Shown here: positions 1 through 64,000 of the stretch, piece after piece | Layout of the letters: every line of letters starts with the position of its first letter | How positions within the stretch are numbered: the stretch's first letter is position 1 | Source of the DNA: Gnetum montanum | Taxonomy: Eukaryota > Plantae > Gnetophyta | NCBI GenBank assembly: GCA_015680685.1 | Contig: MNCI01002192.1 | Location: 189,237 to 253,236 of the forward strand | Direction of reading: 5' to 3' | Length of the DNA stretch: 64,000 nucleotides | Notes under the pieces: model-generated | The model's input: only the letters and a program-made list of their open reading frames with translations | Told to the model about the DNA's origin: nothing | Databases searched by the model: none | Position numbers and translations under genes: made by a program

Positions 1-884
1 AATAGCATAGCATAGTTCTCCCCTTGAATGTAGCATAGTAAAAACATAAAGGAAATAGCATAGTAGAATTAACATAGCGTAGTGATAGAAAATTTAATGC
101 AAATTTTAAATAAGAAAAGATTCAATACGCTGCAGCTGTTTCAAAAAATCTTCTATCTGACAAAATGATTTGCATTATGCTGCAATAGACACATGTTATA
201 CTATCAACTCATGCACATGGCCAAACCCTCCTAAGGGTTGTACGCTATGCTATTTGCATGCTAAGTTGTGAAAATCACCTAAGCCTCTGTGGTCGGGTAG
301 CCGTAGCAATGGCGGTTTGGGCAACACTACATGCAACCTTAGCGTAATGCTCGTACACCTGTTGTGGCTGAATTAGCACTAGTGGCGGTGTAATGGCCAA
401 AATAACAAAAAAAGAAATGACAGAAAATGTAGATTTCCAAATGAAAACAGGAGCAGAAATAGAAAGTAGAAGCAAAAATGGTAGCACATGAAAAAGGAGA
501 GTAACGTAGTAGCTTATCGGCCAATGGAGTCTCCTCCCACACTACGACACATGCCTATGACAGACACCCCAGGGTGTCCTTTACCTCGTCTACCTTGGCA
601 AGCGCAAGGGGTTTGTGTTCTCTTTTGGGTACCATTGTCTCAGTTGCAGGTTCTTCCTCAGTTGCTACACTAAGTCACCTTACTCCTTGTTGGAACAACC
701 ACTCTATGCTTTGGATGTTGGCTCTACGCTGTTACAAAGAAAATGACAAGTTTACCAGGGGTAAAACCCCTATTTATAGCCAATACAATGAAAATAAACT
801 TGCCATTCTCTCTCCTCGATTAATGTGGGATGTTTCGTATAGCGTAGTACTCCCGTCCTAGCGTAGCAGCATTTTTTGCATAGT

Positions 885-1135
885 TACAGGTGGTCCCGAC
901 CGAAAACTTCGACCCACCTTAAACTAGCCATTTGCCTTCACGAGAATAACAAATTAGCGGTTCGTAAAGACCTTAAACTAGCAATTTTAACTCACAACTT
1001 CAACTCATTAGCAGTCCGTGAAGACCTTAAACTAATACTTTTAATTCGTGAATCTAGCCCATTAGCGGTCCACAAAGACCTTAAACTAGCAGTTTTACAC
1101 TTTTTCCTTTAGGCAGTCTGCTATGACCTTAAAAT
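885..1135 (+). repeat. ~60-bp degenerate tandem repeat with GGTCCG..GACCTTAAACTAGC core
   Basis: (G)ACCTTAAA(CTA) recurs at ~917, 969, 1023, 1077 and 1126. Confidence 0.75.
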
Positions 1136-1282
1136 GACAAACCAAAAACTTCGTATCATGTTTCTGATCATTTAAGCTTTTTCATATTTCGTTATTGCTT
1201 TGCAAATGTATGCTATTCATTACTGCTACAAACAGGTATCCCTTGACTTAGCATTTATCTCATTGTAGCAGGTTGAGCAAGA

Positions 1283-4200
1283 ATGGCAATGCATCATGAT
1301 CTTTCTTCACCTATAGCCTTAACAGGTCCACATGGTGAGCTTGCAAGATAATTGAACCTAGAATCTATAGACTGGGGATCATCCACAAATAGCATTGTAG
1401 CATCCTTATAAACATCTCTAGATTGGCCCGAATATTTGGTCCAAGCCTTAGATTTAGAGGTTGGGGATGTAACCAAGGATTCTCTCATTGAGATGCCTGT
1501 GAAAACATCCATGGGAAAATAAAAATGTTAAAAATTAGCTTCCTCCTAGATTCACAAACACATAAAGATGTGTCCAAGATACTGCAGGACAACATTGAGG
1601 TCTTCGTGTGGTCATACAACAACATGCACTAGCCATACAAGATGAAAGAAGTTAAGCAAAGGGCTCGCAAGGTTAAACCAGAGATTGCACTCGCCATATG
1701 GGATGAAATCACCAAGCTGTATTAGGTTGGTTTCATTTGGGCAATTGATTACTTAGAGTGAGTGTCAAACATCGTTATGATTTCTAGGAAAATGGGAGGA
1801 ATACGAATCCGTATAGACTTCAGGGATCTGAACAAAGCCACGATTAAGGATGACTTTCCACTACTGATTATTGATCAACTCATCGACACTACAACCGGTC
1901 ACACTTTGTTATCTTTCATGGATGGTTTCTCTGGCTATAATCAAATTCGCATCAACCCAGAGCATCAGTTAACAACAACTTTCATGATTTCATGGGGTAC
2001 TTTCTATTACACTATGATGCCCTTCGGGCTCAAGAATGTTGGAGCAACCTACCAGAGAGCCATGACTTACATCTTTAGTGACTACATCTTAGAAATGCTG
2101 AACAACTACGTGGATGACATAGCGGTAAAATCTAGAGAGGCCACTAATCATCCCAACGATCTAGGTGTAGTCCTCAAGATGCATGATTTACACCTTAACC
2201 CAAAAAAGTGTGTCTTTGGGGTACGAACTAGATGCATGTTAGGGTTTGTAGTATCAGAGACTAGAATACGAGAGGACCCTCACAAAGTTAAGGCCATCAT
2301 TAATCTAGTGCCCCGTACAAACCTTAAAGAATTGCATGGGTTGCAAGGTAGAATACAGTTCATCAAAAGGTTTATAGCAAAGTTGACTGAAAAGTTACAC
2401 CCCATGCAACATCTACTAAAGAAAGTGGTTAACATCGAATGGAAAACATAATGGCAACAAGATTTTGATGATATGAAGAAAGAGCTTTTACAGCTCCTGA
2501 CTATGTACCCACCACAGAGGGATAAGCCTTTCTTTGTCTACCTTGCCACCTCAAATACGTCTATTGCAGCACTGTTATGTCAAAAATGAGATGACGACTT
2601 TGAGATTCTAGTGTATTATCTAAGTCATGCATTGATAGCGTATGAGGAAAAATACAACAAGGTGGAGATAAACTACCTTGCCATAGTCTTTACATTAAAA
2701 AAATGGAGGCATTATCTATTTCGTAGGAAGGTTAACATCATTTACAAGAGTAATGTACTCTGGGCTATCACAAACAATCTATATGAAAGAAGCAGGATAG
2801 CTTGGTGGAAAGCCATAACCGTGGAATTCGATTTGCATTATGTGAGCCAATCATCGATGAAAGGTCAAGCTATAGCTATGCAACTCATGACCTCACCTAT
2901 CGAGGATTGGGCAATCATAGATCCCAAATTCCTTGACGAGCATGTTAGCACTATCAATGCTGTCCCGTCACATCTTGAAGCCACTTTGCATTTCGATGGT
3001 GCCTCGACCGGGCGAGGAGGTAGTGTAGCTGTTGTCATCATGTTCCCCTCCAAGGAAATGCAACCCTTTTCTTATCATTTTTCATTGCTTTGTATGAACA
3101 ATGTGGTAGAGTACGAAGGATTACTCAGGGACCTCTTAGCAGCGCAAGCATTAAGCATTCAACATCTGGCGATTCACAGTGATTTACAACTGGTTGTGAA
3201 TCAAATCACTGAGGTCTACGCCTGCAAAGCTACACATTTGTATCCCTATTACGACTTAGTGAAAACCTTGCTCAAATAGTTTGCAATGACAGATGTTCAA
3301 CATATGCTATGCAACAAAAACACTGTAGCAAACACCTTGGCCATCCTAGCATTAAACGTGCCACCACACCTGTTTGCAAGTTTACCTGCTTCAATTACCA
3401 AGTGTACGGAGCCTATCACTCAAGCGATACACGTATCCTCTATAAGTGCTACGGATACCCAGGAGTGGTACGTCGACATTAAAGCCTACTTGCAACATGG
3501 CAAGCCCCCACGTGGATTAACATCTACCTAGAGAGATGCAATCCGTAAGCATGCTCAGCAATATGTGTCCATGGGAGACAACGCCCTGTGTAGATGCTTC
3601 TTTAACGAGATATTGTTGGCATGCATAAATGAGGAGCAAGTGCGGAAGGTCATTAATGAAGTACATGAAGGACTGTGTGGTGGACACATAGCACCTAGGG
3701 CCATGAAAACAAAAATTAGACGCTTAAGATACTATTAGCCTCACATGGAGCATGATTACCTAGCCAAAGTCAAAACTTGTGATACGTGCCAAAGATACAA
3801 AAATATCATACACATTTCACCTACAAAATTGCACCCAACATAGATCACATGGCCTTTCTAGTGATGGGGACTAGACATCATAGGACCTATCTCGCCTAAG
3901 TCTTTTCTAGGGCATAGCTTCATCATCACCACCACTGAGTATTTTACAAAGTGGGTGGAGGCTATTCCTCCTAGGAAGACTACATCCCAGTAGGTTTTCC
4001 ACTTCATCTTAGATAACATTGTGATGAGGTTTGGGCTCCCCATGACTATTGTGACCAACAGCGGGCCACAATTTAGTAGTGTGGAAACTAAAGCCTTTTG
4101 CAGCAATCTTGGCATTAGGCAATCATTCTCCTCGCCATACTACCTACATGCAAATGGATAGGTAGAAGCTATGAATAAGTCCATCATCAACTTGCTTAGG

Positions 4201-4707
4201 AAAAGGCTTAACAGCAGTAAGAGAAGATGGCACGAGCAAATCCTCTGTGTGCTGTGGGTTTACAGCATGACATGCGGGATTGCAATAGGTAAGACTCCTT
4301 ACAGTCTTGTTTATGGATCTAAAGCGGTGTTACCTTTTGAGCTACAGCTACCCTCACTTAGAATGATCTTGTCAATTGTCATGAGCGAAGCCCAAAACAA
4401 TGATTTGAGGATCATCAACCTCAACTTAATAGAGGAGGAGTGTGCATAGACACTTGGTCACATAGAGAAATATCAGAATAGGCAACGGCAGAAGCATCAT
4501 GCAAACCTGCATCAATGATTGGTAAAGAAGGGGGACCTCATTCTCAATGTTGTCCGTGAGAATATGAATAAATTCTTAGCAAATTGAGAAGGTCCATTCA
4601 TGGTCACAAAAGCCTATGGGAATGGGGCCTTCAAGCTGGTAGACATGGATGGCAATGAGTTCACAAATCCTATGAATCACTCATATCTCAAGCCATACTA
4701 TATCTAA
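1283..4707 (+). pseudogene. pol: pol (RT, RNase H, additional archaeal-type RNase H, integrase) of element A, disrupted
   Basis: RT: IDFRDLNKA, SFMDGFSGYNQI, MMPFGLKNVGATYQR, YVDD. aRH: LHFDGAS, NNVVEYEGL, HSDLQLVVNQ. INT: HEGLCGGH, WGLDIIGP, YFTKWVEAI, YSLVYG. Many TAG/TGA/TAA stops. Confidence 0.92.
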
Positions 4708-4729
4708 AGCATGAGCAAGGTAAGTAATC

Positions 4730-5150
4730 ATCTGCTATAATGTAAAACTAGCAAACCATCATTCACTACAATGTAAAACTGGCAAAGCTTGTTCGCTATG
4801 ATGTAAAACTAGCAAAGGCAGTCCGCTACGACTATAAACTAGCACAAACTTTTTGCCATGATGCAAAACTGGCAAAGCATGTCTGCTACAATGTTAAACT
4901 GGCACAGATGGTATGCTATGACTTTAAACTGGCATATCCACTACCCGCTATGATGATAAACTAGCACTACAGTCTGCTGAGACCTTAAACCAACATAGTG
5001 GTCTACTAGGACCTTAAAATAGCACTGCCACCATTTGCTATGATGATAAACTAGCATTGCGGTCTGCTAGGATCTTAAACTAGCACACCACGGTTTGCTG
5101 AGACCTTAAACCAGCACATCAGATGGTCTACCAGGACCTTAAACTAGGTT
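4730..5150 (+). repeat. ~37-41-bp tandem repeat array in the 3' UTR of element A
   Basis: About 11 units of GTCYGCTAYGA...AAACTRGCA; tandem arrays downstream of pol are typical of Tat/Ogre elements. Confidence 0.85.
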
Positions 5151-6477
5151 TGCAGCATGTCCTTAGCATGCATCCATGACTCTAAAAACAAGCGAGCATG
5201 CATAGTGCCAACACGGGGTGGGATGTTGTAGTTCTAGAATATAGTTCACGATGCCAAGAAAACACTCTCTGGAATATATGCAATGCCACTACCCCTGGCA
5301 TCTTTCTAATCCTCTGGAGATGTCGTATGACATCTTACTGATGTTCCAAAGCTATTGCTACCATGGTCCTTTTCCCTGGCAGTAGCTTCCATGGTCTGCA
5401 CCTGCTGTTGGAGTTCTAGCACTATTGTGGCCCAATCACAATGTTACTATCCTCTAGCTCCCACCTTTGCTTGAGCCCAAAAGAATTTTAGCTATTGGGT
5501 AGCCCATCTCATAGCTGAACTGCATGATGTTTGCCTTGGGTGGGGACTCTTGAGCACTTGCATCACCATAATTCCTAGCTGCCTCGGTGCCTACCTCTCC
5601 ACTTTGATGTTGCCAGACCTTCTCTTGGCCTTTCTAGTTTGGATGTCGCATGCCTTAGCAATAATGTCCAGTGTTTCAGCAGCATCCAAAGGAAGAAAGG
5701 CCTTTGCCTTTATTTCACTTGAGGTTTTTTCTTCTAATTTTCTCTCTGTTATGTTTTTAGGGTACGTGCCGAAGTGGTGTCAGCTGAGGGTGTGTTTCGT
5801 CAAGGTGTCAAGATGCTACATCGTTCCAAGGTGGCTATCCTAACTAGCTTGGCTACTTTGGAGTGCACAGCCTATCCTCACCCTTAACCTCCTTTACCTT
5901 ATTCCTTACACCTATAATTCTCCTTCTCATACCTCTTTTACGATGTTTTCCTAATGCCTGTAAAGCCCTCCCATATGCTCATAATGCAATTCCATGATGC
6001 ACATAATGCAATTTGCTACATGAGAAGCATCTGTAGGTAGGTTAAAGCCCCATGTGGATGAAACACAACTCATCCTGGGAAAGAAACACTTGTCCTACAA
6101 CAACAAGGTTATCTACAAATGAAAATGACAAAGCATCAAAAGAAAAGTGTAAACGAGCAAAATCTCACATAAAAAAAATGAAATGCGTGCCTACAACAAA
6201 TGGCACATCAGCTATTTCCCACTGACCATCTCAAAGCATTCCTATGAGAGGTTAGATGCCTGAAAAAGAAAGATGATCATGCATATTGACTCCCTCATAA
6301 GCACTCCGATGAGGGACCACATTGCTATGACTTTCCCTTCCTGAAATCATCCTCAAAGATCCACCCTTTTCCCTTTCCCTACATAACTTTCCTAGCACTC
6401 TCAGGAATAGCTAAGAGACATCTGGATGACTACTGCAAAATGAATGTTAGCATCTTGTCTATCGTGGTGTTTCGTAT

Positions 6478-6531
6478 TCTTTGTCGACGTCTCTCGGGTC
6501 CATCCTTTAGACGTCGACAAAGAGGGGTCAA
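6478..6531 (+). promoter_or_regulatory. Hairpin plus polypurine tract of element A
   Basis: Perfect 15-bp inverted repeat TCTTTGTCGACGTCT (6478-6492) / AGACGTCGACAAAGA (6509-6523) running into AGAGGGGTCAA directly before the LTR TG. Confidence 0.8.
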
Positions 6532-8345
6532 TGAAACACCCTAAAATTTCAAGGCACTCTTGCTTCACCAAGGTCTTGGAAATGATGCAAACATTTCGAC
6601 AAGTGTAGCCTCATGATATTTTGGTAGGAAATGAATGCATTGACTTTAGATTGTTTAGTTCAACAAGTTTTCTACCTCTAGACCTAATAGGCCTGATGGA
6701 CTCTCTGGCCTACCCACCTGGATGTTTCACCCAGCTAATAGTCTATTCAAAGACCATGTTTGGAGTTGTCGGTGGTGCTCAAGATGCGCAAAGTAGTTTG
6801 GCAAGTTTTCTAGTGAAGAAGCTTGCTACGATACACGATGCTATCTAGTGTAGCAAGCCTCAAAAGATAGCTGCTCATGCAATCAAGTGCAAACTATTGC
6901 AGAACAAGATGCTATGCTATGCAGCGTAGCAAAGGAAAATTAGAAAGGGACTAACTTACCAAGTGATTCCAATGAAGAAATTTCACTCAACAAGCACTTC
7001 AGCCTTCAAAACCAATTACCTTGTTCGACTTCAAGTTCTTCAACAAGGTCTCTTACTATAAAATGGCAGATTGAGAAAAAAGCAGGATATGTTGGCTGCT
7101 ACGCTACATAGCATAGCACATTGTAGCAATAATACAAGAGCAATAAGAAATGTTTCAAATGCAAGTTCAGCAAGTTTAGAGGCTCTCCTTCATGAAAGGA
7201 AAATTTTGTAGCTATTAGCATGGTTAAAGCTTCAAACAGGTGTTTGCAACTTTAGCATGAGTCATAGATAAAGCCAACTACTACGCTATGCTATGCTACA
7301 TAGTGTAGTGTAGCATAGTAGAGATGAAAACTAAATGAAGTGCTTCAAAAGTTAACCTGATGTATGCCAAAGCTTTCAACAAATGCAATTGACCTCAATG
7401 AAAATTTTCTTTTCAAACTGATGGCTACACTATGCTATGCTACATAGCGTAGCACAGCATAGCACAATGTAGCAAGTAGCTATGCTATGCCAACGTGCTA
7501 CGCTACACAGCATAGCACAACATAGCAAAAAGCTACGCTACGTCAGTATGCTTCATCTCTTGCTTGCATTGTTTACACACTTAATGCCAGCACTCCCATT
7601 TTCGACAACATGATTGCAGCATTGTAGGTTCACAATCGGCTTTGCATATCCATGTAATATGGGCACGTCAGCATCTCATGAGTCTAGGACACATGGCATC
7701 TAAATCACATCTCTTGCCTGTTTCTAGCCCTATAAATACCTCGATGGGAAACACTCAAAGGGTTGGCAAATTTGGTTGGTAGGTTGGCAAAAATTTGGTT
7801 GGAAAATTGAGAATCCTATTGGGAAGTTGGAAAATTGGCAATTTATTAGGTTAGCAAGTTTTAGTAGTTGGCATTGTTTGCATTAGCACTTGGCATTAGC
7901 TTTTTTCTTATTGGCATTTTGCATTATTAGCTTTTAAGATTGTATTAAAAAAAATGTACTTGAGGTATTTAGGGCGTTCCGGTCACTCCTGGACTCTTTG
8001 TGCACCTTTGACATTGTATAACTTGTTATACATTTTCAAGCAAAGAAGAGAATCGAATTTCTTATCCCATTTACTCTGTGATTTCTTCATTGTCATCATT
8101 GTTCAACATCACTTTCTTTATCATTGCATTTATTGATCATTGATTAGATCTCACGTATTTCGCACTTAGAACAACGTTTATGAAAGGTTAAGTTACACCA
8201 GTTAAGTCCCTGTTTGATCGACCATACCGTTTAGGGTGCCCAGTTTCCTTTTTATCCAGCACGACCCTCGTATGGATCTGGGTTTAAAACTATTCGCCCA
8301 ATGACCTCTTGGTGTTTCCAGCCACCAACATTTTCAATCACTACA
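6532..8345 (+). repeat. 3' LTR of element A
   Basis: Starts TGAAACACCCTAAAATTTCAAG after the PPT and ends ACATTTTCAATCACTACA. Both ends match the LTR at 62319-63618. TATAAATA at 7731. Confidence 0.8.
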
Positions 8346-9126
8346 ATAACTTCTTCTACTCATCACGAAGCCTTAGTAAAGGTGTTGATTTCAATTCCTA
8401 GTATTAAAAACATCCATGCCAATGAAAAGTCCATCCATGATACTAGTTTCACCTGGGGAGGAAATGAAGTCAAATGTACTATTGTTTTGTGATAGTGAAG
8501 TTAAAAGTAATCCCCAAGATAGTGAGATAATAAGGGTCCCTCTCTTCATAACTACAAGGGTTGGGCAATACTAGGTAGACAGGGTGCACATTGATGATGG
8601 ACTAGCCACTAATGTTATACCTTTTACCATTATTGAAGGGTTAGGCCTAGCGAAGCACATTCAAAATAATTCTACCTTTGTTTTTAAATTCTTTAATAGA
8701 TCATGGATGGTAGTAAAGGGTTTGATTTCACTAGACTTTGTAGTAGGGGAATAATTCCCTACATCAGCCAACTTCTAAGTGGTGGAAGAAATACTAGGAT
8801 TTAACCTCATCGTGGGGAGGTCTTGGCTAACTGATTTATGAGTAGTTTCCTTTCCCATTCACCAAGAAATTCACTTATATTATGAGGGAGGTGAAATATT
8901 TATTTAGGATGATAATGTAGTTCCCTTGGTAGTCAATAACATGAACATGGAGAAAGTGTTTGAAGTGGAGTTTCAAGAAGAAACACCTACTATCAAGAGT
9001 AAAGTCAAGAGGCTTGAAGGAGTAGATCAAGCCAAAACCAAAGATAACCAAGCTATTGATGCACAATGGAAAGGGCTCCCATTCAACATGGTCAATGAGA
9101 AAAATGGAAAATACAAGATTATATAA
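8346..9126 (+). pseudogene. gag C-terminus / aspartic protease remnant (Ogre/Tat type)
   Basis: Manual translation gives SSTHHEALVKVL...PLFITTRV..VDRVHIDDGLATNVIP...FNLIVGRSWL..VVSFPIHQEI, matching the Ogre/Tat RVLIDNGS..N / YNLLLGRPWIH..AVPS.LHQ pattern. Confidence 0.8.
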
Positions 9127-10274
9127 TAAAGATCGTATGCTTTCCTAATATTTTAAAGATTAGGAAATAGTTGCATGATTGAGTATGTCCCCTAATCACT
9201 TGACCCTATGTTAATGAATGTGTGATCTTTTCTTCTTACTTTTATTTTGTAGCCTAGTTTTAAACTCTTGTTTACATGTATCATTTTTCTTTATCATGCT
9301 TTACATTGTTTTAACCTTATTTTGCATGAAATTCATAACTTATCATTATCCATGATTTATCTTTTATGCTTTCTTTTAGAAAAATGTAAACATACCATAA
9401 ACATTTTAAAACTTAAAAAATAAAAAAAATTTAAAACATAAAAAACTTATACAAATTTTACCATGGTCAACCAAGGCCTTAAACTAGTTGTCTACTAAGG
9501 TCTTAAATTGGCAATGCATTTATAACCTTTTTATTCCTCATTATTATTACAACCGTTATACAATAGTTTGCATTTTATTCTACCTTATTACTATACCATT
9601 TTACATTTTATAATTTTTTGTCTTATAGTCTTATAATTTACCAATGTAGCCTTATCACATTAATAATACATAAAATACTTAAGAAATATATAGTAGTGAA
9701 AATGCTAAAACATATAGGCAAAATTAAAAATAATTATAACCAAAGTCTCCAAGATTAACAGCCATAGTCATAGAGTGTGACATAAAAATTTGGTTAAAAA
9801 TGATAATAAAAATAAATAAATGTCTAAAAACCACCATGGTTGCACTATGTAATAATAAAAATAATAATAATGAAAAATTGCTTCATACTCTCTAATGGCT
9901 ATGAATAGCTATTAATAAAAAAAAAACATCAACATCAGGACCAAGATAGCCAAAACATAACAAGATAAGTAGGCCTAAGGAAAAATTGGAGGACAGGGAG
10001 AAGCATCATCATCATCATGGCCACTAGGGTTGGTTCCATTAGCTAGTGCCTACACCACAATAAAAATCAAAACAAAACATAAAATAAAAATTTAATTAGT
10101 AACCTATGTAGCCAAAACATGAAAACAAAATGACAAATGAAAGAGAACACAAGATACAAAATAAACTAAAATATATTAAAATTGAAATATACACAAACAA
10201 ACCTATGGAGGTTTTAATGTAAGGTCTTCTAAAAGAAAGTTTAGGAGACTAGTCTATAAATGATGAAGAATTTG

Positions 10275-12195
10275 TTCTTCATTCATGATCACATAGTCTA
10301 CTTCTCTAAGGTTCACAAAAATTGGGATATTCCTCTACTTGATATTAGTCCATGGTAAGGGCTCTTGTGAAAGGGTAGTAGTAGTTGCCTCCCCTGAAGT
10401 AGTAGTAATCTAGGAAGCTAAGGAATTAGACAACACTAGAGAGATTCTAAATAACTTAAAGGCCTTCTCTATGTTGATTTCTTGCTTGAACATCTTCAAA
10501 TTTTGGCTCTTTATAGCCTCCTCTTACAACCACTTGTAATAACTCTCCCTTTCTACCTTCTATTTGTGCTTGTGGTTTTTCCATGTCTTGCCCCACTCAA
10601 GGACCCAAGCAAAGTAGTCACATTAGTCTCTAATATTACGAACTAACAAGTCCACCTAGATATCATTTTTTGCATTTCTCCTAGGTAGAGAAACCTTGCC
10701 ATGGATGGGATTTTAGTAGTGTGGTCATTCTATATTCTTAGTGCACAAGGAGTATCTATAGGCTACATAAGCCTCTACAAACTTCTTATGGTTTCTAAGG
10801 TCTCTAATCTCCTCTCCCTACTACTTGGTTTCTTTCTCCAATGCTACAACTGTTTCTCATAGGAATTTCTTTGAATGTTTGTATTCCCACGAAATCTTGC
10901 CACATGAGAGGGCACATTCAATGGCACTCTTCTATAACCTTTGTGGAACATTTTCTACATCAAGCAGTAGTGTAAGAAACTTATCAAACTTAATGTTATG
11001 TTTAGGGTCCCATCCAACCTTAGACACTATAAACAACATAACAAAAATTTACATATAAAGACAATAAGTAAACAACAAAAATAATAAAAAATACTTTAAA
11101 CAACTAAGACCATGTAACCATAAAACGTAAAAAGACATTATATATATATATATATATATATACAAAAAAATATATAAAGAATAAAGTAATTTAGGTAAAG
11201 CATGCTATTGTTCTTAGCAACATCGAGAGCAATATGTTGCAATTGATCAATCATGTCTTCAACTGTACCATGCATAAACTCAATCTTATTAGGAACTTTA
11301 GCCCATTGTTTCATATAAAATGTGGAGTTGGATGCCTCTAGAAGGGGTTCAAACACTACAACAAGTATAACCATCACCTAAAAGTTAAAATCAAATTTAA
11401 CATGAAACTACATGATACAACACATAAACTAAAATGGATAAATACCTAGAGGACCATGCAGGATGTCAATGTGAGTTTCATCATCAAATGTTGAATCTTC
11501 AAATATGGCATCCAAGGCATTCAATGCTGCATTAGATATTAGTTCATCATCCTCTTGTTGCCTTAGTGCTTTCTCTTCTTGGTGTTTTTTCTATGCCTCG
11601 ATGGCTACTTGGGTTGCCAGCTCTTGTTGTTTTCCTATAAGAATGACAAAGACAAAACATAGAACAAGTTAGCAATTTTGCCTATAAAATTAATATGATC
11701 ACATAAATGTGCACATAACATAAATAATATGAAAGAGACCATAAAAACCAAGCACAAGAAAAAATTCAATTAGAACATACCTAAAAAATGTGATGTGCTT
11801 AGTTGATCCTAAGGGATATCTTCTTTTTCACTAGCTGCTCAATAATAGTGACCATCTCTTCAACTAGTGGTTAATTCAACTTTTCTTTGGTTGCACCATT
11901 AGCCTCAACACACAACTCCTTAGCTCTCTTAACACTTCCACAAGAAATATGGAGCTCAATCCCTATGTTGTTAGGGAAAGAACAATGTACACCACTCAAT
12001 TTCTTAGTGGTAATAGACAATGATTCTCCAATATCTTCAACTAGTGGGTTTTGAACCTACATGTCTAAAATAATATGTTTCACCCAATGTTTGGAAAATT
12101 AGAATGGATCATGGAATATCCATTTTCCATCCTTATTGACCACTGGGAATTCTAAGAACCTCCTTAAATATGCTACAAAAAATGAAAAATATAAG
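10275..12195 (+). repeat. 1.92-kb direct repeat, left copy (flank of the PLE chain)
   Basis: Collinear with 26244-28162 from TTCTTCATTCATG to AAAATAYAAG. Confidence 0.92.
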
Positions 12196-13380
12196 AGGGT
12201 TCCATTTCCTATTGCGAACATCATGGAGTTGATGAAGCCATTCAAGAAGATGCTATCTAGAGAAAGCAAGAACAAGGTTGAAGCAATGATCTAAGAAGTG
12301 AAAAGGATATCTTTGAGCACAAAGTCATCAAAAAAGCTATTGTCGAATCTGCTAAAGATCATCGAGGCAAGATTCTCTTATGAGGTATCACTTGATCTCA
12401 ACAACAATGAAGGATTTCTTTTGATGGCAAGGATGCCAAGAGGAGAAAGGGATGTATTGATAAGCATTTAAGGATTTTTGATAACACTAAGTAGAAAGAA
12501 TACAAGTGTTAACAAAGTTAGAACCCTTAAAGAAGGAAACATCCAAAATGTTTGCTAAGGAGCTAGATACTGAGGGAGTAATATTGATGGTAGGATAGAA
12601 AGAACCATACTAATTAAGTAACTAGAAGAGGGAATCCTATGAACTACTCAAAATGCCAAAGGCATCATCAATGTACCTTTTGAATTAGAGAAGATGCTTG
12701 GATCCTAGTGTAGAGAAAATTTGTTTCTCTAAGTGATAAAGAAATAGGCAAGCGTAGACAATGGCAAAGTTGCTACCCATGGTGGTGCCTTGAATCTATT
12801 TGTAGAAGACCCCGTTGAACTTCAAAAAATATTCTTGAAGGACCAAAGAGGCCAACTCCATGATAGCATTAATGTAGAAGACCTACAAATTAAAATCACT
12901 ATCCTGAAAATATGACTCAACCATAGCTTGAAGAGTAGCAAGGCCATGATCCGTGGGAATGCTAGGGTAGAGAGATTCTACATCAAAAGTGAAAAGAAAC
13001 ACATTTTGACGTAGGAATCTTGAGTGAAGGTCATGTATCAAGGTTCATGAGTCTGAAAGGTGGTATGGTTGAGAACAAAGGATGGGGAAAAGCAAGTAGT
13101 GGAGCAGGCAAAAGGTAGGTTCAAGCAAATAGTCTGAATACGAGTAGATAGGATGACTAATGAGAACAGGTTTATGGAGTTTAGGGATTAGGTAAAAAGT
13201 ACAAGGTTTGAAAGCAAAGACTTTGAAAAGGGGTCTCTTAAAATTAGAAAAAACTTGTGTAAAATGGTTGATCATAGAGAGAAGCTGATGACAAAGGAGT
13301 TCCCATGGAATGACGTCCACTTGTTGGTAGACATCAGTATTTGACAATTGTCTAATGACCTCTTGATAGTACCAAGTGGA
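12196..13380 (-). pseudogene. PLE RT fragment (5'- and 3'-truncated)
   Basis: ORF 13045-13401 KPCTFYLIPKLHKP; continues through YIDD to the thumb region. Confidence 0.88.
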
Positions 13381-13397
13381 TTGGATGACTATTGGAT

Positions 13398-13687
13398 GCA
13401 CATGACCATTATTCTATTTAACATGTATGTTTGCACATGACTATTACTCTATTTAACACACATGTTTGCACATGATCGTTACTCTATTTAATGCATATGT
13501 TTGCATATCACCATTACTCTATTTAATGCACATGTTTGTACATGACTGTTGCTTTATTTAATGCACATGTTTGCACATGACTATTACTCTACTTAATGCA
13601 CTTGTTTGCACATGACCATTACTCTATTAAATGCACATGTTTGCACATGACTGTTACTCTATTTAATTCACATGTTTACACATGACC
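13398..13687 (-). repeat. 35-bp tandem array (~8 units)
   Basis: Reverse complement of AATAGAGTAACGGTCATGTGCAAACATGTGCATTA. Confidence 0.95.
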
Positions 13688-13698
13688 ACATTGCCTAA

Positions 13699-13739
13699 AC
13701 ACACTGATGAGGGGTGTAAGTCCTAGAAATGTTTTGTGT
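13699..13739 (+). ncRNA. Degenerate minimal type I hammerhead ribozyme (variant a)
   Basis: ACACA-CTGATGA-GGGG-TGTAAG-TCCTA-GAAA-TGTTT-TGTGT. Both catalytic boxes are present and stem I pairs ACACA/TGTGT. Confidence 0.72.
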
Positions 13740-13904
13740 AACAACATACATTGTGCAATGCTATAAGCTTTTTATTACTTTCTATTTGATAGTTTTTCTA
13801 TTTTACAGTTCCTATAGTATTTCTCTCAGCCCTCCTATTTTATTACTTCCTAGATTTCATCAATAATTTTAAGTTTCCTAAAATTTTAAGTTTCTTACTT
13901 GCTT

Positions 13905-14703
13905 TTCCCATTTTTAAACTTCCAAAAGATCAAAGCATTGTTATCCATATTGCCAAAAAAATCTAGGTATTTGTGTCCTAGACTCCTCTTGGTACTATCA
14001 AGAGGCCATTAGACAATTGTTAGATATTAATGTCTACCAACAAGTGAACGTCGTTCCATGGGAATTCCTTCGTCATTGACTTCTTTCTATGATCAATCAT
14101 TTTCCACATATTTTTTCTAATTTTAATGAACCCCTTTCAAAATTCATAGCTTTCAAACCTTGTACTTTCTACTTGATCCCTAAACACCATAAACCTATTC
14201 TCGTTGGTCATCCTATCTGCTCCTATTCAGGCTATTTGCTTGAACTTGCTTCCCACCCACTCCACTACCTACTTTTCCCCATCCTTTATTCTCAACCATA
14301 CCATCTTTCAGACTTATCAGCCTTGATTCATGAGCTTCACTCCAGAGTCCTACCTCAAAATGTATTTCTTTTCATTTTTGATATAGAATCTCTCTACCTA
14401 GCATTCCCACGGATCATGGCCTTGCTATTCTTCAAGCTATGGTTGAGTCATATTTTTAGGATAACCCTTTTGATTTGTAGGTCTTCTACATCAATGCCAT
14501 CATGGAGTTAGCCTCTTTGGTCATTCAAGAACATTTTTTGAAGTTCAACGAGCTCTTCTACAAACAGATTCTAGGCGCCACCATGGGTAGGAACTTTGTC
14601 GTTGTCTATGCTTGCCTATTTTTATGTTACCTAGAGAAACAAATTTTCTCTACACCAAGCTCTGAGCATCTTCTCTACTTCAAAAGGTAAATTGATGATG
14701 CCC
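13905..14703 (+). pseudogene. PLE RT internal fragment ending just after the IDD motif
   Basis: ORFs 14089-14511 and 14502-14690. Confidence 0.88.
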
Positions 14704-16829
14704 TCTTGGTAGACATTAGTATTTGACAATTATTTGATGACCTCTTGATAGTACCAAGAGGAGTCTAAGACATAGATACCCAAATTTTTGTCAATAGTAT
14801 GAATAAACATGCTTCGATCTTTCTGAAGTTTAAAAAGGGTTCCAAGAAGATGTCAAGGAAGTAGAGGCCTCCAAGAAAAATCTAAAGAAGAAAGAGAAGC
14901 CTCAAGAGATGAGAGACAATCGAGAATAGATGTCTGTAGGTGTTGGTTGAAGTTGCTGGTGGGTAGATTCCACTTGCTTTGAAAACATAACTTCATCTTA
15001 GCAAGATGAATTTCTTCCAAAAAATGTGAAGAAGAAAGGTTTACCTCTTTTAGTTTCTCTTTGAAGAAGTTGCATAACCAAAGAAGTCTAGCAAAGGTAG
15101 CGAACTCCTTGAGAACTACACCACCATCTATGGGAAGAGGACAAGGAATGAATTTAAGGCCAAAACCTAGAACTTTGATTTCATTAGGAGAAAGATTCCT
15201 AAATGAAAAATTGTGAATGGCGAAGTTAGAAATGTGATTTTCTACTTCATGAATGAACTTATGTTCATGAAAGATTCCTAAATGAAGTAGAAAATCACCA
15301 CTTCCTAGAATTCTTACGTCCATCTTCTCTTCCAACATAAGGAGAGAAGATGGACGTAAGAATTCTAGGAAATGGTTGGGAGCCAAAATTTTAACCACAT
15401 GCGGGAGAGCAGTTTTTGAACTTTCTTCAGGTAGATATCTGGCACGATGTTCTTGGCCGTGGTGTAGATGGTGTAGATTTGTGTTGCTAATGATAGAAAC
15501 CTTGGTGTGATTCCAATCCAGATGGGCTAGAGGCACTGGAGGTGGAGTTCTTGTTCAGCTGTTAGTGGGGCCTAACCTAGGAAGGAGTTTTGCGAGCTAG
15601 GCACCAGCCATTTAAAGAAGAATTGACCTGAGGTCATTTTGGCTATGAGTGTCCCTAATGCTTGTGATTTTTCTTCTTTTTCTTATTCTGATTCTATGGA
15701 GGGTGATAGTGGGGTTGAGTGGGCTTGTTGGGGAGGATGCCAAAATCCTTCAACCATTCACCAATTTTTTTGAAACTGGAGTCCCATTCTTGTTGAATGG
15801 TTTCTTTGTAGACCTCCTTGATAGTAGGACCAGGGTCAAGGCGATGTACTTCAGTCTCCACAACTGAAGTAGCATACTTTTAGGTCTCTTTTGCTTTCTT
15901 CCAAGCTTTTTCATGGACCAAGAATGGAAGTCATTTATTTAGAAAAGCTTACTCAAGTTTTCTGGAGTATATTTGCAAAATATCATTGATGTATGAATTG
16001 GGTCGATTGATAGCTAAGATGCATTCAACCAACTTTGAATAAGCTTCATGTGAGAAAGAATCCAATTTTTTAATATTGTCTTTGGTGGATGCCATTTTTG
16101 CGTGAAGATAGCGTCTTGGTGTTTTAGATTGTGTTCTTTTTCGAGAGCAACAAAATCTACATAAAAGATGGTATCTCCTTTAGGCGTGGAAGCTTTAAGG
16201 CTTGGAACAGTAATGCGTAGACTTTGAACCAACAAATGTTTTGCGTGTAGTTTCTCAAGACACTCTATATTGTGGCAGGAGTGCTTTGCATTATGTAAGT
16301 TCTTATAGAGTCACTTAGCAATAGAGTTTATCATCTCCAACAACACTTCAGGAATTTGTAGTGAATCTCCATTGGCAGTAGATGAAGAAGATGTTTTGAC
16401 ATCATTCAACTGTTACCAAAGAGAATTACATTCAAACTAAAGTGAGTTGATGCAGGCCTAAGAATTTGCACGTTGTTGATGACAAAGACTTAATTTAGCA
16501 TTAGCTGTAAGATGTGCGTGTTCTACACAAAGCTCATGAATGTGATTAATGAAGTTTTCATAGATCACTTCTGTCTATTCTGAAGGCTTGGAATGGAAAT
16601 CTAGTTTAAGATATTCCAAGGAAGCATATGGAAGTCCATGAACTAGATAGTTGAAACAACACAAACCTAATTGTAGATTCATGTCATGCTCCGTATAAGA
16701 ATCTAGTAGACAAGATATTTTTCATGAAGAGCTAGCAGAGGGAACATTCTTTGAGCATTGCATGGAATTAGTAGTGTGGGGTTGGTTCCTTGAAGAAGAG
16801 GTAGAAGGTTGCCAATCTGCAGAGCTCAT
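14704..16829 (-). pseudogene. PLE ORF1 plus N-terminus of the RT ORF
   Basis: Starts MSSADWQPSTSSSRNQP at 16829 and is an inverted homolog of 23082-25170. Includes NFSFRNLSPNEIKVLGFGLKFIP, a PLE RT N-terminal motif. Confidence 0.82.
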
Positions 16830-16974
16830 TTTCTTTAGGCAGCAAAATAGATGAGAAATTTAGGGTACTTAAAATTTTAAGTAAGATCTCATGCGATTGA
16901 AGAAAAGACAAAAAGATAGAAGGACCAAAAGGAACAAATTAAGAGAAAGGCTCAAACATAGAAGCAAAGCTACT

Positions 16975-17016
16975 ACATAAAATATTTTAAAGAAATATCA
17001 CCCCTCTTCAGTATGT
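16975..17016 (-). ncRNA. Degenerate hammerhead ribozyme (variant b)
   Basis: ACATA-CTGAAGA-GGGG-TGATAT-TTCTT-TAAAA-TATTT-TATGT. The GAAA box has decayed. Confidence 0.5.
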
Positions 17017-17090
17017 TTATAGAAGCAATCCTTGAAATGTGGTTTAAGCAACAAGTATAGGATGAGAATTTATAGAGTCCCAACTTCAAA

Positions 17091-17357
17091 AATAGAGTAA
17101 CGGTCATGTGCAAACATGTGCATTAAATAGAGTAACAATCAAGTGCAAACTTGCGCATTAAATAAAATAACATTCATGTGTAAACATGTGCATTAAATAG
17201 AGTAACGGTCATGTGCCAACATGTGCATTAAATAGAGTAACGATCATGTCCAAACATGTTCATTAAATAGAGTAATGGTCATGTGCAAACATGTGCATTA
17301 AATAGAGTAATGGTCATGTGCAAACATACGTGTTAAATAGAATAATGGTCATGTGCA
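17091..17357 (+). repeat. 35-bp tandem array (~7.6 units)
   Basis: Unit starts at 17091, 17126, 17161, 17196, 17231, 17266, 17301 and 17336. Confidence 0.95.
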
Positions 17358-17373
17358 TCCAATAGTCATCCAA

Positions 17374-18557
17374 TCCTCTTGGTACTATCAAGAGGCCATC
17401 AAACAATTTTTAGATACTAATATTTACCAACAAGTGGACATCGTTCCATGGGAACTCCTTCATTGTCGGCTTCTCTCTATGATCAACCATTTTCCACAAG
17501 TTTTTGTTAATTTTAAGAGACCCCTTTTGACAGTCTTGGCTTTCAAACCTTGTACTTTCTACATGATTCCTAAACTCCATAACCTATTCTCATTAGTTGT
17601 CCTATCTACTCCTATTCAACCTATTTGCTTGAACCTACCTCTTGCCTGCTCCACTGCCTACTTTTCTCTATTCTTTGTTCTTAACCATATCATTTTTTAG
17701 ACTCATTAGCCTTGATCCATGACCTTTAGTCTAGAGTCTGACCTCAAAATGTGTTTCTTTTCACTTTTGATGTAGAATCTCTCTCCCCTACCATTCCCAC
17801 AAATCATGGCCTTGCTACTCTTCGAGCTATGGTTGAGTCATATTTTTAGGATAACCATTTTGATTTGTAGGTCTGCTACATTAATGCCATCATGGAGCTA
17901 GCCTCTTTGATCTTTCAAGAATATTTTTTAGAGTTCAATGGGGTCTTCTACAAATAGATTCAAGGCACCACCATGGGTAGCAACTTTTTTGTTGCCTATG
18001 CTTACCTATTTCTTTATCACTTAGAGAAACAAATTTTCTCTATACTAGGCTACAAACATCTTCTCTACTTCAAAAGGTACATTGATGATGCTTTTGGCAT
18101 TTTGAGTAGTTCACAGGATTCCCTCTTCTAGTTACTTGATCGGTATGGTTCTTTCTATCCTACCATCAATATTACTCCCTCAGTATCTAGCTCCTTAGCA
18201 AACATTCTGGATGTTTCCTTCTTCAAGGGTTCTAACTTTCTTAACACTAGTATTCTTTCTACTTAGTGTTATAAAAAATCCTTAAATTCTTATCAATACA
18301 TTCCTTTCTCCTCTTGGCATCCTCGTCATTAGAAGAAAGCCTTCATTGTTGCTGAGCTCAAATGATACCTCATTAAATAATCTTGCCTCGGTGATCTTCA
18401 ACAGATTCGACAATAAATTTTTTGATGACTTTGTGCTAAAGGATATCCTTCTCACTTTTTGGCTCATTACTTCAACCTTGTTCTTGCTTTGTCTAGATAG
18501 CATCGTCTTGAATGGTTTCATCAATGCTATGATGTTCGCAATAGGAAATGGAACCCT
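17374..18557 (+). pseudogene. PLE RT fragment, inverted copy of 12196-13380
   Basis: Same 5' and 3' junctions as 12196-13380. Confidence 0.88.
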
Positions 18558-19306
18558 CTTATATTTTGCATTTTTTGTAGCATATATAAGGAGGTTCTTA
18601 GAATTCCTTGTGGTCAAGAAGGATGGAAAATGGATATTCCATGATCCATCCTAATTTTCCAAACCTTGGGTGAAACATATTTTTCTAGACATGTAGGTTC
18701 AAAACCCACCAATCGAAGATATTGGGGAATCATTGTCTATTACCACTAAGAAATTGAGTGGTGTACATTGTTCTTTCCCTAACAACATGGGGATTGAGCT
18801 CCATATTTCTTATGGAAGTGTTAAGAGGGCTAAGGAGTTGTGTGTTGAGGCTAATGGTTCAACCATAGCAATTTGAAGCAACCACTAGTTGAAGAGATGG
18901 TTACTATTGTTGAGCAGCTAGTGAAAAAGAAGATATCCCTTAAGATCAACTAAGCAGATCACATTTTTTACGTATGTTCTAATTGAATTTTTTCTTATGC
19001 TTGGTTTTTATGATATCTTGCATATTATTTATGTTATGTGCACATTTATGTCATCATATTAATTCTAGAGGCAAAATTTCTAACTTGTTCTATATTTTGT
19101 CTTTGTTATTCTTATAGGAAAACAACAAGAACTAGTAACCCAAGTAGATGTAGAGCCATAGAGAAAACACCAAGAAGAGAAGGCACTAAGGCAACAAGAG
19201 GATGATGAACTAATAGCTAATGAAACATTGAATTCCTTGGATGCCATATTTGAAGATTCAATGTTTGATGATGAAACTCACATTGACATCCTACATGGTC
19301 CTCCAG
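18558..19306 (-). repeat. Inverted partial copy of the target flank (11446-12195) embedded in the PLE chain
   Basis: Reverse complement of the flank, including one intron, attached to the same PLE junction. Confidence 0.9.
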
Positions 19307-20042
19307 GAATCACACCAAGGTTGTTGTTGTTAGCAATGAAACTCTACACCATCTACGCCATAGCCAAGAACATCGCTATAGACTTCTTCCTAAAGAAAGT
19401 TCAAAAATAACTCTCCCACACATGGTTGAACTTCTAGCTCGTAACCATTTCTTAGAATTCTTATGCTCATCTTCTCTTCCAGTGTAAGTTCATTCACAAA
19501 GTAGAAAATTACATTTCTAACTTCGCCAATCACAATTTTTCATTTAGGAGTCTTTCTTCTAATGAAATTAAAGTTTTTGTTTTTGGCCTTAAATTCATTC
19601 CTTGTCCTCTTCCCATGGACCATGGTGCGGTTCTCAAGGAGTTCACAACCTTTGCTAGATTTCTTTGGTTACACAACTTCTTTAAAGACAAACTAAAAGA
19701 GGCAAACCTTTCTTATTCACCTTTTTTGGAAGCAATTCATCTTACTAAGATGAAGTTATGTTTTCGAAGCAAGTGGAATGTGCCTACCAATAGCTTCAAC
19801 CAACACCTAGAGACATCTTTTCTTTATTGTCTCTCATCTCTTGAGGCTACTCTTTCTTATTTAGATTTTTCTTGGAGACCTCTGCTTCCTCTACATCTTC
19901 TTGGAGCCCTTTTTAAACTCTAAAAAGATCGAAGCATTGTTATTTATCCTGTTCACAAAAATTTTTGTATCTGTGTCTTGGACTCCTCTTGGTACTATTA
20001 AGAGGTCATCAAAAAATTGTCAAATATTGATGTCTACCAAGA
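19307..20042 (+). pseudogene. PLE RT N-terminal fragment
   Basis: Inverted copy of ~14704-15512; includes ORF 19615-19923. Confidence 0.85.
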
Positions 20043-20840
20043 GGGCATCATAAATGTACCTTTTGAAGTAGAGAAGATGCTTGAAGCTTGGTGTAAAGAA
20101 AATTTGTTTCTCTAACATAGAAGTAGGAGAGCGTAGATAATGACAAAGTTGTGACCCATGGTGGTGCCTCAAAATCTATTTGTAGAAGAGCCCATTGAAC
20201 TCCAAGAAATGTTATTGAACGACCAAAGAGGCTAGCTCCATGATGGAATTGATGTAGAAGGCCTGCAAATCAAAAGGGTTATCCTAAAAATATGACTCAA
20301 CCATAGCTCAAAGAGTAGCAAGGCCATGATCCATGAGAATGCTAAGGTAGAGAGATTCTATATTAATAGTGAAAAGAAATACATTTTGAGGTTGCACTCT
20401 AGAGTGGAGGTCATGAATCAAGGCCAATGAGTTTGAAAGATGGTATGGTTGAGAATAAAGGATGGGGAAAAGCAGGTAGTGGAGAAGGTGGGAGGCAAGT
20501 TCAAGAAAATAGCCTAAATAGGAGTAGATAGTACGACCAATGAGAACAGGTTTATGGTGTTTAAGGATTAGGTAGAAAGTACAAGGTTTGAAAGCTATGA
20601 ATTTCAAAAGGGATTCCTTAAAATTAGAAAAAACCTATGTAAAATGATTGATCACAGAGAGAAGCCAATGATGAAAGAATTCCCATGGAACGAAGTTCAC
20701 TTGTTGGTAGTCGTTAGTATCTAACAATTGTTTGATAGCCTCTTGATAGTACTAAGAGAAGTCTAGGACACAGATACCTAGATTTTTGTCAGCAGGACAA
20801 ATAATAATGCTTTGATCTTTTTGGAGTTTAAAAATGGGAA
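20043..20840 (-). pseudogene. PLE RT internal fragment
   Basis: Inverted copy of 13905-14703; includes ORF 20308-20607. Confidence 0.85.
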
Positions 20841-20990
20841 AAGCTAGGAAACTTAAAATTTTTTAAGAAATCTTATGTGTTAAGGAAAAGAACAAGAGGG
20901 CTGAGAGAAATACTATAGGAACTATAAAACAGACAAACTGTTAAATAAAAAGTAATAAAAAGCTCATAGTAGTGTACAAAGTATGTTGTT

Positions 20991-21032
20991 AAACAAAACA
21001 TTTTTTGGGACTTACACCTCTCATCAGTGTGT
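20991..21032 (-). ncRNA. Degenerate hammerhead ribozyme (variant a)
   Basis: ACACA-CTGATGA-GAGG-TGTAAG-TCCC-AAAAAA-TGTTT-TGTTT; a copy of 13699-13739. Confidence 0.55.
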
Positions 21033-21045
21033 TTAGGCAATGTAG

Positions 21046-21358
21046 TCATGTGCATTAAATAGAATAACGGTCATGTGCAAACATGTGCATTAATTAGAGT
21101 AATGGTCATGTCCAAACATGTGCATTAAATAGAGTAATGGTCATGTGCAAACATGTGCATTAAATAGAGTAATGATCATGTGCAAAATGTCCATTAAATA
21201 GAGTAAGGATCATGTGCAAATATGTGCATTAAATGGATTAATGATCATGTGCAAACATTTGCATTAAATATAATAATAGTCATGTGAAAACATGTGCATT
21301 AAATAAAGTAACAGTCATGTGCAAACATGTGCATTAAATAGAATAACAGTCATGTGCA
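21046..21358 (+). repeat. 35-bp tandem array (~9 units)
   Basis: Same unit as the other two arrays. Confidence 0.95.
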
Positions 21359-21373
21359 TCCAATAGTCATCCA

Positions 21374-22796
21374 ATCCTCTTGGTACTATCAATAGGTCAT
21401 CAGACAATTGTTAGATACTAACATTTACAAATAAGTGGACGTCATTCCATGGGAATTTCTTCGTCGTCAACTTCTCTATATGATCAACTATTTTCCATAG
21501 GTTTTCTTTAATTTTAAAGGATGCTTTTTGAAAGTCTCAACTTTCAAACCTTGTACCTTCTACTTGATCTCTAAAATCCGCATAAACCTATTCTCATTGG
21601 TCATCCTATCTACTCCTATTCAAGCTATTTGCTTGAACCTGCCTCTCGCCTACTCCACTACCTACTTTCCCCATCCTTTGTTCTCAACCATACCATCTTT
21701 TAGACTTGTTAGCCTTGATCATGGCCTCCACTCCAGAGTACTACCTCAAACTATGTTTATTTTCACTTTTGATGTAGAATCTCTTTACCCTAGCATTCCC
21801 ATGGATCATGGCCTTGCTACCTTTCAAGCTATGGTTAAGTCATATTTTGAGAATAACCTTTTCGATTTGTGGGACTTCTACATCAATGCCATCAGGGAGC
21901 TTGCCTCTTTAGTCCTTCAAGAACATTTCTTGGAGTTCAATGGGGTATTCTACAAATAGATTCAAGGCATCGCCATGGGTAGAAATTTTGCCATTGTCTA
22001 CGCTTGCCTGTTTCTATGTTACTTAGAGAAAGAAATTTTCTCTACACCAAGCTTCGAGCATCTTCTCTACTTCAAAAGGTACATTGATGATGCCTTTAGC
22101 ATTTGGAGCGATTCATAGGATTCCCTCTTCTAGTCACTTTATTGGTATGGTTCATTATATCCTATCATCAATATCACTCCCTTAGTATCCAGCTCTTCAA
22201 CAAACATTTTTGATGTTTCCTTCTTCAAGGGTTTTAACTTTGTTAATACTAGTATTCTTTCTACTAAGTGTTATAAAAAATCCTTAAATGCTTATCAATA
22301 CATTCTTTTCTCCTCTTAGAATCCTCAGCATTAGAAGAAAGCCTCCATTAATTCTGAGCTCAAACGATACCTCATCAGAGAATTTTGCCTCAGTGATCTT
22401 CAATAGATTTGACAACAGCTCTTTTGATGACTTCATGCTTGAGAATATCCTTCTCGCTTCTTAACTCATTACTTCAACCTTGTCCATACATTTTCCAGAT
22501 GACATCTTCTTGAATGGCTTCATCAATGCCATAATGTTCGCAATAGGAAATGGACACCTCTTGTCTTAAAATTGGATTTTAGTCCTTTCACTAAATCCTT
22601 GAACTTGATGGTCCTCCTAAACCCCATACATGTTGGGCTCCACAAAAAAGATTGAATTCTCAAAAAAATCATTTTTGATGTTATTTCATGTTGAAGGAAT
22701 CCTAGAAAACTTTATTCTTTTCTCATCAAGAAAAAATTCAAGAGCAGTAGTCCCATGCCCATATTAGCTCGAACAAGTGACGTCCATTCTATTTAA
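21374..22796 (+). pseudogene. PLE RT, 5'-truncated but with its native C-terminus
   Basis: FTFDVESLYPSIP, YIDD, then TPLVLKLDFSPF...RNPRKLYSFLIKKKF...DVHSI-stop (TAA 22794-22796). No endonuclease domain follows. Confidence 0.85.
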
Positions 22797-22902
22797 TGCA
22801 CATGATTGCACATGACCGTTACTCTATTTTTGAAGTTAGGACTCTATAAATTCTTATTATACCCTTATTGCTCAAACCACATTTTAAGCATTGCTTCTAT
22901 AA

Positions 22903-22944
22903 ACATACTGATGAGAGGTGAGATTCCCTAAAATTTTTTTATGT
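22903..22944 (+). ncRNA. Degenerate hammerhead ribozyme (variant b) in the pseudo-LTR / 5' UTR
   Basis: ACATA-CTGATGA-GAGG-TGAGAT-TCCC-TAAAA-TTTTTT-TATGT, lying between the RT stop of the upstream copy and the ORF1 ATG. Confidence 0.58.
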
Positions 22945-23081
22945 AGTAGCTTTGCTTCTATGTTTGAGCATTTCTCTTTATTTGTTCGTTTTTATCCTTT
23001 TATCTTTTCTTCAGCCACACAAGATCTTACTTAAAATTTTAAGTATTCTAAATTTTTCCTCTATCTCACTACTTGAAGAAA

Positions 23082-24362
23082 ATGAGCTCTACAAATTGGC
23101 AACCTTCTACCTCTTCTTCAAGGGACCAACCCCACACTGCTAATCCCATGCAGTTCCTAGGTAATGTTTCCCCTGCTAGCTCTTCATAGAAAAGATCTTG
23201 TCTACTGGATTCTTCTACGAAGCATGACATGAATCTATAATTAGGTTTGTGTCATTCCAACTGTCTAGTTCATGAGCATCCATATGCTTCCTTGGAATAT
23301 CTTGAACCAGATTTTCATTCCAAGCCTTTAGAATAGATGGAAGAGATCCGCACAGACTTTTTTTGTCGTGATGATGAGCTTTGTGCAGAACATGCACGTC
23401 CTACAATTCAGCTTCATGCAGAATATGCACATCTTATTGATGCTCTCCATGCTAAATTAAGTCTTTTCCATCAACAAATTGTAGATTCTCAAGCTCACAT
23501 CAACTCACTTTAGTCTGAATGTGATTCTCTTTAGCAATAGTTAAATGATGCCAAAACATCATCTTCTCTTGCTACCAATGGAGATTCACTACAAATTCCT
23601 AAAGTGTTGTTGGAGATGACCAACTTTGCTATTAAGGAACTCTACAAGCACTTTCACAATGTAGAGCGCTCCATCATAACAAAGAGTGTCTTGAGAAACT
23701 ACATGCAAAAAAGCTATTATTTCATAGTTTATGCATTGCTGCTCTAGGCCTTAAAACTTTCGCCCCTGAAGGAGATGCCATCCTTTAAGCAGATTTTGTT
23801 GCTATCCAAAAAGAGCACAATCCAAAACTTTAGGAAGCTTATCTTCATGCTGAAATGACATCCTCTGAAGCTAATCTTAAAAAATTAGATTTTTTTCTAG
23901 CATGAAGCTTTTCAAAATTTGGTTAAATGTATCTTAGCTATCAATCAACCCACTTCATACATTAATGCTCTTTTGCATATCTATTTCAAAAAACTTAAGA
24001 AAGCTTTTCTAAATGAATGGATTTAGTTTTAGATCCATGCATAAGCACAAAAGAAAGTAGAAGAGACTTGAAAGAATGCTGCTTTGGTTGTAGAGACTAA
24101 AGCAGATCGCTTTGATCCTAGTCCTACCATCAAAGAGGTCTATAAAGAAACCATTCAACAAGAATGGGACTCCACTTTCAAAAAATTTGGTGAATGGTTG
24201 AAGGATCATGACATCCTCCTTGCTAAACCTGCTTAACCTCACTGTCGTCCTCTGTAGAATCAGAATAAGAAAAAGAAGCAGAATTGCAAGTAGCAGGGTC
24301 ACAAACACCAGTGACACTCATAGCCAAAACAACCTAAGGTCGATTCTTCTTTAAACGACTAG
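23082..24362 (+). pseudogene. PLE ORF1 (~420 codons, basic NKKKKQ tail), disrupted
   Basis: Starts MSSTNWQPSTSSSRDQP; homologous to 16829-15600 (-); ends TCT TTA AAC GAC TAG. Confidence 0.7.
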
Positions 24363-24396
24363 TGCCCAGCCTACAAAACTCCTTCCCAGGCTGGGT
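24350..24396 (+). promoter_or_regulatory. Putative -1 programmed ribosomal frameshift signal
   Basis: T TTA AAC in the ORF1 frame, a 7-nt spacer, then stem GCCCAGCCT/AGGCTGGGT. The -1 frame equals the frame of RT ORF 24548-24889. Confidence 0.75.
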
Positions 24397-26140
24397 CCCA
24401 CAAATAGCTGAATAAGAAGAACTCCACCTCCAATGCCTTTGGGCCATCTAGCTCAGAATCACACCAAGGTTTCCATCATTAGCAATGCAACCCTACACCA
24501 TAGACTTCTTCTCGAAGAAATTTCAAAAGCCACCCTCCTACACATAGTTGAACTTTTGGATCCCAGCCATTACCTATAATTCTTATGCTTGTATTCTCTT
24601 TGAGCGTAAGTTAGTTTGTGAAGTAGAAAATCACATTTCTAACTTCACCATTCAAAATTTTTCATCTAGGAGTCTTTTTCTTGATGAAATCAAAGTTCTT
24701 GATTTTGGCCTCAAATTCATTTCTCATCCTCTTCCCATGGATCATGGTGTGGTTCTTAGGGATTTCACTACCTTTGCTAGAATTCTTCGATTACACAACT
24801 TATTTAAAGACAAACTAGAAGAGGTAAACCTTTCTTCTTCACCTTTTTTGAAAGTAATTCATCTTGCTAAGATAGAGCTACATTTTTGAAGCAAGTGGAA
24901 TTTCCCTGCCAGTAGCTTCAACCAACACCTGGAGACATCTATTCTTGATTATCTCTCGTCTTTGGAGGATACTCTTTCTTCTTCAGATTTTACTTGCAGG
25001 CCTATGCTTCCTCGATGTCTTCTTGGAGCCCTTTTTAAACTCTAGAAATATTGAAGCATTGTTATTCATCTTGCTGATAAAAATATGGGTTTCTGTGTCT
25101 TGGACTCTTCTTGGTACTATCCATAGGCCATTAGATAATTGTCAAATACTGATGTGTACCAACAAGTGAGCATCGTTACATGGGAATTCCTTCATCATCA
25201 GCTTCTCTCTATGATCAACTATTTTTCATAGGTTTTCTCTAATTTTAAGGGATCCATTTTGAAAGTACCTTGTGCTTTCTACCTGATCCCTAAACTTCAT
25301 AAACCTATTCTCGTTGGTCATCATATTTGCTCCTATTTAGGCTATTTACATGAACCACCCTCCCACCTACTCCACTACCTACTTTATCCCATACTTTGTT
25401 CTCAACCATATCATCTTTCAGACTTGTTAGCCTTGATCTATGACCTCCACTCCAAAGTCCTACCTCAAAATGTGTTTTTTTTTTTACTTTTGATGTAGAA
25501 TCTCTCTACCATAGCATTCCCATGGATTATGGCCTTGCTACTTTTTGAGCTATGGTTAAGTCATATTTTTAGGGTAACCCTTTTAATTTGCAGATCTTCT
25601 ACATCAATTCCATCATGGAGCTAGCCTCTCTAGTCCTTCAAGAACATTTCTTGGAGTTCAATGGGGTCTTCTGCAAATAGATTTGAGGCATCACCATAGG
25701 TAGCAACTTTGTCATTGTCTACGCTTGCCTATTTCTATGTCACTTAGAGAAACAAATTTTCTCTACCCTAAGCCCTAAGCATCTTCTCTACTTCAAAAGG
25801 TATATTGATGATTCCTTTGGTATTTGGAGGGATTCACAAGATTCCCTCTTCTAGTTACTTTATCGGTATGGTTCTTTCTATCCTACCATCAATATTATTC
25901 CCTCAATATCATAGCTCTTCAACAAACATTTTTGATGTTTCCTTCAGTATCTAACTTTGTTAACACTAGTATTCTTTCTACTAAGTGTTATAAAAAATCC
26001 TTGAATACTTATGAATACATCCCTTTCTCCTCTTGGCATCCTCACCATCAAAAGAAAGCCTTCATTGTTTCTAAGCTCAAATCATACATCATCATAGAAT
26101 CCTACCTTAGTGATCTTCAGTAGATTCAACAATAGTTATT
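24350..26140 (+). pseudogene. PLE RT ORF2, 3'-truncated and disrupted
   Basis: ORFs 24548-24889, 25259-25498 and 25824-26123 carry PLE RT motifs. Confidence 0.88.
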
Positions 26141-26144
26141 TTGA

Positions 26145-26248
26145 GTACCCAAAAACTTAAAATTTTAAGTACCAAAAATTTTAAATTTTCTAAAAATTTG
26201 AAGTACCCAAAAATTAAAATTTTAAGTACCAAAAATTTTAAGTTTCTT
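26145..26248 (+). repeat. Reiterated AAAATTTTAAGT(ACC/TTC) junction filler
   Basis: About five imperfect copies of a motif also present in the PLE UTRs (13865-13895, 16866-16882, 23029-23046). Confidence 0.75.
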
Positions 26249-28162
26249 CATTCATGTTCACCTAGTCTACTTCCTTAAGGTTGAAAACAATTGGGATATT
26301 CCTCTACTTGATATTAGTCCATGCTAAAGGCTCTTGTGAAAGGGTAGTAGTAGTTGCCTCTGTTGAAGTAGTAGTAATCTAAGGAGCTAAGAAATCAAAC
26401 ACCACTACAGAGATTTTAAATAGCTTAAAGGCCTTCTTTGTGTTGATTTCTTGCATGAACATCTTCAACTTTTGGCTCTTTATATCATCCTCTTGTAACC
26501 ACTTATAATAACTCTCATTTTATACCTTCTATTTGTGCTTGTGTTTTTTTTCATGTATTGCCCCCCTTAAGGACCCAAGCATAGTAGTCTTCTTAGTCTT
26601 TGATCTTACGAACTAACAAGTCCATCTAGATATCATTTTTTGCATTTCTCCTAGGTAGATCAACCTTGCTATGGATGGGATTCTTGTAGTGTGGTCATTC
26701 TATCTTCTTAGTTCACAAGGAGTCTCTATTGTCTACACAAGCCTCTACAAACTTCTTATGGTTTCTAAGGTCTCTAATCTCCTCTGCCTACTACTTGGTT
26801 TCTTTCTCCAATGCTACAACTCTCTCTCATAGGAATTTCTTTGAATGTTGGTATTCCCATGAAGTCTTGCCACATGAGAGGGCACATTCAATGGAACACT
26901 TGTATAACCTTTGTGGAACATTTTCTACTTCAAGCGGTAGTGCAAGCAAGTTATCAAGATCAATGTTATGTTCAGGGTCCCATCCAACCTTAGACATTGT
27001 AAGCAACATAACAAAATTTACATATAAAGACAATAAGTAAACAACAGAAATAATAAAAAATACTTTAAGCAACTAAGATCATGTAACCATAAAACATTAA
27101 AAGCCATAAAATATATATATAACAAAATATATAAAAATATATAAAGAATAAAGTAATTTAGGCAAAGCATTCTATTGTTCTTACCAACATCAAGAGTAAT
27201 ATGTTGCAACTGATCAATCATATCTTCAACCATACCATGCATAAAGTCAATCTTATTAGGAACCTCATCCCATGGTTTCATACAAAATATGGAGTTGGAT
27301 GCCTCTAGAAAGGGTTCAAACACTACAACAAGTATAACCATAAACTAAAAATTAAAATCAAATTTAACATGAAACTACATGATACAACACATAAACTAAA
27401 ATGCATAAATACCTGGAGGACCATGCAGGATGTCAATGTGAGTTTCATCATCAAATTTTGAATCTTCAAATATGGTATCCAAGGCATTCAATGCTTCAGT
27501 AGGTATTAGTTCATCATCCTCTTGTTGCCTTAGTGCATTCTCTTCTTGGTGTTTTCTCTATGCCTCTACAGCTACTTGGGTTGCCAGTTCTTGTTGTTTT
27601 CCTATAAGAATGACAAAGAAAAAATATAGAAAAAATTAGCAATTTTGCCTATATAATTAACATGATGACATAAATGTGCACATAACATAAAGAATATGCA
27701 AGATACCATAAAAACCAAGCATAAGAAAATATTGAATTAGAACATACCTAAAAAATTTGACGTGCTTAGTTGATCCTAAGGGATATCTTCTTTTTCACTA
27801 GCTACTCAACAACAATAACCATCTCTTCAATTAGTGGTTGCTTCCACTTTGCTTTGGTTGAACCATTAGCCTCAACACACAACTCCTTAGCTCTCTTAAC
27901 ACTTCCACAAGAAATATGGAGCTCAATTCCCATGTTGTTAGGAAAAGAACAATGTACACCACTCAATTTCTTAGTGGTAATAGATAATGATTCCTCAATA
28001 TCTTCGACTGGTGGGTTTTGAACCTACATGTCTAGAATAATATGTTTCACCCAAGGTTTGGAAAATTAGGATGGATCATGGAATATCCATTTTCCATCCT
28101 TCTTGACCACTGGGAATTCTAAGAACCTCCTTAGATATGCTACTAGAAATGCAAAATACAAG
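26244..28162 (+). repeat. 1.92-kb direct repeat, right copy
   Basis: Collinear with 10275-12195; continues into the uninterrupted exon at 28163. Confidence 0.92.
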
Positions 28163-31100
28163 TGGCATATTGTCTCAAGGTTGTTTCAGAATTTTGGATC
28201 TCATCCTATAGCCCAGAGACCTATTGAGTAGCCTAGTTAACCTTAGCACCTTCGATGAGGACCTTCTTCATGGTCCAAGCTTGTTGAATGCTAAGGATCT
28301 TCTTTTGCAATATCAACATGGGTAACGACCTAGAGCAAAACAATGGATACATCTCATTAACTTTTATTATGTAGCACTAGTCTAGAGGCAACCCATTGCT
28401 ACCACGATGAATGCTAAGCCATTCTTTGATCTCCTCTCTATGATCTATCCCTTTCCCTACCTTTATGGAAACCTTCATGTCATCAAAAGGTATGCCAAAT
28501 AAGACATTAAACATGGATTAATTGATTACCAAGATGACATGCACACTATTAACATGAGAGATGAATTTCTTAACTCCTTTTTCAAAAGAGTTAATGACAT
28601 TTACCATCTCTACAATAGGCATGGATGGGCTAGGAATCATAATTAGATTGAGCAAACCTGCATTGACAATCTTTTCCTAGATCTCTCTAGGTGCTCTACC
28701 AGTTGATCACTCTTGTGCTAAATCTACTTTGCCCCACTTAAGAATTAGTGTCTCCTTTTCACCTCCCAAGGTGATTATGGAAATAGTAGATTTAGGCATA
28801 AGATCTAAAATAGAACATGAACAACCAATTATCCTTTAGAATAAGCACACCACACAAGTAAAGTATATATATAACAAACATAGTAAAAAATCAAAATTAA
28901 ATTTTTAACCACATAGTTAAAACCCATTAAAAAATTAAGGCCTAAACAACTAAAAAACAAATAGAGAACATTAACATTAATAATCAAAAAATTAAAAAAA
29001 ATAAAAACTATTAAATTTTCTTATCTAGTTTCAGTAATGTAGGGGGTCCTAAAAGCCACAAGTGCATGTATGCCTAAGTCAGAAAGGCCCCACTAAATAG
29101 GAACAATCCTATTCACCAAACACTTGTGGTAGACTTTATAGTAACATGAAGTGTATATTCTGAAGTCATCCCTTAGTTGCTACAACACCATGAGTCTCAC
29201 ATGGGACCCTTGTGTAAAAACCTCCAATGATGTGTGTGCCAAGGGTAGAACTTGGTCACTCTTGATTAATTCTTCATTGTGCACTTTATACCTACACCAT
29301 AAAAATTCAACAAAAAAGTCTTAGGATAAAATAGTCTAATGAAAATAACAAGTGAAAAAAAAACATAGAATGGCACTTATGCTTGTAACTAGTATATAGT
29401 GCCAGAAGGATTTTGAAATAAAGTGTGGACTTGATGGCCTATCATTAATTTGTTGTTCACATTATACAAAATAAACTCAGGCATATCCCAAATTTGGGAT
29501 AACTTGTGTGTTCCTAGTGTGCACATATCATCGTGATGGTCACATTCCATACAAGTGGTAGGGCAATCTACCATGAACTTGACAATGAGACTAGTAGGAT
29601 GGGGTAGCAAAGTCTTTTCAATAACAACTACAGTGTCAAAGGCCAAGTGTAATCGTAAGATTATACTAAAGTTCTTCAATAGGAATGCTAAGAACTCTTT
29701 AGCCCTAGGCCTAAACCAAGGAGAACTATGATCCAAGACCATGTTAGGTAGCAAACTATTTGGTCCTAGGATATTTATGTAGCATAGAATCCCAACCATT
29801 TCAATTACCATTAGGATGGATTTCAAAAAGGCTCTACATAACCAAACAAAACCATTAAAACATAAAAGATTAGTAAACAAAAATTAACAAAAAATAAACA
29901 AAAAATGATGAATATAATTTCAATTTTCAAATATTAAATTCAAAATAAATTAAAGGCAAAATAATAAAATACAAAACTTCAAACTATCAATATTTTCACT
30001 TAAAAACTATGTAGAATATCAACACAAAACATTTATGAAAATCACATAGTTAAATAATGCATTAGAAATTTTTACATTAAGCATTAAAATATGAGAAAAA
30101 TACTATAATAAGTTTAAAACCATGATTAAAAATGTGTTAATGGTTGTGAAAATTTCAACTTAAGTTTGAAAAAATGTTGACTAGAAATCCTAGTTTATAG
30201 TGAAAAAACTATAGGAAAGTTGGATAAAAATTTCAAGAAGATTAGATAGATATTGAGAACCAAAATAAGCCATGTAAATGACCATTAGAGATCTTAAAAT
30301 ATCCAATAAAACATAATAAGTATAACAACACTACTAGTGCAAGCTGGGAAGCTTGCATGCTCAGCAAGTAAAACTACAACTGTATAGGGTAGTTCATGTG
30401 AACAATAATTTGAAAACAAAATTACCAAAAATTATTTTTCTAAGTTTAGGAAATGTAAACATACATAATTTAAGAAAACTTCTATACCAAAATTCCAATA
30501 ATGGGCATAGAAAAATTCACATTGTCGCTTGGAATCACTTTGAATTTTTTTCAAAAAATCTGGTTTGTAGTGAAACCTCTAGGAAAATTATGAGAAACTT
30601 TTCAAAAATTCTAAAACCTATTTAGAACCCTACTACACTATCCCATAAACCCTCAAAAGACTAGGATGTTCATAGAAAAATAGCCAAAGTATGCCAATGC
30701 TACTAGTCTTCGAAGGCCAAAAATAGCATTGTGCTTTGGTCTATGGAAAAAATCATAAGAAATTAACTGTAGCTCCAAAAATAGTGATTCAACCATTGAT
30801 GAGACCATTAAACACCATAGAATAACCTTATGGCATGAAAAACTAGAACTTTTATATCTAACCCTAATAAAATATTGTAAAGTTTAAACATTCTTTGGTA
30901 ACAAATTGTCAAAAACACATAGGATGGGCCAAAAAAATTCATAATTTTATAAAAAGAGTCCCTAAGGTTAAAATCACAACATGAGTTCATCAAAATAACC
31001 TAGATGCTACATTTAACACATATAAAACCAAATTTTCCCAAACACAAACCTAGGCATTACAAAATGCCTTCATACTACAGTAAAAATTGGTTGAAAATAG

Positions 31101-31859
31101 TTAATGAAGGGTACTTGGCAATCATGTTGGAAGAGCTTTTCTAATGGATGGTAATGGGAGGTGGGTGATTCCTCTACTAGTAGCCTTTTCCTCCTCTGGT
31201 GCTAAGTTCCTTTTGATTCCTCCTCTCCTCTTTAACATCTTGCAAGGATGAGATGAAATCTTTAGTTTCTTTATAACTACGCTACCTTGGTGATGGGAAA
31301 TAGAAAAAAATACATTGACTATGGATAGAAATATGGTAAAAAATGGCTGAAAATATTGTTTAACAACCTCTACTCCAAGAAAAAATCTAGAAAAAATAGT
31401 TTTCATAAAAATTCCAATGATGAAGCCCTCCATATACGTATGCATTAGTACGATAACCTTCACATCCAAAATGCCTACACAACATCGAGTGAACTCAATG
31501 GTCACATATGAAAAGTGATAAATATGCTAGGTTTACTTGGTTTTGAGTTTCAAATAATCTTTTAACCTTGGGTAGGCCCCATAGGGTTCCTCCTAAATAA
31601 ACCACAAAAAATCCCAATACAATGGGATTTATAATTTTAAACAAAAAATACACTAGGGATTAATGCCCAAGTAAACATTGAAAACTTGGAATGGATTCCA
31701 AGATCTATCCATGGTGAAGGTACATCTTCTAGCTATCCATGATTGATCCATTGTGGTTAATAAATTCCCATCTCAAACTAGAAATCCTAGACATTACCAT
31801 AAGAGGACTCTAGTTTCTAATAATGGTCAAAAAAACCCCTAAAACAAAGAATTCCAAGC

Positions 31860-33242
31860 ATAAATACATTGCCTACAAGAAAAGATACATTGGCTAGTGT
31901 ATTTTTACAAAGAATGGTGATGACTTGCACTAACCAAACCTCCAAGTAACCTCCAAATTACTGAGCCAAATCCCAAACCCTAACTAGAGCCTCCAACAAC
32001 TCCAAAACCCTAGAGACCCTATTAAAAGTTGTTAAAATCCACATATCCTTCAAAAGTACATTGGTATGAGCATTAAATACATTGACTAGTGTATTTTTGG
32101 AAGATGAGACATAAAATCCATCCATAATACCTTCAATAGTCTTCAATATTGCTAACCCTAGCCTTGACACCTACCTAGAGCCTCTAGTAAACTCAAAACT
32201 CTAAATGACAAGCCAAAAATAGGATAAAATTGGTCAAACCATGAAAGATATAATGGGATGAGATTAAATACAGTGGCTAGCAAATAAATTATAGGAACAA
32301 CTAAGAAAAATCCATGAACCAATTGAAATAGCCTTCAAATACCTCACACCAGTCACAGAATCCATCTAGAGCATCCAATAGTCATCAAACTTTGAAAACT
32401 AAGTCAAGAAGTGGTTAACAGTAGTAACATCCTCCAGAGATACATAGGCATCAACACTAAATATGTTGGCTAGTGTATTTTGTAGAGAAGTGACCAAACA
32501 GAGTCTCCAACAACCTCCTAGATCATTGATTTTAAGCCTAAACCCTAGTCGCAGATACTAGTGATCCCATAAGTTACAAAACCAAGTTTATTAATTATCC
32601 AAACTACCTAGAAGACATAATTTAATGGAAATATATTGACATCAACACTAAATACATTGGCCAATATATTTTTTGTTTTAATGGTAGTTTTGATAGCCTT
32701 ATGAAATTCTAGATTACCTAAAATTTAACTAGAGAAGCCTAGAACCACAAAACCTAAAACTAGTTGCAACTTGACCTTATTTTTAGCATGAAAAGTTTAA
32801 ATTTCATTATTTATATGTTGGGGTAATGGAAAACTATGCTGACTTGCATATTTTTGAATTGGAGTGCTCGAAACTACACTTTCATTGATCTATTACGACT
32901 TCTAAATGATCATTCTACAACCTTGAGACCCCTTCACTATCCAAGAAGATTGCTAAAGCTAAAATTTCAAGTCTAAAGAATCATGGAATAATTTTTTCTA
33001 AGAAAATACATTGGCATCAATATTAAATACACTAGCCAATGTATTTTCTAGCTCTTGGCAGCATGTAAGGCCTTTAGGAGGTCAAATCAACACCAAAATT
33101 AACTAATCCTTCCTCATAGTCCATTGCACTAACATTTTAGGATATTAGAACCTAGAAACTATTCTAGAAGAATCATAGAAATTAAATGTCACTAAAATAT
33201 ATGATGGGGCCTGCAATAAATACGTTGGCTAGTGTATTTATT
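31860..33242. repeat. ~192-bp-period array of palindromes AAATACRYTGGCYARYGTATTT (8 units)
   Basis: Palindrome centres at 31892, 32084, 32275, 32468, 32659, 32841, 33034 and 33227. Confidence 0.8.
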
Positions 33243-33884
33243 ATAAGTGATAGCACATTTATTCAAAATGCTTTATTTTTATCTTCAAATTGGCTCAAAA
33301 TGATCTCCCTGAGTGCCCAAGCATTTTTATTAATCTTGGTGCCTCCCACCATGGTCCGCTAAGGCATAAAATTGGAAAAATGTGACCTTGATTGACCAAT
33401 ATTCACAATGTTTTACCACATGTTACCTACCTTTATTGGTTTGGCCTTATTCCACTATGTTTTAGCTTGATCTAACCTTGTTTCACATTATTGTCTATCA
33501 TTTCCATATCATTTGGTGTCATCTGATCTCATTTTCATCATTTCTATAACATTTGGCTCTATCCCACCATAATTTTCTATCATTTGACATTATTTTAACT
33601 TAGTTGACTTGATTTGACATCAACTAATGTCATACTTTAATTAGACCTTATTCAAACTTTCTTGACATCATTTTATGGGGTTTGACCATCATTTGGCCTT
33701 TGTTTCAAATTATTTGATTTAACCTACCCCTTATAGCCTTTGTTGACCATGTTTGAACCTTTTTTAACCCTTTATATATTGTGTTTTGACAAATATAGGC
33801 ATTATTACACAATTTTTTACATTGACACCATTTAATAATTTTATCACATAGGTGTTACTCAATGTGCTTATGGAAGATTAGATT

Positions 33885-36800
33885 ATGGATACTTGGATGT
33901 AGTTTAGTTTACCTCTAATCTTGAGTAAACCTCATATTGATGTTGATTGATTCATTGACCTTAATTACTTAGATCTTGAACTTGAAAGCCTAGGCGATTA
34001 TATAGCCTCTATAGAAAAGCCTCTTGAATGGCCTAAACATTTACTTAAAACCCTTAACCTTAAGGCTCGCAATATTACTGAAGACTCTCTAGCTAATATT
34101 TTAGTTATAATGCATACTTGGTATGAGAAATACCATTGAAACTAAGTTTCTTAGTTGAACCCTAGTAGGCCCAATAGGTCACCAAGGTCCTTTAAGACAA
34201 CATTAAGATCTTTGCCTAGTCATATGAAGATATGCCAGGTGTTGATCCATGCCTAGTGCAACACAATATTATACTTGATCCTAGTATTAAGCCAATTAAA
34301 TAACAGGTTTACAAAATTAGAGAAGATCTAGCCCTGGTAGTTTGTGATGAGATCATAAAACTCTATTAAGTAGGTTTCATTCTAGCTATTGATTACATGG
34401 ATTGGGTGTTCAACATAGTGGTAGTCCCTAAGACAAATGGGAGTATATGTACTCGCATCAACTTTCAAGAACTAAATAAGGTAGCTATTAAATACAATTT
34501 TCCTTTTACTAGTATTGACCAACTCATCAATACTATGGCTATATATGCCTTGTTATCCTTCATGGATGGGTTCTTGAGATATAACTAAGTTAGGATTAAC
34601 CTAGACCATCAACTTTATATGACTTTCATGACCCCTTAGAAAAAATTTTGTTATACCATGATGCCCTTTGATCTAAAAAATGCAAGCATGACCTATCAAT
34701 GAGCGATGACATACATATTTAGTGACTAAATGCTAAGGTTACTTAATGTTTACATAGATGACATAGTGGTTAAATCTAAGTGGCTAATAATCATGCACAT
34801 GATGTATACTTGGTGCTTAAATGATTCCTGAAATATGAACTTAGGCTTAATCCTAAGAAGTGTGTTTTTGGCATTAAAACTAGTAAGATGCATGGTGTTG
34901 TAGTGTTCAAAGTAGGAACACATGTCGATCTTGATAAGATTAATGTCATTACTCACTTGATAGTACATACTAATCTTAAGGAGCTTTGGGAACTACAAGG
35001 TAGATTGAAATTTATTCATACGTTCATCTCAAGGCTTATGGATAAGCTACAACAAATGAAACACTTGCTTAAGAAAGGAGTTCACTATAAGTGAATTTCC
35101 CAATGCCAATAAGTCATCAATAAAATTAAGCAAGAGTTGGCGATAATAGTTGAGTTTGACCTACACTACATCTCCCAAGCGTTAACCAAAGGTCAAGCTA
35201 TAGCTTCATAAATCACAACTTTCTCTGTTGAAGACAACGCAACCATAGGCTTTGAATTCCTTGATGAGCATATCAACATTATTATTGAGGTACTTGAGGA
35301 TTACAAGGCCATCAAGCACTTTTACGGGGCCTCAAATACTCATGGGGCTAATGTTGCTACCATCTTAACATCATATTTTGATGTAATCCAACCCTTCACT
35401 TACCATTTTCAATTTTCAAGTATCAACAATGTGGCAAAGTATGAAGAATTAATCAAAGGAATAATGGTAGCCTATGACCAACGAATCAAATGCCTATGAT
35501 AAGAGTTGATTTACAACTTTTGGTTAACCAAGTAACTAAGGTTTATGCATGTAAAGCCAACCATTTATAATGCTACTATGACCTAGCTAATAAACTAATG
35601 CAACAATTTATAGATGTTAGTATCCAACATATACCATGAATCGAGAACACCTTAGTTGATGCCATTGTAACTTTGGCCCTAAGTGTGATGCTAGATGTGT
35701 TTAGCAAGTTACCTTTGTTAACCATGAACTGTACTACTTCCATCACATAGAACACTAAAGACATCTCTATAGCCATTGTTAATACTATTCCTCAAAAAGA
35801 ATGCTATGATGATATTACGTTTTATCTAATTCATGGTGAATAACTACTTCTCAAAAGGACATTGTGCATAAAATATTAAAGTAATATATCATTGTAGGAA
35901 ATAATACACTATGTCAAAGGTCTTATGATGATATATTATTAGTATGCTTGGGCAAAACTAAAGCCCACACACTTCTTGAATAACTTCATGAAGGAGTATG
36001 TGGAGTACATATAAGACCTAGAATCATGGCTATAAAAATTAGAAGATTAGGATGCTATTGACCCTATATGGAAAGTGACTACCTATAGAAAGTTAAGACT
36101 TATGATACCTATCAACAACATAGCAATCTAATACATGTGCCACAAACTAAGTTACATACTACTCAGGTAACTTGGTCATTTCAATGATGGGGACCTAACA
36201 TTATTGGACCTATAATGCCTAAGTATTCTGTAAAGCATAGTTTTATGATCACTAATACTGAATATTTTACAAAGTGGGTTCAAGCTATTCATCTAAGGAA
36301 AACAACTCCTAAACAAGTCTATAGATTCATACTAGATAGCATAGTAGCTTGTTTTGACATACCTCTAACCATAATCATAGATAATGGACCACAATTTAGT
36401 AGCCAAGAAATGCAAACCTTTTGTAAAGAACTAAGCATTAAGAATTTTTTTTGTCATCATATTATCCTCAAGCCAATGGAAAAGATGAAGCTGGTAACTA
36501 GGTAATCATAAACTTACTTAAAGATGCTAAATAATAATAGATGTAAGTGGCATGAGTGGCTTATCCATGCACTTTAGTCCTATAGGACTACCTTTCAAAC
36601 TACACCTGGTGTCACCCTATATAGCCTTATTTACAAATCCCAAGTTGTTTTACCTCTTGAATTGTAGGTTCCATTGCTAAGAGTGGCTTTATTTGACTTC
36701 ATCAACAATCAGTAGAACAAGGATTTGTGTGCAATCAACCTAGATTCGATGGAAGAGTAGTGAATAAAAATACTTTTTAAAATCGAATGATACTAATAGA

Positions 36801-37027
36801 GGCAAAAGCAACAAAATTTTCATAATCTAAATAAGCAAAAGATCAATAAAGGATACCTAGTCCTCAATACTATTCACAAGCATGTAAACAAGTTCTTAAC
36901 CAATTAGAAGGGGCCTTTCTTGGTTACAAAAGCCTATGGTAATAGAGGATTCAAATTGGCAGATAGGGATGGGAATGAATTGGCCAATTTGGTTAACCAT
37001 TCCTATCTTAATTATTATTACATCTAA
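33885..37027 (+). pseudogene. pol: pol (RT, RH largely deleted, aRH, INT) of element B
   Basis: LLSFMDGF, YIDDIVV, EYFTKWVQAI and DNGPQF motifs; collinear with the pol regions of A and D. Confidence 0.9.
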
Positions 37028-38128
37028 TGTGATCTTCTTTATAGGTGTGAATGAACAATTAACATTGATAACCTTTACAACTAAATAGCAAGCAAGCCTA
37101 CATACTATCTCTCTCTTTCTCAATCTCTCTCTATGTTTGGCACAATGAATGAGTTGTAAGCTTTATAAAATTTGATGCACATCACATACATTTCTCAATG
37201 TTGCACTAGTGGTAACCTATGGTAGTCTATGGTTTTGGTAGTTGTCCCATGTAGCCTTATGTAATATTTTATAACAACATGTCTTCTTTATCTTGTTTCC
37301 TTGGAATTGTGCTTATAGGATAAAGTCTGGAATTCATCATGAAGGTGTAACTCATCATGACAGCAAGCCATCACATGACCTTGATGCATAAGATGTGGTT
37401 AGCTTCTCCTATTGTATCAATAGTGCTTATCTTATGTCACTTCCATTACCCTTATTAAGCCATAATCCCATATCCTAATTACAGCTTCATTATCCTAAGC
37501 AACAATGATGATCTATGTTTGACATGCATGCATAATGACCATGTAACATCCCTTTCATCTCATCATGCTACATCTTCAAGCTCATTGGGTGTAACACATT
37601 TCTTTTAATGAGAAAACCAAACTAAGTTTTGCCTTCACACTAAAACCCAATGAAGGTTTCACCAAATAAAAACTGGAGAAATAAATTGCCAAAGAATTCA
37701 TTAGGCCAATGAAGCTTAAAAGGCATATCAATAGCTCCAAACTAGCAAAGGAAGTCTAATGATCAAAGAATCCTTGGATCAGACTACTAATTTTTCAAGA
37801 ACATTACCAAGTAACCAACACTTTAAAGCACAAAGCATAAAGACTACACCAATTAACAAGCATGTCACTACCACACCATCACCATGATGTCAACATGTGG
37901 AATCCATTGTTAATCCCTATGACCATTCCCTTGTAACTAACTATAGCTTTTATCCTATATCATTCCATCATAACCCTATCTCATCATCAAAAGTACTCTT
38001 TGACATGGTTCGATAGCTACAGAATCAAATGTAGAGAGAAATGTTGGTGATAAACCTATGGTGATGTTTTGCATTCTTTATTGATGTCTCTTAGGTTAAT
38101 CCTCAAAACATCAACAAAGAGGAATAAA

Positions 38129-39360
38129 TGTAATACCATGAAGAAAATTCATGTTATAATCCATATCCAAAAACATTATAATTTGGTGTAAAATAATGGA
38201 AGATATAATTGCCTTATTTCTCCCAACACTTGGCATTGTAACCTTCACCATTGAACTTGAGGCAAGATCTTATTATAAAATGTGAAGGTTTTTAGTTCAC
38301 AAGCTACAATCTTATATAATTTAACTTATGGAGGCTAGAAAAGACTTCATAGGTTGTGATTGTCTCACTTTCTAACTAGAAAAAGTTATGTCATACATGT
38401 ATCTAGAGTTGGGAAGGTTGAAAATGCCTTAGGAGTCACCAAATTTGGGTTTTTTATGGGCTTTATGCTAGTCATAGCAATCTATGTGCTAAGATCACCT
38501 ACAACCAATGTATAAATTAATGGGCTTTAGTCTTCATGATGAGGCCAATGTATTTCTATGGAAGCTAGTGTATCTTGGTGAAGCTACCATACTTTTTGGG
38601 GAACCCAGGATATCTTTGATGGCCTTCATGCATCAAACTTACCAAAATGAAGAAATATGCTAGGTGTGAATGGCTTGCAAAATTAGAAATTTGTAGCAAT
38701 ATATCAGTAATCATGGAAAAAATTTACACTAATGAATCAAACTCCAATGACCTATGTAAATAAATCTTGACCATACTCAAAGGACATTTTGTAGAATTTA
38801 CATTTACCTTATCAAAGAGACTCTTAGAGTAGTGCGATTACTTGGAAGTCCAATAACTATTCATCTACCAATGAAGCAGATCTAGTAGCAAAGAACAAAA
38901 AAAAGAGATCTTTAGGAGTGAAACTTTAAAGCATCTAGATCATGAAACTAATTGTAGGACATACACTACTAGTTTCAATCAAGATTCAAGCATCTTCTAT
39001 GTAGCTCTTTGTGCATCATAGGCACATAAACTTGTACTCATTTGAACTTTTTCTTACAAAATTTTATTATTTTAATAAAATATGGAAGTTCATTTATGCA
39101 TTTCTAGTTTATTTTTGTTGGTATTGGATCTACAATTTTTATGAAAATCTATTTGCATATATTTTACAAATTCTAAGTTCTTGGGTGATTAAAAAGATTG
39201 TCCAAGGTGCTTCAAATCCATTTTTTTGAGGCCTATGAGATCTAAGGTTCAACTATTTCATCACAATTCTTTGGTTTTCTAGTGCTAAATTTTTCTAGTA
39301 TTATAAACATGATTCTTTTCCTTGAAATTATATTCCCCAAAATAATACCATCTTAGACCA
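38129..39360 (+). repeat. 3' LTR of element B (right end approximate)
   Basis: TGTAATACC follows the decayed hairpin/PPT; similar to the inverted LTR of D. Confidence 0.6.
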
Positions 39361-39969
39361 TTAAGTGGCTTTTTTATGAGCTGAGATGTAGCTTTGTTTC
39401 TACACATTGATTTAGTACCTTCTTCAAAGAGTCCAGTTGGTTGCAACTATAAAATTAGGTCCCTCAAAAATTAAAAATCCTAGGCTATAAAAGACTATCC
39501 TTGAATCCCAAGCACCTTCAAAAAAATAGGATTCAAGGTACGCTAGATGTTGTTATCGATCACCCAGGGATTTACAAAGTTTAAATGGAAATAAAAATAG
39601 GAATAGAATTACAGATTCAAACAAAAATAAAATTAACACTAAAATTAAACTTCAAACCAAATATGCACTACAAATGAACATAAAACTTTATTGAATAAAA
39701 GTGTAAATCTCAAAGAGTACAGATGGGTGCTCAAAGCATAAGTTAGCTTTAATGGAATTTGAAGCCTATTGAAGTTAGTAGGTTATGTTCTATAGTTAGT
39801 CTCCAACACTAGGGTTTGTGGTGACAACACTAGGTGTTATTGTTGCAAAGTAAAAATCAAATACTATCTATACCAGGGGTAGATGGATTTAGTGTAGCTG
39901 AGGCTATACCTCTACAAAAACCCATGAAAATGCCAAATTTGGCAGTCCTTAAAAAACTTCTATCCTTTC

Positions 39970-42880
39970 TGTTGGCGACCGTTTGGGACGCGACCACCAA
40001 CGAGTGTCCTCGAACAAGATTNCTGAGGCTATACCTCTACAAAAACCCATGAAAATGCCAAATTTGGCNNNNNNNNNNNNNNNNNNNNNNNNNNNNNNNN
40101 NNNNNNNNNNNNNNNNNNNNNNNNNNNNNNNNNNNNNNNNNNNNNNNNNNNNNNNNNNNNNNNNNNNNNNNNNNNNNNNNNNNNNNNNNNNNNNNNNNNN
40201 NNNNNNNNNNNNNNNNNNNNNNNNNNNNNNNNNNNNNNNNNNNNNNNNNNNNNNNNNNNNNNNNNNNNNNNNNNNNNNNNNNNNNNNNNNNNNNNNNNNN
40301 NNNNNNNNNNNNNNNNNNNNNNNNNNNNNNNNNNNNNNNNNNNNNNNNNNNNNNNNNNNNNNNNNNNNNNNNNNNNNNNNNNNNNNNNNNNNNNNNNNNN
40401 NNNNNNNNNNNNNNNNNNNNNNNNNNNNNNNNNNNNNNNNNNNNNNNNNNNNNNNNNNNNNNNNNNNNNNNNNNNNNNNNNNNNNNNNNNNNNNNNNNNN
40501 NNNNNNNNNNNNNNNNNNNNNNNNNNNNNNNNNNNNNNNNNNNNNNNNNNNNNNNNNNNNNNNNNNNNNNNNNNNNNNNNNNNNNNNNNNNNNNNNNNNN
40601 NNNNNNNNNNNNNNNNNNNNNNNNNNNNNNNNNNNNNNNNNNNNNNNNNNNNNNNNNNNNNNNNNNNNNNNNNNNNNNNNNNNNNNNNNNNNNNNNNNNN
40701 NNNNNNNNNNNNNNNNNNNNNNNNNNNNNNNNNNNNNNNNNNNNNNNNNNNNNNNNNNNNNNNNNNNNNNNNNNNNNNNNNNNNNNNNNNNNNNNNNNNN
40801 NNNNNNNNNNNNNNNNNNNNNNNNNNNNNNNNNNNNNNNNNNNNNNNNNNNNNNNNNNNNNNNNNNNNNNNNNNNNNNNNNNNNNNNNNNNNNNNNNNNN
40901 NNNNNNNNNNNNNNNNNNNNNNNNNNNNNNNNNNNNNNNNNNNNNNNNNNNNNNNNNNNNNNNNNNNNNNNNNNNNNNNNNNNNNNNNNNNNNNNNNNNN
41001 NNNNNNNNNNNNNNNNNNNNNNNNNNNNNNNNNNNNNNNNNNNNNNNNNNNNNNCTTCTCTCCCAAGTAACTTGGCCAACCAATTAGAAGATTACTTGGC
41101 CAACAAGTTGGGAAGATTACTTGCCCAACAAGTTAGGTAAGTTACAACAATTTTGGGTGGTTGCAACCACCAAAGAGATAAAAAAGGCTATAATTTAGTT
41201 ATAAATTTTATAGTTAAATAAAAGGGATAATAGCCAAATGTTTCCTTTCATAAGATATTACATGAATATCTCATAATTGTTCTATCCTTTCCCTTTTAAA
41301 TCATAAAAATATTTTATTTCATATAGTGATGGGGATAGTAACCATGGATTCGATGTATGGGTTGATGTGTTAATATATGTATATATTTGAATGCATAAGT
41401 GGAGTTGTAATGTTAATTTGTAGCATCCTTAATGTAATCTAATCTAATTGGGAAATTACTTGTAAGTCTTGCTTAGAAAAATGTTTGGCTAAAGATTAGA
41501 ACTTAATCTAGCCTAATTTAATTTAATTTAAGTTCCTAAGTGTTACTAAGCTCTAAGATTTTATAAAAATCCAACATAATCTTCCTCTTATTGGTAGTAG
41601 CGGTGGTTAATTTTTATCTTGCATCCGATAATGGTGATTAAAATTCGGAATAACCCGAAATACAAGCCCAAAGGCAAAGCCACCGATTCTGCAACAGATT
41701 CAAAATATCTTCTTTGATCAAACACGTTCCAGCAACTGCCTTCATAGGAGAAGACTCTGCCGCCATATCAGGAAACGTTGCCATGTGTTCCATCTCGATC
41801 AGCAACTGTTGTAACCTCTGCTTCTTGAAAATACCTGCAAGTTTTGATGTAATTTTTGGCTCTGCAATTTCGGTCGTCCCTCTGTTACGGTGGCCTACGC
41901 TCAGATCGGCAAGTAAACAGGCAACAACTTCAATGGCAAAGGCCAGATTGGTTCGGTACTTGTGGCGGATGCAACAATATCAGTAATAACAATGATGGTC
42001 ATAGATGGTTCTTAGCGCTAAAGGTTTCGGGTCTCTGTTCAATGCCCCTTTTTTTTTAATTTTTGTCAGTTGGAGCCATAAAAATGCTGCAAGTGTTGAA
42101 TAATCAGCAACGCTGCAAGGTCGTTTCAAGTCTTCAACCAGGGATAGAGCTTTCAGCTTGTGATAGCTCTTGATTCAATTTTAACAGCAACATTTCCATG
42201 ATCGCACGCGTTTTTTTTAATGCTGAGCTAAATCTTTGGGCTTGACTGATAATTTTTTTTTGGGGCGGGCTGCTAATTTTCTTTTCTATGAATGTAGGTG
42301 TAAGTGTAGATACCGTTTTAGTTGCCCTTTTCGCCTGTGCACAGCGCACGCCGTCTCCGCCGTCTTTGTTTCTTCATGTGCCAATTGCTTGCCTTCGGAT
42401 CTGACCCCTTTGTGTTGAATTTTTGCGTCATTCGTTCTTGTAATCTGCATGTAGTTTGTTCCTGCTCCATCGGTGGCCATTATTATATTTTTTTTTATCT
42501 TCTTCATGGCATTTTTTTGCCTCTTCCATGTGCAGGGCTTTATCGCTAATACAACGGCCAATTTAACCGCACTTTCCTGTTGCTATGACCACCGAATCGG
42601 ACCCTTTGATAATCCGATTTTTGATAATGTATTCAATATTAACAGGGGATATATTCTTTAGTAATAAATAATCCCATCCTTAGTTTTTTTTCCTTTACCC
42701 CAATCTTTATAACTTGACATTTTAGCTCTATGTTCTAGAACACTTCAACATCAAGATTATTTATCATTGGCTTGCTTCCCATCAACTCACAATATTAAAC
42801 TGCAAATCTATAACCAGAGATTGTGCTCACTTTGAACAAAATGTTCCAACTATTCCATGTAATGGCCAAATGTGCCAACA
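39970..42880 (-). repeat. 3' LTR of element C (contains an N gap)
   Basis: TGTTGGCGACC...TGTGCCAACA, matching 49259-52345. Confidence 0.93.
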
Positions 42881-42892
42881 TTTCTGCCCCCT
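42881..42892 (-). promoter_or_regulatory. Polypurine tract of C
   Basis: AGGGGGCAGAAA on the minus strand abutting the LTR. Confidence 0.85.
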
Positions 42893-43076
42893 TAAAAACT
42901 TAAAGAACTTGTGTAACTACATTTCAAGCTGAAACATACTGAAATTTTCATTGAATTTTTACATTCAAAAGAAATCTTTTTTTGAGGAAAATTCCCATTT
43001 AACATAAGGTGCAATGGGATAAGAACCTCATTCCTAAGAAAAATCATAAACTGTACATCATCAAGTCCTTCATGGA

Positions 43077-43589
43077 CTATTCTTGAGATGGAAACTGAAT
43101 TGTGAGGGTTACCTTAGTGGGAATCCTCATCTCCTTCACTTTTTCATAGGAGATTTCTGATGTGATGTAGGCGATATTGTTGTCTTCTTGTTTGGTGGAG
43201 CTCTCACCTTGATCTAGTGGAGTTTTCTCTTCAACCTTTTCCTCATTTTCTTGTTTAGAAGAGCTCTTTTGTTCTTCTCCATTGACTCCTTCATTTTCCT
43301 CTTGAGAGACCAAAGCTTCTCCCCATCCCCATGATGACTCTCCATAAGTTGGTAGCTCTTCTTCTTTTTCTTCTTCTTTGGAGCAATCTTGATATTGCCC
43401 CCAAACATTGGACTCTATATCCAAACCCCAAGTGAGAAAAGAAAATTCATTAGATAGCCAAGCCATAAAAGGGCATTCCTTTGGAGCTCCACAAGATCTA
43501 GCCTTTAGATAAGCCTTCAATACATGTTTAGGGTAACATCCCATCACATATGGAATAAAAGGCTTTCTCATTGCTCTCTTAAACTCCAT
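43077..43589 (-). CDS. Extra sense ORF (170 aa, acidic C-terminal half) between pol and the 3' LTR of C; function unknown
   Basis: Open ATG-initiated frame preceded by CCTATAAAAGG at ~43658-43668 (-). Confidence 0.5.
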   Translation of the reverse strand: MEFKRAMRKPFIPYVMGCYPKHVLKAYLKARSCGAPKECPFMAWLSNEFSFLTWGLDIESNVWGQYQDCSKEEEKEEELPTYGESSWGWGEALVSQEENEGVNGEEQKSSSKQENEEKVEEKTPLDQGESSTKQEDNNIAYITSEISYEKVKEMRIPTKVTLTIQFPSQE

Positions 43590-43931
43590 TAGCTCTCTCT
43601 AACCTTCACTACCAAACTTGAAATGAAAGATGATGAAATCTTAAGCAATCTAACCCTCCTTTTATAGGTGCTAAAAATTTGAACTCCCATCCAAGTGTCT
43701 TCAACCAAGCTTCCTTCTTTTTAGGAATTTAAAACATTTGTCACAATCCTCACCAAGTGGTGAATGAGTCACTCTCCCCACTTGTCAAACTTGTAGAATT
43801 CCACTTGTTTTACTTATAGGCTTCCACTTGCCCCATTTGAAGGAAAGATAATGTTTCAAATATAAATAAAGCATAATTACTAGTAATATTTACATGATAC
43901 TATATACATATATTATTTTTGTGTAATGACA

Positions 43932-46900
43932 TCAAGTTGTATGCAATTGTCCCAAATAATGTTTTATATGCAAAACATTATATGGAAATTGCAATTCCAT
44001 ACCATTCAAGGTTGATAATTTGTAAGTATCTTCTGACAATTGCTTTGTAATTTGAAAGGGACCAGTCCATGTCGGTGTAAACTTATTTGGTTTCTTCATA
44101 TTCCATAACAGGACAAGGTCTCCTATTTTGAAAGTTCTTTTCAAAGATTTTCTATCAAACCATCTTTTAACATGAGAGGTATTCTATAACAAATTATCCC
44201 TTGCTTTATCTACTTCACCTTCTCTTTTAATAAGCAAAGTCATGAAACTTCTATCTTTATTAATCTTTTCACTATATCTTTGTACAAATTCAGAAGCTAA
44301 GCTTATAATCTTGTTTGTAATTTTTTCTAGCAAACCATAGACTAAGTTATATGGTGATGTTCCAATAGCTTTCTTGAATCTAATCCGGTCTGTCCATAAT
44401 GCTGATTGTAGATAATCAATTCAATTTCCTCGATTCCCATCCATTGATTTCTTGATATAAGTGACAAGCTTTTTATTGGTGGATTCTGCTAGGCCATTTC
44501 CTTGAGGATAATAATTTGATGAAGAAAATAAGAAAATGGATTTTGCAGATGCCCATCTGATAAACTCTTNNNNNNNNNNNNNNNNNNNNNNNNNNNNNNN
44601 NNNNNNNNNNNNNNNNNNNNNNNNNNNNNNNNNNNNNNNNNNNNNNNNNNNNNNNNNNNNNNNNNNNNNNNNNNNNNNNNNNNNNNNNNNNNNNNNNNNN
44701 NNNNNNNNNNNNNNNNNNNNNNNNNNNNNNNNNNNNNNNNNNNNNNNNNNNNNNNNNNNNNNNNNNNNNNNNNNNNNNNNNNNNNNNNNNNNNNNNNNNN
44801 NNNNNNNNNNNNNNNNNNNNNNNNNNNNNNNNNNNNNNNNNNNNNNNNNNNNNNNNNNNNNNNNNNNNNNNNNNNNNNNNNNNNNNNNNNNNNNNNNNNN
44901 NNNNNNNNNNNNNNNNNNNNNNNNNNNNNNNNNNNNNNNNNNNNNNNNNNNNNNNNNNNNNNNNNNNNNNNNNNNNNNNNNNNNNNNNNNNNNNNNNNNN
45001 NNNNNNNNNNNNNNNNNNNNNNNNNNNNNNNNNGTTCAATTAGCATAATGTGAACTAATGAACTTTCCAAATAATATTTAAAATGCTGAAGTGCCTTGAT
45101 GACTGTGAAAGCTTGTTTCTCTAAGTCTGAGTAATTTAACTTTGAACCTTTCAACTGATACCCAAAAAATCCAATTGGTTCATCTTGACCTTCACTCTCT
45201 TTTTGTGTAAGAACAGCGACGATAGAATCATTTGAAGCAAAAGAGTATAACCAAAAATCTTCTTTAAGTCTATGCTTTACCAAATATGGAGCCTCTTGTA
45301 TAGCCTTTTTAATTTCTGATAAAGCTCTCTCTGATTCTGGTGTTTTCTCTACTTGGACATCTTTTTTTAGCATATGCAGCAAAGGTTTGGTAATTTCAGT
45401 GAATCCGAGGATGAACTTTTTCACAAAGTTTATCTTCCCAAAGAAAGATCTAAGAGATTTCTTACTTGTGGGATGCTCAATATTCTGTACTGCTTGAATT
45501 CAGGAATTGTCTATGGCAATCCCTTCTTGACATATCACATGGCCTAATAGATTTCCAGATTTAACCCTGAAGATACACTTCTTAGGATTCAATGAAATAC
45601 TAAACTCACGACATCTGTCAAAAACTTGCTGGAGATGATCGATATGATCTTCTTTTTTCTTTGAAAATACTATAATATCATCCAAATAAACCACCACGAA
45701 TTTTCCTAGTAAATCCTTAAATGCTAAATCCATTGCTCTTTGAAAAGTAGCTCCGGCATTTGACAATCCGAATAACATTCTTTGGTAAGCGAAAGTTCCC
45801 CACTTGGTGATAAATGCTGTTTTGAATCTATCATACTTATCTACCACGATTTGATTATAACCTGAGAAACCGTTTAGAAAGGAATATACTTGACAACCTG
45901 AGACTTTAATAAGCATCTCATCAATTCTTGGAAGTGGATATTTATCTTTCTTTGAAGCATCATTTAAATTTCTAAAGTCTACACAAAGTCGTATATCACC
46001 GTTTTTCTTCTTTACTAGGACAAGGTTAGCAAGCCATGTCGAATATCGTACTGGATATATGATTTTTGCTTGCAACAACTTCTTGATTTCAGCTTCCATA
46101 GCTGGTTCGAACGATGGATTAAACTTCCTTTATTTTTGCTTAACTATTTTGCAACCTTCTATTAAAGGAATCTTATGAGTCATCACATCTTGCCGAAAAT
46201 CTTTAAGATCATCATAAGACCAAGCAAAATTGTCCAAATTTCTTCTTAGACATGTTAACAACTCTTGCTTGAAATTTGAATCTCTCTCCTTTGTAACATT
46301 TAGCATCTTCGACATATTGTCTATTCCAAAATTCACTGTCTCGAAAGCTTGTCTACTTGGGTTTTGTATGTCCTTTCCAGTAAGTAAATTTTTCTTGAAT
46401 TCATCTTCCAAATCAATCATCCTTTTTGGAATGAAATTAGATTTTGAATTTGAAGGCATTTCAGATATCACTTGACCCTCAAATTCTTGTTTATTTTTCA
46501 TAAATCTTAGTACTTGGTCATCATCTTCAAATACTTGCAAATGTCTTATATTGTCTGGTACTGATGGTTGTTGTTCTTCTTCAATCATGACATCTTTGTA
46601 ACCTTCTAATATTTGCATATCCAACGTTGAAGCTACTTTTGCCAAATCGTCTGCTATAAGATTCTCTGCTCTATTTACATGCTTTATTTGACAATGTTGA
46701 AACTGATCTAACAGCTTACAAGCAAGTTGCTTATAAGGTCTTAAGAATGAGCTCTTTACAACACAGTTACCTTTTACTTGTTCACAGACTATTCTTGAGT
46801 CTTCTTTTATAGTGATTTCTTTGATCTTTTTATCTAGAGCTATTCTCATACCAATGCATAAAGCTTCATACTCAGCCTTGTTGTTAGTACAAGGGAAAGA

Positions 46901-49141
46901 TAAATGAATTGCCTTGAGAATTTCAGGTGTACCATTCTTGAATATAACTATTCTGACTCCTGCATCCTTTGAATTACATGAACCATCAAAGTATAACTCC
47001 CATTTATCTTCTTGCTTTGATTGTTCTTTTTCAGAATTATAACTTTCTTGGAGTGTACAAATTTTATTTTCAACACCTCCTTTTTCAACCATCTTACTTC
47101 TTCCATTTGAAGTAATATTATCAATCATCATAGGTTCACTATAGATGTATATCTGATTTGGTTCTCCTTTCCAAGATAACCACATGTGAGAATAATCTGT
47201 TGATATGTAACCAGAGAAATTCTTGCTCCAACTTCTACTCAATAAGAGACTATGTGAATCTGGTATGTCTGCCACTTGAATAGTTACTCTACTTCTGATA
47301 TGGGGTTCAGAAGCAATTTCCAATAGAACATTTGGCAATTGACCCACCATCTTCACTCTACTTTTATCTACTTGAACAATCTTCCTATTTGATTTTTCAG
47401 GAATCAAACCAAGTTTCTTACATATAGACAATGACATTATAGTAGACGTAGCTCCGGAATCAACCAAACAATTGTGTAAGAATTTATCCTTTAATTTCAT
47501 TGTGAAAAGGAAAGGAGGAGCTTCCTTATCATATGAAGTCTTCAATTTCTCATCATTACTAGACACATAACTTAACTCTGATTCTCTAACTCTCCTTTTA
47601 CCTTTAATGAACTCCAAAGCCTTTCTTTGCTGATCTCCTATTTGAAGCAATTGGTAAAAGCTAATATTGGCTTTGACATGTTTAAGGTCTTCTATCAAAT
47701 CATACTGTCGATCACCAATAAAGCTTGGTTTCTTTATCCATTTATTAAAAGATTGATTTGGAGTGCTTTGCTCTACTTGATTGTCTTTACCTTTATTCTT
47801 ATCTCTTATATTTGGCTCAAAAGCTTTTCTCTTAGTAGATGGATCAGTAATAACATTTGGGGGTCTAGAAGTAGTTAGTCTTTCCTTAGATCGAAGACTA
47901 TATCCATTTTCCTCATTGTTATTACATTCTTCATCTGAAGACATATCTTCTTCAGAACTTGATAGAGAAGAAGTATCGCTAGATCCATTGCTAGAAGATT
48001 TACTTGCATAATGAACACTAGATAACTCATTATCAGATTCAATATCAAGAAAGTTGGACATAATAAGGTCACTTTCATCCTCATCTTCTACTAACTTAGT
48101 GTCTTGATGTTTATGCTTTCTATTTTTCCTTTCTTCCTTGATATTAACTCTTGCCAATGCTTTTTCAAGCTTCACTATTTTGTTAGACATATCTCTCATT
48201 AATTGTCCTTTTTCAGATCCTACTCTTTCATGTTCTTGCTCTATCTTAACATGAGATGGACCTGGTAAAGCTTTAAATTGAGCAAAATCTTGCATAGGAA
48301 TCATAACTCTTTCTTCTCTTTTTTGAATTGCAATATTTTCTTCAGGATTCAAGTTCAACTATTTTTCTAACTGTATAGCTTCACTAAAGTAGTCATTTAG
48401 TGTAGTTAAGTTTGGAGTTCTCCTTAACCAAATTGAAATGTTGGGGTTGACAGCCTTAAGATAAGTTTCTTTAAGCATTTCTTCTGATGGCCTATATTGT
48501 CTTTGAAAGAGTCCACAAATTCGTTGAAACTTGATGTTAAAATCTCTAATTGACTCTTTAACTCCTTGCTTAGCTTGTATCAGCCCACAGTATAGTTGTT
48601 GTTGATCTAATTGATTACCAAACTGGGCTAAGAAAAGATTCTTCATGTCATCCCAACTTGTAATACTATTACTTGGTAAGTTTGAATACCAAATCTGAGC
48701 CATATCCTTTAGATTTGATACAAACAACCTACAAGCTTGATCTTGATGTTGAATATTTGCATGAGCTAAAGCTAACTCAAACATGTGAATATATTCTTCA
48801 GCTAAATAAGCTTTTCCAGGAATAAAAGGCTCAGGCAAATATTTGTAAACTACCTTAGGAATATCATTGTAATTTTGAAATCCTAATGGTGTAACTCCTT
48901 GCCAAGGATTTGCCATCCTATTCCTTTGAAATATTGAACTCTTAGACTTTCTAGATCTTCTCTTACGAATTGATAAACCAGAGATAATGGGTGATCTTCT
49001 TGATCTTCTAGTTTTCACTCCACTACTTGTTCCCAATTCAGAAACTTTCTTTTGTTCTTCTTCTGATGAAGAATCAGTCTTAGAATCTAGAATATCTTTT
49101 GAAACTTTGAAACTTTCCAAACTATGAAATTTCTTGGTCAT
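43932..49141 (-). pseudogene. gag-pol: gag-pol of C (Gag, protease, aRH, RT, RH, INT) with a few point stops and an N gap
   Basis: Gag AQIWYSNLP..ITSW; PR CLVDSGATST; aRH LYFDGS, TNNKAEYEAL, DSR, ENLIADDLA; RT CVDFRNLN, YLDD; RH NYSDLEKQAF; INT end WTGPFQI. ORFs from 49141 to 45034 share one frame. Confidence 0.93.
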
Positions 49142-49234
49142 GAACTGAAAATAGTATCTAATTCTTAAGCCTTACAAATAATTGTTGATGTACTAAAAGT
49201 ATAAGGCTTATGAACCTAGAGGCTTAATTTTCAG

Positions 49235-49251
49235 CCCTCCTTCTAGCGCCA
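49235..49251 (-). promoter_or_regulatory. Primer binding site complementary to plant tRNA-Asn(GTT)
   Basis: TGGCGCTAGAAGGAGGG, 7 nt from the 5' LTR. From memory, plant tRNA-Asn ends CCCTCCTTCTAGCG-CCA. Confidence 0.85.
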
Positions 49252-49258
49252 AAAGAAC

Positions 49259-52200
49259 TGTTGGCGACCGTTTGGGACGCGACCGCCAACGAGTGTCCTC
49301 GAACAGGATTTAGGTGCCTGCTGGTCTCTGGCAACACCAAGGCCCAGATACCTCCAAATAAACTCAGTAGTTAATGTGAGTATGTGTGTGTGCTGTTGCG
49401 GCGTGTGGTTGTGTAAAATGTAACAATTGCGTTGTGTGTGAACTACAAATGACTTACTTTAAAGAGATTCAGCCAACTTTGCCAAGTACTGTGAGTTCTT
49501 GAAAATTTCCTATTTTGTTCAACTGCCTAGTCTACGCGGTCCTTATAATACCTACTTGTAACAAATAAAATTTTGCAAAAACATTTGAGCACAACTCCGC
49601 AATCTACTCCTAATTTTCCCCAGAGAAAGAGATAGTTCCACAAGAAAACTAGAAATAGAGCAAGATTCGATGGAAATAAGCAGAAAAGAAAAGAAAGCAG
49701 ATTTGTGTAGACCTCAAATATTTAAACAAGGTAAAATGACACGAGTAAACACTTCGCAATAAAGCTATCCCAAATTCAATATCTACGAATTGTTCAAACT
49801 TCCAAGGCTCAAACAAGCAATATCTTCAAGACAATCCTATTATGCTACCAAAAATTGCTGCGTAAACTACCACGTACGAGACTCCATTTTGACTAGATAA
49901 TAGATGTCAACGATTGCATTCAAACAGAACCTTTAAAAGACTTGACAATTTCTGATTGAAATACCACGAGAATTCACTTTAAAGATAAAAAGAAGCTATT
50001 CTGGTCCCATCAAAATACCAAAGATTTTCTGAACCCTCTTGACTACTGAATTGTTCAACGGCGTGACTACAAACAGAGGCTCTCTTACAACAATCCCAAT
50101 AGCAGTTCCCACACGTTGCACAATAATGAAATTTACTACTAAAATGCTCTTAAGGCTTTTAAACACAAGCGCTTCTATGGCAAAATTTTAATAGAAATTT
50201 CTATCGGGCAACAAGAACAGTAAGAGCAATCTAAAAATCCCAAAATTACTTGCCAAGGATGATACTATCTAAACCACTAGCTAAACAATTTAAACAAAAC
50301 AAAAAATGAAATACATAACTCACAGGACCATGACAAAGAGGCTGAAATCTTTATTCTAGCAAGCCATCTTGCAAGCAATCTTCTTTACAAATCTTCTTTG
50401 ATCCCAAGTGTGATGTGAGACTTCCTTCCTCCTTTTTTTTAATGATCATCCCCCCAACCTTTTTATAGGGTTCAAAGGTAGGTAGGGAAGTTACAAATTT
50501 AAAAAATATCTCACCTAACTTCTCTCCCAAGTAACTTGGCCAACCAATTAGAAGATTACTTGGCCAACAAGTTGGGAAGATTACTTGCCCAACAAGTTAG
50601 GTAAGTTACAACAATTTTGGGTGGTTGCAACCACCAAAGAGATAAAAAAGGCTATAATTTAGTTATAAATTTTATAGTTAAATAAAAGGGATAATAGCCA
50701 AATGTTTCCTTTCATAAGATATTACATGAATATCTCATAATTGTTCTATCCTTTCCCTTTTAAATCATAAAAATATTTTATTTCATATAGTGATGGGGAT
50801 AGTAACCATGGATTCGATGTATGGGTTGATGTGTTAATATATGTATATATTTGAATGCATAAGTGGAGTTGTAATGTTAATTTGTAGCATCCTTAATGTA
50901 ATCTAATCTAATTGGGAAATTACTTGTAAGTCTTGCTTAGCAAAATATTTAGCTAAAGATTAGAACTTAATCTAGCCTAATTTAATTTAATTTAAGTTCC
51001 TAAGTGTCACTAAGCTCTAAGATTTTATAAAAATCCAACATAATCTTCCTCTCTTATTGGTAGTAGCGGTGGTTAATTTTTATCTTGCATCTGATAATGG
51101 TGATTAAAATTCAGAATAACCCAAAATACGAGCTCGAAGGCAAAGCCACTGATTCTGCAACGGATTCAAAATATCTTCTTTGATCAAACACGTTCCAGCA
51201 ACTGCCTTCATGGGAGAAGACTCTGCCGCCGTATCAGGAAACGTCACCGTGTGTTCCGTCTCGATCAGCAACTATTGTAAACTCTGCTTCTTGAAAATAC
51301 CTGCAAGTTTTGATGTAATTTTTGGCTCTGCAATTTTAGTCGTCCCTCTGTCACAGTGGCCTGTGCTCAGATCGGCAAGCAAATAGGTAACAACTTCAAC
51401 GGCAAAGGCCAGATTGGTTCGGTACCTGTGGTGGATGCAACGATATCAGTAATAACAATGATGGTCATAGATGGTTCTCAGCGCTAAAGGTTTTGGATCT
51501 CTGTTCAACGTCCTTTTTTTTTAATTTCCGTCAGTTGGAGCCATAAAAATGCTGCAAGTGTTGAATAATCAGCAACGCTGCAAGGTCGTTTCAAGTCTTC
51601 AACCAGGGATAGAGCTTTCAGCTTGCGATAGCTCTTGATTCAATTTTAACAGCAACATTTCCATGATCGCACGTGTTTTTTTTAATGCTAAGCTAAATCT
51701 TTGGGCTTGACTGATAATTTTTTTTTGGGGCGGGCTGCTAATTTTCTTTTCTGCGAATGTAGGTGTAAGTGTAGATACTGTTTTAGTTGCCCTTTTCACC
51801 CGCACACAGCGCCCACCGTCTCCGCTGTCTCTATTTCTCCACGTGCCAATTGCTTGCCTTCAGATCTGACCCCTTTGTGTTGAATTTTTTCGTCATTCGT
51901 TCTTGTAATTTGCACGTAGTTCATTCTTGCTCCGTTGGTGGCCATTATTATATTTTTTTTATCTTCTTCATGGCATTTTTCTGCCTCTTCCATGTGCAGG
52001 GCTTTATCGCTAATACAATGGCTAGTTTAACCGCACTTGCCTGTTGCTGTGACCACCGAATCCGACCCTTTGATAATCCGATTTTTGATAATGTATTCAA
52101 TATTAACAGGGGATATATTCTTTAGTAATAAATAATCCCATCCTTAGTTTGTTTTCCCTTTACCCCAATCTTTATGACTTGACATTTTAGCTCTATGTTC

Positions 52201-52345
52201 TAGAACACTTCAACATCAAGATTATTTATCATTGGCTTGCTTCCCAACAACTCACAATATTAAACTGCAAATCTATAACCAGGGATTATGCTCACTTTGA
52301 ACAAAATGTTCCAACTGTTCCATGTAATGGCCAAATGTGCCAACA
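49259..52345 (-). repeat. 5' LTR of element C (3087 bp)
   Basis: Terminal inverted repeat TGTTGGC/GCCAACA; TATA-like CCCTATAAAAAGG at ~50458-50470 (-). Confidence 0.95.
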
Positions 52346-53640
52346 CTTTCCAAGCCCATATATAGACATAATAGAATATTTTCCACTTGGGAAGTGAGGT
52401 AGTAACAACTTATGAGGAATTTTTCAACCCCAAAAAGTTAAAGTATGCAAGATCATAGCTCATGGGCTACTAACCTTAAATTTACAATGAACTTTTACCT
52501 TAAGTTAGATGGTGAAAGTTACAGGTTACAATATGTGTTTTTAAGATGATGTTTTATTGGTCCCTCATTGTTGATGTTTGGAGGATTGACCTAAGAGACA
52601 TCGACAAAGAATACAAAACATCACTATAGGTCCATCATGAGCATTTCCTTTCTATGCTTGATCTTGTAGTGTTGAACCATGCTAAAGAGTCCTTGTAATA
52701 ATGGGATAAGATTATGATGAGGTGATAAAAGTTATTAGTTACATTTGGTCATAAAGAAATGGTCATGAGGGTTAGCAATGAGTTCAAATGTTGACATCAT
52801 GGATATTGTTATGGTGTTGACATGTTGCATAATCAATTGAGACTTCATGCTTCGTGCTTTGAAGTGTTGGTCACTTGGTAATATTTTTGAGGAACAAACA
52901 CATCCCTCCAAGGTTTGTTAGGCTATTAGGAATCTTATTCATTTTCTTCCCCATTTTTTTTCAAGGTGAAACCTTCATTGTATTTTATTGCTAAGACCAA
53001 GCTTGACTTGATTTTCCCATTGAGCAGAATGCATTACACTCAATGGACTTAATGGTTTTCCCATTGGATGAGATGTGTTACATTCAATGGACTTGTAGCT
53101 GGAGCATGACAAAGGAGATGTCAAATGGCCATAATGCATGAGTGTCAAACATAGGTCAATATTTTTTCTTAGGGTAAGAAAGGTTATAAGTAGGCTATGG
53201 GGTTGAGCTCAAAGAATGGTAATAGGAATGAAGTGAAATAAGTACTCTTGTCATGACAGGACAAACTCATCAAACCTTATGCATTGATATCACATGGTAA
53301 CTTTCTGCCATAATGAGTTGCACCTTTGTGATGACTCTAGGCTTCATCCTAAAAGAACAACTCCAAGAGAATAACACAATGAGACAAAGGAATCATGTTG
53401 TCACAATACACTGCATAGGATTACATTAAAGGATCATCTAACCAAGCCACAAAATGTCATAATGATTACACCCAATGACGGATTTGCATCTTGCATTACA
53501 TATGTTACAAAGTTTTTTAGTTCAATTGTTGTCCAAAAAGAAATAGAGAAAAGAAAGTGGGCTTACTTGTTATTGGTCATCATGGTTATGGATGTCAATG
53601 TTGGTACCTACAAAGAAAATGTGTTAGATATAATAAGTTT

Positions 53641-56600
53641 TTAGATAAAATGATTTATCAGATTCGCCAATATATTTCCATCCATTTCTACTATCCAGAA
53701 GGCTCAATTGCTGTAGGTCTTGGTGATCAAGAAAGATCCTTTCCAATTAGCTAAGAACTTGTTTGGATGCTCACATATGGCCTTGAGGACCAAGTCCCCC
53801 TTCTTGATCTTGTTCTTGTTTAGGTTATGGCAATGTTGTTGTTTTTCCCTCTACTGGTATCGCTCAATGTGAGAAAATTTTCATACTTGTTTCTCCTCCA
53901 CCAAGTCCAAGCCACAATACATAGATCCTTATTCTATTCATTGTTGATGATGTCTGATAGGACTACTCCTAATGATGGAAGCTACAATTCAAGAGGTAAA
54001 AAAAACCTTAGTATCATAAACCAGGTTATATGGAGTTACACTGATTGTAGTTCGATAGGTTTTTTGGTAAGCCCAAAGCACATGGATAAGCCACTCATCC
54101 ACGTACATCTACTATTTTTAAACATCTTTCTAAGCAAGTTTATGATGGGCTTGTTGCTAGCTTCAAATTTTCCATTGGCTTTAGGGTAGTACGATGATGA
54201 AAAAAAATGCTTAATGCCTAGGTCATGACAAAATATTTTCATTTCCTAGTTGCTAAATTTTGGTCCATTATCTATGACTGGTTATGGATATGCCAAAATA
54301 GGCTACTATGTTATCAAGTATAAATCTACAAACTTGTTGAGAGAGCATCTTCCTTAGGAGAATAGATTCAACCCACTACGTAAATTAAACATTTGCAATG
54401 ATGTTGAAACTATGTCTTATAAAAGACTTAAGCTTTATGGATCCAATGATATCCAATCCCCACCACTAAAATGGCTAGGTTATCTAAGTAGTTTGTAACT
54501 CAGTTGGTGGCACATGTATCAAGTTACTATGTCATTGAAAAGTGTCACAAGTTTTAACCTTCTTTAGAAAGTCATTTTTCATATAAGACTAGTAATATCC
54601 TAGCCATCTAATCTTAGTAGCCATGGCTCTAGGTCCTATATGTCCTCCACATATACCCTCATGAACTTGCTCAAGGACTGTGTAGACCTCAATTTTGTCC
54701 ATTGACATAATGTATTATTTCCTAAAATGACATATTTTTTTAACAATTTACATATGATTTCCTTTTGAGAAGTAGTCAGACCATGTGGAGATTCATCATG
54801 CATAAGGTAAAACTTGATATCATGATACCATTCCCTTGGAGGGGCAATACTGATAGAGGATATAAAGCTATTTTTAGCATTCTACATTATGAGAATAACA
54901 CAATCCATAATTAAGAAATGTAAATTGCTAAATACATCAAGCATAACACTAAGAGCTAAGGGCACAATGACATCAACTAGTATGTTCTCAATTCATGGTA
55001 CATGTTGGATATCAATGTCTATGAATTGTTGCATCATTTTCTTACCTAGGTCATAGTAAGGATATAAATGTTGGGCTTTAAATACATAAAACTTGGTTAC
55101 TTGGTTGAACACAAGTTATGAACCACCTTTGATCATTAAGTATTTGGTTCATAGGTCATGAGCTACCATCATTCCTCTAATCAATCCTTCATACTTTACT
55201 ACATTGTTGGTACATGGGAATTCAAAATGGTAAGTGAAGGATTGGAATTCACCATATGAAAATGTTATGATGGTAGTAGCACTAGCCCCATGAGTTGTTT
55301 TAGCTCTATGAAAGTGCATGACCACCTCATAGCCATTAAGTGCATTGCTAATAATGTTAATGTGCTCATCTAAGAATTTGAAGTCTATGGCTGCATGGTC
55401 TTCTACATGTGAAATAGTAGGCTGTGTGGCTATAGCTTGACCTTTCATTGATTCTTGAGAAATTTAATGAAGGTAAAATTTATCTATTATGGATTTCCGA
55501 TAGGATATATGACTACTTTTATAAATGTTGGTCATTATGGCTCGAAGTACATTGTCTTTGCAAATGATGCTAACCTAGCTTCCAAAAAGGTAATGTTACC
55601 ACTCCTTTAGTGAGGAGACTAAGGCTAGAAAATACTTCTCTACTTTAGTGTATATGGCCTCATCAGCAATTGGTGCATGGCTTAAGTAGTATACAGGTAA
55701 CTCTACTTCATCATATCATTTCTAATAGAGTAGAGAGGCAATAGATGTGTCAGAGCTAGCAAGGTAGATGTAGAAAGGCTTATCCTCTTATAGAGGATAA
55801 ACTATTGGTAGTTTTCCTAGCTCTTAATTAAGGTTTTCAAATGCTTCTTGGCATTGAATCCTCCACTCATAGTGAATTTCTTTCTTAAGCAAGTATTGCA
55901 TGTATTGTAACTTATCCATAAGTCTAGCGATAAACCTACAAATAAATTGTAATCTACCTTATAATCCTCAAAGCTTTTTAAGGTTAGATGGTGCTGCTAA
56001 GTTTGATATGGCTTAAACCTTATCAGGATTGACATGTATTTCCTCTTTGGATATTATAAAGCCAATAATCGTACAAGTTTTGATGTAAAAAATACACTTC
56101 TTAGGATTAAGCAAAAGCTTGTATTTGAGACATCATTTAAGCACAAGGCCAAATTCATGGACATGATTATATGCCACTTTGGACTTAATGGCTATATCAT
56201 CTATGTAGTCATTGAGCAATCCTAGCATATAGTCAGTAAAGATGTATGTCATAGCTCTCTAGGAGGTTGCTCCTGAATTCTTTAGGCCAAAGAGCATTAG
56301 TGTATAGGAAAAGGTACCCCAAGGGGTCATGAAGGTCATACTAAGTTGATGTTCTAGGTTAATCCTAATTTGGTTGTATCTTGAGAACCAATCCATGAAG
56401 GATAATAAGGCATGCCTAGCCACAGTATTGATAAGTTGGTCAATACTAGGCAAAGGGAAATCATCCTTGATGGTTTCATTATTTAGGTCTTAAAAATCCA
56501 TATAAATATGTATACTCCAATTTTTCTTAGGGACTACCACTATGTTGGATACCCATTTTGTGTAACTGACAACTCTAATGAAACTATCTTGGTATAGTTT

Positions 56601-57072
56601 TGTGATCTCATCATGAACTACCAAAGGCTAAATCTAGCCTAAACTTGTGAAAATTTTACTTAACTTGTCTAATGCTAGGATCAGGTATGATGCTATGTTG
56701 GACTAAACATGGGTCAAGACCTAGCATATCTTCATATGATTAGGAAAAGACCTTAATGTTGTCTTGGAGGACTTCAGTGATTCCTTGAGCCTACTAAGGT
56801 GCTAGCAAGAAACTTAATTTGAGGGTTTTCTCCTCACCACTATGTGTTGTGACAAGAACCTCAACTAGAGAGTCTTTGGTAATGTCACTAGCCTCTAGGT
56901 TGAGGGTTTTGACTAAAATTTTAGGCCACTTTAAAGGTTTATTTATTGAGACTATGTGGTTGAAAAGACTCTCAGGCTTAAGATCTAGGAAATTAAGGTC
57001 AATACATTGTTCAACATCACCATGAGGTCTACTTAGGCTCAATGGTAAACTGATTTTCTTACAAATGTCCAT
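53641..57072 (-). pseudogene. pol: pol (RT-RH-aRH-INT) of element D
   Basis: LLSFMDWFSRYNQIRIN, PCTNNVVKYEGL and YYPKANGKFEASNK motifs; many stops. Confidence 0.9.
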
Positions 57073-57819
57073 ACTCCAATCCTACATATCCACCATAAGC
57101 ACCTTAAGTGGCACTTGGGTAAAATAAGAAAATAATGCAAAAATGATTTAAAATATGCTAGCAATACGCATGGATTAATCAAAAAATTCTATTTCATGGT
57201 CAAACAAGATGCAAATAAGGCTAATAAAGGCTATAAGATGTAGGTGAAGACAAATAAGATGAAAGAAAGACCACATGAGGTTAAATAAAGGCTAAACAAG
57301 GTAAAAAAATTGAAGCATAATGAAAGTAGGAAACATAGGTCAAATGCAATCACCTATGGTTACACTTAGTCAATTTTAGACCTTAGCAGGCCTTGTTGCT
57401 AGTTTAAGGCCCTAGTGGGCCATGGTTATATGGTGTCAAATTATGGTCAAGTATGGTCAAACCCCACCATCTAACACTAATCAAAGGCTAAAAAAGATCA
57501 AAAAAGGCCACAAGATAGAGAATAAGGTAGATATGGTGAAACTAGAGCGAGGTAAAGTCGAATGAGGCCAACTGATGCTAATAAATATCAACAATGCATA
57601 GCAAGGCCAAAATAAGTCAAAAAACCATGAAACAATGTCAAATCAATCATGGTGAAAAACATGGAATTAAAGAATATCCACATTGGTCAAACAAGGTTTG
57701 ATTTGCCATTTTAAGACCTTAACAGACCGTAGTAGAGGTCTACAAGGCTATCAAAAGAGTTTGGTCACATGGTGGCATTGTTTTAGGGCTATTTGAAAGC
57801 AAAACTAATACCTTTTGAT

Positions 57820-60015
57820 GTGACTATGCTAGGCTCTATTAGTGACTACATTGGCCAGCATAGTTAGACTAGGCCGTAGCATAATTGACATCAATAGGTG
57901 GTTTCCCAAGTTCATCATGACCAATTTTGGATTTTAGATGGTTAGTATGGGCAAAACTGTAGATTGAGATTGAAGATGGATGGATTTTGGACTCCATTTT
58001 CACCCCCTTGGATGTTGGAAATGGGGTTAACATTGGTGACTACATTGGAACTACACTAGCTAGCATAGTCTAGGCCACCTCAAATGTAGTTGCATGAGAA
58101 AAATATGTTTAGGAGGCTTTAGAGTTGCTACTGGTGTTTTGTCATATTCCTAGGGTAATGTAGGACTTTGAAAGATCTGAATGGGCTTCTTGGAGGCTAA
58201 AACAAGATTTTGAAAGTGAGATCTTGTATCAACACCTCATGATGTTGGTCATCATAATTAAGGGTTGTCTCAACGTAGGCAAACCAAAATCTAGATTTTC
58301 CATGATTTAGAAAATTCAATTGCAAGTGGCTTCATGGTTTTAGGGCCTAAACTTCTAGCATTAAGTTTTAATCTATTTTTTTTGCTACTGTAATGATCAA
58401 GACATCTTGAAGCATGGAGTACACTGGGACAATGATGGCTAATGTAGTCATAGGGTTTCCTTAGCATAGTCACATGAAAGCTAGTCTTCCCATGATCAAA
58501 ACAATGCAAAATCATCACTAGGCTATGTCAATTAGGGTTTTAGGTGTCTTAAATTACATTCTTGGCCATTTGAGATGTTAACACACTAATTTCAAGAATT
58601 CCCAGCCATGAATACATTGGGACTATGTTGGCCAACATAGTCATGGCTTGTTCCAATGTAGTCATGTTCAAAATATAGATTTTGGCATGTTTCTATGGTA
58701 AATTGACTAGTTTCATGGGTTCCTAGCATTTTTGGTACTTCTGGTCAGGGTTCTAACTCAATATGGATGATTCCCGAGGTTATTGAGGCTTTGAAATGAC
58801 CATTTCCTACTATGACTATGCTAGCCAACATCGTTGAGCCTAGCGTTAGCATAGTTGGAATGGATCTAGTTTTTTCAAGGTCAGAACAAGATGAATTTGC
58901 AATTTGGTGAGGCTATACAAGGTTTTGGGTTTCCAATCTATGTTTTGGATTGTTTTCAGTGTCAAATCACTAGTCAAATCAACCTTAGATCATGGCCACA
59001 CTAGGACTACATTAGCTAGCATAGTCTAGGCTTGCTCCAACATAGTCACAACATGGATTTTAAATTTTGGTGCAATTCTATGATCTATTGATTGAATTTT
59101 TGAGTTCTAATGTCATTAATATTAGAAATTAGGGTTTCATGCTTGAAATTATCAATTTTGATGGTTAATTTAATTTCATAATGATCAAACACCATTGGAC
59201 TACACTAGCCAACATATTCACAATTGGTTATGTGGAATGTATGATGACTTTTGGCTATTTTTGATTGAGATTATAGTGTTTATAGGTCTCTAGGATATTC
59301 AACAAGGTTTTGGGATTGGTCTGGTGTTTCCAGAAGTTGTTTTGACAAGTTTGAATCCCATTTTGGTGTTTTGGAAGTGTGACTATGCTAGGACTACATT
59401 GGCCAACATAATCACAAGCCTCCTGAATGTAGTCACATAATGAAAATGAAATTTGGCTTATTTATAATTCATAGTTTGTCAATGCAAGGTTACCAAATGT
59501 CCTAGAGAAGTTTGGAGATCAAAATATGGTAATTCAGAGTCTTTTTATTTATGTTTGTCAATCCACCCTAATCCAACTATGCTAGGACTACATTGGTTAG
59601 CATACTTAGGGTTACGTCCAGTGTAGTTTATAGTGTGAAATGGAATTTTACTAGTTTGGATCATTAGTTTACTATTTCAAGGCTACCAAAGGTTCTACAA
59701 TGAAGCTGATGCAAAAATGTGTTAGTTGGAACTTAATTTTAGGTAATTAATGGTTATTTCTTACTCAACCTCTAGTGACTCTATTAGCCAATGTAGTTGA
59801 GGTCTCCCACAGTGTATTCAATGCAATAAAATTGGGTTTTGATGGTTTTTGATAGGTATCATGCAATCTTGACACTATTGAAGGTCTTGGATAGGGTTTA
59901 GTGCATGGTGTTTCCATTCTAGAGTCAATTTGGATTTTAGTTGATGTTTGGAAACCTCTTCCAATTGGTGACTAAGCTACCTAGTGTATTCAACCTATTG
60001 GTCAGTGTAGTTGCC
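57820..60015. repeat. ~192-bp-period array of palindromes GACTAYRYTRGCYARYRTAGTY (12 units)
   Basis: Centres at 57853, 58058, 58247, 58437, 58630, 58823, 59014, 59207, 59401, 59595, 59786 and 59979. Confidence 0.82.
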
Positions 60016-62318
60016 ACAAATGACATGTTTTGGAATCGGTTTCTACCTACCTCATTGTCTGGTTTCCATCAATGTCAACAACTAGTTTCCTATTTTGGAC
60101 ATAAGGTTTCATGACATGGATGGATAGTTTGGAGGTTAGTTGAGGTAGTAATTGGATTTTGAAATTTATTTCAAGGCTTCTAGGTGCTTGAAACTTAGCG
60201 TAGTCATCCTAAGAAGTTGAAAATCCAAGCATATTAGGATTTTCATTAGCTTTCTTCCTAGGTTCCTAATGGGGTCCACCTTAAATTTAATTTTTTTATG
60301 CATTAGTTTTCCACTCACCTAGAATAATCACACTTATTAATTTTCATCATTGAGTTCAATGACACTTGGAAGAGTGTTTTGGAAAACCAAGGATTTCCAA
60401 GGAGCTGCATAAGTTTGAGATTAGTTTTCAAAAAACAACTTTACACAAATCATTCTCTTCTTACCACTCTCAAGCTTCAACACCTTGGATCAAAGCTTGG
60501 CACCTAATTTAGCACCTACAACCTTCATCCCCAACATAATTGAGCTTTTCTACATAAGGATGCTAGTGTAGTTGCTTCAGAAGGCTCAAGAACTCAAAGA
60601 TTTTAGCTACTCCTATGTTGGTTGCACCATGTCGAAGAGAAGAGCTTCCATCACCAAGAATCCTATCATTGAAAAGGTTGATGCTACTATCCAAGGCCTC
60701 TATAGTCTACCACAATTGCTTTTTTTTGAAATCTCCATCACCATGATGCCCACATACATAAGTTCTAAACCTTTTGCTTGGAATTTTCCTTTGGAACCTT
60801 GGCATTTTTGGTTATAAGGCTTTGTGTGGTGGTTAATTTTGAATTTTGTAATAATCCTACTTTAAATCTAGGAATTTTATGGGTTTTTGGTGTTTTTTTT
60901 TGTTGTGGAACTAGTTTGTGTCAAATTGAAAAATTATTTATGCTATTTTTGGACATTTTGTGGGTTTTGGATAAAAAACGCAACATCAATTTTGGATTTT
61001 CTCCTATTCAAATGGTTTGGATTTTTTTATTTTTGTGACCATATGGTTTTAGTACTATATTTAATGGTCAAGTGGAATTTTAAACCACATAATTATTATT
61101 TACAGTTAACTCTCTACAAATTTTTGCATAAGACAATGCAAAGTGGGTTTCCAATTTTGGTCATTTTTTACATGGTACATTCATGTTGTTTCACTTCATA
61201 ATGGTTAAGAATTTTTTAGTTTTAAGGTTTTTGGTTTTTAGTATTTTTTTAAAGGATTCAAAAAACTATGGAATCATTGAATTTAGATGTGTAGTTACTT
61301 TTTGGACAATTTTTTCCTATACTCACATAAAATGGGATTTTGTTGTTATGGTCTGGTTCATGTCACTTTGACAACGTTTCTTGCAAAAATGGATGGAAAT
61401 TTTTATGGTTTCTACTTTTGATCTTTTAGCTTATGGTTTAAGAATTCCAATAGCTATGAAACCACTAAATTTGGTTACATGGTTAAGTTTTAAAGAATTT
61501 TTTGAAGAACTAGTGTCAAAGCATTATCTTCTAGTTATGTTTTACCCATGTGAAGATGGGTAGTGTTGGCATGTTAGAAACTTTTTCCAGCCAACGTCCC
61601 ATGGTCTTGGGTATGCCTTAGTATGTTAGAAAGGGGTTGGAAGTGGTTTAAGCTAAGTTAAAATATGTTTGATATTTTTTATGGGCTATTTACTATGGCC
61701 ATTTTCCATAGTTTTGGTGTTGTTGTGAAGTTTTTGGTTGAATGTTATCATAATTTTGGTTGGTGTTTTAAATTTTTTTAAAGCTTGAAATGCTACTGTA
61801 GTTACCTAATCCTATTGAATTTCGATGCCCAAACAATTTCTAGCATTAAAAAAATTTTAGTTATAATTTGTCATTTTCATATTGGTGTAAATTGTTTTGT
61901 ATAGTTGTAGTTTTGGTAATGAAAATTGCAAATGTCCTTGTATGTACATGTAGCATTGCTGTTGGTGTTGGTGTTGAGTTTAATAGTTTACAAATTTTTC
62001 TACATGTTGTTTTTTTTTAGTTTTAAATAGTCATTCTAAACTTTTAGCAAATTTTAACTAGGCCTTCTACAGTTTTTACTATGGCTAATTTCACCATTAA
62101 CTAGGATGCTTAGTAAAAGTATGAAAAGTTCAAGTTGGTGTTTTGACTATTGTACTTGATATAAACTAGTTTTAGTTTATGCACATTTTGATGTTTTCAC
62201 ATAAATATTTTATACTTTTATGCATATTTTAGCATAAAAATTTCCATTAGTTATTGGTAGGCCAATTGGTTGTACATGGTTTTTAGATGGATTGGCTTGA
62301 AGTGACAACATTGACATC

Positions 62319-63618
62319 TGAAACCCCACAAAATTTCAAGTCTTAGCATTGCGACTACAAATTTGGCTAAGTGTCAAAATGATGGCACTTTCAGCGTAGC
62401 ACCATGTTACACTATGCATCATAGTGTAGCATAGCACCATGTCACGCTATGTAGTGTAGCATAGTGTAGCATAGTTTTTAAGCTATACAGTGTAGCTAGC
62501 TTGACCCTACAAGTGTTCCATGTCCCACATGTATCATGGGATGAGCATAAGCATGGTCCCATCCACCGCACTGCCACATGGCACCTAATCCACATTTTGG
62601 ACTAACCCTAGCCCTATGAATATCCTGGGAACCCAAGAGTTACATTCCTAGACCATTGGCATTCCCCAAGGGTTAGCATTCCATGACTATTGGCATTCCC
62701 CAATGGTTACATTCCTTGACCATTGGAATTCCCCAAGGGTTGGCATTCCTTAACTGCTGGCATTTTCCAGCGATTACATTCCTTAACCATTGGCATTCCC
62801 CAAGGGTTAGCATTCCTCGACTGTTGGCATTCCCCAACGATTACATTCCTTGACCATTAGCATTCCCCAAGGGTTGGCATTCCTTAACTGTTGGAATTTC
62901 CTAGCAATTACATTCCTTGACCATTGGAACTCCTCAAGGGTTGGCATTCCTTAACTGTTGGCATTCCCAAGTGGTTGACATTCCTTGGATGTGAGCATAT
63001 TTTAAGCACTTGGCATTTGGCATTTTGGGCATCTTGGCACTAAGCTCCATGGGAAAACGAGACCCAGAGCATACCATACTAGCAAGGAGGTATAGTTGCA
63101 CATCATAGCCCCCTATAGCCCTATTGTAGCCCTACAAAACATTGCACGGTACATCCCGATGGCCAACCTGGTAGGCACAGTTCATCACGACGAGTACCAG
63201 ACTTCACGACCCAATGCCACGAAGGCTATGACTATGCTCCTACTATGCCTATGGTACATTGTGTATACCTTTGTGAATTAACCACACTCCCTCTTTTGGA
63301 AAGTTGCATTTCCTTACCCAAATTCTCATTCTATTTTGTCATAACATATATTTTGCATTATTAAGTATTGATTCACATTCATTGTCCTGGTTACGTATGT
63401 CGCTATGCTTCTCTAATTCCAACCTCCATGTGTTACATTCTAAATTCATTATTTGTAAATGGTTATTGTACACCACATAAGTCCTTGTTTGATTGACCAG
63501 ACTCTTTAGGGCATCCCATTTCCATTTTCCCTAGCATGGCCCTTGCATGGATTAGGGGTTAGGCTGTGCACCTAATAACCTTTCAGTGTTCCAACCACTG
63601 ACATTTTCGAATGCTACA
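62319..63618 (+). repeat. 5' LTR of element E (family related to A)
   Basis: TGAAACCCCACAAAATTTCAAG...ACATTTTCGAATGCTACA; ends homologous to 6532-8345; followed by a PBS. Confidence 0.8.
62640..62985 (+). repeat. 67-bp (34+33) tandem repeat inside LTR E, ~5 copies
   Basis: TACATTCC at 62641, 62708, 62775, 62842 and 62909; built from TTGGCATTCC submotifs. Confidence 0.92.
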
Positions 63619-63623
63619 GTTTT

Positions 63624-63640
63624 TGGAATTAGAAGGAGGA
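63624..63640 (+). promoter_or_regulatory. Decayed tRNA-Asn-type PBS of element E
   Basis: TGGAATTAGAAGGAGG versus TGGCGCTAGAAGGAGG, a few nt after the LTR end. Confidence 0.6.
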
Positions 63641-64000
63641 CATGAACCATTTCTATCTACATTTTTTATGAGCACTTGGTCAAAACTCTGAATGTTCTAG
63701 AGAGCACAACAAGTTCTCAAAGCGTAGCAAGCTATAGCATAGCAAGCTCCAGCATAGCGAGTGTAGCGCTAGAGTTGGCCATTTTTAGTGGTTTTCACAC
63801 TTAGCATTTTTTTCTGCATTTTCATACTTAGTGTTTTTTCTGCATTTTTACACTTAGCCACTTTCCTGCTACTGGTAGATTTAGTCATTTTTTTTGTAAT
63901 TTTTAGAGTTAGCCATTTTCTGCAAATAGCAACTTTCACAACCCGATCTATGAATATGAATCTAGATCAACCTTCCACATTGGTGTCTAACACATTTGAC

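Follow-up and report, generated by a model that had tools for sequence, protein, structure and literature searches.

Detailed analysis of a 64,000-nucleotide stretch of Gnetum montanum DNA (hereafter, the window) revealed that elements A, B and D are decayed Tat copies with the domain order RT-RH-aRH-INT, and that they represent a high-copy family of Tat retrotransposons in which this gene is unaccompanied by a protease. The best explanation, to which we give about an even chance, is an Ogre-like element with a giant intron of ~9 kb between gag-protease and pol, carrying an antisense accessory gene. The initial annotation had offered either a giant intron or a foamy-like Pol; the split architecture was supported and the intron option came out as the better fit, whereas the foamy-like option became less likely.

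The pol gene of element A (1283-4707, plus strand) consists of a leader followed by RT, RH, aRH and INT, recognized by Pfam as RVT_1, RT_RNaseH, RVT_3 (aRH), Integrase_H2C2 and rve, and is decayed, with 16 stops in 1066 codons and one frameshift near 1510. The pol genes of B (33885-37027, plus strand; leader, RT, aRH and INT, with ~350 nt of the native RH gone near 35130) and D (53620-57072, minus strand) can be aligned to it. As in other Tat elements, the RT is Tat/Ogre-related, INT follows RH, and an additional RNase H accompanies the native one (RT_RNaseH and then RVT_3 in A, where the aRH lies between RH and INT, as in Ogre). The nearest homologues are plant Ty3 RT-RH(-aRH) polyproteins (34-46% identity). 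In a quick tree of 38 rows, built without named reference elements, the three RTs formed a separate clade (100) that appears to fall outside the sampled angiosperm clusters, and no relative was found in the viral contigs searched.

A protease profile built from outside homologues and used across the window matched positions 8536-8916 (83.6 bits) and a further element, C, and nothing else, while C was the sole match of the gag profile; therefore, the RTs of A, B and D have no protease or gag nearby. In these profile searches neither domain was detected within 25 kb upstream of the B RT, 7.3 kb upstream of the D RT or 1.6 kb upstream of the A RT, confirming an earlier claim that both are missing for kilobases upstream of B and D and in the 1.3 kb preceding A. 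The gap in B, previously put at ~8.8 kb once a Penelope-like insert is removed, is 8.79 kb from ORF stop to pol ATG after subtraction of 15,969 nt, a length given by the 91% identical duplication of 10275-12198 at 26244-28165. From protease end to RT start, with the same subtraction, the distance in B is ~9,350 nt, against a median of 1,019 nt (721-1,621) in 51 of 80 related metagenome loci, a baseline only 44-54% identical. The other loci comprise 26 with less than 1.5 kb upstream of the RT and three with at least 8 kb and no full protease match; all three were rejected as long-spacer cases, L069 having a partial protease and L077 and L050 ceasing to resemble their relatives at the RT or immediately before it.

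The start of pol had been described as an ATG of its own (1283, 33885 and 57072 in A, B and D) with a conserved leader of ~100 amino acids, and both observations hold: the three ATGs fall in one alignment column, and the leaders are homologous, with identities of 59% over 82 residues (B/D), 39% over 70 (A/D) and 31% over 67 (A/B), and a coding pattern of identity at the three codon positions (57/66/50 of 82). They are nevertheless ordinary. In a set of 39 split Ogre-type relatives, a median of 105 open codons precedes the RT in the pol frame, and this stretch contains a Met in 35/39, in 7/39 no more than ten codons from the upstream stop. Since such a leader length and Met are usual among split relatives, the foamy-like option loses its main argument. 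Acceptor-like sites had also been noted before pol; AG does precede all three ATGs, but the two sites named lie in different columns and phases, and across the copies neither column nor phase of the AG sites is conserved. The best-looking donors, 9135 and 9183, lie beyond the protease ORF stop. In favour of splicing, the protease tail (105 aa) and the acceptor-to-RT stretch (181-203 aa) together make 286-308 aa, and the matching protease-RT stretch in 12 fused homologues has a median of 277 aa (114-494).

These features bear directly on a rival reading, that the split is real and Pol synthesis starts, independently of Gag, at the conserved ATG of an RNA that begins in the spacer or is spliced from the LTR leader; in one variant, a spacer promoter, possibly bidirectional, would be common to pol and the antisense gene. 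It would account for the conservation of the ATG in all three copies, for an in-frame stop 2-4 codons before it in each of them, for the varying acceptor phase and for the head-to-head arrangement of antisense start and pol ATG, 0.6-3.6 kb apart, and a precedent exists in foamy Pol, made from a spliced mRNA without gag (PMC3705302). We nevertheless regard it as unlikely. The leader does not differ in length or Met content from that of ordinary split relatives, the three stops stand at differing positions in copies in which decay stops amount to 1.5-5.5%, and the similarity between B and D extends upstream of the ATG, where a V-x-L-x-V-L-M motif common to both directly follows the AG region. 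Among the RNA starts listed, moreover, none falls at the A leader. Two RNA runs, X11 and X14, gave 1,104 and 583 reads on positions 1-9395 (1 and 7 of them, respectively, at 99% or above), a sparse coverage by reads of relatives. None of the features listed, including 15 of 1,049 joints as well as starts and loose ends, coincided with 1268-1272 or came close to 9135. For the B spacer no RNA record was listed, which speaks neither for nor against either option. For the proposed pol acceptors, the RNA check thus gave neither a junction nor a start at the A site (1268-1272) among the listed features, and no reads at the B acceptor.

The gag-protease end was originally delimited as a protease at 8346-9126 (plus strand). 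The core of an Ogre/Tat-type retropepsin was confirmed at 8536-8916, but the whole span is composed of a short upstream piece cut by the A LTR, this core and ~70 further codons to a TAA. Its homologues escaped a word-based search and were found by a full HMMER search, a Pfam scan gave no match to it, and a gag-end motif at 8346-8420 was plausible by eye, although below threshold. We infer that the fragment was severed from its gag through the insertion of A, whose 3' LTR (6532-8345, TG...CA, after a purine tract) adjoins it. The protease is probably B's own: it is assigned to B because no LTR intervenes, a 25-nt family motif lies behind it, and the A 3' LTR parts it from gag. A copy of the B LTR was looked for between the protease and B pol and was not found. 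The motif occurs in four copies upstream of A pol (959-1139, plus strand), in 11 further copies in the A 3' region (4790-5149), beyond the protease at 9465 and 9489, and before B pol at 33353. Against a matrix made from the A and D copies only, the last three sites scored 25.4, 23.3 and 16.7, all on the sense strand, with 0.25 chance matches scoring at least 12 per control and one of 40 controls scoring as high as 25.3; the pattern was missing from 80/80 outside loci.

Alternatively, the protease may come from another family member, joined to B by deletion or recombination, with A, B and D being gag-less pol carriers or having some other layout. The earlier annotation had recognized that a protease from a different element would undo its proposal; the lack of an LTR in the stretch up to B pol and the shared motif speak for B, while the link relies on a single copy, B being the one element in which protease and pol are seen together, with its gag and 5' LTR beyond the window. 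Repeats are heavily nested throughout the window, and the motif, which precedes pol and recurs in the A 3' region, identifies the family rather than an individual copy. Gag-less Retand clusters are moreover known (9/63; PMC11963269). On the other hand, the interval from the protease stop to the last antisense exon showed neither an LTR nor any other junction, a gag-less element would be expected to retain its 5' LTR ahead of the antisense gene, and a contig from a further copy, with 39 differences in 263 nt, continues from the protease ORF into the same non-coding DNA. A foreign origin of the protease therefore appears doubtful.

The spacer of B includes a protease-proximal part (9127-12198) and a pol-proximal part (30750-33884), both T-rich on the sense strand at their outer ends, the latter over its last 600 nt. 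Between the two copies of the duplicated 1.9-kb target segment lies a tandem and inverted array of RT units with 35-nt repeats (12199-26243), which we take to be Penelope-like from its RT motifs and its layout; database searches on the array gave no match confirming this label. This array is a later insertion and lies outside the family architecture. Between 30750 and 34250, seven consecutive 500-nt segments of B match D collinearly and above 8/8 controls, the last of them weakly. The D spacer (57073-62300) is collinear with B to ~61115 and is cut by other repeats near 62300, so that B and D have ~4 kb of collinear spacer in common, antisense exon 1 included. A spacer shared in this way indicates inheritance within the family. 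The region upstream of A does not align to it apart from the motif, and tblastx against the 80 related loci gave no match.

The claim of an antisense gene nested in the spacer was likewise supported, as a multi-exon remnant in B and as exon 1 in both B and D. In B it lies at 26244-31238 (minus strand), starting from an ATG at 31238, with exon-like blocks at approximately 31238-31085, 29832-29395, 29292-29035, 28832-28395, 28328-27748, 27600-27412, 27340-27185 and 26996-26250; it comprises about ten exons, the last of which extend to ~9985, leaving less than 0.9 kb to the protease stop. In D, the ATG of exon 1 is at 60629 (plus strand), and, as D is cut before exon 2, exons 2-10 are known from one element. 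Ungapped, 12 of 30 exon 1 residues are alike between B and D (0 of 10,000 shuffles as high), and identity by codon position (18/15/12 of 30) follows a coding-like pattern, although BLASTP of the two peptides gave no alignment. The antisense protein had no credible Pfam match, no homologue, no PDB sequence match and, in a single-sequence model (pLDDT 48), no fold match; identity with PMD/DUF7745 was rejected at an hhalign probability of 0.13%. Judged by the extra ORFs of other Tat elements, its product is most likely an accessory nuclear factor. That the gene is instead a functionless passenger (a DNA transposon, a host gene or Penelope cargo) in a short intron of the B/D ancestor would fit the absence of any homologue or domain, its partial joining to Penelope-like 3' ends and the capacity of PLEs to carry intron-containing genes (PMC8557442), but is highly improbable, as exon 1 is conserved in a coding-like pattern between copies ~65-73% alike in pol, the gene runs uninterrupted through 28165 on the target side, and the spacer ends share no inverted match at E 0.01 or better, a level that short terminal repeats would escape.

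Under the preferred reading of a giant intron, unspliced LTR-driven RNA would yield Gag-protease and double as the genome of ~20 kb; splicing of a minority of the RNA would connect the protease tail with the pol leader of ~105 codons, giving Gag-PR-Pol. A separate promoter, located in the pol-proximal spacer, would drive the accessory gene, whose introns would survive retrotransposition because they are antisense to the genomic RNA. The giant intron may have arisen when a short Ogre-type intron between gag-protease and pol was expanded by the antisense gene.

The family resembles Ogre in its RT-RH-aRH-INT order, Ogre-type protease, ~105 open codons before the RT, large LTR and extra ORF, as well as in a gag-protease ORF apart from pol, the protease ORF stopping at 9126 and the pol frames containing no protease. 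In Ogre, however, gag-protease and RT are separated by a spliced intron of 274 bp on average (PMC6317226; splicing also in PMC4408406), as opposed to a gap of 8.79 kb in B and of no less than 5 kb in D and 1.28 kb in A. The extra ORF also differs: in Ogre it is sense, upstream of gag and often PMD, whereas here it is antisense, multi-exon, placed between protease and RT and without a PMD or DUF7745 match. With foamy viruses there is a possible likeness in a Pol that has a start codon to itself behind a splice acceptor; foamy Pol, however, contains the protease, which here stays with gag.

Among gymnosperm Tat elements, clusters J and K (Biryukov and Ustyantsev, 2023) are likened to A, B and D by description: structure #1 elements occur beside structure #2 elements such as C, and the annotation of most representatives includes neither GAG nor protease, although the portion of the text consulted discusses neither the protease-RT distance nor a nested gene. 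GAG and protease are both missing from six of seven RT-RH-aRH-INT representatives of gymnosperms, compared with 0/17 cluster-E elements lacking a protease (PMC10508981, Table S3), and LTR pairs were recorded in 1.6% of RT-RH-aRH-INT elements of Gnetum montanum and in 47-70% in six other gymnosperms (Table S2); survey flanks were 7.5 kb (PMC8775202). The Table S3 pattern can also result from undetected divergent proteases, given that Pfam missed the one at 8536-8916 too, and for those six representatives LTRs were called within the flank. A broader proposal, which we consider improbable, is that a dominant gymnosperm Tat lineage uses a foamy-like, Gag-independent Pol, a bidirectional promoter in the 9-kb spacer driving both pol and a ten-exon lineage-specific gene, and that its ~20-kb elements have gone unannotated because search flanks were too short.

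Reviews, in the parts consulted, locate the extra ORFs of plant retrotransposons either ahead of gag or in the stretch that separates pol from the 3' LTR; if family-wide, a gene with introns lying between protease and RT would represent a third location, and the Ogre intron, reviewed as a few hundred bases, would be stretched about thirtyfold. The family would offer a natural test of Pol expression in Tat elements with the protease on Gag. It could also explain why published surveys of gymnosperms turn up RT-RH-aRH-INT elements that lack gag, protease or paired LTRs, in which case abundant autonomous families may be miscounted as fragments.

With Retand/TatIII elements (Grande, RIRE2, with PMD or Transposase_28) the family shares an antisense accessory gene, a long internal region and tandem repeats. 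Published antisense ORFs of that group, for which the consulted text mentions no introns, sit between pol and the 3' LTR, in a 2.9-6.6 kb region with an antisense TRP28 ORF; this region is only 1.1 kb in B and D and 1.8 kb in A, and no Transposase_28 or PMD match was obtained. The start of the B 3' LTR (38128-38420, plus strand) is 68% similar to that of the D LTR, and a second LTR end, at 63618, aligns with the A 3' LTR down to the last base. A short antisense ORF remnant is present in the A 3' region.

The window consists of plant retrotransposons inserted into one another and is interrupted by assembly gaps; in it, the decayed pol genes A (+), B (+) and D (-) share the domain order RT-RH-aRH-INT. 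Element C (41055-52348, minus strand) is separate, with the order gag-PR-aRH-RT-RH and 1.83-kb LTRs that are 95% alike; it is a younger Tat element whose aRH lies between protease and RT, it has few stops, and it sits in the 3' LTR of D. Structures of both types are reported together from Ginkgo, gnetophytes and cupressophytes (PMC10508981), which makes a gymnosperm host likely. A, B and D formed one clade (support 100) without a settled position when 104 rows were thinned to 38 for a quick tree, and the protein collection contained no close relative, the best 120 showing 34-46% identity. The native RNase H region of B is ~350 nt shorter than that of D, near 35113-35143. Two minus-strand regions of A lack a Pfam match: the remnant of a short antisense ORF within its 3' region (5200-5850), and 480-790, where a TATA-like box near 785 is followed by a short antisense ORF from ~640, head to head with pol.

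The initial annotation had reported no protease near RT in any of the three copies, and this was borne out. Among 80 related outside loci, 51 carry a protease 721-1,621 nt (median 1,019) before the start of the RT profile. In B this distance is 25,316 nt, or ~9,350 nt after subtraction of the 15,969 nt bounded by a duplicated segment. A protease profile built from 116 homologue slices matched only 8536-8916 and the protease of C, with none in the 1.6 kb upstream of the RT of A or the 7.3 kb upstream of that of D. The 1.28 kb upstream of A is also family sequence, since contigs of many divergent copies span all of it. The architecture is real and unusual, and is best read as a variant of the Ogre/Tat split, represented by one protease-to-pol copy and one partial second. 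The two contig ends of one outside locus, L050 (1-2927 and 12041-14966), are perfect inverted copies of each other over 2.9 kb, which is probably an artefact of assembly.

The proposal that pol has its own ATG and a conserved leader of ~100 residues held: the ATG is kept in all three copies (1283, 33885 and 57072) and the leader has a coding pattern. The open pol frame before RT spans 102-116 codons in A, B and D versus a median of 105 in 39 split relatives, 35 of which have a Met within this stretch; a leader with an ATG is not unusual. The protease tail plus the acceptor-to-RT segment amounts to 286-308 residues, against a median of 277 in 12 fused homologues. Of the acceptor-like site proposed before the ATG, the AG is present ahead of each ATG, but its column and phase differ between copies. 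The best-looking donors lie just 3' of the protease stop, and in every copy the ATG is preceded, 2-4 codons upstream, by an in-frame stop. Decay has turned 1.5-5.5% of codons into stops, so AG columns, donors and stops are not decisive on mechanism. Relatives are transcribed at a low level (1,104 and 583 reads over 1-9395), with almost no reads from the window's own copy, and no listed joint (15 of 1,049), start or loose end fell at the acceptor of A or the protease end. Independent production of Pol is considered unlikely.

The protease at 8346-9126 had been attributed to B. A Pfam scan of 8446-9123 gave no match, while the same query retrieved 320 proteins out of 1.84 billion with an E-value of 0.001 or lower; of 21 scanned, six contained aspartyl-protease families and 11 gag or RT domains. 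Two plant retrotransposon-like protease and pol proteins, P0001 and P0245, are filed under Serratia marcescens, probably through contamination. The fragment directly abuts the 3' LTR of A (6532-8345), which follows a purine tract; the end of a second LTR, at 63618, aligns with it down to the final base. Since the fragment begins right at this LTR, A inserted into the end of the gag-protease ORF of another element, whose gag lies left of the window. The 3' LTR of B starts at 38128 and is 68% like that of D; no copy of it was found between the protease and B pol. A matrix of the family-specific 25-nt motif (11 copies, from A and D) reaches 25.4 and 23.3 at two sites just downstream of the protease and 16.7 ahead of B pol, these sites all lying on the sense strand; in C or the Penelope-like insert it does not exceed 10.4. 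Controls yielded 0.25 matches per run that scored at least 12 (one of 40 reached 25.3), and none of the 80 outside loci contains the pattern. A single contig of another copy continues past the protease ORF into the non-coding DNA seen here. The missing LTR, the motif sites and this contig together indicate that the protease is a family member; its attribution to B itself is probable, from one copy in a nested region. Joining of the protease from another copy is considered unlikely.

From 30750 onward, seven consecutive 500-nt windows of B match D collinearly and above all eight composition-matched controls, the seventh only weakly; further left, matches are at most weak and out of collinear order. 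On this pattern, the spacer was inherited within the family. At 62300-64000 the D spacer is interrupted by arrays of 35-nt and 67-nt tandem repeats and, in the opposite orientation, by an LTR end of the A family (63452-63618). Within the shared part, an ungapped alignment of the antisense ATG exon gives 12 identities over 30 residues (none of 10,000 shuffles did as well), and BLASTP of this exon between B and D gave no match. In B, the putative antisense gene consists of ~10 exon-like blocks, delimited by eye, with 20-38% T and 36-49% GC and usually with one frame poorer in stops than the others. T-rich intron-like blocks lie between them (45-60% T in eight of nine), and several of the edges have canonical GT and AG ends; the final block extends to about 9985, which leaves 860 nt to the protease stop. 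Searches with its protein for a family, homologue or fold gave no match. That the gene is a passenger is considered very unlikely. Near-palindromic dispersed repeats of ~20-25 nt, seen by eye in the pol-proximal spacer (B 31850-33250, plus; D 57800-60000, minus), are candidate regulatory sites.

Ogre-like expression is the most likely reading for this family: unspliced RNA would give Gag-protease, RNA freed of the whole spacer would give Gag-PR-Pol, and the opposite strand would carry an accessory gene whose introns, lying antisense to the genomic RNA, would by an established logic outlast retrotransposition. The short Ogre intron is spliced, according to the accessible parts of PMC6317226 and PMC4408406.

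In the accessible text of the literature examined (including PMC12786077, PMC6431247, PMC8275611, PMC8557442, PMC8775202 and PMC3705302; subscription papers, notably a 2011 Genetica survey of extra ORFs, were outside its scope), no extra gene between protease and RT is described. Extra ORFs sit upstream of gag or after pol in the portions seen of PMC7264820, PMC11963269 and PMC6317226, and the available part of PMC13468544 treats aRH position only. In two supplementary tables of PMC10508981, GAG and protease are missing in six of seven gymnosperm representatives of structure #1 (the RT-RH-aRH-INT order), and LTR pairs were found in Gnetum montanum for 1.6% of structure-#1 versus 11.6% of structure-#2 (C-like) elements, compared with 47-70% for structure #1 in six further gymnosperms. 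These tables, on which the paper does not comment in this respect, are consistent with the split architecture; the same numbers could come from undetected divergent proteases, element age or assembly gaps.

The insert in the B spacer (12199-26243) consists of ~14 kb of tandem and inverted Penelope-like units with 35-nt tandem repeats. The units have a long upstream ORF (23082-24600) and no Pfam RT match, and their RT apparently ends without a C-terminal GIY-YIG domain; in the accessible part of PMC8557442, plant Penelope-like elements are listed only for algae, Selaginella and conifers. A 1.9-kb direct duplication of target DNA (91%) flanks the insert (10275-12198 and 26244-28165), and at 18555-19310 the 3' end of one unit continues into target DNA in inverted orientation (750 nt), with a short common stretch at the junction.

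Follow-up and report, generated by a model that had tools for sequence, protein, structure and literature searches.

A Chain of Penelope-Like Element Copies Between Two Copies of a 1.92-kb Host Segment in Gnetum montanum: Anatomy and Possible Origin by Break Repair

How endonuclease-less Penelope-like elements (PLEs) insert away from telomeres is treated as an open question in section 9 of PMC8557442. A locus of Gnetum montanum raises this question in readable form. In the 64-kb stretch of DNA analysed here (the window), a PLE chain lies between two copies of a host segment. A sequence-only reading had proposed that both ends of a broken chromosome primed cDNA synthesis inward, and that a 14-kb chain and a flanking duplication resulted. 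The chain measures 14,048 bp and contains no N; N gaps occur elsewhere in the window.

The element and the layout of the chain

Searches with the reverse transcriptase (RT) yielded 48 matches, the best with 49-55% identity to Cryptomeria and Gb_-labelled proteins, and a profile search extended to Selaginella and Microbotryum proteins. In a quick tree built from 38 of the 139 proteins, the RT fell inside a 99-supported clade with a Selaginella moellendorffii protein; the window row was flagged for composition. By its sequence, the RT clusters with proteins of gymnosperms, in a clade of land plants that includes this Selaginella protein. The PLE label given to it here derives from these tree and profile neighbours; the databases give these proteins no such label.

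The match of RT copy e stops at 22745, at the last residues of its relatives. A loose GIY-YIG motif had no match in six frames of the chain and one among the 139 proteins compared (the distant P0048). The GIY-YIG Pfam family (PF01541) was absent among the 120 profile-search matches listed. Hence, the element appears to be one without a recognised endonuclease, its frame ending after the RT, in agreement with the sequence-only reading. ORF1, a decayed 1.5-kb frame present twice in the chain, may hide an unrecognised nuclease; it had no Pfam match in three frames and none to 78 loci or 139 proteins of relatives. Pfam searches on RT copy a, ORF1 and host frames were informative in 0 of 13 cases.

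The left copy L of the host segment (10275-12195, plus strand) derives from a multi-copy, intron-like/coding host repeat. It adjoins RT copy a (12196-13376, minus), a single frame of 393 codons interrupted by 14 stops, which is 3'-truncated at this left junction. On the plus strand follow a linker of about 20 nt with a 35-bp tandem array of 8.3 units (13377-13688), a type 1 leader (13689-13907) with a hammerhead-like core at 13704 (by eye) and the palindrome AAAATTTTAAGT as its end, and RT middle piece b (13908-14702). The RT N-terminal piece n1 (14706-15261, minus) is followed by a scar of short locally templated pieces (15262-15342) with a hairpin at 15297-15376; it is missing at the equivalent places of the right arm. 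ORF1 copy 1 and a type 2 leader (15343-17089, minus) come next; this leader carries a decayed hammerhead-like core near 17011 and a palindrome, then one CCCTAAA (16859-16865). An array of 7.7 units plus linker (17090-17376, minus), the proposed fold-back point, leads to RT copy c (17374-18557, plus), a sister of a that ends in the same host junction. It continues into the inner inverted host copy I (18558-19310, minus), 752 bp corresponding to 11442-12195, whose end meets the right arm at 2-3 nt of microhomology.

The right arm begins with the ORF1 end and RT N-terminal piece n2 (19307-20040, plus), followed on the minus strand by RT middle piece d, a sister of b (20044-20837), and by a type 1 leader, an array of 8.9 units and a linker (20838-21377). 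All further parts lie on the plus strand. RT copy e (21375-22787) has a complete C-terminus and a short 3' region with no endonuclease after it. One 35-bp unit and a type 2 leader with a core at 22908 (22788-23081), the decayed ORF1 copy 2 (23082-24585) and RT copy f (24587-26144) complete the arm; f runs from its own start to a 3' truncation and has variants in common with e. A 99-bp filler (26145-26243) connects f to the right host copy R (26244-28162), beyond which native host sequence continues (28163-28200) that is present in other family copies too. The chain thus holds partial-tandem and inverted 5'-truncated copies: e stands head to tail before leader, ORF1 and f, and an inverted piece adjoins its 5' end.

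Decayed hammerhead-like cores were found by eye in four leaders, and the pattern matched in 11 of the 20 closest loci. Rfam returned no hammerhead, only sub-threshold miRNA-like matches, mostly on the hairpin 15297-15376. The leader-end motif lies 125-176 nt past the core in all four leaders. Aligned array distances (A1-A2 0.121, others 0.138-0.139) are weakly informative.

Three copies of the host segment

The flanks align over 1925 columns (10275-12198 versus 26244-28165). The coordinates of the sequence-only reading held, its equality of the two flanks did not: there are differences in 167 of 1918 columns (91% identity), 88 of them transitions and 79 transversions, spread evenly over the flank length. 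In addition, that reading had missed a third host copy. The region 11442-13664 recurs inverted at 19310-17090 inside the chain, so that the terminal 752 bp of the flank are present once more, together with the left junction. The three copies are star-like, with distances of 0.074 (L-I), 0.073 (L-R) and 0.069 (I-R) and odd-one-out counts of 27, 24 and 23 in 754 columns. They belong to one age class.

This bears on stepwise growth, in which insertion and duplication came first and a read-through transcript of copy a with 752 nt of host DNA (3' transduction) later re-inserted locally as the inner inverted copy. Here, c and I do read as a single sense unit that runs out into host DNA, and PLEs are described in PMC6431247 as transducing host DNA. 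However, L-I is not below L-R or I-R, and one end of the inner copy is in register within the 35-bp array, which makes this course quite improbable.

The flanks could also be separate truncated members of the host family that the chain joined by deletion or fusion, with no duplication at all. The family has many copies: 1046 of the 2756 run X1 contigs compared, most of them short, resemble the stretch to 90% or more, so the L-R identity is not clearly above family background. Against this stand the star-like pattern of L, I and R and derived letters in common: of eight listed sites at which L departs from the family majority, R carries the L letter at three (P about 0.02 under independence of sites), which would also be compatible with two copies of one close subfamily. 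Furthermore, eight of nine long in-flank pieces listed differ from L by 16-20% and one by 10%, in a listing that favours long, diverged contigs. We regard separate members as very unlikely. Divergence of the flanks far above that among the PLE copies, named beforehand as the result that would speak against a duplication, was not found: transversion distance is 0.041 for the flanks and 0.028-0.045 among RT copies. The 95% intervals overlap (about 0.016 to 0.059), so that events a few million years apart are inseparable by divergence.

The host family exits the flank at 12190 in 20 contigs of run X1 and 21 of run X5. Their consensus agrees in 24 of 30 letters with what follows R, and in 12 of 30 with the PLE side; in the paralogues, the right edge of the duplicated segment therefore reads as native. 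For the left edge of L, native order is suggested by a few stop-free codons only. Among 304 candidates, no longer homologue of one host frame was present, and so no host protein is usable across both duplication edges. Subterminal-like repeats occur at 32045-33244, and they give the impression that the host repeat is a putative DNA transposon.

An assembly artefact would be favoured by the N gaps elsewhere in the window, by the repeat-rich chain and by the lack of a contig spanning the stretch among the matches listed. It is nevertheless extremely improbable. All repeats are 7-19% diverged, the locus itself has no N, and the left junction is present twice in diverged form. Moreover, a run X8 contig (organism D) bridges this junction over 12119-12410 with 31 differences in 292, where L and I differ by 29. 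No empty allele showed up among the contigs, whose source runs probably postdate the event.

Junctions, templates and a possible repair event

Both outer RT copies, a and f, are 3'-truncated and face outward, as the sequence-only reading had noticed. At the left junction, the minus-strand RT is cut about 58 residues short of its C-terminus (residue 548 of the 606 of P0003), and native element CCTCTTGT and native host CCACTTGT share a short microhomology at the switch point, again as first described. At the right junction, the plus-strand RT is truncated as claimed, near residue 503 of 606, but the 99 bp that follow are more than plain filler. They contain a 19-nt exact sense match to leader 2 (maximum 16 in 60 letter shuffles) and share TTCTT with the host start. 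The filler is not random: the motif found at the end of the element's leader is repeated in it about five times, in sense orientation. Such a sense filler could also arise if the top strand were extended by a DNA polymerase.

The same inversion junctions occur in both arms, and b/d and n1/n2 are mutually closest copies. Judging from these relations, both arms are copies of one composite template. Since the right arm lacks the left-arm scar and the left arm reaches beyond the point where the right arm begins, neither was copied from the other as DNA. Of the listed letters off the family majority, a has 10 of 32 in common with c, versus 3/32 with e, 3/27 with f, 5/19 with b and 1/19 with d. Copies a and e occupy the same template place, yet they are not close (p about 0.15-0.16); a two-ended model consequently needs an added template change. 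Three template lineages are present in the chain.

On balance, we think it probable that this single locus is an old chain at the breakpoint of a 1.92-kb host-repeat duplication, formed in one repair event with both DNA ends priming inward reverse transcription. The polarity at both junctions counts in favour of it. So does the in vitro behaviour of a Penelope-clade protein, which extended both strands and started inside its own RNA (PMC11167929). We infer five steps. A break or fork collapse would have left two ends, each with the 1.92 kb. The left 3' end would have used the short microhomology to prime inside the RT frame, from where about 5.2 kb of the composite template (12196-17357) would have been copied. 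For the right 3' end, priming would have taken place at the leader-end palindrome; after about five restarts, it would have jumped into the RT frame to copy about 6.8 kb (26144 to 19307) with one template change. The left cDNA, ending in the antisense 35-bp array, may have folded back on the sense array of its own strand and then copied 752 host nucleotides together with RT piece a. Finally, the two new ends would have joined at 19307-19310 by the 2-3 nt microhomology. The polarity fits the original picture of inward priming from both ends, which left the inverted host copy unaccounted for; this copy calls for an extra fold-back or template-switch step.

The polarity taken alone is also compatible with healing of one end and subsequent DNA template switching. 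Here, only the left end would have been extended by the element; the rest would be due to fold-backs, DNA template switches and, last, break-induced replication after invasion of an intact sister or homologue at a point 1.92 kb upstream, with polymerase-theta-like restarts producing the filler. Such a course yields the duplication without any 1.92-kb stagger and accommodates the templated scar at 15262-15342 and the microhomologies at the junctions. The topology presumably resembles that of a duplication / inverted triplication / duplication. However, the 4.8-kb sense block e-ORF1-f would need a DNA or antisense RNA source, the e/f lineage is absent from the left arm, the nearest source of the filler motif is 3 kb off rather than beside the junction, and no telomere repeats lie between units. 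Although break-induced replication and internalisation of terminal chains are proposed in section 8 of PMC6431247, we consider healing from one end a possible but rather unlikely explanation.

Relation to known systems

Kilobase-scale direct flanking duplications, with a median of 900 bp, are described for the Dualen-4b LINE (PMC9977147). Dualen differs in being a LINE with two endonucleases, to which its authors ascribe the stagger. Without a recognised endonuclease, a duplication by element-encoded staggered nicks is not indicated by the sequence of the Gnetum element, and the ends would, unlike in Dualen, stem from host damage. The literature searched contained no co-duplication at Chlamys insertions, the long duplications belonging to Dualen, and no kilobase flanking duplication for any PLE. 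Human L1 events comprise twin priming, two-RNA insertions, foldbacks and small tandem duplications (PMC11702581). They resemble the two-ended reading in RT extension from both ends, cDNA self-annealing, templated insertions and microhomology joins, but are somatic and due to an endonuclease-bearing LINE, whereas the plant PLE locus is inherited.

PLE-X of Chara and Selaginella are endonuclease-less and located away from telomeres, too. According to section 9 of PMC8557442, they differ by a Chlamys-group origin with CxC motifs, and no kilobase duplications are described there. Terminon chains of bdelloid rotifers, as presented in section 8 of PMC6431247, are likewise long chains of endonuclease-less units with captured host DNA. 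By comparison, the units of the Gnetum chain are not separated by telomeric caps and are of mixed polarity; there are just two ORFs, and host DNA adjoins the chain on both sides.

The locus can be considered a readable fossil of a non-telomeric PLE insertion, with paired outward 3' ends, a kilobase duplication, a fold-back host copy and, at one junction, repeats of the leader-end motif as signatures. Should these recur across the many copies of the family, a telomerase relative would be producing duplications in large plant genomes by acting as a polymerase in break repair. Otherwise, the locus represents a single complex, ancient rearrangement among decayed repeats. That a gymnosperm lineage of telomere-type PLEs regularly spreads off telomeres by patching two-ended, replication-born breaks, with both-end priming, telomerase-like restarts on the palindromic motif, and kilobase tandem duplications and host fold-backs as its regular signature, is a speculative and unlikely generalisation at present.

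Close in structure are endonuclease-deficient PLEs of the Selaginella, Coprina and Athena types. As far as described in PMC8557442, PMC6431247 and PMC12477314, they share the RT frame without GIY-YIG and the partial-tandem and inverted 5'-truncated copies, and may also share the upstream ORF and the hammerhead-like core after the RT. In contrast to them, both host junctions in Gnetum are internal truncations within a kilobase flanking duplication, and a palindrome instead of adjoining telomere repeats stands at the leader end. The window contains no tandem telomere unit, which fits the interstitial setting first proposed; single CCCTAAA motifs (17, with 11.5 expected) are not above chance. In the relatives L002 and L011, telomere-complement repeats begin at the equivalent leader place (177 nt). 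Among the 20 closest loci, such repeats are found on the sense strand in nine, several of them upstream of the RT, and on the other strand in none.

Flank copies and their age

In a self-comparison of the window, 10275-12198 aligns to 26244-28165 with 91.0% identity over 1925 columns. The sequence-only reading had called the left (L, 10275-12195) and right (R, 26244-28162) host flank copies equal. The coordinates hold, the equality does not: 167 of 1918 columns differ, including 79 transversions. Between these direct copies lies, as that reading had proposed, a chain of Penelope-like element (PLE) pieces comprising 14,048 bp without N. Overlooked at that stage was an inverted repeat of 11442-13664 at 19310-17090, found by the same self-comparison. 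The left junction thus occurs a second time, together with 752 bp of host DNA as inner copy I (18558-19310). Misassembly is barely credible, as a contig of organism D (source of contig run X8) spans this type of left junction. The locus is a real, old and complex insertion; it is single and decayed, and its mechanism is inferred.

Transversion distances amount to 0.031-0.041 among L, I and R and to 0.028-0.045 among the six RT core copies, so that the flank divergence does not exceed that among the PLE copies; a far higher flank divergence would have refuted the sequence-only reading. Compared to 0.004 for the LTR pair at 41055/50519, these values make the event about 10 times older than the LTR insertion. 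Transitions and transversions are nearly equal between L and R (88:79; LTR pair 73:7); prior CG depletion of the host sequence (CG observed/expected 0.07-0.09) is the likely reason. L, I and R are related in a star-like manner (27/24/23). By informative transversions, the RT copies fall into the pairs a/c (12196-13376, minus strand; 17374-18557, plus), b/d (13908-14702, plus; 20044-20837, minus) and e/f (21375-22787 and 24587-26144, both plus). Copies a and c have 10 of 32 letters unlike the family majority in common, and the array units nearest the junctions beside them share variants. Stepwise growth of the chain is considered quite unlikely.

Identity of the element

RT copy a stays in a single frame throughout, with 14 stops in 393 codons. 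It matches 48 of 963 candidate proteins, the best (49-55% identity) from Cryptomeria japonica and a Gb_-labelled set, presumably Ginkgo gene ids. A profile built from 26 of the 48 extends to proteins of Selaginella moellendorffii, Closterium and Microbotryum. A quick tree, calculated with 38 of the 139 proteins, groups the window RT with the Cryptomeria and Gb_ proteins within a clade holding the Selaginella protein; a gymnosperm is thus the likely source. Copy e can be matched up to the final residues of its relatives, reached at 22745; a 35-bp unit, leader, ORF1 and RT come next, and the chain contains no GIY-YIG-like motif. Among the best 20 of 78 related loci, a hammerhead pattern is present in 11; tandem telomere-complement units occur in 9, all on the sense strand (none on the other). 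In two intact relatives (L002, 5839-6300; L011, 5768-6302), telomere-complement repeats begin 177 nt behind the hammerhead pattern, and L011 terminates in a run of them. Judged by RT relatives, the missing GIY-YIG-like motif and these units, the element belongs to the telomere-associated PLEs lacking an endonuclease. The locus itself is devoid of telomere repeats, with no tandem telomere units in the 64-kb window. The PLE family has many copies: at every place of copy a, dozens of distinct contigs align (4 runs).

Host repeat, junctions and leaders

The host flank is part of a multi-copy repeat. At least 20 contigs in run X1 and at least 21 in X5 leave it at the right edge (none for X7 or X8 among the rows listed), and their consensus has 24 of 30 letters in common with what follows R. 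Therefore, flank-then-28163 represents the native order, which is interrupted in the left copy. For native continuity at L's left edge, only a few stop-free codons can be cited. Eight of nine listed long contig pieces within the flank differ from L by 16-20% and one by 10%, in a list biased toward diverged contigs (1046 of 2756 X1 contigs reach a similarity of 90% or more). Of eight listed sites at which the family majority deviates from L, R agrees with L at three. Two host copies instead of a duplication appear improbable. At 31855-33244, a motif of about 28-45 bp is dispersed in direct and inverted copies, resembling DNA-transposon subterminal repeats; the host element probably has its right end here.

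At the left junction, the native sequences are CCTCTTGT (element) and CCACTTGT (host). The filler reported at the right junction exists as 99 bp of extra sequence and is made of leader material: a palindromic motif is repeated about five times, and 19 nt match leader 2 (in 15343-17089 and 22788-23081) exactly, compared with at most 16 nt in 60 shuffles. The repeats' flanking letters are in sense orientation, and TTCTT is common to filler and host start. The motif is located 125-176 nt beyond the hammerhead-like core in four of four leaders, approximately where telomere-complement repeats start in L002 and L011. Truncated RT pieces are joined to leader 1 (13689-13907; again in 20838-21377) at this motif, too. 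Its position and these joins suggest the motif as the end at which the element is normally primed. The leaders at 13689-13907 and 22830-23081 share the 35-bp array, hammerhead-like core, terminal palindrome and little more; both have a pyrimidine tract that resembles an intron acceptor and terminates in CAG or similar. Copy I joins the right arm (19307-26144) with 2-3 nt microhomology at 19307-19310. An 80-bp scar of local pieces (15262-15342) is confined to the left arm.

Mechanism and precedents

Followed inward from the host ends, both arms (the left from 12196) represent antisense copies of a single composite template, in which array, leader 2 and ORF1 precede the RT start, the RT middle in inverted orientation, leader 1 plus array (likewise inverted) and the RT remainder. 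Neither arm was copied from the other at the DNA level. In its middle 2 kb, the chain holds the left junction in inverted form, starting in the 35-bp array; this structure would be expected of single-stranded cDNA that folded back on itself and then continued into host DNA. A single two-ended repair event is slightly favoured as origin of the locus. Fork restart or paired nicks could provide two ends both carrying the 1.92 kb. One-ended healing, followed by a template switch to an intact sister or homologue, would yield identical polarity and is rather unlikely.

All individual ingredients have precedent. Excerpts of PMC8557442 describe partial tandems and inverted 5' copies of PLEs as well as endonuclease-less PLE-X away from telomeres, by a route the paper calls unknown. 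For Terminons, break-induced replication was proposed for internalisation (PMC6431247, in part), and the plant example of telomere-associated PLEs in sections of PMC12477314 is Selaginella. According to parts of PMC11167929, an endonuclease-bearing PLE initiates internally and extends both strands. The median Dualen duplication is 900 bp (PMC9977147 and preprint, extracts), and L1 shows twin priming, foldbacks and small tandem duplications (PMC11702581, extracts). For the combination in an endonuclease-less PLE, no precedent was found. The literature searched, a weak basis with subscription papers mostly outside its coverage, yielded neither a kilobase flanking duplication at any PLE nor a description of this gymnosperm clade.

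The window contains further repeats. By self-comparison, the LTR retrotransposon at 41055-52348 has LTRs of 1.83 kb (95.4% identical); its minus-strand order is gag, protease, RNase H, RT. RNase H ahead of RT is reminiscent of the Tat lineage, whose elements carry an additional RNase H. Three older pieces of another retrotransposon family (1699-4707, 33681-38122, 52550-57285) show 65-76% mutual identity in the self-comparison, the first with RT and RNase H domains at 1762-3276. Tandem arrays of 67-bp and 30-bp units are located at 62632-62987 and 4734-5147, respectively.

What the first reader, a model, noticed from the sequence alone, without database searches (positions are those of the whole stretch)
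22796..26140. Reconstructable endonuclease-less, two-ORF PLE in a land plant
Overlapping copies give a complete unit of ~3.8 kb: repeat unit, hammerhead, ORF1, frameshift, then RT ending without GIY-YIG (C-terminus at 22560-22796), arranged head-to-tail. Conifer Dryad PLEs carry GIY-YIG. Endonuclease-less Athena/Coprina-type elements are known mainly at telomeres and from few plants. This is likely a poorly described lineage, found here at an interstitial site.
Basis: partly seen in the sequence, partly recalled or inferred. Interest (0 to 1): 0.75.

Follow-up and report, generated by a model that had tools for sequence, protein, structure and literature searches.

The report
Endonuclease-less Penelope retroelement in a gymnosperm
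This is a long-dead cluster of copies of a telomerase-related jumping gene that has no DNA-cutting enzyme, in what is likely a conifer- or ginkgo-type plant; such elements are already reported from conifers, but this 14-kb cluster sits between two copies of a 1.9-kb piece of host DNA, which suggests it was likely pasted into a chromosome break rather than onto a chromosome end.

Summary
The anatomy is real. Overlapping decayed copies give a ~3.7-4.0 kb Penelope-like unit: helical ORF1 (23082-24482), a -1 frameshift signal (slippery TTTAAAC at 24350 plus hairpin), an RT ending at 22796 with no GIY-YIG, then a 35-bp repeat and a broken hammerhead. The RT nests among Ginkgo, Cryptomeria and Picea proteins (98/96) inside a clade with Selaginella (100/99). 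Intact Cryptomeria RTs stop where the window's conserved C-terminus ends, so the missing endonuclease is a family trait. Intact relatives share the layout (23 of 28 loci examined), and 3 of 56 loci run into (CCCTAAA)n tracts. Novelty is lower than claimed: a review already lists EN(-) PLEs in pine, spruce and Selaginella, and two-ORF EN(-) PLEs are a described type. It is flanked by a 1.92-kb direct duplication of host sequence of similar age, and ends in 5-6 repeats of the element's probable 3'-terminal motif. This points to endonuclease-independent insertion at a break. The family has many diverged copies. Chromosomal position could not be tested.

The parts
10275..12193 (+). Left copy of a 1.92-kb direct duplication of flanking non-PLE sequence; continues leftwards into unique flank
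   Evidence: 91% to 26244-28165; junction sequences printed
12194..13380 (-). PLE RT fragment (core to thumb), inverted; left junction with about 7 nt of microhomology to the flank
   Evidence: 55% identity to Ginkgo Gb_11119 over 277 aa
13397..13688 (+). 35-bp tandem array (8.3 copies), part of the element's 3' region
13695..13745 (+). Hammerhead remnant, second variant (CTGATGA and GAAA intact)
   Evidence: motif scan; weak model match E = 1.5
13908..15267 (.). RT fragment (+, 13908-14702) folded back into an RT N-terminal fragment (-, 14706-15267)
15357..17131 (-). Second ORF1 copy with slippery site (15616), hammerhead remnant (17011) and one ACCCTAAA motif ahead of its ATG
   Evidence: 78-81% to 22788-24585
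17090..19310 (.). Inverted copy of the left junction: 35-bp array (-), RT (+, 17374-18560), 757 bp of flank (-)
   Evidence: 90% to 11442-13664
19307..21358 (.). ORF1 end/RT start (+, 19307-20040), RT (-, 20044-20837), hammerhead remnant (-, 21027), 35-bp array (-, 21047-21358)
21375..22796 (+). 5'-truncated RT with YIDD motif, thumb and native C-terminus; no endonuclease follows
   Evidence: C-terminus aligns with the natural ends of intact Cryptomeria RTs
22788..22829 (+). 1.2 copies of the 35-bp unit, start of the 3' UTR / pseudo-LTR
22903..22945 (+). Degenerate type I hammerhead (CTGATGA at 22908; G of GAAA replaced by A), predicted inactive
   Evidence: not detected
23028..23052 (+). Palindromic A/T motif, likely the element's 3' terminus; the second copy carries one ACCCTAAA here
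   Evidence: two other junctions and the right end of the cluster stop at this motif; depth peak in bin 23000-23124 and a tandem form in another contig
23082..24482 (+). ORF1 pseudogene (~465 codons, two compensating indels); conserved all-helical domain, no nuclease motif
   Evidence: best hit in 64 kb of a profile of relatives' ORF1, i-E 0.0015; relatives' domain folds as long helices, pLDDT 86
24350..24395 (+). -1 ribosomal frameshift signal: slippery heptamer plus 8-bp stem-loop
   Evidence: same layout in 23 of 28 related loci
24350..26144 (+). RT pseudogene from the frameshift to the thumb; 3' part missing
26140..26243 (+). 5-6 tandem copies of the 16-17 nt terminal motif; right junction of the cluster
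26244..28165 (+). Right copy of the 1.92-kb flanking duplication; continues rightwards into unique flank

Best explanation
The finding is the right-hand end of a dead 14-kb cluster of an endonuclease-less Penelope-like retrotransposon from a land-plant lineage (host likely a gymnosperm), with ORF1, a predicted -1 ribosomal frameshift, an RT that ends without GIY-YIG and a decayed hammerhead, and the cluster was likely written into a pre-existing chromosome break in one event. Shown: the gene order, the frame relation, the lack of an endonuclease in the window and in intact relatives, neutral decay of all copies, and a 1.92-kb direct duplication of host DNA whose ends coincide with both ends of the cluster. 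Inferred: the helical ORF1 protein was made in excess and an ORF1-RT fusion by frameshifting; the hammerhead cut tandem transcripts into units; the RT, unable to nick DNA, primed from a free 3'-OH. In relatives that end is a telomere overhang. Here it was probably a resected or staggered break at 26244, where the RT copied the 3'-terminal motif several times and then jumped between templates, giving direct and inverted pieces, before repair duplicated the flank.
For: Tree: window RTs with Ginkgo/Cryptomeria/Picea 98/96, with Selaginella 100/99, the 5 EN+ rows outside 100/99 (same picture with 118 rows). Intact 626-aa Cryptomeria RTs, 8 named members of one cluster, end at the same motif. GIY-YIG profile: 9 of 272 proteins, none in the plant clade; 4 of 56 loci, all distant ones. 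ORF1/-1/slippery site in 23 of 28 loci and a hammerhead core in 26 of 28 (many loci are near-duplicates); hammerhead pairs covary, 0 of 500 shuffles. Telomeric tracts at the 3' junction (L011, L035) and capping a 5' truncation (L013), 3 of 56 loci. Flank duplication 91%; transversion distance 0.042, against 0.033-0.054 among PLE pieces and 0.004 for a neighbouring LTR pair. No third-position excess in 15 of 15 RT pairs or in ORF1, so the pieces come from one source. 1185-2188 contigs per run lie on the unit, about 15% of them at 95% identity or more.
Against: No labelled Coprina, Athena, Chlamys or TERT sequence was in the tree. The window hammerhead is not statistically detectable. The frameshift hairpin of the second copy is no more stable than shuffles, and slippery heptamers are common here (6.4 per kb). 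The telomere-attached loci fall in a sister subclade without host labels, and the one gymnosperm-clade locus (L001) has no CCCTAAA after its hammerhead. Some pairs of pieces are closer (88-89%) than others (83-86%), so part of the tangle may be later DNA-level duplication. The break mechanism rests on one locus. Contig counts are not copy numbers and give no positions.
Confidence: 0.7

Rival explanations
1. The element attached at a telomere or a healed chromosome end, as its relatives do, and the cluster became internal later through end fusion, fold-back repair or accumulation of LTR elements; the inversions and duplication are DNA-level rearrangements.
For: Relatives join (CCCTAAA)n; one window copy has ACCCTAAA at the probable 3' end; fold-back junctions at 14704, 15300 and 20042; 6 of 8 named Cryptomeria cluster members with distinct records lie on 15-52 kb scaffolds or similar short contigs rather than chromosomes (7 short-contig rows, 1 chromosome row).
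Against: No telomeric repeats at any junction or anywhere in the window. The same host sequence continues on both sides of the cluster, which fits an insertion into it better than an end addition.
Confidence: 0.17
2. The element is EN-less but was mobilised with a nuclease supplied in trans (a Dryad GIY-YIG PLE or a LINE), so the insertion was ordinary target-primed reverse transcription with widely staggered nicks.
For: EN(+) Dryads exist in conifers (PMC9033089, PMC9370799 passages); a direct flanking duplication is what staggered nicks give; many diverged copies exist.
Against: 1.92 kb is far beyond usual target duplications (recalled); inverted copying of 757 bp of flank inside the cluster looks like break repair; Ginkgo has the lineage although Dryads are reported absent outside conifers (PMC10473749 passage).
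Confidence: 0.1
3. These are truncated remnants of an EN(+) PLE (Dryad or Chlamys type) whose nuclease has decayed beyond recognition.
For: Copies are 11-23% diverged from each other with many stops; EN detachment is common in Naiads (PMC8557442 passage).
Against: Intact relatives end at the same place with no nuclease; ORF1 matches the relatives' helical domain; no insertion-in-fingers (motif A to B 65 aa against 56-63 in the other rows); a contig from another locus (56 differences in 286 nt) runs from the RT end into the 35-bp repeat (record 24).
Confidence: 0.03

Closest known systems
EN(-) PLEs of Pinus taeda, Picea abies and Selaginella moellendorffii (Lin et al. 2016 and Gladyshev & Arkhipova 2007, seen only through PMC9033089, PMC4209133, PMC6431247)
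   Same: No endonuclease, land-plant host, hammerhead in the pseudo-LTR, two ORFs; Picea glauca KUM45112 and Selaginella XP_024523476 are in the same supported clade.
   Different: Here many diverged copies and an apparently internal 14-kb composite with a 1.92-kb flank duplication; no telomeric repeats at the junctions. Whether the published families are this clade could not be checked, as both primary papers are not held.
Coprina / Athena EN(-) PLEs (PMC8557442 introduction and Fig. 1 legend)
   Same: Coiled-coil-like ORF1, frameshift before the RT, hammerhead near the 3' end, head-to-tail arrays; relatives attach to telomeric repeats.
   Different: A simple stem-loop was found, not a demonstrated pseudoknot; only one 8-nt telomere-complementary motif in one window copy; no labelled reference in my tree.
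Dryad (Penelope/Poseidon EN+ PLEs of conifers)
   Same: PLE RT, gymnosperm-type host, dispersed copies, pseudo-LTR arrangement.
   Different: No C-terminal GIY-YIG; two ORFs; EN+ rows fall outside the clade.
PLE-X of Selaginella and Chara (EN-less Chlamys; PMC8557442 section 9)
   Same: EN-less, hammerhead-bearing, green-lineage PLEs that insert internally by an unknown route.
   Different: No insertion-in-fingers, no CxC motif seen, frameshifted helical ORF1 instead of a Cys-rich N-terminus, no rDNA target here.

Membership tests
Penelope-like elements | PLE-type RT (N-terminal motifs, DK motif, G.AMG, YIDD, thumb) | tested here: met
   Alignments; 41-55% identity to intact relatives
Penelope-like elements | Partial tandem or inverted copies forming pseudo-LTRs | tested here: met
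Penelope-like elements | Hammerhead ribozyme in the pseudo-LTR | tested here: inconclusive
   Motif and position fit at 4 window sites but no significant model match; clear in relatives
EN(-) PLEs (Coprina/Athena type) | No GIY-YIG endonuclease | tested here: met
EN(-) PLEs (Coprina/Athena type) | Coiled-coil ORF1 separated from RT by a frameshift signal | tested here: met
   pseudoknot not shown
EN(-) PLEs (Coprina/Athena type) | Reverse-complement telomeric repeats near the hammerhead, and attachment to telomeres | tested here: inconclusive
   Met in 3 of 56 related loci; in the window one 8-nt motif in one copy and no telomeric junction
Coprina clade proper | RT groups with named Coprina references | not testable with these tools
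   No labelled Coprina, Athena or TERT sequence could be fetched; the PDB search with P0007 was empty
Dryad / Penelope-Poseidon | Single ORF with C-terminal GIY-YIG | tested here: not met
Chlamys / Naiad / PLE-X | Insertion-in-fingers domain between RT motifs A and B | tested here: not met
   65 aa against 56-63 in the other rows; PMC8557442 gives about 20-40 extra residues
Chlamys / Naiad / PLE-X | N-terminal GIY-YIG and/or CxC motif | tested here: not met
   No GIY-YIG in ORF1 frames; a crude CxC scan upstream of motif A was blank in all rows

The most novel reading that the evidence does not exclude
One gymnosperm branch of the telomere-type, nuclease-free PLEs has left the telomere: it spreads through the genome by capturing chromosome breaks, and its RT starts by copying its own 16-17 nt 3'-terminal motif several times, as telomerase does with its template, leaving multi-kb composite insertions with kb-scale flank duplications. 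Intact Cryptomeria copies would make this directly testable.
Probability: 0.25. Interest if true: 0.75.

Novelty: new member of a known kind. Interest (0 to 1): 0.48.

Why it matters
EN-less PLEs are the closest mobile relatives of telomerase, and how some of them insert away from telomeres is stated as open in PMC8557442 (section 9). This locus gives a readable insertion footprint: 14 kb, a 1.92-kb duplication and a repeated terminal motif. The search also shows a land-plant clade, from Selaginella to Ginkgo, Cryptomeria and Picea, that keeps ORF1, a -1 frameshift and a hammerhead, with intact copies annotated as 'uncharacterized' host genes. My eight paper searches found no description of this anatomy for gymnosperms, but the two primary papers most likely to hold one were not available.

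Tried and rejected
No whole genome is held, so location and copy number could not be measured. Rfam found no hammerhead. My first covariance model had a mis-registered structure and was replaced; the corrected model also gave nothing significant in the window. An intron between ORF1 and RT was considered from a polypyrimidine/AG stretch and dropped, because the -1 overlap with a slippery site is conserved in relatives and no spliced joint appeared in RNA (very low coverage). RNA: 6, 0, 46 and 27 reads laid, none at 95% identity or more, from 2% and 26% of the runs; no RNA holder listed. The viral contig scan was empty. ORF1 fold searches gave only generic helical bundles: no Foldseek match at E 0.001, best Z 9.3 over 85 residues. 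ORF1 has no Pfam family, its homolog search gave 5 unnamed proteins, and the protein atlas did not complete. A first ML tree did not finish; 115 of 119 selected proteins were kept for the FastTree run, 4 dropped as too short. L010 was flagged for CCCTAAA at its end but left out of the telomere count because the repeats lie in the Pro-Asn coding region of ORF1. The 35-bp unit weakly resembles a hammerhead (E = 0.54), which is not significant. Lin et al. 2016 and Gladyshev & Arkhipova 2007 are not held; their text and supplements may already describe this clade. Two look-ups of earlier findings were empty.
Full report
Observation. Self-comparison shows that 12194-26243 is a tangle of fragments of one repeat in both orientations. 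The finding covers its right end: a 35-bp unit remnant (22788-22829), a CTGATGA core (22908), ORF1 from ATG 23082 to TAG 24482, and an RT frame that runs to 26144 and stops in the thumb. The RT C-terminus comes from the upstream copy (21375-22796). The period between the two RT copies is 3731 bp; with the longer 35-bp arrays seen elsewhere (7.7-8.9 copies) the unit is about 3.7-4.0 kb. Every copy is a pseudogene (13 stops in 364 codons).

No endonuclease. Pfam found no GIY-YIG in 12 read-through frames. A profile built from three EN+ proteins detected the domain in 9 of 272 fetched proteins (three of them its own training set) and nowhere in the tangle. Intact relatives settle the point: Cryptomeria japonica RTs of 626 aa (8 named members in a cluster of 9) and other intact proteins stop a few residues after a CWRNPRKL-type motif that aligns with the window's C-terminus. 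One contig from another locus bridges the RT end and the 35-bp repeat (record 24).

Frameshift and ORF1. In three window copies the RT frame is -1 to ORF1 and overlaps it. At 24350 lies T TTA AAC; one search printed phase 1 against a start I had mis-set by one base, and against the true ATG at 23082 the phase is 2, as required. An 8-bp stem follows (z = -3.66). The second copy has T TTA AAT with a weaker stem (z = +0.15). Slippery heptamers are common in this DNA (6.4 per kb), so the weight lies on relatives: 23 of 28 near-complete metagenome loci have ORF1 overlapping the RT in -1 with an in-phase slippery site, usually before a hairpin (many are near-duplicates). Their ORF1s share a ~200-aa domain with Cryptomeria and Ginkgo gene models; its profile gives its two best window hits in the two ORF1 copies (i-E 0.0015 and 0.018). 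The domain folds as long helices (pLDDT 86) with no specific structural match.

Hammerhead. 26 of 28 loci carry a type I core downstream of the RT, with covarying stems and a palindromic helix III (0 of 500 shuffles), as described for PLE ribozymes (PMC4209133, passages). The four window sites have the core at the matching position, but at 22908 GAAA reads AAAA and neither Rfam nor my model detects it. I call it a probable dead hammerhead.

Placement. The best hits are Ginkgo gene models (52% and 40%), then Cryptomeria and Picea glauca and Selaginella. In a 38-row ML tree the window RTs sit with Ginkgo, Cryptomeria and Picea (98/96), inside a clade with Selaginella and unlabelled plant-type loci (100/99); the five EN+ rows are outside (the 118-row FastTree agrees). 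There is no insertion-in-fingers, which excludes Chlamys and PLE-X (PMC8557442, section 9 read in full). A gymnosperm host is an inference from this tree. No named Coprina, Athena or TERT row was available.

Telomeres. Three of 56 loci run into (CCCTAAA)n. L011 and L035 do so at the 3' end; in L011 the junction falls at a short internal telomeric motif that in the tandem locus L009 lies just before the next ORF1. L013 has a 5' truncation capped by the repeat. This is the behaviour described for EN(-) PLEs (PMC6431247, passages). These loci are closest to the unlabelled sister subclade. The window has no telomeric array or junction; one copy has ACCCTAAA within a palindromic motif about 40 nt before ORF1, and that 8-mer occurs 8 times in the window by either strand, so it is weak evidence.

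The insertion. The tangle is flanked by a direct duplication, 10275-12198 and 26244-28165 (91%). The left copy continues into unique sequence on the left, the right copy on the right, and both duplication ends coincide with PLE junctions, with short microhomologies. Transversion distances are alike for the flank pair (0.042) and the PLE pieces (0.033-0.054) and ten times those of a neighbouring LTR pair (0.004); transitions are higher in PLE DNA, as expected from methyl-cytosine decay (established knowledge). No pair shows a third-position excess (15 of 15 RT pairs; ORF1). I infer one old event from one source. The right junction ends in 5-6 copies of the motif at which two internal junctions also end, which marks it as the likely RNA 3' end and the priming side. 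Against a single event, some pairs are closer than others (88-89% against 83-86%), so secondary duplication is possible.

Abundance and activity. 2188, 2034, 2122 and 1185 contigs from four DNA runs (four organism labels) lie on the unit at 80% or more, about 15% of them at 95% or more, with up to 49 contigs at one position in one run. That shows many old copies but gives neither a copy number nor positions. RNA reads were few and none matched at 95%.

What is known. PMC9033089 (passages) lists EN(-)PLEs in Pinus taeda, Picea abies and Selaginella; PMC6431247 describes two-ORF EN-less PLEs; PMC8557442 (abstract, introduction, section 9, passages, one supplement search) shows the ORF1-frameshift-RT-hammerhead plan and leaves internal insertion without a nuclease open. 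PMC10473749 and PMC9370799 (passages) treat conifer Penelope only as Dryads. Lin et al. 2016 and Gladyshev & Arkhipova 2007 were not available, so the family may already be catalogued.

Verdict. A real, dead member of a known kind. The added value is the insertion footprint and the evidence of a conserved land-plant clade with intact copies. Interest 0.48.

Noticed in passing
window 41055-52348: Gypsy-type LTR element on the minus strand with LTRs 41055-42883 and 50519-52348 (95-96% alike) and a nearly open gag-protease-extra RNase H-RT-RNase H frame. The extra RNase H before the RT recalls gymnosperm Tat lineages (recalled, not tested).
   Followed up: partly
window 1700-4700, 33681-38122, 52563-57285: Three older copies of another Gypsy-type family (65-76% alike) with the extra RNase H after RT-RNase H.
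   Followed up: partly
window 9000-12193 and 26244-31600: The flank into which the PLE cluster is inserted has decayed exon-like frames on the minus strand with no Pfam match; possibly an old DNA transposon or gene. At 19307 one of its apparent exon ends is fused to PLE sequence through a short microhomology.
   Followed up: partly
window 13397-13688, 17090-17357, 21047-21358: The 35-bp unit holds a palindrome and a short stem that loosely resemble a hammerhead scaffold (E = 0.54); not significant.
   Followed up: partly
window 13704 and 21027 versus 17011 and 22908: Two different 3' regions follow the 35-bp array, each with its own hammerhead variant; the shorter one also appears in another contig (joint 22829 to 22900).
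   Followed up: partly
window 39950-41090 and 44420-45050: Long A/T microsatellite tracts (GC 3% and 18% in the 1-kb bins) that create spurious ORFs.
   Followed up: no
P0109 (Picea glauca KUM45112): An intact EN-less PLE RT annotated as a mitochondrial-scaffold gene (ABT39_MTgene4059); possibly nuclear sequence in that scaffold.
   Followed up: no
L009-L029, ORF1: ORF1 of one subclade has Pro-Asn repeats encoded by (CCCTAA)n, a telomere-like sequence inside the coding region.
   Followed up: no

What the first reader, a model, noticed from the sequence alone, without database searches (positions are those of the whole stretch)
31860..33242. Nucleosome-spaced palindrome array between the divergent pol and antisense-gene starts (element B)
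Eight 22-bp palindromes (inferred ancestral AAATACGCTGGCCAGCGTATTT), often preceded by a half-site ~21 bp upstream, recur every 191-193 bp (one gap of 182). The intervening DNA is much more diverged. Conserved site plus conserved spacing suggests binding sites for a dimeric protein, one per nucleosome repeat. The adjacent antisense gene product is a candidate, by analogy with VANC anti-silencing proteins that bind arrays in VANDAL transposons.
Basis: partly seen in the sequence, partly recalled or inferred. Interest (0 to 1): 0.75.

Follow-up and report, generated by a model that had tools for sequence, protein, structure and literature searches.

The report
Retrotransposon's nucleosome-phased binding-site array
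A decayed plant jumping gene carries eight copies of a short symmetric DNA site spaced about 192 bases apart, with bendable nucleosome-type DNA between them, and these likely served as docking points for a protein, probably one the element itself encoded, that would keep its own promoters active against host silencing.

Summary
Real, and richer than reported. Eight palindromes (31883-33239) share a core TACGCT-N4-AGCGTA, eroded almost only by C>T/G>A at CG/CHG. A second, diverged element in the window (C) has 12 homologous sites; 16 of 18 intervals are 189-194 bp. Cores are far more conserved than spacers, so the old-satellite refutation fails. New: spacers carry AA/TT periodicity at 10.12 bp (95% 10.04-10.22), in the same phase to the sites in both elements, and about 147 bp fits between site clusters. 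Flanks are family-specific (B AAA/TTT, C RAC/GTC, A GC/GC) although B and C arrays are collinear, and each family's variant recurs near its own promoters or LTR. Element B is an Ogre-like Ty3/gypsy with a spliced antisense gene lying between protease and RT. Best reading: linker-placed sites for a dimeric sequence-specific protein between positioned nucleosomes (about 0.85); binder is the antisense product acting as activator/anti-silencer (about 0.5). Binding, methylation effect and the protein's family are untested or negative (no PMD/VANC similarity found). Works like VANC/VANDAL but is not a member.

The parts
31862..33239 (.). Array B: eight 22-bp palindromes (starts 31883, 32075, 32266, 32459, 32650, 32832, 33025, 33218) with upstream half-sites at -21 and AA-phased spacers
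57825..60010 (-). Array C: 12 homologous palindromes (core starts 57847-59973) with RAC/GTC flanks, half-sites at -21 and +21, same AA phase
6911..7520 (+). Five palindromes of the same core in the 3' LTR of element A (6913, 7100, 7292, 7436, 7499; first gaps 187 and 192), GC flanks and a different 4-bp centre
31308..31656 (+). Three B-type half-sites (31308, 31520, 31646) in the 5' region of the antisense gene; TATA-like TATAAAT on the minus strand at 31633-31627
   Evidence: TATA call by eye
38545..38663 (.). B-type half-sites inside element B's 3' LTR (38545, 38653)
26244..31238 (-). Broken, spliced antisense gene of element B, 5' and middle part (ATG at 31238; several GT-AG, T-rich introns, e.g. 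27747-27602, 27412-27305, 27184-26989); family unknown
   Evidence: splice sites read by eye; frame-biased stop density; exon 1 matches element C, tblastx E 3.6e-7
9975..12198 (-). 3' end of the same antisense gene (duplicate of 26244-28165 continuing in frame into unique DNA; stop at 9977-9975)
8350..8950 (+). End of gag and aspartic protease, inferred to belong to element B
   Evidence: blastp E 2e-13 to polyproteins of related loci; no Pfam hit; link to B inferred
33260..33860 (+). T-rich (42% T) intron-like stretch ahead of pol
   Evidence: splicing not shown
33870..37027 (+). Broken RT-RH-aRH-INT frame with its own ATG (homologous ATG in C at 57096 and A at 1283); part of RH deleted
38116..39370 (+). 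Polypurine tract (38116-38128) and 3' LTR of B from 38129; right end approximate

Best explanation
The array is a regulatory region of an Ogre-like Ty3/gypsy retrotransposon in which conserved palindromes likely bind a dimeric sequence-specific protein in the linkers between nucleosomes that the AA-phased spacers are predicted to position, and the binder is probably the element's own antisense-gene product, which would keep the element's promoters active against methylation silencing. Shown: the sites, their spacing, fixed half-site geometry (-21, 0, +10, +21: one helical face), 10.1-bp AA/TT phasing, family-specific flanks, the same variants at each family's promoter/LTR regions, and a spliced antisense gene between protease and RT. 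Inferred: nucleosome occupancy (193 = about 147 bp core + a 43-54 bp site cluster), protein binding, identity of the binder, a bidirectional internal promoter driving the antisense gene leftward and an RT-RH-INT message rightward, and the activating sign of the effect. The copy here is dead: its sites have since been methylated and deaminated.
For: Core versus spacer conservation (transversion distance 0.067 in cores, 0.16-0.25 in the seven spacer pairs tested). 16 of 18 intervals within 189-194 bp, whereas only 40% of 192-bp windows of the B/C 3' UTR stay within 3 bp; the two outliers are 182 and 205, about one helical turn off. AA/TT power at 9.9-10.3 bp is 3.04 times the mean against 1.08 in 429 control segments, maximum 1.98 in 20,000 random sets; 129 against at most 99 in 1000 run-preserving shuffles, phase concentration R 0.73 over 18 spacers. 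B and C arrays are collinear (58.5% over 923 bp) yet the base after the core is T in 8 of 8 B sites and G in 11 of 12 C sites: parallel change without spacer homogenisation. 17 of 19 B-type half-sites lie in B's array, antisense 5' region or LTR; 28 of 36 C-type in C's array or antisense 5' region. Precedent: VANC motifs differ between related TE families and pile up in tandem repeats (PMC5735166).
Against: No binding, MNase or methylation data. The antisense exons match nothing: Pfam, protein databases, PDB sequences (78, 79), a PMD/DUF7745 profile (87); the fold model was unusable (pLDDT 41). Element A has the divergent layout without a 192-bp array and only 1 of 3 of its LTR spacers is clearly periodic. 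The 10-bp signal extends beyond the array into the pre-pol stretch. The sites hold two CG and two CHG, good substrates for silencing. RNA: only 24 and 17 partly laid reads, all under 95% alike, none from this copy. Only three families from one window were studied.
Confidence: 0.5

Rival explanations
1. Same chromatin architecture, but the binder is a host dimeric transcription factor and the array is a captured enhancer.
For: The inner TACGCT-N4-AGCGTA is invariant across three families; LTR elements commonly use host factors (established knowledge); no link from the antisense protein to DNA binding was found.
Against: Flanks and centre differ by family and changed in parallel across collinear units, which one host factor does not require; the site forms no array in 658 kb of distant Tat/Ogre loci (5 scattered single matches). 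I recall no plant factor with this site (recall, not a database test).
Confidence: 0.2
2. The element's own protein binds the sites but acts otherwise: as a repressor, insulator, or tether that limits or localises the element rather than freeing it.
For: All sequence evidence is blind to the sign of the effect; the VANC-related host protein MAIN acts in TE silencing (PMC13547354); regular long-repeat nucleosome arrays are linked with repressed chromatin (PMC11140268).
Against: Sites cluster at the element's promoter regions and LTR, and a selfish element gains most from activation (inference).
Confidence: 0.14
3. The palindromes work as RNA hairpins (packaging, dimerisation or splicing signals) in the genomic RNA.
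For: Four of six tested sites fold better than shuffles (z -2.5 to -5.8); flanks changed on both arms; the GGCC centre would be a self-complementary loop.
Against: Folding is expected of any palindrome; unpaired half-sites at -21 carry the same family flank; constant 192-bp spacing, helical-face offsets and 10.1-bp phasing are duplex-DNA features; element A uses a different centre with the same gap.
Confidence: 0.08
4. An old neutral tandem repeat or satellite inside the element, with motifs kept by conversion or template switching.
For: Some units are related by duplication (7 of 21 B spacer pairs z>3); Tat/Ogre/Retand elements often carry tandem arrays of unknown function (PMC11963269); 10-bp periodicity can arise from nucleosome-dependent mutation (recalled).
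Against: Mean gapped spacer identity 0.57-0.59 against 0.56 for shuffles while CG/CHG-rich cores are kept; the same sites occur outside the array in promoters and LTRs.
Confidence: 0.04

Closest known systems
VANC / VANDAL anti-silencing system (Arabidopsis Mutator-like DNA transposons; PMC5735166, passages seen)
   Same: TE-encoded accessory gene; short motif accumulated in repeats in non-coding regions; motif variants differ between related families
   Different: Here an LTR retrotransposon; 16-22-bp palindrome rich in CG/CHG rather than an 8-9-bp asymmetric motif; fixed nucleosome-length spacing with phased spacers; binding and demethylation not shown; no sequence link to the PMD/MAIN fold reported for VANC (PMC13547354)
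Ogre (Tat IV/V) Ty3/gypsy elements (PMC4408406 section 6 and passages; PMC6317226 passages)
   Same: aRH between RH and INT; protease separated from RT-RH-INT by an intron-like region; extra ORF
   Different: Described extra ORFs lie 5' of gag (sense) or 3' of pol (antisense) and carry PMD-coiled coil; here a multi-intron antisense gene plus array fills the PR-RT gap, and a neighbouring gag-PR-aRH-RT element points to a non-angiosperm host, where this domain order was not described in those papers
Retand elements with antisense TRP28 ORFs and tandem arrays (PMC11963269, first fifth and passages)
   Same: Antisense ORF with proposed DNA-binding regulatory role beside tandem arrays of unknown function
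   Different: Those lie between pol and the 3' LTR and are TRF-detectable family repeats; no TRP28 hit here; no palindromic sites or nucleosome phasing reported in the passages seen
CENP-B boxes in alpha satellite; Spm TnpA subterminal repeats; foamy-virus Tas and internal promoter (all recalled, not tested)
   Same: Sequence-specific binder in linkers of phased repeats; TE protein binding its own repeated sites; self-encoded activator of an internal promoter and LTR with Pol made apart from Gag
   Different: Different element classes and no homology claimed; analogies of logic only

Membership tests
Tat clade, Ogre-like | additional RNase H (aRH) between RH and INT | tested here: met
   RVT_3 before rve in B (E 0.0045, below cut-off); RT, RT_RNaseH, RVT_3 in order in A
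Tat clade, Ogre-like | protease encoded apart from RT-RH-INT | tested here: met
   no protease ahead of RT; protease at 8539-8900; joining it to B is inferred
Tat clade, Ogre-like | extra ORF with PMD/DUF7745 domain | tested here: inconclusive
   profile from 10 seed ORFs (28 after expansion) gave no hit; hhalign probability 0.3% or less, no better than reversed controls; the exons are decayed; a 5' ORF1 would lie outside the window
Tat clade, Ogre-like | PBS type, target-site duplication, 5' LTR | not testable with these tools
   5' end lies outside the window; no genome held
Tat clade, Ogre-like | RT phylogenetic placement | not tested
   only nearest neighbours listed, 41-56% identity, for element A's RT; no tree built
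Retand | antisense TRP28 ORF and arrays between pol and 3' LTR | tested here: not met
   gene and array lie upstream of RT; no Pfam hit in B's 3' region or antisense exons
VANC/VANDAL | Mutator-like DNA transposon host | tested here: not met
   RT, RNase H, integrase, PPT and LTR
VANC/VANDAL | short motif accumulated in repeats in non-coding regions, differing between families | tested here: met
VANC/VANDAL | encoded protein of VANC (PMD/MAIN-like) fold | tested here: inconclusive
   no PDB sequence hit; model pLDDT 41 and no fold match
VANC/VANDAL | protein binds motif and removes methylation in trans | not testable with these tools
   needs bench work
Satellite / ordinary tandem repeat | units alike along their whole length | tested here: not met

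The most novel reading that the evidence does not exclude
A lineage of LTR retrotransposons encodes its own sequence-specific anti-silencing protein in a spliced antisense gene between protease and RT, and writes its own chromatin template in DNA: phased nucleosomes with the protein's palindromic sites held in every linker, site and protein co-evolving family by family. This would be a VANC-like arms race in retrotransposons of a large plant genome, and would give a function to the unexplained extra ORFs and internal arrays of Tat elements.
Probability: 0.35. Interest if true: 0.92.

Novelty: new variant of a known kind. Interest (0 to 1): 0.78.

Why it matters
The function of extra ORFs and internal repeat arrays in Tat/Ogre/Retand elements is stated as unknown in the papers read (PMC11963269, PMC6317226, PMC4408406). 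This locus offers a precise candidate site, three natural variants and a candidate binder, so the question becomes directly testable. It also appears to be a natural, DNA-encoded phased nucleosome array with linker-placed sites. Searches for a prior description listed no paper that, by title and abstract start, describes it; the library lacks most subscription papers and I read no supplements (the element tables of PMC6317226 could hold such elements).

Tried and rejected
No whole genome held, so no copy census. Protein searches for antisense exons: none; the one phmmer hit was a repetitive Symbiodinium protein, spurious. Atlas gave no answer. Single-sequence fold unusable, no PDB match. Two-site DNA pattern at 193-bp spacing: 0 matches in metagenome and viral contigs. 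80 distant RT-related loci carry no such array. PMD/DUF7745 homology, which I expected from recalled motif likeness, was not detected. No RNA holder listed for the stretch. RNA reads laid were too few and too unlike to show starts or splicing; in one run first mates lay on opposite strands on the two sides of the array, but strandedness is unknown. Earlier scan findings: nothing. Two papers not held. My early view that B and C spacers are unalignable was dropped after one search showed a weak collinear match. My early view that B lacks gag and protease was dropped.

Full report
OBSERVATION. A deamination-tolerant scan for the 16-bp core found 15 sites in the window, 7 in this array and 8 in a second one, none elsewhere, and none in 5 Markov simulations. 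A relaxed scan of the two regions gives 8 sites in B and 12 in C.

THE ANCESTRAL SITE. Of 93 deviations from the inferred core in 20 sites, 82 are C>T or G>A; 78 of 160 CG/CHG positions decayed, 4 of 40 other G/C positions, and 6 of 120 A/T positions changed. So the active elements had nearly uniform cores, later eroded. Anchored identity is 0.62-0.74 in cores and mostly 0.25-0.40 in spacers; mean gapped spacer identity is 0.57-0.59 against 0.56 for shuffles, though 7 of 21 B pairs and 8 of 55 C pairs keep a trace of duplication. The old-satellite test therefore does not refute.

A FAMILY-WIDE SITE WITH FAMILY-SPECIFIC FLANKS. Searching TACGCT-Nk-AGCGTA gave 19 hits at k=4 and 0, 0, 0, 0, 0, 0, 1, 1 at the other eight gaps; 6 are in B, 7 in C, 5 in the LTR of a third relative A (first gaps 187 and 192) and 1 is isolated. 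RT DNA identity is 76% for B-C and 68% for A with either. B uses AAA/TTT flanks, C RAC/GTC, A GC/GC with another centre. B and C arrays are collinear homologues (58.5% over 923 bp; diagonal z mostly 4-8, lower than 6-19 for 3' UTR windows), so the flank changed at nearly every unit without the spacers being homogenised; B site 6 keeps a C-type left flank. Extra half-sites sit at -21 (5 of 8 B, 10 of 12 C) and +21 (5 of 12 C). Each variant recurs in its own family's regulatory regions: 17 of 19 B-type half-sites are in B's array, antisense 5' region or LTR; 28 of 36 C-type are in C's array or antisense 5' region; A-type sites crowd A's LTR and antisense 5' region. In 80 distant RT-related loci (658 kb) there are 5 single matches and no array.

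NUCLEOSOME SIGNAL (new). With sites trimmed away, the 18 spacers show AA/TT periodicity peaking at 10.12 bp (bootstrap 10.04-10.22); power ratio 3.04 against 1.08 in 429 control segments, never above 1.98 in 20,000 random sets, and p 0.0002 for B alone; it survives run-preserving shuffles and has one phase relative to the core in B and C. AA peaks run from about +37 to +149. A period near 10.1-10.2 is that of octamer-wrapped DNA rather than the 10.4-10.5 of free DNA (recalled). 16 of 18 intervals are 189-194 bp, while the 3' UTR of the same two elements drifts with SD 8.3 bp per 192 bp. Published plant repeat lengths are 182-200 bp, maize 190.7-193.5 (PMC11140268, passages). Site clusters span 43-54 bp, leaving about one 147-bp core. 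Caveats: the signal also appears in the pre-pol stretch, is clear in only 1 of 3 A-LTR spacers, and may be a result as much as a cause of stable positioning.

THE ELEMENT. Right of the array lie a T-rich stretch and RT-RH-aRH-INT with its own ATG, conserved in A and C, then PPT and LTR. Left lies a minus-strand gene with a TATA-like box, ATG at 31238, GT-AG introns and frame-biased stops (splice sites by eye); its first exon and upstream region match C (tblastx E 3.6e-7; 58-59% DNA). A Penelope-like rearranged block (by-eye motifs; no Pfam support) interrupts it at 10275-26243 with a 1.9-kb duplication; the frame runs on into unique DNA and ends at 9975, facing a protease at about 8540-8900. 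So the inferred order is gag-PR, antisense gene, array, RT-RH-aRH-INT. Ogre elements have an intron at this position (PMC4408406), but the extra ORFs described lie 5' of gag or 3' of pol. Antisense orientation explains how introns survive reverse transcription (established logic). A neighbouring element has gag-PR-aRH-RT order, described for club-mosses and gymnosperms (PMC6317226).

OTHER COPIES AND RNA. 5,596 and 6,099 contigs of two DNA runs laid on 31100-34400 at 80% or more; the array is covered beyond the locus itself, and one related piece aligns over 32760-33006 with 51 differences and no gap. These runs may include the source sample and depth is no copy number. Two RNA runs gave 24 and 17 partial reads, none 95% alike; they show nothing about this copy.

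THE PROTEIN. No family could be assigned. By eye it begins with a short basic motif in B and C, has a Cys/His cluster in exon 2 and charged, possibly coiled-coil late exons. VANC is reported to resemble the PMD protein MAIN and to dimerise through a coiled coil (PMC13547354, passages), and Tat extra ORFs are PMD plus coiled coil, so homology is conceivable, but my direct test was negative on decayed exons.

MECHANISM AND ODDS. Linker-placed sites for a dimeric DNA-binding protein between phased nucleosomes: about 0.85. Binder encoded by the element: about 0.65 overall. Activating or anti-silencing role with that binder: about 0.5. Rivals: host factor 0.2, self-encoded repressor or tether 0.14, RNA hairpins 0.08, neutral repeat 0.04.

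KNOWN AND NOVEL. It works like VANC/VANDAL (PMC5735166, passages) but is not a member. It is Ogre-like by domain order but differs in the place and kind of extra gene. Papers seen: PMC11963269 (first fifth, passages), PMC4408406 (section 6, passages), PMC6317226, PMC5735166, PMC11140268, PMC13547354, PMC12859917, PMC9683059 (passages); no supplements. Searches listed no description of this array. Verdict: real, selected, a new variant of a known kind with a testable and possibly important mechanism; interest 0.78.

Noticed in passing
window 915-1090, 4920-5150, 9475, 57398: A second conserved motif (GACCTTAAACTAGC-like) forms the 54-bp repeats between A's divergent starts and the repeats behind A's integrase, and occurs singly in B and C.
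   Followed up: partly
window 10275-26243: Rearranged block of direct and inverted copies (78-93% alike) with Penelope-like RT motifs read by eye and three 35-bp tandem arrays; it carries duplicates of part of B's antisense gene.
   Followed up: partly
window 41055-52348: Younger Ty3/gypsy (LTRs 95% alike) with gag-PR-aRH-RT order, inserted in element C's 3' LTR.
   Followed up: partly
window 38943-39802: Long imperfect inverted repeat (58%), read as the 3' LTRs of B and C meeting tail to tail.
   Followed up: no
window 62300-63770: A-like LTR inserted in intron 1 of C's antisense gene, with clustered A-type half-sites and a 67-bp tandem repeat.
   Followed up: partly
window 1-900: Element A has a clear minus-strand TATA box at 769-781 and 13 A-type half-sites in its antisense 5' region, some in 5-bp tandem runs, but no 192-bp array.
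   Followed up: partly
window 30400-31000 and 33400-33650: 10-bp AA/TT periodicity continues outside the array, in intron 1 of the antisense gene and in the pre-pol stretch.
   Followed up: no
window 39898-40060: Exact 38-bp duplicate beside an N and a gap, with adapter-like DNA between: likely an assembly artefact.
   Followed up: no

Follow-up and report, generated by a model that had tools for sequence, protein, structure and literature searches.

Why would a decayed retrotransposon carry a row of regularly spaced palindromes, and why would the outer arms of these palindromes differ in step between two related elements? The question is raised by a 64,000-nucleotide stretch of Gnetum montanum DNA (contig MNCI01002192.1; hereafter the window), plant repeat DNA depleted of CG and CHG sites and made up of nested Ty3/gypsy elements, here lettered A to E. 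In element D, 12 palindromes of 22 bp lie between 57844 and 59991 with a period of about 192 bp. They start at 57844, 58049, 58238, 58428, 58621, 58814, 59005, 59198, 59392, 59586, 59777 and 59970, at successive spacings of 205, 189, 190, 193, 193, 191, 193, 194, 194, 191 and 193 bp, and ten of these eleven spacings have an SD of 1.6 bp. Sites scoring at least 13 against the 22-mer of the initial annotation number 19 in the window (12 in D and 7 in B), compared with 0–2 in each of 30 Markov-resampled windows, and a two-unit pattern gave four matches and none in 100 shuffles. The starts, the spacings and the resampled-window counts thus confirm the twelve units at 189–194 bp, with a single gap of 205 bp, that the annotation had described. 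The array lies upstream of the RT of a decayed Tat (Ogre-like) Ty3/gypsy element, in a spacer whose counterpart in element B separates the protease from the RT. The coordinates of the features are collected in Table 1.

Table 1. Features discussed in the text and their positions in the window.
Feature	Position	Strand	Remarks
Gag end and protease	8346..9120	+	same strand as the RT of B, probably belonging to B; A inserted just before
Element B pol, RT-RH-aRH-INT	33852..37030	+	
Element D pol, RT-RH-aRH-INT	53620..57114	-	decayed; contains stops and frameshifts
T-rich tract ending in a decayed CAG followed by GT	57115..57821	-	candidate 3' splice site before RT, predicted from sequence
Element D array, 12 palindromes and flanking half-sites	57822..60012	.	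period ~192 bp
Eleven D spacers, 146–151 bp (one of 162)	57887..59969	.	predicted nucleosome cores; WW period 10.0–10.1 bp phased on the centre
Element B array, 8 palindromes	31862..33239	.	AAA/TTT arms; orthologous to D units
Element A, third version TGC-TACGCT-N4-AGCGTA-GCA, five sites	6910..7517	.	spacings 187, 192, 144, 63
Isolated D-type half-site	60195..60205	-	aligned to an isolated B-type half-site, 31646-31656
Half-site just before antisense start	60563..60573	-	aligned to B 31276-31286, which likewise has an AAC arm
Putative antisense accessory gene of D, first coding piece	60629..60817	+	
Putative multi-exon antisense gene of B	26300..31238	-	decayed; no family match
Element E, LTR related to that of A	62371..64000	+	A-type half-sites; interrupts the D antisense gene
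Motif with GACCTTAAA core	9470-9510, 33340-33370, 57366-57420, 57702-57730, 953-1130, 4975-5150		

Contigs from four DNA runs cover the D array with many divergent pieces. Among 40 of the 1864 differences listed, other contigs carry the motif base at positions where this copy departs from it (58832, 59781, 59980 and 58249); therefore, the array is characteristic of the family, and this copy probably lost the motif bases through later decay. A pattern scan of viral contigs gave no stretches. The same scan of metagenome contigs gave two, both unrelated to the element: a 20-bp satellite in a marine metagenome contig (L001, 1560-2860), whose unit fits the degenerate core by chance, and, in an angiosperm-like contig (L002, 10001-10290), a tandem duplication of 191 bp that has a short palindrome.

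Most departures from the D motif are of the methylation type. Over its 264 cells, C>T or G>A changes account for 59 departures and other changes for 12; the A/T columns are unchanged in 92 of 96 cells, and none of the 24 CpGs is intact. Element A, which is less decayed, retains TACGCT and AGCGTA, and this supports the CG inferred for the D motif. Between B and D, the purine/pyrimidine identity of the core is 0.94, and transversion divergence is 0.097 in RT-RH and 0.11–0.23 in spacer blocks. The motif core is thus conserved between the two elements to the same degree as RT, while the spacers fall to 38% identity.

Elements A, B and D share the order RT-RH-aRH-INT, with RVT_3/RNase_H found after RT_RNaseH in A; the position of aRH between RH and INT is an Ogre feature. 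The best 120 RT matches are plant gypsy polyproteins of 41–56% identity, with RT before aRH in 67 of them and the reverse order in none. On an RT tree built with 40 of these 120 matches as unlabelled references and with an unresolved backbone, A, B and D form their own long-stemmed clade (support 100/97), in which B and D are sisters (99/93); among these 40 references, their RTs were not placed inside an angiosperm clade, an Ogre trait. Element C (41055-52348) is young, with LTRs 95% identical, a gag-protease-aRH-RT order and two assembly gaps nearby. Both RH orders co-occur in gymnosperms, according to the available passages of PMC10508981 and PMC13468544.

The protease lies 24.7 kb upstream of the RT of B, and no pol domain was found in 9300-33860. 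The possibility that B and D have no gag and protease was rejected: the long spacer and nested insertions have moved both away from the RT. The 5' ends of B and D are interrupted or fall outside the window. In A, B and D, homology in the RT frame begins after a T-rich tract, at CAG, TAG or CAA, and then GT; no splice donor was identified for the protease–RT spacer. As judged from these sequence features, the spacer fits an Ogre-type intron between protease and RT, such as that described in the accessible part of PMC4408406. Inside the spacer of B, a 16-kb block (10275-26243) consists of direct and inverted copies 83–93% alike, among them 35-bp tandem repeats and a portion of the antisense gene. 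A second short motif, with a GACCTTAAA core, occurs near both ends of the protease–RT spacer and just after INT; since contig depth in the bin 57388-57534 is far above that of the array, this motif is likely common to many Tat families.

The repeating unit consists of a 43-bp cluster of half-sites and a spacer, which measures 146–151 bp in 16 of 18 cases. In both B and D, the cluster comprises the palindrome and a half-site 21 bp upstream, and D often has a fourth half-site 22 bp downstream. The spacers carry a pronounced helical periodicity. In D, AA/TT periodicity exceeds all 300 of 300 run-shuffles; in B it is weaker, and 12 of 300 shuffles reach the observed value. The strongest of the 1-kb bins tested is 58001-59000 (z 9.4); a 10-bp AA/TT periodicity is also present in non-coding DNA next to the arrays (30001-31000, 33001-34000 and 57001-58000; z 3.6–4.6). 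When 16 of the 18 spacers were pooled and centred, leaving out those of 139 and 162 bp, the best period was 10.0–10.1 bp (R 0.86), with the WW peak lying about 5.5 bp from the centre and the SS peak about 0.5 bp. Under the usual phase convention relative to the dyad, the spacers agree with the published description of nucleosomal DNA, an AA/TT periodicity of about 10 bp with antiphase GC over about 147 bp (PMC4081404, passages available). We infer from the sequence that the unit has the layout of a nucleosome core and linker, with occupancy being predicted. The nucleosome repeat length of Arabidopsis peaks at 170–180 bp in the accessible text of PMC6685187, below the 192 bp found here, and the value of this host may differ. 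Nucleosome-linked mutation bias could alternatively have written the periodicity, which would still imply positioned nucleosomes. Between the sites of A, no clear periodicity was observed.

The eight units of B are spaced by 192, 191, 193, 191, 182, 193 and 193 bp. The initial annotation had stated that B and D share a core and that the outer arms changed symmetrically (GAC/GTC versus AAA/TTT) across all units. The shared core and the differing arms stand, and 'all units' goes a little too far: with the units read in the orientation of the element, column 19 has the D class in 12/12 D units and 0/8 B units, the extra half-site in 10/12 and 0/8, and column 2 in 9/12 and 1/8. The right arm has an identity of 0.83 within B, 0.84 within D and only 0.32 between them. 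The corresponding values are 0.42, 0.33 and 0.29 for the 10-bp linker and 0.26, 0.25 and 0.26 for the flank.

This change appears to have occurred in place. The spacers of B and D resemble each other about as much as they do within each element (mean z 1.87 between, 1.59 and 2.04 within). They intermix on a tree in which 1 of 15 branches is well supported, and a tree holding B together is rejected (p-AU 0.00065); the arms therefore switched in place, in orthologous units. Amplification of the array from one mutated unit is rejected on the same tree. The alignments B1-D1, B4-D7, B5-D8 and B6-D10 reach z 6.8–7.7, and the terminal units of both arrays are anchored by flank homology. Together, these sequence comparisons support the orthology of the B and D units. 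Outside the array, the aligned pair of isolated half-sites switched type too, and the half-site adjoining the antisense start did not. B-type half-sites also occur far from the array, in the 3' region of B (38545-38663).

A third version of the motif is found in element A, and the core TACGCT/AGCGTA is common to all three lineages. Neither this version nor the extra half-sites and the periodic spacers had been noted in the initial annotation. Counted outside pol as B, D and A types, half-sites number 17/1/1 in B, 1/26/0 in D and 0/0/21 in A and E together, counts that describe rather than test the sorting, the types having been defined on the sites then counted and the sites within an array being non-independent. 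Five resampled windows gave 0–5 half-sites per type. The comparison covers three lineages in one window, with one copy of each and the LTR of E. The 3' LTR of A (7400-8335) and the LTR of E (62371-63620) are related, both with dense A-type half-sites upstream of a TATA-like box, and E has a 67-bp tandem repeat. The annotation had read the concerted change with preserved spacing as the product of a co-evolving, subfamily-specific pair of protein and site. The sequence side of that reading holds: the switch took place in orthologous units, the linkers and flanks were not homogenised along with the arms, and the three versions sort by lineage.

A candidate for the protein side is an antisense reading frame near the array, whose start codon, orthologous between the two elements, lies 645 bp from the first palindrome in B and 638 bp from the last palindrome in D. 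The N-termini of the two frames are identical at 12 of 28 residues, a match reached in 0 of 2000 shuffles. The B copy continues to about 26300 as alternating T-poor and T-rich blocks; in D, element E interrupts the copy at about 62370, and most of the gene lies beyond the insertion. In the antisense pieces tested, Pfam gave nothing credible in a scan covering little of the duplicated block 12200-26240 or of B's 3' region, a sequence search of the PDB gave no match for the antisense protein, and a HMMER search with a B piece returned one repetitive, cysteine-rich dinoflagellate protein, rejected as spurious. Profile and sequence searches of the decayed frames found no DNA-binding domain, and no match to DUF1985 or DUF287. 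A resemblance of the B piece to the PMD/DUF1985 group is conceivable, but none of these searches supported it. A single-sequence structure model of the protein was unusable (pLDDT 39.7). A search with a second antisense ORF gave no match among 136 candidates, and the decayed 3' pieces tested from A and D have no Pfam match, TRP28 included. In the 3' region, a block with an inverted repeat (6459-6538, ~38050-38130 and 52550-52629) is 80% identical between A and D, exceeding their RT; it might form a hairpin in RNA or belong to a second antisense gene.

We propose that the row of palindromes is, with good probability, an array of DNA sites. In a fuller model, for and against which we see the balance as even, the array is phased by nucleosomes and serves a dimeric, likely element-encoded protein that opposes silencing. 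The 10-bp-periodic spacers of about 149 bp would hold twelve positioned nucleosomes, and each 43-bp linker would likely have a sequence-specific dimeric protein bound to it; half-sites separated by 11 and 21 bp would lie on the same face of the helix, which fits the predicted protein binding. The binder would likely be the product of the element's own antisense gene, working in a VANC-like mode, and once bound would keep the element transcribable despite host methylation. A shift in the specificity of the protein would select the same change in every site, and such a coordinated site change would prevent cross-activation between subfamilies or escape small RNAs directed against the old motif. 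The anti-silencing role is suggested by analogy with the VANC and PMD proteins. The lineage-specific arms make an element-encoded binder more likely than a host-encoded one. More tentatively, and with some doubt, a lineage of LTR retrotransposons may build its own phased chromatin, combining positioning sequences with linker sites for a novel element-encoded binder whose gene lies inside the protease–RT intron, protein and sites switching together.

An alternative that we find unlikely keeps the same nucleosome-phased layout and has it recruit host transcription or chromatin factors, with the subfamilies having changed to another host paralogue or drifted at weakly read outer bases. All the architectural evidence fits it equally well, as do the core common to the three lineages and the antisense frame in which no DNA-binding domain was detected. 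However, the arms are strongly conserved inside lineages and differ between them, which one fixed host factor would not demand. To our knowledge, the motif geometry is unlike canonical NAC or LFY sites.

Could the array be a degenerate tandem repeat that requires no protein, its motifs homogenised by short gene conversion or template switching, and its spacing and periodicity dating from the founder? The units are homologous, and tandem arrays are common in Tat elements, according to the available passages of PMC11963269. The spacers share ancestry, so the periodicity could be inherited: when spacers drift neutrally to the observed 38% identity, 40 of 40 runs that begin with an ideally periodic ancestor recover the signal, compared with 0 of 40 that begin with the best real spacer. 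The linkers are also slightly more alike within B than between the elements, so some conversion is possible. Nevertheless, conversion tracts would need to be about 11 bp long, skipping the linker yet reaching isolated half-sites. Homogenisation ends at the motif edge and the core is as conserved as RT in spite of the diverged spacers, which favours selection on the motif over conversion. The tight spacing of ten of the eleven D intervals, with indels between spacers that are small and often offsetting, also speaks against this explanation. The two halves of a palindrome did not decay in mirror fashion (47 of 100 cases, 52 expected), so hairpin repair is not evident after insertion. We therefore regard this explanation as rather improbable.

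We give little credence to a role at the RNA level, in which the palindromes act as hairpins or kissing loops in unspliced genomic RNA, for dimerisation, packaging or export, and are read by Gag or a Rev-like antisense protein. Such a role would leave the centre-phased 10-bp periodicity and the 192-bp period unexplained, the unpaired half-sites are lineage-specific too, and Rfam gave no matches. It would agree with the location of the array in a likely intron, where it would mark unspliced RNA only, with the self-complementary central four bases in B and D, with the folding of a two-unit stretch at z -2.45, and with the use of palindromes in retroelement RNA dimerisation (PMC6844567, in the text available). 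Finally, the idea that the palindromes, being rich in CG and CHG, serve as a methylation sensor or as bait for self-silencing and tie the antisense promoter to the host silencing state is scarcely credible as a separate explanation: CG and CHG sites occur on both motif strands with cytosines decayed at 24 of 48 of each, and Sirevirus palindromes are siRNA hotspots (available part of PMC4728375), but fixed A/T columns and lineage-specific arms are not needed for it, and it is compatible with the nucleosome-phased model rather than exclusive of it.

The closest working parallel to the proposed model is VANC, a protein that binds to dense arrays of motifs in the non-coding DNA of the transposon it belongs to (PMC5735166, accessible passages). 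VANC-VANDAL shares with the present locus the dense short motifs in non-coding DNA, the subfamily-specific versions, the divergence of multiple units together, and a fast-evolving multi-exon accessory gene, which is putative in B and D. In contrast, its host is a Mutator-like DNA transposon rather than an LTR Ty3/gypsy retrotransposon, and its motif is a 9-bp word in the same orientation rather than a 22-bp palindrome. Here, unlike in VANC-VANDAL, the spacing is fixed at one nucleosome, the spacers are periodic and the arms changed in place in old units; DUF1985/DUF287 gave no match, and binding is predicted from sequence. The array is thus not a member of that system, but may have a VANC-like working mode. 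The available parts of 10.1101/2024.09.27.615353 and PMC13547354 describe PMD-C as similar to the DUF1985 of VANC, link MAIL2 to a palindromic motif, and state that retrotransposons encode PMD-A. MAIN, MAIL1 and MAIL2 with their M1M/M2M motifs parallel the model in having a transposon-related protein, a palindromic motif that opposes silencing, and protein and motif changing together; they differ in being host genes acting through single promoter motifs and on Polycomb rather than methylation, and PMD was undetected here.

Among Tat elements, the RT-RH-aRH-INT order, the separation of protease from RT in Ogre, and the antisense extra ORFs and tandem arrays of Retand are all similar to the present elements (PMC6317226, PMC4408406 and PMC11963269, passages available). 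Unlike Ogre and Retand, A, B and D group in an RT clade of their own, and their array and antisense gene occupy the region separating protease from RT, instead of following INT or preceding gag. The Retand array units measure 8–100 bp compared with about 192 bp here, where neither PMD nor TRP28 was matched. Gymnosperm Tat clusters J/K (structure #1) have the same dual-RH order, in genomes that also contain an aRH-before-RT element, as C is here; this comparison is by description only, the available passages of PMC10508981 and PMC13468544 containing no account of non-coding regions. The Sirevirus LTR palindrome region likewise has fast-evolving palindromes in the regulatory DNA of a plant LTR element; it belongs to Copia and lies within the LTR rather than in a Ty3/gypsy spacer, and the accessible text of PMC4728375 mentions no nucleosome-length phasing. 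Tat antisense ORFs and tandem arrays are already known (PMC11963269 and PMC6317226, in the passages available). In the literature searched, which included few subscription papers and no supplements (where Tat J/K structures with this spacer may be shown), neither a nucleosome-phased palindrome array nor an antisense gene between protease and RT was described. The CENP-B box in alpha satellite is also a protein site in a nucleosome-length repeat; it is centromeric, is bound by a host protein and lies in far more homogeneous units.

If the more tentative reading, of a lineage that builds its own phased chromatin, is true, the array and its antisense gene would play for a retrotransposon the part that VANC plays for its DNA transposon, and would provide a function for the extra ORFs and repeat arrays of Tat elements, which is stated as unknown in the available passages of PMC11963269 and PMC4408406. 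The locus offers a defined candidate site in three natural versions, together with a predicted nucleosome register, and thereby makes the function of Tat ORFs and arrays testable. It is also a natural case of many sites changing in step. The model would further suggest how these elements remained active in heavily methylated giant plant genomes.
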